Under the pieces are notes generated by a model. That model worked only from the letters and a program-made list of their open reading frames with translations. It searched no databases and had not been told where the DNA came from. DNA of 24,000 bases from Olsenella uli DSM 7084 (lineage in GTDB: Bacteria; Actinomycetota; Coriobacteriia; Coriobacteriales; Atopobiaceae), in the NCBI RefSeq assembly GCF_964283195.1, contig NZ_CAXYLH010000016.1. One strand, written 5' to 3'. This document shows, piece by piece, positions 1 through 24,000 of the stretch; positions within the stretch are counted from its first letter, which is position 1, and every line of letters starts with the position of its first letter. The position numbers were made by a program, and so were the translations under genes.

Positions 1-287
1 TGGCGATTGCAAATGTTACCTGGGGGGCGGGCCTCTGGCCCGCCACTGCTATTTACACCACTTTATGGACGTAGCTGTGGTTTTCCCTTTGACGCACGCT
101 TGACGTCGCTTATTTCGCAAAATCGCGCAATTTTGGGCGGGAACTTGCGCCCATGAGGTCATTTTCTATCTCACGACGTTCGATTCAGAATTTCAGCACA
201 TTATTGTGCTTTCGAACGGACGTGAGCAAAAGCGATCATTATTGACCTGCGATTTTGCTCGTCAAATGCTCGTTATTCGGGTTGCGA

Positions 288-355
288 GGCAAAAAAGAAA
301 TCCAGTGGCTTGCAGGTTTACCAGGTGAAAAACCTGTCTAACTGAAGCCACTGGA
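288..355 (-). terminator. Rho-independent terminator; probably the original guaA terminator, now ~20 kb from guaA
   Basis: Outer stem TCCAGTGGCTT (301-311) / AAGCCACTGGA (345-355) and inner helix CAGGTTT (313-319) / AAACCTG (330-336). On the minus strand the hairpin is followed by TTTCTTTTTTG (300-288). It lies 45 nt downstream (minus sense) of the guaA-end mimic at 401-415. Confidence 0.7.
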
Positions 356-400
356 CGAAAAATCAGGCTACTAAATGAACCTTACAATAATGTGCGGATG

Positions 401-415
401 TTATTCCCACTCGAA
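401..415 (-). repeat. guaA 3'-end mimic / att-core copy A (attL-like junction)
   Basis: The minus strand reads TTC GAG TGG GAA TAA (F-E-W-E-stop). It shares TCCCACTCG with the true guaA end (20761-20773) and with copy C (16008-16020). Confidence 0.6.
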
Positions 416-768
416 TAAGCGCGTTTGCTACCACGCCATTCCAGTCCATTCCAGTTGTGTCATCGTTTCTAGTTGCCCTGCCGCCGAATCCCGCCACGTG
501 CCGCCGCGTGGGCGTTTGGGACAAAACGTGGGACAAAACCGAAAACTATTTCGAAACCACGAGCCCGCAGTTTCATTTTTGTCCCGGGGACAAAAACGGG
601 TCGGTTTTGAGGCTTGGAGAAGCCCGAAACGGATGCCAAAACGACTGATTTTCCTCTTTGGCACCTGTTTGGTGATGTGAATCGTAGCCAGCGGCTTTAT
701 TGCTTTGCATTTCCGCAGGTCAAGATGGGTAGGCAACATTTATGACTGGAAGAATCGTCGCAGGCGGC
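416..768. repeat. Conserved noncoding island arm, copy A
   Basis: Aligns block by block with 11147-11490. Shared blocks include the tandem CCATTCCAGT pair (about 445-468), GCCGCCGAATCCC, GGGACAAAA at 518-526 and 530-538 (12-bp phase), and the perfect palindrome TTTTTGTCCCGGGGACAAAAA (576-596). Further shared blocks are GATGCCAAAA, CCTCTTTGGCACCTG..GAATCGTAGCCAGCGGCTTT, GCATTTCCGCAGGTCA and GAAGAATCGTCGCAGGC.GCTT. Indels between the copies break every reading frame. Confidence 0.8.
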
Positions 769-1125
769 TTATTCACCCAAGAGTTCAACGGTTCCACTTT
801 CAAATGCATGGGGGAATGCGAATAACCTCGATGCGCTCCCGAACTCGGCGCTAACATAAACGTTGACTACGTCGAGTGAAGACTGGCTAACATGAGTCAC
901 AACACCATCCCCAAGGCTGATATGTCTAAGATGGCTTCCAACTGAAGGCGGGGTTTTGCCAATAGGGACAACATGAAGAGCTGAAGTCCCCCTGGAGTCC
1001 TGCTCGGTGATTCCGCCAGCGCTCTTCTCAAGCCAATCCAGAAGAGCAATCGGATCGTCCATCACGTCAGATGGTGGGGTCGGCATGAAGGGCAGGTTCT
1101 CTTTTTTAGTGTTCGTCTCATGCAA
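769..1125 (-). CDS. Hypothetical protein (118 aa; TTG start uncertain)
   Basis: The ORF abuts the end of arm A exactly. There is no convincing RBS and no family I can recognise. It may be a gene fragment. Confidence 0.3.
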   Translation of the reverse strand: MHETNTKKENLPFMPTPPSDVMDDPIALLDWLEKSAGGITEQDSRGTSALHVVPIGKTPPSVGSHLRHISLGDGVVTHVSQSSLDVVNVYVSAEFGSASRLFAFPHAFESGTVELLGE

Positions 1126-1204
1126 AGCGCCAAAGTCATCCCCGACAATTTACGTAGATGCGACGCGATTTATCCGCCAGGTCCTCAACGCTATGGTTCA
1201 CCGC

Positions 1205-2458
1205 TTACTTGTCGAGGCTGTTGGGGTCCAGGAGGAAATCGAAAAGTCCCATAGTGACGATGCCCGATTCATCTCGGGTGGTGTTGACCACGTCCTTCAC
1301 GATAATGATCTTCTTGAAGCTGTCACCTATGCGCAGGAGCGATGCCGACTCCTGTTCGCGTTTTGCAGCATCCGGGAGAGCGTAGGCGGATTGGATGTAG
1401 TAGCGCTTGCTCCCCAGATTGGCGACAAAATCGACTTCCAAGGTGCTTGTCACGCGTTTTCCATCAGCGTCGGTGAATCTCTTTGTAACCACACCCACAT
1501 CAACGGACAGTCCCCGTGCGCGCAGCTCATTGTAGATTACGTTCTCCATCAGGTGGGTCTCCTCAACCTGTCTGAAGTTCAGCCTTGCATTCCTCAAGCC
1601 AACATCCTCGAAGTAGTACTTCATGGGGGCGCCTATGTATTTCCTACCCTTGATGTCGTATCGCTTAGCCTCGCTTACGAGGAAGGCGTCTTCTAGGCAA
1701 TTGATGTAGGAATGCACGGTGTTTACGCTGATATCCGAATGAAGAACACTCCTGAACGTCGCCTGGATCTTGGGCGCGTTCGTAAGCGATCCGGTTGCCG
1801 AGGCCAGGATGTCGATGAGGTCTTCCAGCTCCTGGGTCTTCCTCAGCCCGTTTCGCTCGACGATGTCCTTGACGTAGGTTTCCTCGAAAAGGTTCGAGAG
1901 GTAGGATGCCTTCCGCTCTTCCGATGCCATAGTGGCTACAAGGGGCAGTCCTCCGTATTCGACGTAATCTGCCCATGCATGAAGGGCATCGTCTTGTCGC
2001 GTTTGCATGAACTCGGCGAACGTTAGCGGGAATATATGCACCTCGTCCCCTCGTCCGCGGAACTCGGTGATGATGTCCTTCGAGAGGAACCTCGAGTTGG
2101 AGCCGGTGACGTACACGTCTACGGCGGGGTTCGCCAGGAGTTCGTTGAGGACCTCGACGAATTCAGGGAGTAGCTGGACCTCATCCAAGAGGACGTAGTG
2201 CATGTCCGAGTCGACAATCCGCTCATTGACGTAATCGAGCATGGCGTCGGGGTCTCTGAGCTTTCTTGCGCTGCGCAGGTCGAGCTGGGCAGCGATGACG
2301 TGGCTGTCTGGGACTCCGGCTTCTCGAAGATGCTCGCGGAACAGGTTGAAGAGAAGGTAGGACTTGCCGCACCTTCTGATGCCGGTGATGACTTTGACGA
2401 GCCCGTTATGCTTGCTCTCGATGAGACTGTTCAGGTACTTGTCGCGCTTGATCTTCAT
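1205..2458 (-). CDS. AAA+ ATPase with DUF4143-type C-terminal region (COG1373-like)
   Basis: 417 aa. Walker A is GIRRCGKSYLL and the Walker B-like motif is YVLLDEVQ. The C-terminal ...YYIQSAYAL...IGDSFKKIIIV... is typical of this family. ATG start with the GGAGAC RBS region. Confidence 0.85.
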   Translation of the reverse strand: MKIKRDKYLNSLIESKHNGLVKVITGIRRCGKSYLLFNLFREHLREAGVPDSHVIAAQLDLRSARKLRDPDAMLDYVNERIVDSDMHYVLLDEVQLLPEFVEVLNELLANPAVDVYVTGSNSRFLSKDIITEFRGRGDEVHIFPLTFAEFMQTRQDDALHAWADYVEYGGLPLVATMASEERKASYLSNLFEETYVKDIVERNGLRKTQELEDLIDILASATGSLTNAPKIQATFRSVLHSDISVNTVHSYINCLEDAFLVSEAKRYDIKGRKYIGAPMKYYFEDVGLRNARLNFRQVEETHLMENVIYNELRARGLSVDVGVVTKRFTDADGKRVTSTLEVDFVANLGSKRYYIQSAYALPDAAKREQESASLLRIGDSFKKIIIVKDVVNTTRDESGIVTMGLFDFLLDPNSLDK

Positions 2459-2515
2459 CGTGTCTCCAGCATCCTATTTACTAAAACATGGCTAGTGCCA
2501 CAAATTATTCAATAG

Positions 2516-3082
2516 GATTATAACAGGCTAGGGCATGGGTGGAGGAAAATCGTCACCGGATACCTGGCGGCCCTTGCCGAAAACGGCTCCCTCTTCGCCG
2601 CCAGCGCGAGGGAGAAGTTGCAGCTTCTGCTTGCCCGCCTGGAGCCCCTCCACGAGCGCTACGACGTAGTCGTCGTCGGCACGCCGTACATGGGGAGCAG
2701 CAACATGAACAAGTGGTTGGTGCCTTGGGTCAAGAAGCACTACAAGAACTCTTGCAGGGATCTGTGCGCTTGCTTCATCAAGAGGGGATTGAACCTAGCT
2801 CGCGACAACGGATATGCGTCTCTGATTACGTCAGACACATGCATGTGCATTTCCTCATTCGAGAAGCTGAGGAAATCAGTGCTCTCGCGATCAACGATCA
2901 TCACCTTCATAGACACTCGCGGAACCAATGCCCATCCCGATGTCTTTGACGCTAATGCCGGATGGGTCTTGCACAACGGCGTTGTCAACGACTACGCAGG
3001 CGCCTACTTCAAGCTGAGCCATCCTATTGTCGAAAAAGAAGCCAGGCTCTTGGAGGGCCCGGCTCACACGCTAGGAGGAGAA
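2516..3082 (+). pseudogene. Internal fragment of a PglX/type IIG-like N6-adenine DNA methyltransferase (BREX-type), truncated at both ends
   Basis: The frame is open from 2516 with no plausible start. The translation ...YDVVVVGTPYMGSSNMNKWLVPWVKKHYKNSCRDLCACFIKRGL...ITSDTCMCISSFEKLRKSVL...ITFID matches the PglX pattern (..VV.NPPYMG..gmn......y.....DLy.cFie..). The catalytic NPPY is changed to GTPY. The 5' part is replaced by the ATPase gene and its promoter. Confidence 0.6.
2517..2525 (-). promoter_or_regulatory. Extended -10 promoter (TGTTATAAT) for the ATPase gene
   Basis: The minus strand reads cTGtTATAATcc about 55 nt upstream of the ATG at 2458. No good -35 is present. Confidence 0.4.
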
Positions 3083-3514
3083 ATGCGGCACAAGTGCAAG
3101 ATCACCGTCTTGAAGACGAAGGTCTTCCCGGACCTGCAGGAGAGGTACCTGGCCAACCCGCAGAGTGGCCCGTGCCCCCGCTTCAAGGCGGGGCAGGTCT
3201 TCGAGTTCGAGCGCACGCCGGTAAACGACAGCTTCTACCACCTGGGCAGGGGCACCCTCGTCGGCGGCGGGGACTTCCCGTGCGGCGGGGCGTGGGACGC
3301 GGTGAGCCGCTACGTCTACACCGCGCTGCAGGGCGGCTCCATCATGAAAAGCTGGACGAACGACGACCGAATGATGATCGCCTGCTGCAACGACGGCACG
3401 AGGCCGGGCGTCTTCAGGATCGAGCGCATCGACGTCCCCGAGACGGACGAGGAGCGGGATTGGCTCTCCAGGCAGGACTTCGCAAACGGCAAGGACGACG
3501 CCTACACGGGCTAG
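3083..3514 (+). CDS. TIGR04076-family protein with a C-terminal extension
   Basis: ATG at 3083 is preceded by tAGGAGGag. MRHKCKITVLK...GPCPRFKAGQVF...AWDAVSRYVYTALQGGSIM...MIACCNDGTRPGVFRIERID matches the remembered TIGR04076 pattern (KITVLK..CP..eGq.F....AW.ai..YV.al..G....CCNDG.RPV.Fk.ER). The ORF track joins it in frame to the upstream methyltransferase relic. Confidence 0.75.
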   Translation: MRHKCKITVLKTKVFPDLQERYLANPQSGPCPRFKAGQVFEFERTPVNDSFYHLGRGTLVGGGDFPCGGAWDAVSRYVYTALQGGSIMKSWTNDDRMMIACCNDGTRPGVFRIERIDVPETDEERDWLSRQDFANGKDDAYTG

Positions 3515-4057
3515 CCCTCAAGATCTGGAGCCGCGTGCCAGGGGCGCCGGGGCGACCCCCCTCGCCAGCCTCGAGATTGCTCCGCTGACAAAAAACCGCG
3601 CATGAATCCGCCAGCCTCCCAAGGCGCTCGGCAGTGAACGGTCGATACGTGCCGTTCAGCACCGCGCTATCATGTCCGCATACAATCAGGCCCTGCCTCA
3701 GGGCGCGCGGACGGAGGACGATGAAGACCGGGCTGGAATCGCGCAAAGACACCACCTGCCCCATGGAGCCAACCATAAGTCCCGCAAAGCCAGACGACAT
3801 CGACGACATCATGGGAATATGACTCGAGGGCAACCTCGATGCGCACCCCTTCGTTCCCAAAGCATATTGGATCGATCGCCATGACGCCGTCAGGGAGGCC
3901 ATATCCCAAGCCGAGGAAACCGCAAGGAGCAGGGGCAATCCCCTGCTCCCTGCGGAATCGTTCACGTTCAATCGCTGGCCACATGCGTCTTGCGTCGCGT
4001 AAAAAGAGGGCGCCACAGCCGTATGGCCGTGGCGCCCTCTAGGGTGTCTGCGCTGCG

Positions 4058-7000
4058 CTATGCGTGGCGCCTGGCGAGCATCAACGCGGCAACAACGATG
4101 ATGCCTCCGGCGATTCCCAAACTCGCGACGGTGGTGAGCGTGTGATCGCCCGTGGCGGGGAGCTTGGATGCGGCGCCTGCCGTGGTGGTGACGGTCGCAG
4201 TGGCACTATTGCCGTCGCCGGGACCCGCAGGATTTGGCGTTGGGTCCGGCTCTACGGCGTCAGCGACGTTGAACGTCCACCACCCAAAAACGCTTTCGTA
4301 GTTGCGCGCGTCGCTGGGCGTGTACTGCGCCAAGAAGCGATAGCCACCCGTTGCCGTGAGCGCGGTTTCGGGGGCAACCCAGGTCCAGGTGCCCTTATCG
4401 TCTGCCGGGAGCTGCTGGTCACCGAGCTTGAGGCCGTTGGTGAGCGTCAGGTCGGGAAGCGTTGTCACCTGGGGCGTGGGGACGGCGCGGTAGATGTCGT
4501 AGAGGGCGACGACGCTGCCGGCGGCGTACTCGTCAGTCTCGGCAACCTCGAAGAGCACGGCGTAGTGACCAGCGTTGACGGGGGCAGCGTCCAGCTTGGT
4601 GAAGCCGTCGTCCTCGACCTCGAAATAGGTGAGGGTGCCGCTTGCGGTCAAGGCGGTGTTCGTGGCGCTGTCGCGAACCTCGGTCGTGACGTTCGCCGGC
4701 ATGCCGTCGTAAACCTTGGACGTTGCGTCGACGGTCAGCGCGAGCTCGGGCTTTCCGGGCGTGGGGTCAGGGCTGGGATCGGTGCCGTCGACAACGTTGA
4801 AGCTGAGCATGCGTGCCGTGCGGAGGTAGTTCCGCGTGTCGGTGGGCGTGTAGATGGCGAGTCCGCTCTCAGTGCCGGCACCCGTGATGGCGCGCGAGCC
4901 ATCGGCCCAGCTCCAGGATCCCTTGGGGTCGTCGGGAATGGCCTCGTCCGCGAAGGTCAGGCCGTCGCGCAACTCGAGGTTGCCGAGCTGGGGCGTATCG
5001 GGGTTGGGCGTCGCCCGGTAGATGCTGAACGATGCCGTGACGGGCTCGGCGGTGTAGTTGGCCGGGGTGTCGGCTGAAAGCTCGGCCAGGTAGGTGCCTG
5101 CGTTGGTAGGAGCCTCCTCGAGCTTGGTGAGCACGCCGTCGACGACCTCGTAGTAGGTGAGCGTGCCGAGGTCATTGAGCTCGTTACCCGTTATGGGGTC
5201 AACGACCGACCAGGCGGCAGCGACGGGCGCGCCGTCATAGGTCTTGGACGCCACGTCGAGCGTGAGCGCAAGCGGCGTCACCTCTACCGTAAGCGTGCCG
5301 GGGATCACGGTGATGCCACTCTGGTAATTGACCTCGCCGGCATCCGTCAGCTGTGCGTTTGCGACGGTGATAGCGTCTGCGTATGTGCCTACGGCGAGGT
5401 CGGCGTAGGACGTCACGGCGTTTCCCGTGTCCTGGGAAAGCTTCTGGAAGTCGAGCGCGGCTGCAATCGGCTGGATAACGCTGTCGGCAGCCTCGCCCTC
5501 GACGAGTCCCTCGACCGTAAAGACGTATCCGGGCTCGGTCCCGTGCCAGGTGCCCGTGGCATCGGCTACGCGCAGCGTGGGTGCCGCATGCTTGGCGATG
5601 GTGAACGTGCACGAGGCCTCGTCGGCGAGGTAGTTGTGCGTATCGGTCACGCGGAGCACGGCCTCATAGCTACCTGCGTTCTTGGGCGCAGCAGTGCGAA
5701 GATCCTCGGTGCGCTCGTCGCCATCGCGCAGGTAGTAGTTGACCTCGTATCTGGCGTTAACCTTCTTGCCGGTGGCATTGGTGATATCCACCGCGGCCTC
5801 AACGGGTTTGCCGTCGTAGGTCTTATCCGCAACCGCGATGGTGCCCGTGACCCTAGCCTGCTCGATGGTCAGCGTGCCCGGCACCACCTTGATGTCGGAG
5901 CTGTAGTTGTTGGCACCCTTCTCGCTCAGCTGCGGGTTTGCAACGGTGATGGCATCTTCGTACTTCCCTGCGTCGAGGGCGCTGTAGTCGAGCCCGGAAC
6001 CGAGCGCGGCGGCCGTGCCCTGCACGAAAACGTCCTCGGCTTTGTCGTTGCCGACAAGACCGCTCACCTCAAACGAGTAGGCGGGCTCGGTCTCGCCATA
6101 GACAACACTCGCGTCTGCGACGGTGATGGTGGGCGCCGCAGCCTTGGTGATAGCGAAGTCGCAGCGGGCCTCGCACGCTTTGTAGTTGGTACGGGCAGGT
6201 ACGTTTATGACAACCACATAGCTGCCGGCATCGACGGGCGCCTCACCGAGCGGTTCGAGCTCGCCGTTGTTGTTGCGGTAATAGCTCAGGCTGTAGGTGC
6301 TGTCGAGCTTCTCGCCGGTGTTCGGGTTAGTGATCGAGCAGGTGACCTCGACGGGCGTCCCGTCATAGGTCTTGCCTGTGGCGGCTACGGCGGCCGCAGG
6401 CGTCGCCGGAGAGACGGTGAGCGTGCCCGCATTGACGAAGACGCTGTTCTTATAGTTGGCGCCTGCGCCCTTGTTGAGCTTCGGGTTCTTGACGGTGATG
6501 GCAGACGGATAGACGCCGACATCAAGATCCTGGTAGCCCTTATTGCCCGTGATGCTCTGGTCGAGCTCGGCCTTGGTGTCCCCGGCGAGGACGTCCTTGC
6601 CCTCGTCGGCGTCGGCCAGGCCGGAGACGGTATAGGTGTAGTCGGGCTCGCTGCCGCTCCAGGTGCCTTCGGCGTCACTTACGGTGATGGTGGGGGGCGG
6701 GGCCTGGTCGATCACGAAGCGCGTAGAGGCCTCGCCACCCAGGTATTTATCGGTGCTCTCGACCGTCCATACCACCTCGTAGCCACCGGCAGGGCTGGGG
6801 TTACCCCACCAAGGGTCGTCCCTATCGTCGTTTTTCTTGATCGCGTAGTACTTGAGCCTGCCTGTGACCTCGACAGGCTCGCCGGTCCCGGCATCGACGG
6901 CAGTTGTCGTGACAAGGGAGTCGCTATAGGGGTTGCCGTCGTAGGTCGTGTCCTCAGCCGTAATGCTCAGCTTGAGCCGCTTGCGTTCGGCGGGCTCATT

Positions 7001-7723
7001 CTTATAGACCTCAAATCTGAGGTAGCGGTACACAGTGGCATAGTTGACCGTGTCCTTGGGCGTGAACATGGCGAGTGCGACGACAACATCGGGGCCGTCT
7101 TTGGAGTCGTCACTGGAGTTGTCACTGGAGCCGTCATCGGGGTCGTGGATCTTCTGGTTTGCGACACGCCTTGTCCATGACCAAGTTCCATCCTCGGGGT
7201 TTGTCGCCTCGGTTTGTTCCGGGAAGGGCTCCTCGGAAGCCCTGAGGCCCTCGCGGAACTTGATGGGCTCAAGCGCGGGCGACTCGGGGTTGGGGATGGC
7301 GCGGTAGATGCGCACGTCCTGCGAGACGCTTCCGCCCAGGTAGTTGTCGGTATCGGGCACGGTGTAGGTCACACGGTACGTGCCGGCGTTCACAGGCGCT
7401 TTCTCGAGCGTCTTCTCGCCGGCATTGGTGACCTCAACGTAGGACAGGCTGCCCTTGACATCCACGGTATCGCCCGTCGCGGGGTCGATCGCTTTGCATA
7501 CGGGCTTAAGCTCTTCGCCGTCGTAGATCTTGTTGCTGACGTTGAGAGAGAGCGTGAGCTGCGTCTGGGCACTAAGGCCACGGCATGCCGCTTCGTCCGC
7601 ACGGGCGTTTGTTGGCGGCGTGGCCACAAAGAGTGCTGCCGAGAGCGCCGCGATGGAGCAGAGCATAAGGGACAGTTTTGCCCATGATCTTCGAGGCCTC
7701 GGGGTGGTAAGCAGGCGTTTCAC
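4058..7723 (-). CDS. Cell-wall-anchored (LPXTG) giant adhesin built of MBG-type repeats
   Basis: 1221 aa. GTG start with an AAAGGAG RBS 7 nt upstream. The signal peptide is ...LSLMLCSIAALSAALFVATPPTNARA. Many modules have the ..K.YDG.P......G.L.Y......AP.NAG.Y motif. Three modules begin AAPT(I/L).V.DA.G.W.G.EP.Y.F.V.GL. The C-terminus is LPATG followed by a hydrophobic helix and RRHA. Confidence 0.92.
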   Translation of the reverse strand: MKRLLTTPRPRRSWAKLSLMLCSIAALSAALFVATPPTNARADEAACRGLSAQTQLTLSLNVSNKIYDGEELKPVCKAIDPATGDTVDVKGSLSYVEVTNAGEKTLEKAPVNAGTYRVTYTVPDTDNYLGGSVSQDVRIYRAIPNPESPALEPIKFREGLRASEEPFPEQTEATNPEDGTWSWTRRVANQKIHDPDDGSSDNSSDDSKDGPDVVVALAMFTPKDTVNYATVYRYLRFEVYKNEPAERKRLKLSITAEDTTYDGNPYSDSLVTTTAVDAGTGEPVEVTGRLKYYAIKKNDDRDDPWWGNPSPAGGYEVVWTVESTDKYLGGEASTRFVIDQAPPPTITVSDAEGTWSGSEPDYTYTVSGLADADEGKDVLAGDTKAELDQSITGNKGYQDLDVGVYPSAITVKNPKLNKGAGANYKNSVFVNAGTLTVSPATPAAAVAATGKTYDGTPVEVTCSITNPNTGEKLDSTYSLSYYRNNNGELEPLGEAPVDAGSYVVVINVPARTNYKACEARCDFAITKAAAPTITVADASVVYGETEPAYSFEVSGLVGNDKAEDVFVQGTAAALGSGLDYSALDAGKYEDAITVANPQLSEKGANNYSSDIKVVPGTLTIEQARVTGTIAVADKTYDGKPVEAAVDITNATGKKVNARYEVNYYLRDGDERTEDLRTAAPKNAGSYEAVLRVTDTHNYLADEASCTFTIAKHAAPTLRVADATGTWHGTEPGYVFTVEGLVEGEAADSVIQPIAAALDFQKLSQDTGNAVTSYADLAVGTYADAITVANAQLTDAGEVNYQSGITVIPGTLTVEVTPLALTLDVASKTYDGAPVAAAWSVVDPITGNELNDLGTLTYYEVVDGVLTKLEEAPTNAGTYLAELSADTPANYTAEPVTASFSIYRATPNPDTPQLGNLELRDGLTFADEAIPDDPKGSWSWADGSRAITGAGTESGLAIYTPTDTRNYLRTARMLSFNVVDGTDPSPDPTPGKPELALTVDATSKVYDGMPANVTTEVRDSATNTALTASGTLTYFEVEDDGFTKLDAAPVNAGHYAVLFEVAETDEYAAGSVVALYDIYRAVPTPQVTTLPDLTLTNGLKLGDQQLPADDKGTWTWVAPETALTATGGYRFLAQYTPSDARNYESVFGWWTFNVADAVEPDPTPNPAGPGDGNSATATVTTTAGAASKLPATGDHTLTTVASLGIAGGIIVVAALMLARRHA

Positions 7724-7860
7724 GGAGCAGCTCCTTTATCACAAATTGCCCTGGCGTCATTTGAGCGGTCCGCCGGGACAGCGCCTGATGATACTGGCGC
7801 TTTTTTGCACGTCATCCATCATCAAGTACATTACCATATATTGGTTAATTATCGTTGTTT

Positions 7861-7909
7861 TTGCGTCCGTGAGAAGATAGGTTCGTCCCGTCTTATGTCG
7901 TTTCGTCCC
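7861..7909 (-). promoter_or_regulatory. Three direct repeats with 20-bp phasing upstream of the adhesin gene (candidate LytTR operator)
   Basis: The plus strand reads TTGCGTCCG (7861-7869), GTTCGTCCC (7881-7889) and TTTCGTCCC (7901-7909). In minus sense, the proximal repeat is followed after ~20 nt by TATATGgTAATGT, which is -10-like. Confidence 0.45.
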
Positions 7910-7954
7910 AAATAGTAAGAAGAATGAATTCTCTCTATCAGCGTGGGCCAATGG

Positions 7955-8755
7955 CTAGCGGTCGGCCGCCCCTTCGTACCCAAAATACAGCGCAAGGGCG
8001 CGGTCGGCGTCGGGGCTGCTGCGCGTGTAGTTGATGTTTTTGATGTCAAACAGGATGCAGCCGCAATGGCCCGTAATGGTCGGGAAGCAGACGACCTTGA
8101 GGTATGTATCGATCTCGGGGCTGTAATCGATAAGCTCGAGCGTCTCGCCCCAGAGCGCCGCTCGCTCGTAGCAACGGAGCCACTTGGCGTCCATGTTGGG
8201 AAAGATGCTGCCGAACGAGTGGCCGATAAGCCGGTCGAGCGGCACCTTCTCGAGCCGTGCAAGGGCGTCGTTGCCGTATCGAAACACCCAGTCCACCGCC
8301 TGGCGTTGCCCGTCGAGGACCATTTCGATATCGGTAAAGGCAAAGGGCATGTCATCGAAGCTCGCGTAGCGAGCGTGATAGTCCTCGAGGGCGGCGGAGG
8401 CATCTCGCTGCTCGCGGTCTTCGATAACCGACGCGCGCCAGGCTTGCAGCTCCTCGCGGAGCTGGCGCTTGCGTCGCACGGTATATTCGAGGCTCTCGCC
8501 GTTGATGAGGTTGACGGTATCGGTGATGTCGTGGATGGCGCGCGCCGAAACCAGACAGCTGCGATGCACGAGCAAAAAGCCACTGCCTAAGATTTCGCGC
8601 AGCTCACGTAGCGTGACGCGGATATCGTAGAGCTCCCCGTCGATCATATGGACAAACGCATCGTTGCGTTTCATCTGGACGTACAGGACGCGCGTGGCAT
8701 CAAGCACGTAGTCCTTTTTGCCCGATGTGATTGTGACGGCTTTGCTGGCGTGCAT
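7955..8755 (-). CDS. One-component transcriptional regulator: N-terminal LytTR DNA-binding domain plus C-terminal PAS-like sensor
   Basis: I call the start at ATG 8755 (MHASKAVTI...), preceded by GGAGGgtct; the longer 355-aa track ORF has an implausible Arg/Pro-rich N-terminus. LYVQMKRNDAFVHMIDGELYDIRVTLRELREILGSGFLLVHRSCLVSARAI is a LytTR signature. FAFTDIEMVLD....VFRYGNDALARLEKVPLDRLIGHSFGSIFP...YERAALWGETLELIDYSPEIDTYLKVVCFP...GCILFDI is PAS-like. Confidence 0.8.
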   Translation of the reverse strand: MHASKAVTITSGKKDYVLDATRVLYVQMKRNDAFVHMIDGELYDIRVTLRELREILGSGFLLVHRSCLVSARAIHDITDTVNLINGESLEYTVRRKRQLREELQAWRASVIEDREQRDASAALEDYHARYASFDDMPFAFTDIEMVLDGQRQAVDWVFRYGNDALARLEKVPLDRLIGHSFGSIFPNMDAKWLRCYERAALWGETLELIDYSPEIDTYLKVVCFPTITGHCGCILFDIKNINYTRSSPDADRALALYFGYEGAADR

Positions 8756-9080
8756 AGACCCTCCGCGACGCAATGTGCTCTTTCTTCGATTGTAGGCGGA
8801 CGCAGGGTTTCCTTTCGGATTATTCCGTTCAAACCGATGGTTTGCCGTCCTTGTGGCAGGATGCGTAAGGAGCTGGTTGGCGATCGCATGTGCCGGATAA
8901 CGTGCGGGGGCATCGGCGATGGCGTGCGTTGGTCTCGGTCGCTGAGAGCGGCGACCCCTGGGGTTTGCGGATAGGGGCTGATGGGGGCACCATTCAAAAT
9001 GGCGGCAGAAACAACCCGCCACGAGAATGGAATAAAGCTTCGGGTCTCAATAGGAACCCTATTAAGAAAGGCGGGAAGCA

Positions 9081-9410
9081 ATGGCCGTAAATGCATATGA
9101 GGCATACATAGCGATGTACTACGCGCTGGAAGCGGCGGATATTGAGAAAGGCAAGGAAACGTTGACCGTTTTTCTCACGGATGCGGATCCCCTTCTTTTC
9201 ACGGGAAAAGGCTCAGCGGACCCTGCGGTTTTCAGCGGTTTTTCCAGATCGTATGCGGATGCCTATAAGGCTGGCGCAAACGAAGAAGATGCCCTCGATT
9301 TTGTGAGACGGTATCTTCAAAGCACGAATGATCCTTCACTTCTCGAAGCTTTCGACTCAGTAGTTGACGAATCGAGCTGGAAAGAAGCTTTAGAGGCCAT
9401 TCGCAATTGA
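9081..9410 (+). CDS. Small acidic helical protein, function unknown
   Basis: 109 aa. ATG with the AAAGGCGGGAAG RBS region. It is the first gene of the cluster that ends in the SUKH genes. Confidence 0.55.
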   Translation: MAVNAYEAYIAMYYALEAADIEKGKETLTVFLTDADPLLFTGKGSADPAVFSGFSRSYADAYKAGANEEDALDFVRRYLQSTNDPSLLEAFDSVVDESSWKEALEAIRN

Positions 9411-9471
9411 TGCAGCGCAGGCTGGCTAGGCATAGCGGCGCCATTTTGCCGACGAATTCGGCTGCGAGGAG

Positions 9472-9786
9472 ATGAGACCGAAGGCCGGCAAAACCTACGA
9501 CGGCCCAACCGAGATGGAAGCCCTCGCGACGCTGACTTCCTATAATTTGCCGAGCGTCGAAGAAGTCAAGCAAGGGCTCGAGGGCGGTAAGGCTAACGGC
9601 GTTTTTCAAGGGGAGCGGCTGCAGGCCATAGAGGGTGCAAGGCACGGTTTACTGCACGACGTATATGCCTTCGCGGAAGCATACCCTGAGTACGAGCGAT
9701 ATGGCGATATCCTGGAGCAGCATGGGTTGGAACTCAATGCCGAGCAGAGGCGGGCTCAGCAGCATATGGAAGGCGTCAAAGAATGA
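9472..9786 (+). CDS. Hypothetical protein, translationally coupled to the first SUKH gene
   Basis: 104 aa. Its stop overlaps the next start (ATGA at 9783-9786). The SD (AGGAG) directly abuts the ATG, so the start is doubtful. Confidence 0.4.
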   Translation: MRPKAGKTYDGPTEMEALATLTSYNLPSVEEVKQGLEGGKANGVFQGERLQAIEGARHGLLHDVYAFAEAYPEYERYGDILEQHGLELNAEQRRAQQHMEGVKE

Positions 9787-10199
9787 ACAACGAAATCACT
9801 GCCCTCGCCAGGGACTATGCCAATGACAGCTTTTTCACGAAGGTTCCTGTTACCGACAGCATGATCGAAGCGGCGCAAGGAAAGCTCGGAATCGTACTTC
9901 CCGGTCAATACGTCGATTACCTGAAGACCTTCGGTCATGGTGGAATCGGGGGCGTCGAGATACTCGGCTTCGGGTTCGACGGAAGCGCCATGTTCATCGA
10001 CGACACTCTCGAGTATCGTGAATTCGGACTGCCCAAGAACCTTGTCGTCGTGGAGAACGTAGACGAATGGCTCTACTGCCTCGATTGCGATACGGGAAAA
10101 GTCGTGCCTTGGTGTCAGGGCGAAGAGGTTCGAAGCGCCACCCCCAACTTCGACGAGTTCGTGCTCGACGAGTTCAAAGACGCCATAGACAACATGTAG
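9783..10199 (+). CDS. SMI1/KNR4 (SUKH-1) family immunity-type protein
   Basis: 138 aa. ...IEAAQGKLGIVLPGQYVDYLKTFGHGGIGGVEILGFG...VVVENVDEWLYCLDCDTGKVVPW... is the typical SUKH pattern. Confidence 0.85.
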   Translation: MNNEITALARDYANDSFFTKVPVTDSMIEAAQGKLGIVLPGQYVDYLKTFGHGGIGGVEILGFGFDGSAMFIDDTLEYREFGLPKNLVVVENVDEWLYCLDCDTGKVVPWCQGEEVRSATPNFDEFVLDEFKDAIDNM

Positions 10200-10220
10200 C
10201 GGTGTCGTGACGCATCGTGA

Positions 10221-10258
10221 GGCCGGCTTCCCATGTGAGCCGGCCTTTTCGTTTTATT
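10221..10258 (+). terminator. Rho-independent terminator after the first SUKH gene
   Basis: GGCCGGCT (10221-10228) / AGCCGGCC (10238-10245), followed by TTTTCGTTTTATT. Confidence 0.75.
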
Positions 10259-10476
10259 GACGGCGCGGAAAACGTTTCAGAAACGATCCGATTCTCGATA
10301 GACAGCACAGCGACCTCCGCGGGCAATGTTGGAAATGGCGAGCGAAGCGATCACGGATTGGTCGGAAACGGAGGAAACTTCCGCAACGACCCGATTCTCA
10401 ACAAGCAGTTCAACAATTGTCGAAGCGCGTACCGGAAATGGCGCGCGGACGAATACAAGAGGAAGGGTGGGAAACG

Positions 10477-10899
10477 ATGAACCGGCAAATAGAGGCGCTG
10501 ATCTCGGAGCATGAGCGCGAGGGCGACTTCCTCCACGCCCCGCTCGACGACGACGCGCTGAGGAACGCGGAGTCGGAGCTCGGGGTGGAGCTCCCCGCTC
10601 AGTACGTCGACTTCCTCCGCAGGTACGGCCATGGCGGCATAGGCGGCGTGACGGTGCTCGGCGTCGGGCTCGACGGGTCTATGATCTTCGCGGAGGAGAC
10701 CGAGGAGTACCGTCCCGACGGCCTCCCCGACTGCCTGGTGGCCGTGGAGAGCTGCGACGAGTGGCTGTATTGCATCGACTGCTCCAACGGCAAGGTGGTC
10801 AGCTGGTCGCCCTACGACAACGACGGGGTCATCGAGGCCTACAAGGACTTCGATTCCTACCTCCTCGACAGGCTCAATGACGCCATCGAGAACATGTAG
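10477..10899 (+). CDS. SMI1/KNR4 (SUKH-1) family immunity-type protein, paralog of 9783-10199
   Basis: I call the start at ATG 10477 (MNRQIEALI...) after GGAAGGGTGGG. ...LGVELPAQYVDFLRRYGHGGIGGVTVLGVG...VAVESCDEWLYCIDCSNGKVVSW...DAIENM is collinear with the upstream paralog. Confidence 0.85.
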   Translation: MNRQIEALISEHEREGDFLHAPLDDDALRNAESELGVELPAQYVDFLRRYGHGGIGGVTVLGVGLDGSMIFAEETEEYRPDGLPDCLVAVESCDEWLYCIDCSNGKVVSWSPYDNDGVIEAYKDFDSYLLDRLNDAIENM

Positions 10900-10911
10900 C
10901 GTGTAGACCCA

Positions 10912-10949
10912 GGAGGCGGAAGGCACGGAAATCGAGGCCTTCCGCCTCC
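10912..10949 (+). terminator. Perfect 13-bp GC-rich hairpin without a U tract (possible terminator or RNA-stability element)
   Basis: GGAGGCGGAAGGC (10912-10924) / GCCTTCCGCCTCC (10937-10949), 12 nt after the SUKH-2 stop. Confidence 0.4.
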
Positions 10950-10957
10950 CGAGGTTA

Positions 10958-11146
10958 GGGAGTAAAACGACAAAGAAAAAGCCTCCGTCCCAACGCGGGG
11001 ACGGAGGCTCGATTGCCGTGTTTACTCACCGATGCCGCAGGTGGCTTTGCCGTGAGTCGCGTACGAAACGAAACTCAGCGGTACACCACGGCACTCGAAA
11101 GTGCAGGTCAAAGCCCTGTCGGCCCACTCCTACTCCTTCACACTCG
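10958..11146. repeat. Island P-segment copy B plus a scrambled guaA-end core
   Basis: 10958-11122 aligns with 15842-16007 and 20594-20760. All three start at GGGAGTAAAAC and contain the invariant CCGCTGAGTTTCGTTTCGTA (minus sense). The core region 11123-11146 reads CCCACTCCTACTCCTTCACACTCG in place of CTAYTCCCACTCG. Confidence 0.8.
10971..11008 (-). terminator. Rho-independent terminator inside P-segment B
   Basis: GCCTCCGTCCC (10981-10991) / GGGACGGAGGC (10998-11008). On the minus strand it is followed by TTTTTCTTTG (10980-10971). Confidence 0.7.
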
Positions 11147-11490
11147 TTTACCGTGGCGTCATTCCAGTTAACTCCAGTTGGGTCGTCGGTCTTGTCCGTC
11201 TTGCCGCCGAATCCCTCCGCGTGTCCTCACGTAGGCGATTGGGACAAACCCTGGGACAAATCCGCGAACCATTTCGAAACCGCGAGCCGCAGTTTCGTTT
11301 TTGTCCCGGGGACAAAAACGGAAATGTTTTGAGGCGCATAATCACCCGAAGTGGATGCCAAAAGGGCGATTATCCTCTTTGGCACCTGATTGGCGAAGCG
11401 AATCGTAGCCAGCGGCTTTGCCACCTAGCATTTCCGCAGGTCAGATGGGATGCACAAGAGCGATGACTGAAAGAATCGTCGCAGGCAGCT
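11147..11490. repeat. Conserved noncoding island arm, copy B
   Basis: Collinear with 416-768. GGGACAAA occurs at 11241-11248 and 11253-11260, and the identical 21-bp palindrome is at 11298-11318. Confidence 0.8.
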
Positions 11491-11729
11491 TCTTTTGCAA
11501 ATTTGAACGTGGCCTCAATCTGTGACTTGTGAAGTCGCTGTTCCTGTCAGCTGCCCGTTTATCATCGGATTTGCCGTCTTTGATAAGCACACGTTTCTCT
11601 GATATACATTGACGCAGTAAGACAAAACGTAAATTATGTGGCGTTCTCCGCACTTTACGTCTTGTTTTTTAAAAAAGCTGTTAAGCAGTATTTTGACCAG
11701 CTGGCAGCGTTATAGGAGGCGAAACCAAT

Positions 11730-13490
11730 GTGAAAAAGAAAGTAATGCCGTGGTTGTTAGCACTGAGTTTGCTCATGACCATATTCCCGGTTGCCGCATT
11801 TGCGACTGCCGGAGAGAGCACGGGGTCAGGTGACTCGACCACTCCGGAAGCTGCCATTTATCTCGACCAACAGCATGGCGCAGATGAAAATGAAGGACTG
11901 AGCAAAGCGACTGCTGTAAAGACGATCGAAAAGGCAAACGCGCTTGCAAACGAAAAGAACATCAAAGATATTTGCCTTTCAAGTTCTTATGAGGTCACGG
12001 GGACAGAAGTTTGGGACCTTGGCGGAAAGACGCTGCACCGCTATGGGTTCGGCGGCTATATGATCGAACTCGTCGATGCATCCGCCTCACTGACACTGAG
12101 TAACATTGTGATTGATGGTGCGGAGTACGCTGCGGACGCAACGCACGCCGCGGAGACCGACTCAATCATTAAGGCGGCAAACGGCGGCACCATCGTACTG
12201 AAGAGCGGCGCTATTTTACAAAACAATAGGGCAGCTCAGTTTGGCTCCGGTATTTTTGCGAACAACGGCGTCAGCATAACAATGGAGGACGGCGCGACCA
12301 TTCGTAATAATACAAACTACAGCTACGAATTGGGCGGTGGCGTTCTGATCGGCAACCGCAGTACCTTCACCATGAACGGCGGCGAGATCAGCGGCAACAC
12401 GGCAAATGGCGGTGGCGGTGTCGCAATCATCGGCTCAACGATGGTTATGAACCATGGCACGATTTCCGACAATAGCACCTACCGGACATCCGGTCAGGGC
12501 AGCTACGGCGCCGGCGTTTATGTTGCAGACTATGCCAACGCAAGCGGCGGAGATACCTTGTTTACACCTGCACCGGCTTCTTTTGAAATGAACGGAGGCA
12601 GCATCAGAGATAACACGGCGCTTGATTACGGCGGAGGTGTTCTCACCTTCCCCCAGCAAGATCAGATTATTACAATCAATATTAACAACGGCGATATTTC
12701 CGGCAATACGGTTACAGGGGGAAGCGGCGGCGCAATCGCAGCCTTCTTCGACGTAACTGAGCTGAATATCAAGAACGGTACGCTAACAGGAAATAGCGCT
12801 CAAAACTACGGCGGCGGTGTTTTCCTGTATGACGCAACGAATGTAACGATTTCCGGCGGTACGATTTCCAAAAACAAGGCCTCGCAGGGTGGTGGCGTAT
12901 GCCTATGGGCAGCATCCGCTGCTAAACAAACTGGCGGTTCTATTGAAAACAATGTTGCAAACGTAGGCGGCGGCGTCTGCGGTGGTACCTATACCATGAC
13001 GGGCGGCGCCATCAAGGACAACAACAACTCCCTGACTGAGACGGAGAGACGTGCGGCCAAAGGTGACGGTGTTTATGTAGGAGCTGCCTTCAATCTGGGA
13101 GACGATGCTGAGATCAGCACAAACAACGATGTCTACCTGGTACAGGGCAGCAGTATTCCCAAGGAAGGCCGTTATATCAATGTGATCTCCCCGTATACGG
13201 GCGCGAGCACCGCAAAACCGATTCAGATCCACAGCGAGGATCGCACGGTAGAGGATACAGAAATTGGTACGCAGCTTGTTCGTTATACGAAGGACGCAGG
13301 TGGCGAAGCTGCGGCAGCGACGGCTGATGCGGACGGTATTTTCGTCCCGAGCTGGAAAACGCCGAAGGGTCTGGTCATTGGACAGAGCAAGGAGACAGGA
13401 AAGACCGACTGGATGACCTATGTATCGGCCGCCAAGATCCAGTATCAGTGGGTCAGCACAGATAATCCTACCGATGTAACCCCCCCATGA
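11730..13490 (+). CDS. Secreted right-handed parallel beta-helix repeat protein (N-terminal 586 aa of a split LPXTG protein)
   Basis: GTG start with GGAGG at 11714-11718. The signal peptide is MKKKVMPWLLALSLLMTIFPVAAFATA. Repeated units such as ..GGGV....s.ftm.GG.IsgNta are present. The ORF ends at a TGA created directly after a C7 run (13480-13486). Confidence 0.85.
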   Translation: MKKKVMPWLLALSLLMTIFPVAAFATAGESTGSGDSTTPEAAIYLDQQHGADENEGLSKATAVKTIEKANALANEKNIKDICLSSSYEVTGTEVWDLGGKTLHRYGFGGYMIELVDASASLTLSNIVIDGAEYAADATHAAETDSIIKAANGGTIVLKSGAILQNNRAAQFGSGIFANNGVSITMEDGATIRNNTNYSYELGGGVLIGNRSTFTMNGGEISGNTANGGGGVAIIGSTMVMNHGTISDNSTYRTSGQGSYGAGVYVADYANASGGDTLFTPAPASFEMNGGSIRDNTALDYGGGVLTFPQQDQIITININNGDISGNTVTGGSGGAIAAFFDVTELNIKNGTLTGNSAQNYGGGVFLYDATNVTISGGTISKNKASQGGGVCLWAASAAKQTGGSIENNVANVGGGVCGGTYTMTGGAIKDNNNSLTETERRAAKGDGVYVGAAFNLGDDAEISTNNDVYLVQGSSIPKEGRYINVISPYTGASTAKPIQIHSEDRTVEDTEIGTQLVRYTKDAGGEAAAATADADGIFVPSWKTPKGLVIGQSKETGKTDWMTYVSAAKIQYQWVSTDNPTDVTPP

Positions 13491-13885
13491 ACGACTATAT
13501 CCGTAACGGGGCAGCCTATACGGCAAAGGTACAGCAGAACACTCATCAGGGCTATATCTTTGATGGCTGGTACACGGATGAACGGTGTACGCTTCCGTAT
13601 AAGGACGGTACGGTTCTGAACACGGATACCATTCTGTATGGCAAGTGGACCAAGGATAGCGAAACTCCTAACCAGCCGAGCAAGCCGGAAGCCCCTGTCA
13701 CACCGAACCAACCGAGCACACCGGATGTGCCGAGCAGCCCCAGTGCGCAGGATCAGTTACCCCAGACAGGTGATCCGATGAATTCGACGCTGTTGATTTC
13801 CCTGATGGGACTGTCTTTGGCAGGATTGCTTGGCTCGCTGGTCGTTGCAAAAAAGAACAACCATCACGGCAAACAGATGAAATAG
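13487..13885 (+). CDS. C-terminal fragment of the same protein: Listeria-Bacteroides-type repeat plus LPQTG sorting signal
   Basis: The GYIFDGWYTDERCTLPYKDGTVLNTDTILYGKWT repeat is followed by a Pro/Ser linker, LPQTG, a hydrophobic helix and KKNNHHGKQMK. One extra C in the C7 run would fuse it in frame to 11730-13490. Confidence 0.75.
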   Translation: MNDYIRNGAAYTAKVQQNTHQGYIFDGWYTDERCTLPYKDGTVLNTDTILYGKWTKDSETPNQPSKPEAPVTPNQPSTPDVPSSPSAQDQLPQTGDPMNSTLLISLMGLSLAGLLGSLVVAKKNNHHGKQMK

Positions 13886-13891
13886 GCCATT

Positions 13892-13924
13892 AGGAGGCTG
13901 GGAGATTCCCAGCCTCCTTTTTTA
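13892..13924 (+). terminator. Rho-independent terminator
   Basis: AGGAGGCTGGGA (13892-13903) / TCCCAGCCTCCT (13907-13918), followed by TTTTTT. Confidence 0.85.
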
Positions 13925-13951
13925 GGTTAGACGACTACAAACATGAAAAGA

Positions 13952-14030
13952 ACTCAGAGCCTTTAGTTTTTTGTCCCACGGCACACAGCGGGCAGCCTTT
14001 AGAGGCTCGATATCGACGAAAACGCCCGTT
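13952..14030. repeat. Relic of the distal part of a C-type island arm
   Basis: ACTCAGAG..TTTTTTGTCCCA..GCCTTTAGAGGCTCGATATCGACGAAAACGCCCGTT aligns with 16164-16248 (ACTCAGAG..TTTTTGTCCCA..GCCTTTGGAGGCTCGATATCGCCGAAAAACGCCCGTT). Confidence 0.6.
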
Positions 14031-14119
14031 CATAACCTCTCACAAAAGATCGAGCTTCTCAATCCACGTCATCCCTCTCAGGGCCACGCGCAATCAACGT
14101 CTGTGCAGTCCGCTCGTGC

Positions 14120-14252
14120 TACAATGCGGGCACCAGAGATGAAAACACAGTCCCCGTCGGGTAGTCGTGGGCGTGCGGGAGTCCGCATCAGTAACCTGCC
14201 TCCTTGGTTGTCCCTTCTCTGCATGGTCATCTACATAAAGAAGGAATCAGCC
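14120..14252 (+). promoter_or_regulatory. yjdF leader: TGcTACAAT promoter plus a ~125-nt structured 5'UTR (candidate yjdF-type riboswitch)
   Basis: The extended -10 is TGCTACAAT (14117-14125). The closing helix is ATGCGGGC (14124-14131) / GTCCGCAT (14181-14188). The pyrimidine tracts CCTGCCTCCTT and TCCCTTCTCT can pair with the SD AAGAAGGA. A second copy of the whole leader lies at 16811-16943. Confidence 0.45.
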
Positions 14253-14672
14253 ATGCAGATCAGCGTGTCATCCACCCTGACCGTATTTCATGACGGCCAA
14301 TTTTGGGTCGGGCTGGCGGAACATGTCGAGGATGGAAGGTACGGCGTCACCCGCATCATCTTCGGCGCAGAACCGTCCAATGGGGAAATCCTACAATTCG
14401 TTGCAAGTAAATGGGCGAAGCTCGTGTTCTCCGGCGACGAGCCCGCCGAGGCGAGCGAGCCCGCGAGGAATCCCAAGCGCCGCGCCCGCGAGGCATCGAA
14501 GGCCCAAAAGCCACCGGCGATGGGCACCAAGGCGCAGCAGGCGCTCGCGAGTCAGCGAGAGACAATGAAACGAGAGTCGGTCCGCGCAAGAAGCCAGCGC
14601 CACGCGGACGAGGCGGTAGCGCGCTTCGAGCGGCGGAAGCTGAAGCGCAAGCAGAAGCATCGCGGGCATTGA
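14253..14672 (+). CDS. yjdF: YjdF / DUF2992 family protein
   Basis: 139 aa from the ATG at 14253 (RBS GAAGGA). MQISVSSTLTVFHDGQFWVGLAEHVEDGRYGVTRIIFGAEPSNGEILQFV... is followed by a basic tail ...NPKRRAREASKA...GTKAQQAL...KLKRKQKHRGH. This is the canonical YjdF pattern. Confidence 0.85.
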   Translation: MQISVSSTLTVFHDGQFWVGLAEHVEDGRYGVTRIIFGAEPSNGEILQFVASKWAKLVFSGDEPAEASEPARNPKRRAREASKAQKPPAMGTKAQQALASQRETMKRESVRARSQRHADEAVARFERRKLKRKQKHRGH

Positions 14673-14766
14673 TCGCCATTTTACGGCCCTCCAGCCGCTC
14701 CGCTTGCGATTGACATGGCGGCAGGGAACGAGTTCGCGTCCGCGCATCGCTTGCGAGGGCCGTTCC

Positions 14767-15441
14767 CTAAATGGCCTTGCGCCTCGCCTGCTTGAGCCAA
14801 TTCCTCTTAAAGGGGCCGATCCCGCCGAAGAACTTGTTGTAGGTCTCCCCGTCTTCCTTCGCGGCGTATTTGATGGCCGCCAGCTCGATCGTGCATAGAT
14901 AGTCCGCGGCCTGTTCGAGCCGATAATCGGTCATCGATGTCTTACGGCGCTCCAAGACGCCCTTGGAGAGGGCGAACCCGAAGGACTGGTCGAGGGCCTT
15001 CTTGACGATATCCTGGCCGTTGCCGTAATAGACCTTCACATCGTCGAACGCCTGAAAGAAGTCAAGATGGTCGAACAGGAGCCCGGAGATGTCCCGCTTC
15101 ATGCGGGCGGTGAGCTTCGCGAGGTCATCGAACTCGCTTCTTCGGTATGCGAACGTAGCGTACTTGATGGGGAGCCTCTGCACGAGGACGTTGAACGAGT
15201 AGAGCATCTTCTTCCGCTGCTCAAGGGACATCCCTCGGTAAGGTCCATGACCGTTCAGCAGCGGCTCGGAATGAAACGGTATGTTCGGTAAGTCGGACCT
15301 GAGGAGGGAGTCCTCGTAGCGCGCGATTTTGCCAGATATGGAATCGGCCTGGTCATGAATCACGAGCGTGAGCAAATAGTAGCGCGCTTTCCCGCCGCGA
15401 TCCCCGCTCTCGTCGACGAATATGCTCAGGTCTCGCCCCAA
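14767..15441 (-). CDS. DUF3800 domain protein
   Basis: The family-typical N-terminus LSIFVDESGDRGG is present. I prefer the TTG start at 15441 (AGGGG 7 nt upstream). The track start at 15528 (GTG) would run through a terminator hairpin. Confidence 0.8.
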   Translation of the reverse strand: MGRDLSIFVDESGDRGGKARYYLLTLVIHDQADSISGKIARYEDSLLRSDLPNIPFHSEPLLNGHGPYRGMSLEQRKKMLYSFNVLVQRLPIKYATFAYRRSEFDDLAKLTARMKRDISGLLFDHLDFFQAFDDVKVYYGNGQDIVKKALDQSFGFALSKGVLERRKTSMTDYRLEQAADYLCTIELAAIKYAAKEDGETYNKFFGGIGPFKRNWLKQARRKAI

Positions 15442-15457
15442 TAAAATACCCCTAGAT

Positions 15458-15547
15458 AGAATAAAAGCCGGGGGATAAGCCCCCGGCACTTGGAGGTAGC
15501 CGAACGGCCACCAAGATCTATATACCACGCCTGTGATGGTTTTTCAA
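15458..15547 (-). promoter_or_regulatory. Sigma70-type promoter plus a short leader with an intrinsic terminator directly upstream of the DUF3800 gene
   Basis: In minus sense the promoter is TTGACA-like TTGAAA (15547-15542), a 17-nt spacer, then TATATA (15524-15519). Leader hairpin 1 is CTTGGTGGCC..GGCTACCTCCAAG. It is followed by GCCGGGGG (15487-15480) cttat CCCCCGGC (15474-15467) and TTTTATTCT, which ends ~17 nt before the TTG start. Confidence 0.55.
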
Positions 15548-15841
15548 GAACCGCTCGAACGATTGCGCGAGCTAACCCCCCGATTACTCTCTTTTCCCTG
15601 AGATGGCGAGATTCTTTACTCCCCATTAACCACCTGGGAAAACGCCGTACGGAGACCGCCGAAAAGCCCATTGAGTTCGATTTGAGTTTCACGGGCCTCG
15701 AAGCGGCCCCGTCTCGCCCTCGGGGACAAAAACAGCGCGTCCACTCACTCGGGATAAATCCTTACTCCCATTCCCCCGAGTACCACCCCGTGCCTTGCCG
15801 TCTTGAAATGCGGGGAGTAAATGGCGAAATCGCAGGTGAAA

Positions 15842-16020
15842 GGGAGTAAAACGGCAAAGAAAAAGCCTCCGTCCCAACGCGGGGGCGGAGGCTCGGTTGC
15901 CGCATTTACTCACCGATGCCGCTGGTGGCTTTGCCGTGAGTCGCATACGAAACGAAACTCAGCGGTACGCCACGGCACTCAAAAGCGCAGGTCGAAGCCC
16001 TGTCGGCCTATTCCCACTCG
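15842..16020. repeat. Island P-segment copy C plus guaA-end core copy C
   Basis: Aligns with 10958-11146 and 20594-20773. In minus sense the core reads ACC GAG TGG GAA TAG (T-E-W-E-stop) at 16020-16006. Confidence 0.8.
15855..15892 (-). terminator. Rho-independent terminator inside P-segment C
   Basis: GCCTCCGTCCC (15865-15875) / GGGGCGGAGGC (15882-15892, one G-U pair). On the minus strand it is followed by TTTTTCTTTG. Confidence 0.7.
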
Positions 16021-16300
16021 GTGGTTATAGTTTTGCCGTCTCGTCACTCCAGTTGCACCCAGTTTTCGGCGGCATCTCGAAGTGAGTGCCGCTGAATGAC
16101 GCGACGTCGCGTTTCATCGGCTTCGGGGACAAAAGCTGGGACAACTTCAAAAACCATTTTCAAACTCAGAGTATTGAGTTTTTATTTTTGTCCCAAGGGG
16201 CACGGAGAGCCGCCTTTGGAGGCTCGATATCGCCGAAAAACGCCCGTTTTGAAACTCAACCGCCTTTGAGCCTGCAAACCACCAGCTTCAACAGTAAGTG
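16021..16300. repeat. Island arm, divergent copy C
   Basis: It has the same architecture as arms A and B: tandem CACTCCAGTTG/CACCCAGTTT, GGGACAAAA (16126-16134) and GGGACAAC (16138-16145) at 12-bp phase, a hairpin AAACTCA/TGAGTTT, and the half-palindrome TTTTTGTCCC (16185-16194). Confidence 0.65.
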
Positions 16301-16532
16301 AGTCGACGCGGGTGGCTTACGAGCCGTTCACAAAACCGCAGGCCACAGGTCTTTGTCAACGATAAGCAAAGTGAATAGTCTCAGGTGGCTTGCCCATGAG
16401 TTGGCGTAAGCCTGTTTAGCAAAAGGCTAATCGGACACGACAGGCCGCCCGCATGGCGACGGCGTTTCCCGTGCGGGCACAAACAGCCCTGCGTGCCCTG
16501 TCGCGCGATATCCCAATGCGACGTTCAGAACC

Positions 16533-16802
16533 CTACCCGCCAAGCAGCCACCTCGCGAAATTCAGCACGAGCACGCCCTCCCGGGTATGGGGCTCATGCC
16601 TCGTGCGAGTGATGAGAATCTTCGGGAATGCATCCCCGATGGATAGAATCGGCGCAATCTCCCTCTCGAGCGTCGAATCGGCGCCGATATCGTCGCTCAC
16701 ATACACTTTCCTTCCCGGTTTCGAAACTTGGAAGGCAGTATGCGCAAGGATGCGTCGAGGTGCGATCCCAGTCGTACCATGCCAGCAGAGATGTCGAGGC
16801 AC
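16533..16802 (-). pseudogene. 3' fragment of a second AAA+/DUF4143 ATPase gene
   Basis: ...SKPGRKVYVSDDIGADSTLEREIAPILSIGDAFPKILITRTRHEPHTREGVLVLNFARWLL aligns with the C-terminus of the 1205-2458 product (...LGSKRYYIQSAYALPDAAKREQESASLLRIGDSFKKIIIVKD...GIVTMGLFDFLL). The whole ATPase core is missing. Confidence 0.6.
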
Positions 16803-16810
16803 ATTCGTTC

Positions 16811-16957
16811 ATGCTGCAATGCGGGCATCGGAGATGAAAAACAGCCCGTCGGGTAGTCATGGGCGTGCGGGAGCCCGCATCAGTAACCTGCCTCCTCGGT
16901 TGTCCCTTCTTTGCATGGTCGTCTACATAAAGGAGGAACCAGCCATGCAGATCAGCA
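16811..16957 (+). promoter_or_regulatory. Second copy of the yjdF leader plus only the first four yjdF codons (truncated)
   Basis: Near-identical to 14117-14264. TGCTGCAAT is the -10, and the closing helix is ATGCGGGC (16818-16825) / GCCCGCAT. The SD is AAGGAGGA, followed by ATG CAG ATC AGC at 16944. Homology is lost after about 16956. Confidence 0.6.
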
Positions 16958-16974
16958 TGCTTGCCCTTCTTGGG

Positions 16975-17285
16975 TCACGGACCGGGGAGGCGAGGGCCTC
17001 CGTCGGGACCGCCCCGAGCAACCGGCATATCCAAGGAATGACAAGGCTCGATCGCTGTGCTGGTCAGGATGCCGAAGCGGGCCGTCCGCCAATCGGAATG
17101 CGGGTCAGGATGCTGCAACGTGATTCCAGCTGCAGGATACGGCTCCTTTGCGGTTGCCGCAAAACCTGCTGGCAACATTCTTACTATCCGAATGATGTAC
17201 GCATCCCTTGGGATCGTTTCGCCTGACCAGGGCCATCTTCAGCGCCTCATCGGCCAGCTCGGCAGGCGCCTCTTCCACGCGTAAT
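16975..17285 (-). pseudogene. Degraded IS3-family transposase (DDE/rve domain) fragment
   Basis: The minus-strand translation PAELADEALKMALVRRNDPKGCVHHSDS fits the IS3 pattern (..Lv..AL.mAl.rR.p..gliHHSDrGsqY). The downstream frame shifts to ...AAGITLQH...DWRTARFGILTSTAIE, a weak match to GI..SmSr.GncwDNA..Esff..lK.E. It has no start and contains frameshifts. Confidence 0.35.
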
Positions 17286-17368
17286 AGCCCTGGCGGGTCA
17301 CCTATGCAACCAAAGATACAAAAGGAATCGAATGGCCAGAGAGGATTGCCCTTACCGATGCTCGATTC

Positions 17369-17398
17369 TTGACAGGCAAACTCAAGCCTCGTTAATAT
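17369..17398 (+). promoter_or_regulatory. Sigma70-type promoter of the mef/msr operon
   Basis: TTGACA (17369-17374), 17-18 nt spacer, TTAATA/TAATAT (17392-17398). Confidence 0.5.
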
Positions 17399-17438
17399 TA
17401 CATGGTTTGCCAGACCGAATTAACAAAGGAGGGGTGTC

Positions 17439-17509
17439 GTGGTTGGTCTTTTCCGCACGTGGATGAGCGCCTAGAAAGCGGCGCTGTTGTGGCGTCGCGC
17501 TGTTTTTCT
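17439..17509 (+). promoter_or_regulatory. Candidate leader peptide ORF (MVGLFRTWMSA) plus a terminator-like hairpin: putative macrolide-responsive attenuator
   Basis: AAAGGAGG lies 6 nt before the GTG at 17439, and the 11-codon ORF ends with TAG at 17472-17474. Then an imperfect GC-rich hairpin (17477-17501; for example GCGGCGC / GCGTCGC with one G-U pair) is followed by GTTTTTCT (17502-17509), ~30 nt before the mef start. Confidence 0.4.
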
Positions 17510-17537
17510 GCACGCCATTTCACGATTGGACATAACC

Positions 17538-18824
17538 ATGATATTTGAAACCTCTCGGGGCAGGTCTGTTCTGCTGTGCCATTCATGGCAATTCAAGCTT
17601 TGTTTCGTATGGGGCGGGGAGCTCGTTTCGACATTGACGAGTTCGATTCTCCAAATGGGTCTTATTTGGCATCTCGCCCTCACGACAGGGTCGTCTTCTC
17701 TCCTCTCCTTAGCATCGCTGGCAGGCTTTCTGCCGATTGCTTTGTTCGGAATCCTTGCGGGCGCCGTTGTCGACAGACTGCCTTTGAAACGTGTCCTCAT
17801 CGGCGCCGACCTCTTCATTGCCGCGGTGGGTGCCGCCTTGGCGATTGCCTCGTTGGCCGGCAGCTTACCTGCATGGCTAATTCTCATCGCCCTGTTTCTC
17901 CGTGCAGTTGGTACTTCGTTCTACACGCCAGCCTCCCAATCTCTCACGCCCCATCTCGCCCCGCCAGAGCATCTCGTTCGCCTATCGGGGGTGACTCAGG
18001 CGATTCAGTCCGGCGGATACATTCTTGGCGCCGCGCTTGCAGCAGTGATTTATCCCGTGGCGGGCATTACCGCTATGATTGTCCTCGACGTGCTGGGAGC
18101 GCTTTTCGCTTCTTTAGCCGTCCTCGCCGCACAGATAGACGCAGGGGGCCTCGATGAAGCCGACCGCAGCTTGTCCTTTTCCAATAAGGTTCGAGAGCTC
18201 TTCTCTGAGATTTCGGACGGCTACAAGCTGATTAGGGAGTACAGGGGGCTGTTCGCCCTTCTTTGGTGCGGGTTCGTCTTCGCTTTCGCGTTCTCTCCGC
18301 TCGCGGCATTGTTCCCAATAATGACCTTGGGGCATTTTGGCGGTAGCACGGGGGATGCCGCTTTGGTGGAAATCCTTTTTTCTGCAGGCATGCTGGCTGG
18401 GTCCGGCATTTTGGCGGCCACGGGAGGGTTCCGCAATAGGTCGTTCACCATGGTCGCCGCGATTGCCGGCTTCGGCATTGCCGCAATCGTATCCGGATCG
18501 CTCGGCCCGTCATTGTTCGCTGCTTTCCTGCCGGTGAGCTTTCTTATGGGCGCATGCTCCCCGTTGTACGCGGGAACCCAGACTGCCCTTATGCAGGAGC
18601 AGATACCTCCTGAGTACCTAGGCCGCGTTTTCGGCCTCTACGGAACCATCATGGCGTGGGCCATGCCCATGGGCCTCGCAGCCCCCTCCGTTTTTGCGGA
18701 TCTGCTTGGAGCTCCGTTATGGTTCGTCGGCTCTGGAGCGACCATGGTACTGCTTGCGATGGCTATGCTGCTTGCTCCGAGCGTCCGAAACGCGGGGAAA
18801 AGAGATACCGGGCAGATTCAATAG
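17538..18824 (+). CDS. mef: Mef-family MFS macrolide efflux transporter
   Basis: Collinear with Mef(A) as I remember it: W..K..FVWGGELVSTLTSSILQMGLIWHLALTTGSSSLLSLASLAGFLPIALFG..AGAVVDRLPLKRVLIGADL...EYLGRVFGLYGTIMAWAMPMGL. Start codon uncertain (ATG 17538, weak RBS). Confidence 0.85.
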   Translation: MIFETSRGRSVLLCHSWQFKLCFVWGGELVSTLTSSILQMGLIWHLALTTGSSSLLSLASLAGFLPIALFGILAGAVVDRLPLKRVLIGADLFIAAVGAALAIASLAGSLPAWLILIALFLRAVGTSFYTPASQSLTPHLAPPEHLVRLSGVTQAIQSGGYILGAALAAVIYPVAGITAMIVLDVLGALFASLAVLAAQIDAGGLDEADRSLSFSNKVRELFSEISDGYKLIREYRGLFALLWCGFVFAFAFSPLAALFPIMTLGHFGGSTGDAALVEILFSAGMLAGSGILAATGGFRNRSFTMVAAIAGFGIAAIVSGSLGPSLFAAFLPVSFLMGACSPLYAGTQTALMQEQIPPEYLGRVFGLYGTIMAWAMPMGLAAPSVFADLLGAPLWFVGSGATMVLLAMAMLLAPSVRNAGKRDTGQIQ

Positions 18825-19085
18825 CCCAAGTATTCGAAAAAAAGAGGCAGCAGCCATCGGTTCAAGCGTCAGCCTTCAAGCCCTTGCGACGACGAGGTAT
18901 TGCACCGACATTCCGCATCGCGCTCCTTATTCGTCGCCAACTATCATTTTCGGATTTGCCGGCTTGCGCAAGGTCAAAACGCTCGCGCCGGCAATTGGGC
19001 AAAGGCGAAAAATCGACGTGAGCAATCTTTTTTGGCATGGCTGCGCTTCCAGTAAAACGCTAATACACAAAAGGCGGTTCAACCT

Positions 19086-20555
19086 ATGGAACTCATAGTC
19101 AAAGCTAAAGACATCTTTTTGGAATATGCCGGCCGCGATATCCTAGATATCGAAGAGTTGGAAATCTACTCCTACGATCGCATCGGCTTGGTGGGAGACA
19201 ATGGCGCAGGCAAAACCAGCCTGCTTAAAATTCTGAGCGGCAATCTTACCATTGCGGACGCCGACGTCAGGCGCTTCGGCAGCATTGCCCTCATCGGCCA
19301 ACTCGATGAACTCGACCTTGATGCGGCTCAGGACAGTGGTGAGATGCTCTCCCGTCTCAACGTCGCCGGAGTGGCGCAGGAGACGATGAGCGGCGGGGAG
19401 GAAACACGCGCCAAGATTGCCTCTGCACTCTCCCAGCATGCAAGCGCGATCTTCGCCGACGAGCCTACGAGCCACCTCGACCAAGACGGCATCCGCCTTC
19501 TCGTCGGACAACTCAAGGCATTTGATGGGGCTCTGCTCATCGTGAGCCATGACCGTCATTTTCTCGACCAGGTGGTAGACAAGATCTGGGAGCTCAAAGA
19601 CGGCGGTATTTCCGAATTCTGGGGTGACTACTCCGACTATCTGCGACAGAAAGAAGAAGAGCGCAAAGCTCAGGCGACTCGATACGAAGAGGCGATGCGC
19701 GAGCGCGATCGCCTCGAAGCCGCCATCGAAAAACAACGGAAAAAAGCACGGCAGGTCGACGCCAAGCGGAAGGCTGCGAAAAAAAGCAACGAGTATGCAG
19801 GTCGATTGGGGCATCAGAAAGCAACCGGCACCAAACAGAAGAGGATGTACCAGGCGGCTAAGGACATGGAGAAGCGCCTCGAAGCGCTCGAAGGGATTGA
19901 GGCCCCAGATAGCATTCGCGCCGTGCGGTTCCGCCAGAGCAAGGCCCTGGAACTGCATAGTAAATTTCCCATCTCGGCAGACGATTTCAGCTTGAGCTTC
20001 GGCAACTGCATGCTCTATGACCACGCGAAATTCGAGATACCGCTCGGTGCCAAAGTGGCCATCACCGGTGGCAACGGTACAGGAAAGACCAGCCTGCTGA
20101 AGGCAATCGCTCGACGCGCCGACGGTATCAACATCTCTCCCAAGGCAGAGATCGGTTACTTCGAGCAAACAGGCTACAAGTTCGACGCCCGTCAGTCTGC
20201 GATCTCGTTCATGCAGGATGGTTGCGAGTACAGCATGACCGAAATTCGAGGCATCCTCGCCTCTATGGGAATCGGACCGCGCGACCTGACAAAGGACGTT
20301 GGCGTTCTCTCGGGAGGCGAAGTCATCAAGCTGCTACTCGCGAAGATGCTGCTGGGCAGATACAACATCTTGCTCATGGACGAGCCTGGAAATTACCTGG
20401 ACATCAAGAGCGCCGAAGCCCTCGAGCAGATGATGAGCGCCTATGCCGGAACGATAGTGTTCGTCTCCCACGATAAGAGGCTGGTCGAGAACGTCGCAGA
20501 CATTGTCTACGAAATAAAGGACACCAAGCTAGTCAAAATCTTTCAGCGCGAATAG
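19086..20555 (+). CDS. msrD: ABC-F ribosomal protection protein of the Msr(D)/Mel type
   Basis: 489 aa with two ABC cassettes ([20 protein letters not shown] twice) and a basic interdomain linker. It is collinear end to end with Msr(D): MELI.KAKDI......[23 protein letters not shown]...[25 protein letters not shown]...YNIL.MDEP.N.LD...[10 protein letters not shown]. Confidence 0.9.
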
Positions 20556-20593
20556 CCCTAAATGAGCAAGAAATAATCCCCGAACGGAGACAA

Positions 20594-20773
20594 GGGAGTA
20601 AAACGGCAAAGAAAGAGCCTCCGTCCCAACGCAGGGAACGGAGGCTCTTTAATCGCTTTTACTCATCTCCGTCGCTGGTGGCTTTGTCATGACTCTCGTA
20701 CGAAACGAAACTCAGCGGCACAGTGCGGCACTCAAAATCGCAGGTCAGAACCCTATCGGCCTACTCCCACTCG
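20594..20773. repeat. Island P-segment copy D plus the true guaA end (attR-like junction); it now forms the guaA 3'UTR
   Basis: Aligns with 10958-11146 and 15842-16020. It starts at GGGAGTAAAAC (20594-20604) and ends in CTACTCCCACTCG (20761-20773), which is the stop plus E-W-E codons of guaA. Confidence 0.8.
20607..20645 (-). terminator. Rho-independent terminator currently serving guaA
   Basis: GCCTCCGTCCC (20617-20627) / GGGAACGGAGGC (20634-20645, one bulged A). On the minus strand it is followed by TCTTTCTTTG. Confidence 0.7.
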
Positions 20774-22362
20774 ATCGTCGCGGGCGGCTTGGACGTGATG
20801 TCATAGCACACGCGGTTTGCACCGGGGACCTCGGCGACAATGCGGCCGGAGATGCGGGCGAGCACGTCGTAGGGGATCTTTGCCCAGTCGGCGGTCATGG
20901 CGTCGGAGCTCTCGACCGCGCGTAGGATGATCGGGCGCTGGTAGGTGCGCTCGTCGCCCATAACTCCCACGGACTTGATGTCGGGCAGCACGGCGAAGTA
21001 CTGCCAGCACGAGTGCTCGGAGTTCCTCTCGCCGGTCTTCTCGAAGAGGCGCTGGTTGTAGGCGTCGAGCTCCTCGCGCACGATGGCGTCGGCGTTCTTC
21101 AGGATCTCGAGCTTCTCTTTGTCCACCGCGCCGATGATGCGGATGGCCAGGCCCGGGCCCGGGAACGGCTGGCGGTACACGATGTGCGCGGGCAGGCCGA
21201 GCGCGAGGCCGAGCTCGCGGACCTCGTCCTTAAAAAAGTGGTCGAGCGGCTCGATGAGGTCGAAGCTCACGCCCTCGGGGAACGGGATCAGGTTGTGGTG
21301 GCTCTTGATGGTGCTCGCCTTGCCGCCCGTCTTGCGCGCGCCGGACTCGATGATGTCGGGGTAGATGGTGCCCTGGGCGAGGTACTTGACGGGCTTGCCG
21401 TCGGTCTCGAGCTGCTGGGCGACCGCGAAGAACTCCTTCCAGAACTGCGTGCCGATGATGCGGCGCTTCTGCTCCGGCTCGGTCACGCCGGCCAGGAGCT
21501 CAGCGTAGCGGTCCTCGGCGTGGACGTGGATGAAGTCGACGTCGAACTGCTTGGTGAAGACCTCCTCGACCTGCTCGGGCTCGTTTTTGCGCAGCAGGCC
21601 GTGGTTGATGAAGACGCAGGTCATCTGCTTGCCGATGGCGCGGGCGCCGAGCGCGGCCACGACGGAGGAGTCGACGCCGCCGGAAAGCGCGAGGATCACG
21701 CGGTTGTCGCCGACCTTCTCGCGGAACTGCTGGGTCATGGTCTCGACGAGGTTGTCCATGGACCAGTTCTTCTCGAGCTTGCAGATATCAAAGAGGAAGT
21801 TCGAGAGGATCTGCTGGCCATACTCGGTGTGCTTGACCTCGGGATGGAACTGGGTGGTGTAGATCTTGCGCTCGGGGTTCTCCATCGCGGCGACGGGGCA
21901 GACCTTGGTGCGCGCGGTCACCTTGAAGCCCTCGGGCACGTCGCAGACGGCGTCGAAGTGGCTCATCCACACGGTCTGCTTCATCGGCGTGTTGTTGAAC
22001 AGCGCGCTGCCGGCCTCGCGCTCGAGCTCGGCGTGGCCGTACTCGCCGACCTCGGGATGGAAGACCTTGCCGCCCAGCGTGACAGCCGTGATCTGGTGGC
22101 CGTAGCAGAAGCCGAGCACGGGGACGCCCAGCTCGTAGATGCCGGGGTCGACGCGCGGGGCCTCGGGGTCGTTGACGGAGGCGGGGCCGCCCGAGAGGAT
22201 GAGCGCCGCCGGCTTCATGGCCGCGAGCTCGTCGGCGGGAATGTCGCACGGGACGATCTCCGAGTAGACGTTGAGGTCGCGCACGCGGCGCGCGATCAGC
22301 TGCCCGTACTGGGCGCCAAAGTCGAGAACGGCGACGAACTGCTTGGGCTGTGCCTCGGTCAT
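20761..22362 (-). CDS. guaA: GMP synthase (glutamine-hydrolysing)
   Basis: 533 aa. It has the N-terminal GATase-1 domain (LDFGAQYGQLIARRVR..., GFCYGHQ), the ATP-PPase motif LALSGGVDSSV, and the C-terminal dimerisation domain ending ...KPPATIEWE. ATG with a GGAGG RBS. Confidence 0.97.
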   Translation of the reverse strand: MTEAQPKQFVAVLDFGAQYGQLIARRVRDLNVYSEIVPCDIPADELAAMKPAALILSGGPASVNDPEAPRVDPGIYELGVPVLGFCYGHQITAVTLGGKVFHPEVGEYGHAELEREAGSALFNNTPMKQTVWMSHFDAVCDVPEGFKVTARTKVCPVAAMENPERKIYTTQFHPEVKHTEYGQQILSNFLFDICKLEKNWSMDNLVETMTQQFREKVGDNRVILALSGGVDSSVVAALGARAIGKQMTCVFINHGLLRKNEPEQVEEVFTKQFDVDFIHVHAEDRYAELLAGVTEPEQKRRIIGTQFWKEFFAVAQQLETDGKPVKYLAQGTIYPDIIESGARKTGGKASTIKSHHNLIPFPEGVSFDLIEPLDHFFKDEVRELGLALGLPAHIVYRQPFPGPGLAIRIIGAVDKEKLEILKNADAIVREELDAYNQRLFEKTGERNSEHSCWQYFAVLPDIKSVGVMGDERTYQRPIILRAVESSDAMTADWAKIPYDVLARISGRIVAEVPGANRVCYDITSKPPATIEWE

Positions 22363-22430
22363 GGTTCCTCCGGTCTTCTCCGCAGGGGCGGGTGGACGTG
22401 ATCTACATGTAAGCGTTAAGCATTCACAGC

Positions 22431-22518
22431 ATAATACGTTAAGGGACGTTGGACATTTTTGGTCGATAGCTGCTTTTTTCGTCTCCTACACGCAGCGAAC
22501 ACGCCCCTTACGTATTAT
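22431..22518. promoter_or_regulatory. 18-bp inverted repeat in the guaA/LCP divergent intergenic region, each arm carrying a TATTAT -10-like box
   Basis: ATAATACGTTAAGGGACGT (22431-22449) versus ACGCCCCTTACGTATTAT (22501-22518): 17 of 18 positions complementary, with one extra base. Confidence 0.45.
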
Positions 22519-22579
22519 TTAGCGCGTCTGTAACTCCGCGGTGGCAGCTGGCACCGCTCATTCCACGAAAGGATCTGTC

Positions 22580-24000
22580 TTGGCTGACCACAGATCCCAG
22601 GGGTTCCAATCCGGTGCCCAGAGCCGTCACGCCTACGAAGAGAAGGTCTCGCGCGGCGCGGGGCACGGCGCGGGCCGCGGCAAAGCCGAGCCCGGCTCCT
22701 CTTACGTCCCTTCCCGCTCCGCCGGGGCCGAGGCCTACACGCGCAAACGCAAGAACCGCAAAAGGAAGATCGTCGTCCGCGGCGTGCTCATCAGCCTGCT
22801 GTGCGTGCTGCTCGCCGGCGGCGGCGCGCTCGCCATGTACATCGGCGGGATCAACAACCAGCTCACGAGCGGCCTGGACAAGAACACCAAGGAGCTCCTG
22901 GCCGACAGCGTCCAGTACGACGACCCGTTCTACATGCTGCTGCTCGGCGTCGACAAGTCGCAGGAGCGCATGGAGTCCTCCGAGTACGGCGCCGACGAGT
23001 CCAACTACCGCGCCGACTCCATCATCCTCGCACGCATCGACCCCAAGGGCCAGCAGGTCACGCTCGTGTCTCTCCACCGCGACACGATGACCGACATGTC
23101 CGACATGGGCGCGGGCACCCAGAAGCTCAACGCGGCCTACTCGCTCGGCGGCCCATCCTACATGATCAAGTGCGTCGAGAAGCTCTGCGGCGTCGACATC
23201 TCGCACTACGCCGAGGTCGACTTCGAGCAGTTCGCGGGCATCGTGGACACCATCGGCGGCATCACCGTCGATTTGCCGATCGACATCAAGGACGACTACT
23301 CCGGCGCCGACCTGACCGCCGGCGAGCACACCCTGAACGGCGACGAGGCGCTCGCCCTCGCGCGCAGCCGCCACGCCTACGACGACTACGGCGACGGCGA
23401 CGTCTTCCGCGCGGCCAACCAGCGCATGGTCATCGCCGCCATCGTAAAGAAGGTCCTCACGCTGGACATCGCCACCATGACCAACGCGGTCTCGCAGCTC
23501 GCGGGCGGCGTGACCACTGACGTCAACATATCTGACATCCTCGGCCTCGCGGTGCAGTTCAAGGACCTCGACGTCGAGCACAACGTGTATTCCGGTATGG
23601 AGCCCACGAGCGGCTACTACACCAACAACACCTGGTACGAGAAGATCGACGAGGCCGCCTGGCAAAAGATGATGGACCGCGTGAAGGAGGGCAAGCCACC
23701 CCTGGACAGCGAGTCCGAGGACCAGACCTCGGGCCTCATCGGCACGATGGCGGGCGCCGACGCGCTGACCTCGTCGGGCGACGGCTCCGGCACGGGGACG
23801 GCGGACACCGTCTCCGCGGGCAACGGCTCCGGCGACGGCAACGGCAGCCTCGGCGTCGAGCCCGCGTACACCGGCTCCGTCGACGTGGTCAACTCCAGCG
23901 GCGTCAGCGGCGCCGCGTCGCGCGCGAGCGAGAAGCTCGGCAGCGCCGGTTTCTCGTGCAACGAGTCCGTTTACAGCAGCAACGAGACCGTGACGAAGGT
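22580..24000 (+). CDS. LytR-CpsA-Psr (LCP) family cell-envelope phosphotransferase, 3'-partial (runs off the window)
   Basis: This frame is absent from the ORF track because it has no stop in the window. The TTG at 22580 follows GAAAGGA (GTG 22541 is an alternative start). There is a basic N-terminus and a TM helix (VVRGVLISLLCVLLAGGGALAMYI). The LCP core is FYMLLLGVDKS...RADSIILARIDPKGQQVTLVSLHRDT...KLNAAYSLGGP...VDFEQFAGIVDTIGGITVDLP...LNGDEALALARSRH...GDGDVFRAANQR. The long minus-strand ORF 22508-23665 is its antisense shadow. Confidence 0.85.
   Translation, partial: MADHRSQGFQSGAQSRHAYEEKVSRGAGHGAGRGKAEPGSSYVPSRSAGAEAYTRKRKNRKRKIVVRGVLISLLCVLLAGGGALAMYIGGINNQLTSGLDKNTKELLADSVQYDDPFYMLLLGVDKSQERMESSEYGADESNYRADSIILARIDPKGQQVTLVSLHRDTMTDMSDMGAGTQKLNAAYSLGGPSYMIKCVEKLCGVDISHYAEVDFEQFAGIVDTIGGITVDLPIDIKDDYSGADLTAGEHTLNGDEALALARSRHAYDDYGDGDVFRAANQRMVIAAIVKKVLTLDIATMTNAVSQLAGGVTTDVNISDILGLAVQFKDLDVEHNVYSGMEPTSGYYTNNTWYEKIDEAAWQKMMDRVKEGKPPLDSESEDQTSGLIGTMAGADALTSSGDGSGTGTADTVSAGNGSGDGNGSLGVEPAYTGSVDVVNSSGVSGAASRASEKLGSAGFSCNESVYSSNETVTK

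Follow-up and report, generated by a model that had tools for sequence, protein, structure and literature searches.

How mobile islands that encode no recombinase came to be stacked behind guaA is the question raised by the window, the 24,000-nucleotide stretch of Olsenella uli DSM 7084 analysed here (contig NZ_CAXYLH010000016.1). At least four mobile islands are stacked behind the gene, and the three that are complete in the window lack an integrase of their own. The comparisons below make it likely that the locus is a tandem accretion array of guaA-targeting CIMEs derived from an IME family, which would be moved by an integrase from another element.

Organization of the array

The original prediction, made from the sequence letters, had described three islands bounded by repeats of the guaA end. 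Pfam confirmed the identity of guaA, and the repeats proved real in the repeat search and alignments. The 13-bp core CGAGTGGGARTAR, which corresponds to the last guaA codons, is present in four copies in the window; a segment termed P precedes three of them and an arm follows three (Table 1). The repeat search returned three copies of a 179-nt repeat (10957-11135, 15841-16019, and 20594-20772; 92% and 70% identity to the reference copy) spaced 4884 and 4753 nt apart, and arm repeats of approximately 360 nt at 405-773 and 11128-11494 (73-90% identity, 10.72 kb apart). Alignments confirmed the order P-core-arm and showed that arm C is related to arms A and B, though diverged. Core B, previously described as scrambled, is not scrambled and differs by three substitutions from AGAGTGGGAGTAG, the core at homologous arm-B-type junctions in loci L002 and L069.

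Table 1. Features of the guaA array, ordered from guaA towards the contig end
Feature	Position	Strand	Content	Basis
guaA (GMP synthase, 533 aa), target gene	20761-22362	-	exact protein named Olsenella uli / Atopobiaceae GMP synthase	Pfam GATase, GMP_synt_C, NAD_synthase
Core D	20761-20773	-	CTACTCCCACTCG; contains last guaA codons and stop codon	
Unit 3, ~4.77 kb	16008-20775		core to core; Mef-like and Msr-like cargo	
P_D, 167 nt, guaA-side end (attL arm) of unit 3	20594-20760	-		repeat family, alignments, fold -42.3 kcal/mol
Unit 3 cargo	17487-20555	+	Mef-like MFS transporter 17487-18824; Msr-like ABC-F ribosomal protection protein 19086-20555	NCBIfam, Pfam
Arm C, distal (attR-side) arm of unit 3	16021-16420		GGGACAA motifs, partial inverted repeat	aligns with arms A and B
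Core C	16008-16020	-	CTATTCCCACTCG; guaA-strand CGAGTGGGAATAG; unit 3/unit 2 junction	
P_C (15841-16007) with 265-nt leader of HTH gene from integrase-bearing relatives	15577-16007	-		sequence match, alignment
Unit 2, inner half	13951-15528		arm-C-like remnant 13951-14030; yjdF/azaaromatic riboswitch 14129-14231; DUF2992 gene ~14253-14672 (+); DUF3800 gene 14767-15528 (-)	repeats, Rfam, Pfam, blast
Unit 2, outer half	11137-13885	+	arm B 11137-11494; LPXTG surface-protein gene in two ORFs, 11730-13490 and 13487-13885	repeats, alignment, Pfam Gram_pos_anchor, Flg_new
Core B	11124-11136	-	CCACTCCTACTCC; guaA-strand GGAGTAGGAGTGG, degenerate; unit 2/unit 1 junction	
P_B, guaA-side end of unit 1, with terminator	10957-11123	-	terminator-like site 11010-10979	repeat
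Unit 1 cargo	769-10899		118-aa ORF; AAA_14/DUF4143 ATPase 1205-2458 (-); Eco57I-type methylase fragment 2618-3514	Pfam; L011 gene calls
Unit 1 cargo, continued			MBG-repeat LPXTG surface protein 4058-7723 (-); LytTR regulator 7955-9022 (-); two SUKH/SMI1-KNR4 proteins 9783-10199, 10417-10899	Pfam; L011 gene calls
Arm A, distal arm of unit 1	414-773			~80% identity to arm B
Core A	401-413	-	TTATTCCCACTCG; guaA-strand CGAGTGGGAATAA; unit 1/fourth unit junction	
guaA-side end of fourth, different mobile unit	75-400	-	own terminator ~294-357; cut by contig end at position 1	

The terminators noted in P and near the left edge (~294-357) both gave strong folds (-38 to -42 and -30 kcal/mol, respectively; z = -5 to -9), and a GAGTAAA inverted pair flanks the hairpin in P_D. 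Of the four GGGACAAA motifs in arm A, two are direct copies and the others form an inverted pair; the arm also has two GAATCGTNGCNGGCGGCTT-like repeats. For GGGACAAA, 12 occurrences compare with 0.74 expected, and for GAGTAAA, 8 compare with 1.42. Both motifs are restricted to the att arms and are candidate binding sites of the integrase or its partners.

Units 1, 2, and 3 have no ORF in common, and the parts that they share are the non-coding att arms. As predicted, Pfam and NCBIfam scans that covered the larger ORFs and a selection of small ones detected no integrase, excisionase, relaxase, or transposase domain in the window, and tblastn against all six frames of the window detected no remnant of the Int, Xis, or relaxase of the P-linked family described below. 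Several ORFs in the window had no family match.

The count of three complete units is a simplification, because unit 2 holds an internal arm-C-like remnant. The array extends into a fourth unit. The flank of core A (75-400) had been taken for the ancestral guaA end. This segment recurs with 80-99.7% identity in 11 metagenome contigs, placed behind guaA or behind the arms of other units, and its closest copy is 99.7% identical, yet adjoins a guaA that is only 82.7% identical. That copy, together with placement elsewhere behind the arms of other units, rules out an ancestral guaA end; the segment is the guaA-side end of a different mobile unit. Window position 1 is the end of the contig, and the left side of the array is therefore truncated. 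Because the contig ends only ~400 bp beyond core A, an integrase-bearing unit may lie further left. The original prediction had allowed for a recombinase gene residing outside the array for a trivial reason such as assembly collapse; the contig edge gives that caveat some ground, but the interpretation was otherwise largely right.

Units 1 and 2 were found solely in the lineage of this strain (L011-L013). The layout of unit 1 and its junction with unit 2 were identical in the independent assemblies L011 and L012, and unit 1 is also present in L013. P_C with its leader showed 86-87% identity to L004, L005, L008, and L010 (at 11590-12035), and the leader in unit 2 includes a pseudo-core, GAATGGGAGTAA, at 15762-15773. 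The riboswitch of unit 2 scored 59.9 bits against Rfam RF01764. Both units show decay and are probably older: their common core carries three substitutions, unit 1 contains pseudogenes, and unit 2 is probably a fusion of two former units.

Integrase-bearing relatives of the P segment

Strain comparison, which had been suggested together with the prediction, supported its central point, that elements inserted site-specifically and repeatedly into a single att core at the 3' end of guaA. In ten contigs encoding an identical GuaA protein, guaA and its upstream region were 98.6-99.5% identical, while the downstream content was unrelated and always began at the core. Relatives with an integrase next to P, which had also been suggested as informative, were recovered. 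The order in L004, L005, L008, and L010 is guaA-core-P followed by genes for an HTH protein (137 aa), an excisionase (Xis, 67 aa), a tyrosine integrase (356 aa; Arm-DNA-bind_4, SAM_3, and Phage_integrase domains), and a NikA/MobA-like protein; L008 additionally carries ParA, ParB, and a PF03432 relaxase. The Xis matched the ICEBs1 Xis model (E = 7e-13). As this repressor-excisionase-integrase-MobA-like series stands at a fixed offset from P, P is the guaA-side end of an IME family.

A scan for P that covered one genome per species yielded at least 120 loci; the counts that follow are lower bounds and not those of a random sample. Among the matches listed, P was preceded by the core wherever sufficient upstream sequence was available, with L030 as the sole exception. 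At least 72 copies lie directly after guaA, and at least 38 are preceded by an arm or by other sequence that is not guaA; almost all of these 38 are array-internal. Downstream of P, the matches listed carry the integrase module in at least 32 loci (plus 8 probable) and unit 3 cargo in at least 39, and at least 26 copies are followed by other cargo with no Int356-family integrase inside the stored sequence; integrase-less loci numbered 65 and integrase-bearing loci 40 among these matches. The two kinds of unit adjoin each other in L004, L014, and L018. Other integrases that target the guaA core are a 374-aa protein in L007, a 361-aa protein in L018, and a 30%-identical one in L082. The distal arm of Int356 elements, seen only in L004 and L014, is AT-rich and unrelated to arms A, B, and C, and the loci compared yielded no Int356 element that was complete and had an arm of type A, B, or C. 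An empty guaA site, also named as a check in the original prediction, was not found among these loci either.

Horizontal spread of unit 3

Unit 3 has spread horizontally with core-exact boundaries. In 25 loci it aligned over its whole length, from one core to the other, at 95-100% nucleotide identity, whereas the adjoining guaA was only 65-86% identical. More than 20 other loci have an arm C with 100% identity. Among the hosts are Collinsella, Atopobium, Enorma, Eggerthellaceae, and Actinomyces. The P/cargo junction was identical in every copy and the neighbouring units varied. This combination shows that movement occurred many times in the integrase-less form, so unit 3 spreads with no integrase of its own; it is probably an intact and recently acquired element. 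In L008, its ABC-F cargo was also found within an IME that bears an integrase and a relaxase.

The ABC-F protein scored 490.6 bits against NCBIfam ribo_prot_ABC_F (cut-off 380) and 672 bits against the Msr family, below the cut-off of 680; the Mef-like protein scored 330 bits against Mef(A), below the cut-off of 675. Unit 3, whose two cargo genes form a Mef-like/Msr-like operon, is a putative macrolide-resistance element of 4.8 kb.

Proposed mechanism and alternatives

In the proposed mechanism, elements of the guaA-targeting IME family would integrate through tyrosine-recombinase crossover within the 13-bp core. Every incoming element would supply its own copy of the core, together with a P arm of 167 nt that provides guaA with a stop codon and a terminator, and would displace the earlier occupant outward, giving guaA-core-[P...cargo...arm]-core-[P...cargo...arm]-core and so on. 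The three complete units of the window, in which both att ends survive while genes for integrase, excisionase, and mobilization are missing, would be CIME-type IME derivatives, whose movement must rely on an integrase, and probably an excisionase, from another element. The 356-aa integrase family presumably acts on the sites of the window and may pair with arms A, B, and C. Mobilization may occur in trans, with a foreign integrase acting on the unit's own attL and attR, or in cis, with the unit excised jointly with a neighbouring integrase-bearing IME and transferred by the relaxase of that IME and a helper conjugation system. In none of the integrase-less units was an oriT identified.

The features of units 1 and 2 leave some room for decay in place, by which the units arrived as complete IMEs, each lost its integrase by deletion, and all are now immobile fossils that no foreign integrase mobilizes. 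Core B has three substitutions, unit 1 contains a methylase fragment, and unit 2 has a split surface-protein gene, an arm remnant without an internal core or P, and 265 nt of integrase-module leader; both units are confined to this lineage. We nevertheless consider such decay unlikely, since unit 3 has the same P/cargo deletion junction in every copy and is conserved beside divergent guaA genes with different neighbours each time, so that it must have moved in its integrase-less form. That one host enzyme, for example a chromosomal Xer-type recombinase as used by IMEX elements, integrates all units could account for many unrelated unit types with different arms sharing one core. This is very unlikely, as the core differs from a dif site in being the coding end of guaA, these arrays contain three or more types of element-borne integrase, and P is linked to one integrase at a fixed offset in at least 32 (up to 40) loci.

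Slightly less probable still is movement by an unrecognised recombinase, encoded inside the units or RNA-guided, for which the original prediction had left room. The ~1.4-kb stretch of unit 3 without a recognised gene (16021-17486) and the ORFs without a family match could hold one, but part of that stretch is accounted for by the arm and a riboswitch remnant with a truncated DUF2992 gene, the three units have no common ORF, and the att arms adjoin a classical tyrosine integrase and excisionase in relatives. No unknown mechanism is needed to explain the array. It is hardly conceivable that a mis-join or repeat collapse in a metagenome-derived assembly produced it: the 37-kb source contig does end in the array, and three assemblies break within 48 bp of one point, but the unit 1 layout and unit 1/unit 2 junction are reproduced in independent assemblies, dozens of independent assemblies, isolate genomes among them, show the unit 3-guaA and core-P-arm junctions again, and repeat copies that differ by 8-30% would not collapse. 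Dependence on the integrase of another element, as predicted for CIME/IME-type units, is the best explanation.

Comparison with known elements

The structure of the window matches the published CIME definition and three-step accretion model as given in PMC5704250 (section 2.3) and PMC5357655, and probably belongs to this known type, CIMEs stacked by tandem accretion. Both sources, which cite Pavlovic 2004 and Bellanger 2011, describe tandem accretion of CIMEs and IMEs/ICEs in streptococcal IMEs and in the ICESt1/ICESt3-related elements found in Streptococcus thermophilus. As described there, CIMEs, like the window units, keep attL and attR, have lost integration and transfer genes, and are stacked behind a conserved gene, at its 3' end, with direct repeats of the target end between them; their arrays likewise arise by integration, decay, and further integration, and mix decayed elements, functional elements, and unrelated integrases. 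The CIMEs described in these sources are found in Firmicutes hosts at fda, rpsI, rpmG, and rplL, whereas the present family occupies guaA in Coriobacteriia and Actinomycetes, and its cis-mobilization is a proposal. It also differs in the excess of integrase-less over integrase-bearing units among the P-bearing loci listed, and in the nearly unchanged spread of one integrase-less unit across genera.

The Trueperella pyogenes element ATE-1 is an IME that encodes a tyrosine integrase, carries tet(W), and sits in the guaA 3' end (PMC5704250); as judged from published table entries, it resembles the array in its actinobacterial host and target. According to those entries, it has its own integrase and a MobV relaxase; the window units have neither. 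Genes of the tet(W) type and relaxases of the Mob_Pre (MobV-type) family are also present in the window-related arrays L004, L020, and L023. Tyrosine integrases of streptococcal IMEs (Tyr_3 family) also target guaA (PMC5357655). These IMEs and Tn5801-type elements share the target gene end with the window and differ in being Firmicutes elements with their own integrase. Tn5801 duplicates GAGTGGGAATA, which is contained in core A.

Integron cassettes are likewise small, recombinase-less cargo units in a one-site array served by a tyrosine recombinase encoded elsewhere. Unlike integrons, the array has no IntI/attI platform, its att sites are ~500-bp P-core-arm sites with arm-type motifs instead of folded attC sites, and its units hold their own promoters, terminators, and several genes. 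The streptococcal MEGA element and its mef/msr(D) relatives are small, lack a recombinase of their own, and consist essentially of two genes, one for a Mef-type MFS protein and, behind it, one for an Msr-type ABC-F protein. Unit 3 has the same layout and also lacks a recombinase, but its proteins score under the NCBIfam cut-offs for Mef(A) and Msr, its resistance function is putative, and it has defined att ends and one specific target, the guaA core. Unit 3 occurs almost unchanged in many other gut and oral Actinomycetota.

Tandem units downstream of guaA

A repeat search of the window identified a 179-nt repeat in three copies and a separate pair of long repeats. Alignments showed that every junction is ordered P-core-arm, where the core comprises the 13-bp last codons of guaA (copies A to D), P is the 167-nt guaA-side end of a unit, and the arm is its ~360-nt distal end; the third arm is related to the other two but has diverged from them. 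Each P-core-arm junction segment is ~500 bp long. In folding, each P ended in a strong terminator hairpin (-38 to -42 kcal/mol); a separate hairpin in the left flank beyond core A had -30 kcal/mol. The repeat array described in the original prediction is thus correct and lies far beyond chance, based on the repeats, alignments, cores and terminators. P and the arms matched no RNA family at the Rfam gathering threshold, the only matches being two yjdF riboswitches, and the window contains no tRNA or tmRNA genes. As the window start is the exact end of a 37-kb contig, the array is truncated on its left side; the breakpoints of two other assemblies lie no more than 48 bp from it. Public sources assign the GuaA protein and the ATPase to Olsenella uli / Atopobiaceae.

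Features of the guaA-associated array in the window (core sequences are read on the guaA strand)
Feature	Coordinates	Strand	Sequence, content or remark
guaA	20761-22362	minus	Pfam GATase, GMP_synt_C, NAD_synthase
Core D, at guaA	20761-20773		CGAGTGGGAGTAG
Core C	16008-16020		CGAGTGGGAATAG
Core B	11124-11136		GGAGTAGGAGTGG
Core A	401-413		CGAGTGGGAATAA
179-nt repeat	10957-11135, 15841-16019, 20594-20772		three copies
Long repeat pair	405-773, 11128-11494
Third arm	16021-~16420
Left flank (flank A)	75-400
Unit 1	core A to core B		AAA_14/DUF4143 ATPase, Eco57I-type methylase fragment, MBG-repeat LPXTG protein, LytTR regulator, two SUKH proteins
Unit 2	core B to core C		split LPXTG protein, yjdF riboswitch with DUF2992, DUF3800
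Unit 3	16008-20775		Mef-like MFS transporter, Msr-like ABC-F protein
GC-rich stretch, unit 1	2500-4050		298-aa ORF, C-terminal part of Eco57I-type methylase
LPXTG protein, unit 1	4058-7723		1221 aa, MBG domains
Split LPXTG gene, unit 2	11730-13885		ORFs of 586 aa and 132 aa, overlap 13487-13490
yjdF/azaaromatic aptamer	14129-14231		59.9 bits
yjdF/azaaromatic aptamer	16824-16923		48.4 bits
Truncated DUF2992 start	16845-16959
Core-like site in leader	15762-15773		GAATGGGAGTAA
Inverted motif pair	241-262, 20730-20751		TGACCTGCGATTTTG, GAGCAAAAGCGAT

The three units have no gene in common. Neither the larger ORFs nor the small ORFs in gene-poor stretches generated hits to integrase, resolvase, transposase or relaxase domains in Pfam or NCBIfam. 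Further, tblastn searches of the window with the proteins of the related integrase-bearing elements described below (integrases Int356 and Int374, Xis, HTH, NikA-like protein and relaxase) gave zero matches. Both analyses bear out the earlier statement that the three units lack a recombinase.

In unit 1, the LPXTG protein gene contains internal DNA repeats of ~550-580 nt (families D4, D6 and D10). The GC-rich stretch of the same unit holds no clean gene, the methylase fragment being the only recognizable part, and probably represents the remains of a restriction or BREX-type system. A comparison of this fragment with the BREX methylase found on an Int356 element, as its possible source, showed no similarity. 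The split LPXTG gene of unit 2, in which the anchor and the Listeria-Bacteroides repeat are both in the second ORF, is probably a frameshifted pseudogene. The first riboswitch aptamer lies upstream of a DUF2992 gene that is intact, whereas all that remains of DUF2992 after the second is a truncated start. The second aptamer is located ~560 nt upstream of the Mef-like/Msr-like operon, so this resistance-type operon may now be under riboswitch control.

Integrase-bearing relatives at the same site

Ten contigs encode an identical GuaA protein, and their guaA and upstream region are 98.6-99.5% identical. Downstream of the core they are unrelated to each other except for a few common modules. In four of them (L004, L005, L008 and L010), after guaA, the core and P come a HTH repressor-like gene, a 67-aa protein that fits the ICEBs1 excisionase model (Xis), the 356-aa tyrosine integrase Int356, which has an arm-binding domain, and a NikA/MobA-like protein. 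P is therefore regarded as the guaA-side end of an integrative mobilizable element (IME) family. L008 further carries ParA, ParB, a PF03432 relaxase and then an ABC-F gene 96% identical to that of unit 3, placing the unit 3 cargo inside an integrase- and relaxase-bearing IME. L004 carries a tet(W)-type unit without an integrase between guaA and the integrase unit, and integrase-less units likewise adjoin integrase-bearing ones in L014 and L018. L007 carries a distinct IME with a 374-aa integrase (Int374), and the remaining five contigs have other types of post-core segment directly after guaA; one of these, L009, has an extra P copy further out, at a second core. The occurrence of several IME and post-core types after an identical GuaA indicates that guaA is a hotspot for multiple families. 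All 10 strains have some unit after the core, so no empty guaA site was found among them, and they had no common distal flank within 10 kb.

The distribution of P was surveyed with a 20-nt invariant stretch of P as the query in one genome per species, giving at least 120 loci. The matches listed include Collinsella, Atopobium/Atopobiaceae, Eggerthellaceae, Slackia, Senegalimassilia, Enorma, Adlercreutzia, Actinomyces and Bifidobacterium asteroides. P lies directly after guaA in at least 72 copies and after an arm or other non-guaA sequence in at least 38, nearly all of the latter being internal to arrays. On its other side, the integrase module follows P at a constant offset in at least 32 copies (probably in at least 8 more), the unit 3 cargo follows in at least 39, and other cargo, whose stored sequence contains no Int356-family integrase, in at least 26. 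The expected relative with an integrase beside P was thus recovered. The possibility that P and the arm are dispersed repeats unlinked to guaA failed, since among the matches listed P follows the core at every locus with enough upstream sequence, except L030. Among the same matches, integrase-less units at the guaA site outnumber integrase-bearing ones. The guaA end is identified as a hotspot at which mobile islands stack up in common Actinomycetota of the gut and mouth (such as Olsenella, Collinsella and Atopobium), and these islands are linked to a very abundant IME family with a tyrosine integrase.

Spread of unit 3

Unit 3 showed 95-100% identity from core to core in 25 loci. All copies have one and the same P-cargo junction, the neighbors on both sides vary between genomes, and the guaA genes beside the copies are only 65-86% identical. 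Judged from these alignments, one integrase-less form has entered the guaA genes of many species with its ends exactly at the cores, and for this it needs a recombinase that it does not itself encode. This 4.77-kb element has crossed family and class boundaries while keeping its ends. The exact ABC-F protein of unit 3 is found in ~19,850 blocks of the public assembly collection. If the Mef-like/Msr-like pair confers macrolide resistance, unit 3 would be a widespread resistance vehicle, and one missed by tools searching for integrases or relaxases.

In a few contigs (L016, L017 and L019), the Mef-like/Msr-like module is located at a distance from guaA, with IS256-type or IS3-type transposases flanking it. 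The whole of unit 3 lies between transposases in L017, and the L017 and L019 copies keep the adjoining P-core-arm junction. These transposase-flanked copies are a second route of spread for the module. In L021 (Collinsella provencensis, LT904908.1), the core beside unit 3 is bordered by a siphovirus-like prophage (11675-21470), so this guaA core may also serve as a target for phages.

A fourth unit and older layers of the array

The left flank had been taken as the ancestral guaA end. A survey with a 20-nt stretch of the flank as the query returned 11 metagenome contigs, in which the flank follows guaA or the arms of other units at 80-99.7% identity. The guaA beside the 99.7% copy is only 82.7% identical, so the ancestral-end reading is wrong and the flank belongs to a fourth mobile unit, of which it is the guaA-side end. 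In the 11 contigs, the flank was not seen to be followed by an integrase; their genes include defence-type ATPases and DUF3800. An alternative placed flank A in one class with what follows the core in L007 (Int374 element), but only ~20 nt were common, and the metagenome matches were preferred. Flank A contains TGACCTGCGATTTTG and a GAGCAAAAGCGAT motif, which match the stretch of P nearest the core but run the other way with respect to the core; they form an imperfect inverted repeat and may be a common protein-binding site.

Units 1 and 2 show signs of decay. Core B, between them, is degenerate, with three substitutions relative to AGAGTGGGAGTAG at homologous junctions in other genomes. Inside unit 2, an arm-C-like remnant is followed by the riboswitch and DUF2992 in the same layout as the start of unit 3. 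As neither core nor P lies ahead of the remnant, unit 2 is a fusion of two former units. It also retains 265 nt of the leader lying before the repressor gene in integrase-bearing relatives. This leader contains a core-like GAATGGGAGTAA with an arm-C-like end before it (~11835-11846 in L008), located between P and the repressor gene of the integrase-bearing elements. The arrangement suggests a still older nesting, and P itself may therefore be a relic of an older, almost fully deleted unit.

Comparison with known classes of elements

The window array was compared with known classes of mobile element. A canonical IME carries its own integrase and excision genes, oriT and relaxase, whereas the window units have no relaxase domain and only their relatives in other strains encode the integrase and excision genes. 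Integron arrays likewise consist of stacked cassettes, but IntI and attI lie beside the array and attC between cassettes, whereas here guaA borders the array and the junctions are P-core-arm segments; Int356 also scored far below the cut-off of integron integrase models (27 vs 265 bits). IMEXs use host XerCD at dif via a dif-like sequence, whereas the target here is the coding end of guaA and element-borne integrases accompany the family. A prophage or phage satellite finds no match in the window in phage structural, replication or packaging-hijack domains. Two features of a cis-mobilizable element (CIME), in contrast, are present: cores at both ends of each unit form attL/attR with target-end direct repeats, P is common to the Int356-bearing IMEs, and genes for integration, excision, conjugation and mobilization are absent from the window. 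The att flanks are clean for unit 3, the core between units 1 and 2 being degenerate. As to the origin of a CIME by deletion from an ICE or IME, the leader piece kept in unit 2 and the unit 3 cargo inside the L008 IME would fit either deletion or fusion. As to joint excision and transfer with a functional neighbor, the indirect evidence is that integrase-less units adjoin integrase-bearing ones in L004, L014 and L018 and that unit 3 occurs across genera. With att flanks present and mobility genes absent, the array fits the CIME or tandem-accretion kind, as far as its sequence can tell. The original interpretation was largely right in viewing the units as accreted elements dependent on a recombinase from another element, and the unrecognised mechanism that it offered as an alternative is unnecessary.

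One source (PMC5704250) describes tandem structures as arising when an element integrates and decays and another then integrates. Among the IMEs that it lists is an actinobacterial one in the guaA 3′ end, ATE-1 of Trueperella pyogenes. Streptococcal IMEs lying in accretion with decayed elements have been reported, and so have integrases targeting guaA (PMC5357655). The literature searched on Collinsella, Olsenella and other actinobacteria gave no specific description of this P/guaA element family.

A broader reading, which we consider rather unlikely at present, is that the guaA end in Coriobacteriia and some Actinomycetes acts as a cassette-like platform, where a minority of integrase-bearing IMEs would routinely act in trans to move integrase-less units, which have P at one end and an arm at the other and form the larger pool. 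The units so moved would carry resistance, defence and surface-protein genes, with unit 3 as a globally spread, non-autonomous macrolide-resistance 'cassette'. If true, such a platform, made up of IME att sites, would parallel integrons in function and would exceed the occasional cis-mobilization shown for CIMEs.

Two results stand out: one integrase-less resistance-type unit has spread widely, and integrase-less units are in the majority at the site among the matches listed. The array offers a natural setting in which to test whether non-autonomous integrative elements are mobilized in trans or in cis.

Candidate binding sites and distal ends of Int356 elements

GGGACAAA occurs 12 times (0.74 expected), 10 times in arms A, B and C and once each in the leader and the arm remnant. 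GAGTAAA occurs eight times (1.42 expected), always in P or the leader, and forms an inverted pair around each terminator. Both motifs are candidate integrase or excisionase binding sites. The next core beyond an Int356 element was reached in 0 of 22 species-representative loci, and neither these loci nor two further contigs yielded an Int356 element with a type A, B or C arm at its end. The latter two, found via an integrase homologue, carry a large BREX/CBASS/GmrSD island running off the locus. The Int356 IME in L155/L156 (7620-17185) has a large set of defence genes, comprising GmrSD, a CBASS-type SMODS protein, BrxL and a PglX-like methylase, and other units at the guaA site carry ApeA/HEPN, Abi_2, DUF4238 and OLD-like ATPases; the guaA hotspot thus also acts as a defence island.

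The sole distal arm seen on Int356 elements (L004 and L014) is an unrelated AT-rich arm beside a HTH_38 gene. This arm contains GATAGC repeats and a 30-nt palindrome. The protein always found beside it (L004, 14723-16382; L014, 11689-13340) is 430-450 aa long, contains HTH_23/28/38 domains only, and may be an accessory DNA-binding or recombination protein.

Follow-up and report, generated by a model that had tools for sequence, protein, structure and literature searches.

What is the role of a noncoding stretch of some 350 bp that recurs three times within 24 000 nucleotides of DNA from Olsenella uli DSM 7084 (contig NZ_CAXYLH010000016.1; this whole stretch is referred to as the window) and that each time carries several copies of one short site? 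A preliminary description of the locus proposed arm-type recombinase or RDF sites, iterons or an oriT. The genomic context favours the first of these proposals and not iterons or an oriT, as there is no initiator gene and the likely oriT of the parent element lies elsewhere. Each of the three stretches, called arms A, B and C, is probably the P arm of an attP (here present as attR) that belongs to a Coriobacteriia integrative element with specificity for guaA. In the following, we describe the arms, the array in which they stand, the relatives from which they appear to derive and the proteins that may bind them.

Architecture of the arms

The site GGGACAAA occurs 12 times in the window, compared with 0.74 ± 0.89 times in shuffled sequences (none of 100 shuffles reaches 12). 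Ten of these copies are found in the plus-strand arms A (416–770), B (11147–11491) and C (16021–16391), and the remaining two belong to a truncated arm copy (13970) and to the opposite arm of island 2 (15723).

The same elements are encountered in all three arms on moving outward from the core. Two TCCAGTT-type repeats with a spacing of 10 bp are present at +25 to +45 (436–456 in A, 11160–11179 in B and 16045–16064 in C) and are followed by a GC-rich stretch with TGCCGCCGAAT and then, at +100 to +125, by a pair of GGGACAAA sites spaced by 12 bp or about one helical turn. This pair consists of two copies of GGGACAAAA in arm A (518–526 and 530–538), two copies of GGGACAAA in arm B (11241–11248 and 11253–11260), and GGGACAAAA (16126–16134) together with GGGACAAC (16138–16145) in arm C, just the 7-mer being preserved in the latter site. 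Past a hairpin (553–574, 11276–11296 and 16162–16181), the half-site TTTTTGTCCC is found in inverted orientation at +165 to +185. It is part of a full palindrome, TTTTTGTCCCGGGGACAAAAA, in arms A (576–596) and B (11298–11318), in which one central base separates two 10 bp arms; arm C has the single half-site (16185–16194). The outermost elements are two 19-mers (GAATCGTAGCCAGCGGCTT, 679–697, and GAATCGTCGCAGGCGGCTT, 752–770, in A; 11400–11418 and 11473–11491 in B; GAGTCGACGCGGGTGGCTT, 16300–16318, and GAATAGTCTCAGGTGGCTT, 16373–16391, in C). They are spaced by exactly 73 bp in all three arms (679/752, 11400/11473 and 16300/16373) and start with GTGA(A/G)T, in which they recall the GTGAGT motifs found in the P' arm.

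The tandem TCCAGT(T), the site pairs 12 bp apart (518/530, 11241/11253 and 16126/16138) and the 21 bp palindrome of which C retains TTTTTGTCCC alone had all been claimed in the preliminary description and are in place, and the claimed collinearity of A and B is borne out by an identity of 73–90%. Its account of arm C as the same architecture with a different sequence holds for the architecture, but C is a diverged homologue of A and B rather than a mere analogue. Because the pair of 19-mers 73 bp apart is common to A, B and C, arm C does not end at 16300, as had been thought, but extends to at least 16391. A hairpin is indeed present in every arm, but the suggestion that its structure rather than its sequence is conserved is not supported: different arm types have a homologous outer stem, (G/C)AAAC...GTTT(C/T), and the few stem changes seen inside arm families are single transitions and not compensatory pairs.

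A truncated remnant of a C-type arm (AACTCAGAG...TTTTTGTCCC...CGAAAA; repeat family D8) is present on the plus strand at 13950–14022. The core, the tandem and both direct sites are missing from it.

Tandem islands at the end of guaA

The integration target is guaA, the gene for GMP synthase (20761–22362, minus strand; Pfam GATase and GMP_synt_C). The protein ends in ..IEWE*, its last codons reading CTACTCCCACTCGAT on the plus strand, and the genuine guaA end is CTCCCACTC at 20764–20772. Just outside arm A lies TTCCCACTC (404–412), the reverse complement of GAGTGGGAA, which encodes the GuaA ..EWE and is followed by TAA on the minus strand. The same TTCCCACTC is found at the junction of islands 2 and 3 (16011–16019), next to arm C. 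The claim that the arms abut a recombination core is supported, with the amendment that the core beside arm B, at the junction of islands 1 and 2, is degenerate (CTCCTACTC in place of TTCCCACTC, 11127–11135, two mismatches).

Across each core from the arm lies D1, a 179 bp repeat with a minus-strand terminator. Copy 1 (10957–11135), the P' arm of island 1, has its terminator hairpin at 10980–11009 together with GGGAGTAAA and GTGAGT motifs. The P' arm of island 2 (15577–16019) is longer and includes GGGGACAAAAA (15722–15732), a cluster of GGGAGTAAA-type sites and D1 copy 2 (15841–16019); the 444 bp of P' region that this island has kept (15577–16020) are 87% identical, in an alignment of 446 bp, to the P' region of the integrase-bearing elements described below. 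Copy 3 (20594–20772), the P' arm of island 3, adjoins guaA on its 3' side, has the last four codons in common with it and provides both its end and its terminator. The flank beyond arm A contains a terminator-like hairpin (CCAGTGGCTT...AAGCCACTGG, 288–355) that runs into a stretch of T on the minus strand; this is probably the terminator that guaA originally had and that has since been displaced.

Starting from guaA, the order is thus guaA–core–D1–cargo 3–arm C–core–D1–cargo 2–arm B–core–D1–cargo 1–arm A–core–flank. This order amounts to three tandem islands, in the arrangement that repeated site-specific integration at the end of guaA leaves behind, with an attP consisting of arm (P), core and D1 (P'). 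All three islands are decayed, CIME-like units without a recombinase of their own: they are flanked by att sites, their recombination and transfer genes are lost and they appear to be derived by deletion. Pfam detects no recombinase in islands 1–3, and tblastn with the proteins of the relatives detects no Int, Xis, HTH_3 or NikA-like remnants in the window. Islands 1 and 2 consist of att ends and cargo devoid of Int, Xis or relaxase remnants. Island 2 carries the internal arm remnant at 13950–14022, which marks an old junction, and it is therefore a fusion of two older islands. None of the approximately 230 loci that we examined contains the flank on the far side of arm A (window 1–404), and no empty guaA–flank target site was recovered among them.

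A parent element that ends in arm C

A look-up of the exact GuaA protein led to ten gut-metagenome contigs, in which the identical GuaA is followed by differing islands, secondary cores and several arm types. Two of these loci (L015 and L016) have A/B-type arms on islands without an integrase. In four others (L018, L019, L022 and L024) D1 forms the guaA-proximal end of an element that encodes, in this order, an HTH_3 repressor, a 67-residue HTH_17-like protein with the layout of Tn916 Xis, a 356-residue integrase (Int356) with Arm-DNA-bind_4, Phage_int_SAM_3 and Phage_integrase domains, and a NikA-like protein. L022 also encodes ParA, ParB, a second NikA-like protein and a relaxase. The first NikA-like gene follows int in every integrase-bearing relative and the second precedes the relaxase gene.

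The far end of this element was reached through L174, a locus that was obtained by a metagenome scan with the L022 relaxase. L174 reads relaxase ... ABC-F, MFS, arm C and then core, with no intervening att site. It is 95% identical over 6.8 kb to L022 (guaA–core–D1–HTH–Xis–Int–...–relaxase–ABC-F) and 96.7% identical to window 16008–20593. Since L174 matches both L022 and island 3, arm C can be assigned as the far end of an Int/Xis/relaxase mobilizable element. Island 3 corresponds to the right 4.6 kb of the L022/L174 element joined straight to D1; it is a deletion derivative from which everything between D1 and the ABC-F gene has gone. The preliminary statement that no protein encoded near the arms explains them is correct for the window, but genes for the cognate Int, Xis and relaxase are carried by close relatives at other loci. 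The Int and the RDF that a P arm calls for are thus missing from the window and are present in the relatives that end in arm C.

The island 3 unit of 4.75 kb (core–arm C...D1–core) is 98–100% identical in many genomes of several genera, including genomes in which GuaA is just 76–90% identical to that of the window, and its position varies from directly beside guaA to deeper in the array. In the large Int356/relaxase elements of the L156 type the right ends lie beyond the 21 kb that were fetched, and the GGGACAA pair that was noticed in these elements lies within a sortase-like gene. Among the loci recovered, A/B-type arms are not seen on any element with an integrase gene; arms A and B are tied to the Int356-type elements via their homology to arm C and via their D1 partners.

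Distribution and conservation of the arms

A scan with the pattern GGGACAA-N5-GGGACAA-N30-50-TTTGTCCC, covering one genome per species, matched at least 120 contigs. Among the matches listed, at least about 115 are homologous arms, from Collinsella, Atopobium, Olsenella, Raoultibacter, Eggerthellaceae and, in one case, Arcanobacterium. BLAST searches of phages and plasmids with arm A gave no match.

An alignment of 14 A/B-type arms contains four different left flanks, which switch exactly at the TTCCCACTC core. The inner edge is equally sharp (...GGCGGCTT or ...GAATCGTCGCAGGCGGCTT) and is followed by unrelated cargo. Conservation of the sites among homologues, on which the preliminary description had staked its reading, is seen, but this test is partly circular because most homologues were found through the sites themselves (the at least 120 listed loci were retrieved by the site pattern). 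In arms that were reached by other routes, the sites are kept with at most one or two changes. In one of these arms, that of L015, exactly one 12 bp repeat unit has been lost and the palindrome is mutated.

Other arm types at the guaA hotspot have a direct-repeat pair of their own at an equal distance from the core, and in L021 this pair resembles the P' motif of the same element. The sequence GGCTATCA, which is present three times in L018 and L025, was considered as a further alternative arm. It is actually the end of an IS30-family insertion (HTH_38, a weak rve hit and low GC), and was therefore dropped as evidence of one integrase with unrelated arms.

Candidate binding proteins

The P' arm of the Int356-type elements is rich in a different motif, GGGAGTAAA, with six or seven copies in about 630 bp, plus one GGGGACAAAAA. 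One GGGACAA and 6–7 GGAGTAA are found in all six Int356-type P' regions. In elements with a variant module (integrase 73% and Xis 75–81% identical) the P' arm instead has 7–8 GGGAATAAT; all eight of these regions contain 7–8 GGAATAA and no GGGACAA. In step with the module, there is also a shift in the guaA end that the element itself carries (TGGGAGTAG versus TGGGAATAA). The P' motifs change when the Int/Xis module changes, and the att motifs therefore follow the recombination module. The P' motif GGGAGTAAAT is similar to the DR-2 core of Tn916, AGTAAAT.

The protein that binds GGGACAAAA is most likely the integrase or the excisionase of an Int356-type element acting in trans. Judged from the sites, the N-terminal domain of the integrase is the leading candidate, at somewhat below an even chance. 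The GGGACAAAA sites occur in both arms and in both orientations, adjacent site pairs are found at the usual distance from the core, and GGGACAAAA and the P' motif differ solely at the two central bases of GGGAnnAAA. On the other hand, GGGACAA occurs three or four times in the P arm versus once in the P' arm and the multi-copy motif of the latter is GGGAGTAAA and not GGGACAAAA, so that the arm domain of the integrase may prefer GGGAGTAAA. The excisionase is a less probable but serious candidate: the GGGACAAAA sites lie between the core and the distal 19-mers as a phased direct pair, and the cluster of related half-sites that precedes parA by 79 bp would be in keeping with an excisionase that has a second function in transcriptional regulation. 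Another element-encoded protein is a little less probable again; with GGACAAA half-sites upstream of parA, a regulator fits as well as a recombination protein. The HTH_3 repressor is an unlikely binder because its own divergent promoter/operator region uses CGTAC repeats. Searches of the PDB with the sequences of Int356, its N-terminal 78 residues and the 67-residue Xis returned relatives of the catalytic domain only.

The sequence places a tyrosine integrase target at the last codons of guaA (core TTCCCACTC). In the proposed mechanism, the arm would serve as a putative protein-binding scaffold that folds the DNA such that arm-bound integrase also reaches the core. As the sites are retained, an island without an integrase may still be excised, integrated or carried along if a related element is present.

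Alternative functions of the arms

Arrays of direct sites, a hairpin and inverted sites also describe a replication origin, in which GGGACAAA would be an iteron for a primase-helicase or Rep protein acting in trans and the excised islands would replicate like satellites. GGGACAA arrays of this layout are present on at least nine distinct IMG/VR contigs directly 3' of VapE-like or AAA_25/PriCT primase-helicase genes, they are 5–14 times more common there than three composition-matched control patterns (14 versus 1, 3 and 1), and AAA_25 genes occur in other guaA elements (L021 and L031). We nevertheless consider an origin unlikely. The arms have three or four sites, of which two are direct, compared with 7–16 per viral locus, and their position relative to the core is exact to the single base. 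No initiator (Rep or primase-helicase) gene is present in the window or in the parent element L022/L174, and the AAA_25 element L021 has another repeat (TTGCCGTCA, three copies). An initiator, at least three or four direct iterons and an unwinding element are therefore not found together here. The viral arrays share nothing with the arms past the 7-mer and have no integrase nearby, and were retained as an analogy only. The sites could also be operators or centromere-like sites of a regulator or partition protein of the parent (ParB or other) and be incidental to the arm. In all relaxase elements examined, parA is preceded at a distance of 79 bp by half-sites of the form TTGTC-G-GACAAA plus TTTTGTCCC, and the perfect palindrome of arms A and B suits a dimeric binding protein. 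However, the spacing of the half-sites differs between the palindrome, the parA site and the 12 bp direct pair, which is easier to reconcile with monomeric modules than with a single fixed dimer. A better candidate for an operator or parS is a separate 11 bp inverted repeat (GTACCACGAAA...TTTCGTGGTAC) in the parA promoter, and the sites are kept in islands that lack both an integrase and parAB. As the sole explanation this is quite unlikely; a partition or regulatory function is possible as a second role of the sites.

Could the arm instead hold an oriT, with a hairpin and flanking sites for a NikA-like ribbon–helix–helix protein and a nick site for the relaxase, making the islands mobilizable? 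The regular presence of the two NikA-like genes described above and a hairpin followed by a conserved tract, as in oriT sites, speak for it. Yet the parent element has an inverted repeat of its own at the usual place of an oriT, just upstream of the nikA2–relaxase pair, with a related sequence (CAGCAAGTAGCCTATG...) in L021, and island 3 has retained the arm while the likely oriT region of the parent has gone. No nic-site consensus was recognised in the arm, and arms persist in islands without relaxase genes rather than standing beside them, making an oriT very unlikely. A structured noncoding RNA, cis-regulatory leader or terminator transcribed from the arm is highly improbable. On the plus strand a T run comes after the hairpin, and the few stem variants of C-type arms are transitions that would keep G–U pairs on this strand, but Rfam has no match in any arm at the gathering threshold or at E ≤ 1, the folding z-scores of the two strands are −0.8 and −0.9, promoter and terminator counts are at the level of shuffled sequence and no compensatory double changes accompany the hairpin; neither a covariance match nor stability and covariation above background were thus obtained. 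That the arm is a decayed or unannotated protein-coding gene is effectively refuted. Two frames have stop-free runs of about 100–130 codons, but their translations are Arg-rich and of low complexity. The arms can be taken as noncoding, as had been proposed at the outset, because several independent 1-nucleotide indels separate the 14 A/B-type arms and because diversity is flat across codon positions in the two long frames (0.125/0.136/0.147 and 0.143/0.124/0.154). A conserved open reading frame, which would have spoken against the preliminary reading, is not seen in the homologues.

Implications of the arms for the guaA hotspot

With the arms read as P arms, three repeats turn the window into a readable map of a guaA hotspot with stacked islands that lack an integrase and whose cargo includes genes for macrolide resistance, surface proteins, immunity and defence. 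Because one pattern search gave at least about 115 copies, the arm can serve in practice to mark where islands begin and end in gut Coriobacteriia. Should integrases acting in trans still use the arms, this would explain how a resistance unit without a recombinase spreads between species.

A more far-reaching and tentative proposal, which we regard as possible rather than probable, is that the D1–core–arm module (about 0.55–0.8 kb) is a portable λ-type attP, with the help of which cargo without a recombinase may be captured, stacked, swapped and spread at guaA by Int and Xis provided in trans. The GGGACAAAA sites would then be the handle that is gripped by the trans-acting proteins. Two observations agree with this proposal without proving it: the inner edge of the arm is sharp and gives way to unrelated cargo, and a mef/msr-type unit that lacks an integrase is 98–100% identical in several genera. 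If it is true, gut Coriobacteriia would possess a double-strand, arm-dependent counterpart of the integron cassette array.

Comparison with known systems

The integron itself offers a parallel in that its cassettes are cargo without a recombinase that carries a recombination site (attC) and is arrayed at one chromosomal site. However, attC is a folded single-strand site of 57–141 nucleotides recognised by IntI, whereas the present sites are double-strand λ-type attP sites with arms of 350–380 bp. They belong with a phage/Tn916-type integrase that has an arm-binding domain and have no attC-like R''/L''–L'/R' symmetry, and we therefore do not count them as attC sites. The iterons of phage and satellite origins (for example the SaPI ori) likewise combine direct repeats, a hairpin or AT-rich stretch and inverted repeats of 7–9-mers, but the arms are tied to an att core, contain far fewer sites and have no initiator gene beside them.

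The arms are closer to those of λ attP (P1/P2, X1/X2, F and H) and to the Tn916 ends (Int-N DR-2 and Xis sites). In all of these cases a noncoding stretch of 150–400 bp next to a short core contains phased repeats for the arm domain of the integrase, for excisionase and for bending proteins (roles that are putative here), with pairs about one helical turn apart. The site sequences themselves differ. To our knowledge, a perfect palindrome of half-sites is unusual for arm-type or Xis sites.

Integration at the 3' end of guaA is known from Tn5801, ATE-1 of Trueperella pyogenes and GIsul2 (PMC4844618, PMC5704250). These elements resemble those described here in their target, in a short direct-repeat core (11 bp in Tn5801) that restores the end of guaA, and in having a tyrosine recombinase, a Tn916-family Xis and antibiotic-resistance cargo (PMC4844618, PMC5704250). 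They differ in host, which here is Coriobacteriia, and in that the elements in the window lack an integrase. In the literature that we searched, no description was found of arms with GGGACAAAA sites, either for Tn5801, ATE-1 and GIsul2 or for Collinsella.

CIMEs and their accretion, in which att-flanked derivatives without an integrase are stacked with related elements, are an established concept (PMC5704250). As with ICESt1/ICESt3 at fda of Streptococcus thermophilus, the islands are flanked by att sites, have lost their recombination and transfer genes and stand in tandem at the end of one gene, a position beside related ICEs and IMEs from which CIMEs can be mobilised with them (PMC5704250). 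In contrast to that system, at least three units are stacked here, one unit of 4.75 kb shows 98–100% identity between species and between genera, conservation concerns a long P arm (350–380 bp) and mobilisation is putative. The arms are thus most likely ordinary mobile-element machinery in a tidy and widespread form, and att arms and CIME accretion, the mechanism to which they belong, have already been established for other bacteria.

The P' arm motif and its change with the integrase and Xis variant

The P' side of the guaA elements carries a motif of its own, present in six to eight copies at 15577-16019 in the window, at 11591-12220 in the gut-metagenome locus L019 and at 1635-2207 in L156. 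This motif mimics the region of the guaA stop codon in each element's own version, such that GGGAGTAAA is paired with a guaA end reading TGGGAGTAG, or GGGAATAAT with TGGGAATAA. When the integrase and Xis change to another variant, the P' arm motif changes in step.

In loci L018 and L025 a triplicate GGCTATCA could be mistaken for an att arm and was rejected as such, as it is the end of an IS30-family element (L018 14723-16384; L025 11690-13340) with an HTH_38 domain, a weak rve match and a low GC content. This element is inserted exactly at the guaA-type core, and in L018 it is adjoined by a gene of the tet(W)/tet(M) family.

Fusion of islands and cargo genes

A truncated arm of the type found in island 3 (arm C) lies within island 2 at 13950-14022, and shows that island 2 is the product of two islands fusing, with loss of a core, a copy of the 179-bp repeat D1 and half an arm. 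Immediately downstream of this remnant is an azaaromatic (yjdF) riboswitch aptamer (14129-14231; 59.9 bits against a gathering score of 45), followed by a DUF2992 (YjdF-type) gene. A second such aptamer is located at 16824-16923 (48.4 bits, same gathering score), and downstream of it only a stub starting with MQIS is found, followed by mef/msr-type genes. A yjdF unit under riboswitch control therefore appears to have been the insertion site of these resistance genes. Their products (17487-20555, island 3) form a macrolide-resistance-type pair, an MFS transporter resembling Mef together with an ABC-F protein of the Msr family; the ABC-F protein scores 672 bits for the Msr family versus a cutoff of 680, and the assembly collection contains its exact sequence in 19,852 indexed blocks. 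The pair is also present in L027 and L030, between IS copies (Transposase_mut).

A 118-amino-acid ORF at 769-1125, abutting arm A (the noncoding P arm of island 1), has a stop codon that overlaps the end of the arm and gave no family match. It is found again next to A-type arms in L070, L121, L128 and L142, the L142 copy (82% identity) being intact and others carrying a frameshift. A 1221-amino-acid protein with MBG domains (4058-7723), the gene of which is internally repetitive (units of about 550-580 bp; families D4, D6 and D10), is adjoined by a LytTR-domain regulator (7955-9022). At 9783-10899, two SUKH/SMI1-KNR4 immunity-type genes lie in tandem and resemble each other at their 3' ends (repeat family D7). 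Two small ORFs for which no family match was obtained precede them, and this locus resembles a polyimmunity cargo locus.

Half-sites and repeats in other loci

In the mobilizable relatives that encode a relaxase, GGACAAA-type half-sites (TTGTCGGACAAA...TTTTGTCCC) are located in the parA promoter region (L022 15790-15860) and at the equivalent position in L156, L157, L174, L183, L194 and L215. Adjacent to these half-sites, CGTAC is repeated and an inverted repeat of 11 bp is present, GTACCACGAAA/TTTCGTGGTAC.

Arrays of 7-16 GGGACA(A/G) sites, in which a central hairpin separates direct sites on one side from inverted sites on the other, occur in the IMG/VR loci L001-L014 and in the genome loci L097, L101, L103, L139 and L144. 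Their hosts are unrelated (GC content 28% to 69%). The arrays are often found immediately 3' of a primase-helicase gene of the VapE-like or AAA_25/PriCT kind, and they are more frequent than composition-matched control arrays. In L021, a different guaA element, the AAA_25 gene is immediately followed by TTGCCGTCA repeated three times in tandem and by a GC-rich hairpin (12200-12270, in window orientation the start of its P' side), an iteron-like feature that is not of the GGGACAA type.

What the first reader, a model, noticed from the sequence alone, without database searches (positions are those of the whole stretch)
7723..8804. Receiver-less LytTR-PAS regulator next to a triple 20-bp-phased repeat that fronts the giant adhesin; same half-site family as the island arms
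The regulator (7955-8755) has LytTR at the N-terminus and a PAS-like domain at the C-terminus. It has no receiver domain and no kinase nearby, so it is a one-component layout rather than the usual REC-LytTR arrangement. In the 230 bp between its stop and the adhesin start there are three direct repeats at exact 20-bp spacing: TTGCGTCCG 7861, GTTCGTCCC 7881 and TTTCGTCCC 7901. In minus sense these are followed by a -10-like TATATG/TAATGT. LytTR regulators such as AgrA, ComE and AlgR are known to bind paired ~9-bp direct repeats about two helical turns apart, just upstream of the -35. The AlgR 9-mer CCGTTCGTC resembles GGTTCGTCC here. A further CGGACGCA (8797-8804) sits 3 nt upstream of a TACAAT -10 (8794-8789, minus sense) of the regulator's own gene. 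The repeat core TTYGTCCC / GGGACRAA is the same half-site family as the GGGACAAAA sites in all three island arms, which raises the possibility that this protein, or a relative, also binds the arms.
Basis: partly seen in the sequence, partly recalled or inferred. Interest (0 to 1): 0.6.

Follow-up and report, generated by a model that had tools for sequence, protein, structure and literature searches.

The report
LytTR-PAS regulator with conserved adhesin operator
A sensor-fused DNA-binding protein sits next to its own conserved binding site in front of a giant cell-surface adhesin gene, and the same protein, site and surface-protein trio recurs in hundreds of gut bacteria, which points to an unstudied, widespread switch for surface adhesins.

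Summary
The gene at 7955-8755 (minus) encodes a 266-aa protein with an N-terminal LytTR domain and a C-terminal PAS domain, and no receiver.

**Supported**
- A motif matrix built only from Clostridia relatives scores window 7894-7910 at 24.3 bits. That is the best hit in the window and in the whole 2.2-Mb genome.
- In Clostridia, two units ATGTCG(T/A)TT lie exactly 21 bp apart just upstream of a TTGAAA-N17-TATAAT promoter of a large surface-protein gene.
- Repeats 1 and 2 are conserved in all Coriobacteriia relatives (71-98% protein identity). There the operator is inverted and spaced 20 bp.

**Corrected**
- The conserved -10 is GATAAT (7853..7848), not TATATG.
- The third repeat is not conserved.
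- CGGACGCA upstream of the regulator is not conserved.
- The island-arm GGGACAAAA sites do not match the operator.

**Reading:** a local one-component regulator, most likely an activator, of the MBG/LPXTG adhesin.

**Closest known:** RcoM (PAS-LytTR), CoxC and the stand-alone LytTR regulatory systems. This is a new variant of a known kind.

The parts
7955..8755 (-). Gene for the 266-aa one-component regulator (LytTR - long linker helix - PAS); stop codon included
   Evidence: Translation. 98% identical 266-aa protein on record and more than 1828 homologues. AlphaFold2 model with 91 sequences, mean pLDDT 79.8.
8447..8710 (-). LytTR DNA-binding domain (residues 16-103)
   Evidence: Pfam PF04397, 37.5 bits against a cut-off of 22.6. 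Genome scan places it at 8447-8710. Foldseek to AgrA LytTR 4xqj/3bs1: TM-score 0.79-0.81 on the target, rmsd about 2 A.
8021..8368 (-). PAS domain (residues about 130-245) with invariant C223, H230, C231 and C233
   Evidence: PAS_4 is sub-threshold in this protein. The region is 44% identical (E 1.4e-27) to the N-terminal domain of a hybrid kinase of the same genus, which Pfam calls PAS_4 above its cut-off. 2513 relatives occur in kinases and GGDEF proteins. Foldseek hits PAS domains 2r78, 3fg8, 3fc7 and PYP. Cys/His motif.
7895..7909 (+). Full unit ATGTCGTTTCGTCCC on the + strand, so inverted relative to the adhesin gene.
   Evidence: 24.3 bits with a matrix trained only on Clostridia loci. 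Best hit in the window and in the 2.24-Mb genome. Invariant in all Coriobacteriia relatives except one substitution in L017.
7875..7889 (+). Degenerate copy, 20 bp from A, with core GTTCGTCCC at 7881-7889.
   Evidence: G(G/T)GACGAAC (minus sense) is conserved in all lineages while the flanks diverge. Matrix score is only -0.9 bits. 10 of 13 core positions are identical to unit A (read).
7861..7869 (+). Doubtful third site lying in the -35/-10 spacer.
   Evidence: -6.7 bits. GAC(G/A)CA is kept in some lineages and lost in the 71% lineage L009-L012.
7848..7853 (-). Predicted -10 hexamer GATAAT of the adhesin promoter. The weak -35 TTCTCA lies at 7875..7870.
   Evidence: Invariant hexamer amid variable flanks in six lineages. 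The consensus scan finds TTCTCA-16-GATAAT. No transcription start data are available.
7724..7841 (-). Predicted 5' leader of the adhesin mRNA (about 118 nt) with two conserved stems and a conserved AAGGAG ribosome-binding site
   Evidence: RNAalifold on six lineages gives 24 pairs, 3 of them with compensatory changes. No Rfam match.
4058..7723 (-). Target gene: 1221-aa MBG-repeat, LPXTG-anchored surface protein
   Evidence: Pfam MBG_3, MBG_2, MBG and Gram_pos_anchor, plus TIGR01167. Homologous giant MBG proteins follow the regulator in relatives.
8789..8794 (-). Likely -10 (TACAAT) of the regulator's own promoter
   Evidence: Conserved in five aligned lineages and present in L009.
8797..8804 (+). 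Not supported.
   Evidence: Not conserved. No matrix hit of 9 bits or more upstream of any Coriobacteriia regulator.

Best explanation
**What it is.** The 266-aa protein is a cytoplasmic one-component transcription factor. An N-terminal LytTR domain binds DNA, a long helix (residues 93-118) probably dimerises it, and a C-terminal cysteine-rich PAS domain receives an unknown signal.

**What it binds.** It binds the operator just downstream of its own stop codon. The operator is a full unit A (7895-7909) and a degenerate unit B (7875-7889), 20 bp apart.

**What it controls.** It controls the adhesin promoter, whose -10 is GATAAT (7853..7848). The predicted start is near 7841 and the leader is about 118 nt. 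Unit B abuts the weak -35, so the protein most likely activates by recruiting RNA polymerase.

**Scope.** The regulator has one obvious target in this genome. It is a self-contained regulator, operator and adhesin module carried on a guaA-associated island.

**Shown and inferred.**
- Shown: domain folds, motif conservation, genome-wide uniqueness, and synteny with surface-protein genes.
- Inferred: binding, direction of regulation, transcription start, and the signal.
For: 1. **Family-wide operator.** In 76 Clostridia loci, exact GTCG[TA]TT pairs occur 27 times in the 27 kb just downstream of the regulator, all on the target strand and all at 21-bp spacing. The other 491 kb hold 8 pairs at 21 bp and 1 at 31 bp. 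The pairs are followed after 6-7 nt by TTGA(A/C)A, then about 17 nt, then TATAAT. This is the canonical LytTR geometry described for AgrA-type and LRS regulators (PMC6193735, PMC11347149).
2. **Independent match in the window.** A matrix trained only on those loci gives 24.3 bits at window 7894-7910. That is the top hit of the window and of the genome. The chance of such a score within the 231-bp intergenic region is at most about 2e-5, taken as 460 positions times 2^-24.3.
3. **Second-best hit is coding.** The second-best genome hit (22.0 bits) lies inside a PTS EIIB coding sequence.
4. **Footprint.** Units A and B and GATAAT are invariant or nearly so across six Coriobacteriia lineages at 71-98% protein identity, while neighbouring bases diverge.
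5. **Synteny.** Giant MBG surface proteins follow the regulator in Coriobacteriia. In Clostridia it is followed by large proteins with GLUG, YDG, F5/8-C, CUB, FG-GAP or SLH domains.
6. **Folds.** The N-terminal half matches AgrA and ComE LytTR domains and the C-terminal half matches PAS domains.
7. **Same inverted layout elsewhere.** An Oscillospiraceae clade has an inverted unit followed after 20 nt by TATTAT. In the window, unit B is followed after 21 nt by GATAAT.
Against: - There is no binding, expression or transcription-start evidence.
- In this clade the operator is inverted and spaced 20 bp rather than 21 bp relative to the canonical Clostridia layout. The activation geometry is therefore not the textbook one.
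- Unit B scores poorly with the Clostridia matrix (-0.9 bits).
- 25 of 72 Clostridia loci have no hit within 350 bp of the stop, although several have pairs 0.5-3.6 kb further on.
- No terminator was found between the regulator and the adhesin, so read-through could also feed the adhesin.
- Activation versus repression cannot be decided from sequence. CoxC, a LytTR regulator with repeats over the -35, is a repressor (PMC11347149).
Confidence: 0.66

Rival explanations
1. The regulator and operator are as described, but the protein is a repressor in the manner of CoxC. Three phased units (A, B and C) cover the -35 and the spacer, block RNA polymerase, and are released when the PAS domain binds its signal.
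For: The three repeats at 20-bp spacing are statistically unusual (5 of 2000 shuffles). Unit C lies in the -35/-10 spacer and unit B abuts the -35. RcoM and CoxC use triplets of direct repeats, and CoxC with repeats over the -35 is a repressor (PMC11347149). In one Oscillospiraceae group an inverted half-unit GGGACGAAA also lies in the spacer of a TTGAAA-N17-TATAAT promoter.
Against: Unit C is not conserved in the L009-L012 lineage and is degenerate in others, and it scores -6.7 bits. The majority arrangement in Clostridia, a pair ending 6-7 nt upstream of the -35, is the classical activator position (PMC6193735). The window's -35 is weak, which fits a need for activation.
Confidence: 0.2
2. 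The inverted operator serves the + strand. It would drive an antisense transcript into the 3' end of the regulator gene, or act as a roadblock or termination control for read-through from the regulator, rather than serving an adhesin promoter.
For: On the + strand, unit A has the orientation that precedes promoters in Clostridia, and CCCAAA after the unit resembles those promoters. No terminator separates the regulator and the adhesin.
Against: No + strand promoter-like hexamers lie at the expected distance. TAAGAA replaces TTGAAA, there is no -10, and the scan finds none on +. That stretch is not conserved in L009. By contrast, the minus-strand GATAAT is invariant.
Confidence: 0.06
3. The repeats are not bound by this protein. 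They are either chance similarity or the site of another factor, and the regulator acts elsewhere, for example on the island arms.
For: Two other LytTR-domain ORFs exist in the genome. The 8-mer TTCGTCCC with one mismatch is only mildly enriched in the window, 36 seen against 25 expected.
Against: The motif co-occurs with the regulator gene across phyla in otherwise unrelated intergenic DNA. It is the best genome-wide hit, right beside the gene. The arms give no matrix hit of 8 bits or more, and their word GGGACAAAA is independently over-represented genome-wide.
Confidence: 0.05

Closest known systems
RcoM-1/RcoM-2 of Paraburkholderia xenovorans (single-component heme-PAS + LytTR CO sensors)
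   Same: PAS and LytTR in one receiver-less polypeptide. It is homodimeric and binds phased imperfect direct repeats with 12-13-bp spacers, a period of about 20-21 bp, upstream of its target (PMC9670170, PMC11347149).
   Different: Domain order is reversed here, with LytTR N-terminal and PAS C-terminal. No detectable sequence relationship was tested. The PAS belongs to a Cys-rich subfamily (C223, H230, C231, C233) of unknown cofactor. The target is a surface adhesin rather than CO oxidation genes. Hosts are Gram-positive gut anaerobes.
AgrA / ComE / PlnC-type LytTR response regulators
   Same: The LytTR fold (TM-score 0.8 to AgrA). In the Clostridia relatives, paired direct repeats with a 9-bp core lie 21 bp apart, just upstream of the -35.
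   Different: There is no receiver domain and no cognate kinase. LytTR is N-terminal. In this clade the units are inverted and 20 bp apart.
LytTR Regulatory Systems (HdrRM, BrsRM of Streptococcus mutans)
   Same: Receiver-less LytTR regulators acting on direct repeats separated by 11-13 bp, 4-11 bp upstream of the -35 (PMC6193735).
   Different: LRS regulators are small, are controlled by a co-transcribed membrane inhibitor, and autoactivate their own operon. Here the sensor is a fused PAS domain, the downstream gene is the adhesin, and no operator lies upstream of the regulator.
CoxC of Afipia carboxidovorans (MHYT-LytTR one-component repressor)
   Same: A one-component LytTR regulator with three direct repeats overlapping the -35 (PMC11347149). 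It is the model for the repressor rival.
   Different: CoxC has a membrane MHYT sensor at the N-terminus. Its repeat sequence and target are different.

Membership tests
LytTR DNA-binding domain (Pfam PF04397) | Profile match above the curated cut-off | tested here: met
   37.5 bits against 22.6, residues 16-103. 40 bits in the genome scan.
LytTR DNA-binding domain (Pfam PF04397) | All-beta LytTR fold as in AgrA | tested here: met
   Foldseek to 4xqj, 3bs1 and 4g4k: TM-score 0.79-0.81 on the target, rmsd 1.8-2.4 A. The model has pLDDT around 90 in this domain.
AgrA/ComE-type LytTR response regulators | N-terminal phospho-receiver (REC) domain and a partner kinase | tested here: not met
   No Response_reg hit in this protein or in six homologues. 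No HisKA/HATPase ORF in the window.
AgrA/ComE-type LytTR response regulators | Pair of direct repeats about 21 bp apart, just upstream of the -35, in target orientation | tested here: inconclusive
   Met in 32 of 72 Clostridia relatives. In the window and its clade the units are inverted, 20 bp apart, and abut the -35.
RcoM-type single-component PAS-LytTR regulators | PAS and LytTR fused without a receiver | tested here: met
RcoM-type single-component PAS-LytTR regulators | Domain order: sensor PAS N-terminal, LytTR C-terminal | tested here: not met
   LytTR covers residues 16-103 and PAS about 130-245.
RcoM-type single-component PAS-LytTR regulators | Heme bound in the PAS domain and a response to CO | not testable with these tools
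   Only the conserved C223, H230, C231 and C233 can be seen. The cofactor is unknown.
LytTR Regulatory Systems (LRS) | Co-transcribed membrane inhibitor gene directly after the regulator | tested here: not met
   The next gene on the strand is the 1221-aa adhesin, 231 bp away. The same holds in relatives.
LytTR Regulatory Systems (LRS) | Direct repeats upstream of the regulator's own promoter (positive autoregulation) | tested here: not met
   No matrix hit of 9 bits or more upstream of the regulator in any Coriobacteriia locus. CGGACGCA is not conserved.
PAS fold | Profile match above the cut-off | tested here: inconclusive
   PAS_4 scores 18.6 bits, below the cut-off of 23.1, in this protein. 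Homologous domains in kinases pass, at 28.1 and 38.1 bits.
PAS fold | Five-stranded antiparallel sheet with flanking helices | tested here: met
   The model has strands 139-144, 155-159, 206-212, 217-225 and 230-237 with helices between them. Foldseek hits PAS domains 2r78, 3fg8, 3fc7 and PYP. pLDDT is only 52-89 in this half.

The most novel reading that the evidence does not exclude
This would be a large uncharacterised family: more than 1800 clusters at 90% identity, and 405 loci among 185,579 species genomes. Its members would be one-component LytTR-PAS regulators that act as dedicated local switches for giant surface proteins in gut Clostridia and Coriobacteriia. The PAS domain has an invariant C-x6-H-C-G-C cluster and belongs to a cysteine-rich PAS subfamily shared with many anaerobe kinases and diguanylate cyclases. 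It would sense redox state, oxygen, a metal or a heme-bound gas. Adhesin display would then be tied to the gut redox gradient, and the regulator-operator-adhesin cassette would move between genera as one self-regulated module.
Probability: 0.3. Interest if true: 0.72.

Novelty: new variant of a known kind. Interest (0 to 1): 0.55.

Why it matters
How gut commensals such as Collinsella, Parafannyhessea, Roseburia, Ruminococcus and Faecousia decide when to display their giant adhesins is largely unknown.

This finding gives three concrete things to work with:
- a regulator family with a defined 13-15-nt operator;
- a predictable promoter layout, with a predicted transcription start and a single expected genomic target in this organism;
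- a sensor domain whose invariant cysteines and histidine invite a simple biochemical test.

The finding also extends the short list of sensor-fused LytTR one-component regulators (RcoM, CoxC) to Gram-positive anaerobes, with the domain order reversed. It shows as well that the same operator can be used in two orientations.

Tried and rejected
- **PDB sequence search with the family profile.** It gave only a weak LytTR hit (3d6w, E 0.1) and nothing for the PAS half.
- **First structure model.** The 15-sequence model was too poor in the PAS half (pLDDT 30-40). It was redone with 91 sequences.
- **NCBIfam.** No model matches the regulator.
- **Rfam on 7650-8000.** No match for the leader.
- **Literature searches.** Searches for LytTR with PAS, adhesin, pili or sortase found no paper on this family. 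RcoM and CoxC were found through the MHYT query.
- **Second genome hit as a second target.** The 22-bit hit at C10:47568 lies inside a PTS EIIB coding sequence, so it was rejected.
- **Matrix hits at 10958, 15842 and 20594.** These score 17.2, 10.5 and 10.5 bits and lie at the start of the 179-nt guaA-end repeats. They are single, weak, and within chance expectation for 48 kb, so they were rejected.
- **A + strand promoter after unit A.** Rejected.
- **Common origin of the inverted layouts.** The idea that the Coriobacteriia inverted layout derives from the Oscillospiraceae inverted-layout clade was rejected. The two are separate clades in the regulator tree (midpoint root only).
- **Earlier notes of this scan.** A search by sequence found no look-alike window.
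Full report
**1. What is in the sequence**

The minus strand carries two genes in series. The first is a 266-aa ORF at 7955-8755. After a 231-bp AT-richer gap comes a 1221-aa ORF at 4058-7723.

- The small protein has Pfam LytTR at residues 16-103 (37.5 bits, cut-off 22.6). It has a sub-threshold PAS_4 match at 156-205.
- The large protein has MBG repeats, a signal-peptide-like N-terminus and an LPXTG anchor.
- No receiver domain is found in the protein. No kinase gene is found among the window's ORFs.

**2. The protein**

The N-terminal half is a LytTR fold.
- A 91-sequence AlphaFold2 model has mean pLDDT 79.8, about 90 in the LytTR half and 52-89 in the C-terminal half.
- Foldseek matches it to the AgrA LytTR domain with TM-score 0.79-0.81 on the target and rmsd about 2 A, and also to ComE.

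A long helix (residues 93-118) links the two halves.

The C-terminal half is a PAS domain, on three lines of evidence.
- It has the PAS secondary-structure order and matches PAS domains 2r78, 3fg8, 3fc7 and PYP.
- It is 44% identical (E 1.4e-27) to the N-terminal domain of a hybrid histidine kinase in the same genus, which Pfam scores as PAS_4 above its cut-off.
- A full-library search finds 2513 relatives. Many are N-terminal or repeated domains of kinases and GGDEF proteins annotated PAS_4 or PAS_9.

The subfamily carries a conserved cysteine pattern. C223, H230, C231 and C233 are invariant or nearly so in 91 family members. The cysteines recur in the kinase and GGDEF relatives, where H230 is Y or F. 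The cofactor or signal is unknown.

**3. The family and its distribution**

- The organism is close to Parafannyhessea umbonata. A 98% identical protein carries that name.
- More than 1828 clusters match at E of 0.001 or better. Most are 262-300 aa and come from gut Clostridia at 54-60% identity. Forms of 390-460 aa carry two LytTR stretches.
- In the species-level genome collection, 405 stretches encode a relative.
- Within the window's own taxonomic family, only this genome among 201 sampled has the full-length gene.
- In a tree, the window groups with Collinsella (88-89% identity) inside one strongly supported Coriobacteriia clade (100/100). That clade is separate from the 73 Clostridia rows (the root is a midpoint root only).
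- In a second P. umbonata strain, the module lies directly beside guaA. In the window, further repeat-bounded segments lie between them.

Together these points indicate a horizontally mobile module.

**4. The operator**

The intergenic regions of six Coriobacteriia lineages (71-98% protein identity) were aligned.
- In adhesin sense, the block ATTTGGGACGAAACGACATA is invariant, apart from one substitution in the L017 lineage (seen).
- Twenty bp later, G(G/T)GACGAAC is invariant.
- A GATAAT hexamer is invariant.
- The AAGGAG ribosome-binding site and the start codon region are invariant.

In the Clostridia loci the intergenic DNA cannot be aligned with the window. A k-mer count still picked out ATGTCGTTT, which is the reverse complement of the window's invariant block.
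- Exact GTCG[TA]TT pairs occur 27 times in the 27 kb just downstream of the regulators. All are on the target strand and all are exactly 21 bp apart.
- The other 491 kb hold 8 pairs at 21 bp and one at 31 bp.
- The pairs are followed after 6-7 nt by TTGA(A/C)A, then about 17 nt, then TATAAT.
- This matches the geometry described for LytTR activators: 9-bp repeats, 10-13-bp spacers, 4-11 bp from the -35 (PMC6193735, PMC11347149).

A 17-column matrix was built only from these Clostridia units.
- It scores window 7894-7910 at 24.3 bits. This is the best hit in the window and in the whole 2.24-Mb genome.
- The runner-up (22.0 bits) lies inside a PTS EIIB coding sequence.
- All 14 Coriobacteriia loci have this single inverted hit 22-45 nt after the stop codon.
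- Of 72 Clostridia loci with enough flank, 32 have a forward pair, 11 a forward single hit, 4 an inverted hit only, and 25 none within 350 bp. Several of the last group have pairs 0.5-3.6 kb further downstream.

**5. Promoter model for the window**

- The consensus scan finds TTCTCA-16-GATAAT at 7875..7848 on the minus strand.
- An Oscillospiraceae clade shows a similar inverted layout. A full inverted unit is followed after 20 nt by TATTAT, and a partial unit lies 20 bp upstream. Inverted operators abutting a -10-only promoter therefore recur, in separate clades.
- No + strand promoter is evident after unit A.
- The predicted leader of about 118 nt has two conserved stems with a few compensatory changes and no Rfam match.

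**6. Targets**

- In Coriobacteriia, the downstream gene is always a giant MBG-type surface protein homologous to the window's. The comparison gives 37-39% identity over repeats, E 1e-58.
- In Clostridia, it is usually a large secreted or wall-associated protein with GLUG, YDG, F5/8-C, CUB, FG-GAP or SLH domains. Sometimes it is a pair of 170-210-aa proteins with no Pfam match followed by a large one.

**7. Claims that fail**

*Autoregulation.* TACAAT is conserved, but the adjacent CGTCC is not. It reads GCACCC, GTGCCC or GCGCCC in relatives. No matrix hit lies upstream of any regulator in this clade.

*Island arms.* The arm palindromes carry GGGACAAAA but lack the ATGTCG core and give no hit of 8 bits or more. 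GGGACAAAA occurs 37 times in the genome against 7.5 expected, and 27 of those lie outside the window. GGGACGAAA occurs 7 times against 14.5 expected. The two words behave as different families.

**8. Mechanism and rivals**

Most likely (about 0.66), the protein is the local one-component regulator of the adhesin promoter and acts through units A and B. Activation is favoured for two reasons.
- The family's majority layout is the classical activator position.
- The window's -35 is weak.

A CoxC-like repressor model that uses all three repeats remains possible (about 0.2). The triple is statistically unusual, at 5 of 2000 shuffles, and unit C lies in the spacer.

An antisense or roadblock role for the inverted operator, and non-function or binding by another factor, are minor alternatives.

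**9. Comparison with known systems and novelty**

- Sensor-fused, receiver-less LytTR regulators are known. RcoM has a heme-PAS domain then LytTR and uses triple repeats. CoxC has an MHYT domain then LytTR. Stand-alone LRS regulators with membrane inhibitors are also known (PMC9670170, PMC11347149, PMC6193735).
- This family differs in four ways: the domain order is reversed, the PAS subfamily is cysteine-rich, its operator differs in sequence from the repeats reported for RcoM and CoxC (TTCNNGCA, TTNNNGCN), and the regulator is consistently paired with giant surface proteins.
- No paper on it was found, and NCBIfam has no model for it.
- I class it as a new variant of a known kind.

**10. Limits**

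All functional statements are inferences from sequence. Another note of this scan (e1-4747413) reports the same LytTR-then-PAS order in a different genome. I did not test it.

Noticed in passing
window 7724-7841 (minus): The predicted adhesin leader has two conserved stems: TGATGG...CCATCA enclosing a short GC stem, and CCCCGG...CCGGGG. A few changes are compensatory across six lineages. There is no Rfam match. On the + strand the inner stem looks like a terminator (hairpin plus TTTTTT), but only in this strain.
   Followed up: partly
window 8021-8368 (minus), protein residues 223-233: The cluster C-x6-H-C-G-C is invariant in the PAS domain. The cysteines recur in homologous PAS domains of hybrid kinases and GGDEF proteins of anaerobes. 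This suggests a redox, metal or cofactor site.
   Followed up: partly
window 10957-11135, 15841-16019, 20594-20772; L013/L014: Three copies of a 179-nt repeat include the 3' end of guaA and bound successive segments. In a second P. umbonata strain, the SUKH genes, the regulator and the adhesin lie directly next to guaA without the intervening segments. This is consistent with serial island insertion at guaA.
   Followed up: partly
whole genome G000; window 518-596, 11241-11318, 13969, 15723, 16126, 16186: GGGACAAAA occurs 37 times in the genome against 7.5 expected from base composition. Ten copies are in the window's repeated arms, partly as a perfect palindrome TTTTTGTCCCGGGGACAAAAA. It is unrelated to the LytTR operator, and its function is unknown.
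   Followed up: partly
P0010-P0016, P0021, P0023 and others: Family members of about 390-460 aa carry two LytTR stretches before the PAS domain. A tandem-LytTR single chain might read both operator units.
   Followed up: no
L065, L067, L077 (about 190-230 nt after the regulator stop): In an Oscillospiraceae clade, an inverted half-unit GGGACGAAA lies inside the 17-nt spacer of a TTGAAA-N17-TATAAT promoter. This is similar in position to the window's unit C. A long inverted repeat (CTGCCGTGTTCAC...GTGAACACGGCAG plus TTTT) also spans the region between the inverted and forward units.
   Followed up: no
L046, about 210-230 nt upstream of the regulator: A pair of operator units at 21-bp spacing lies upstream of the regulator in reverse orientation, facing a divergently transcribed 537-aa gene. 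The operator follows the target gene, not the regulator.
   Followed up: no
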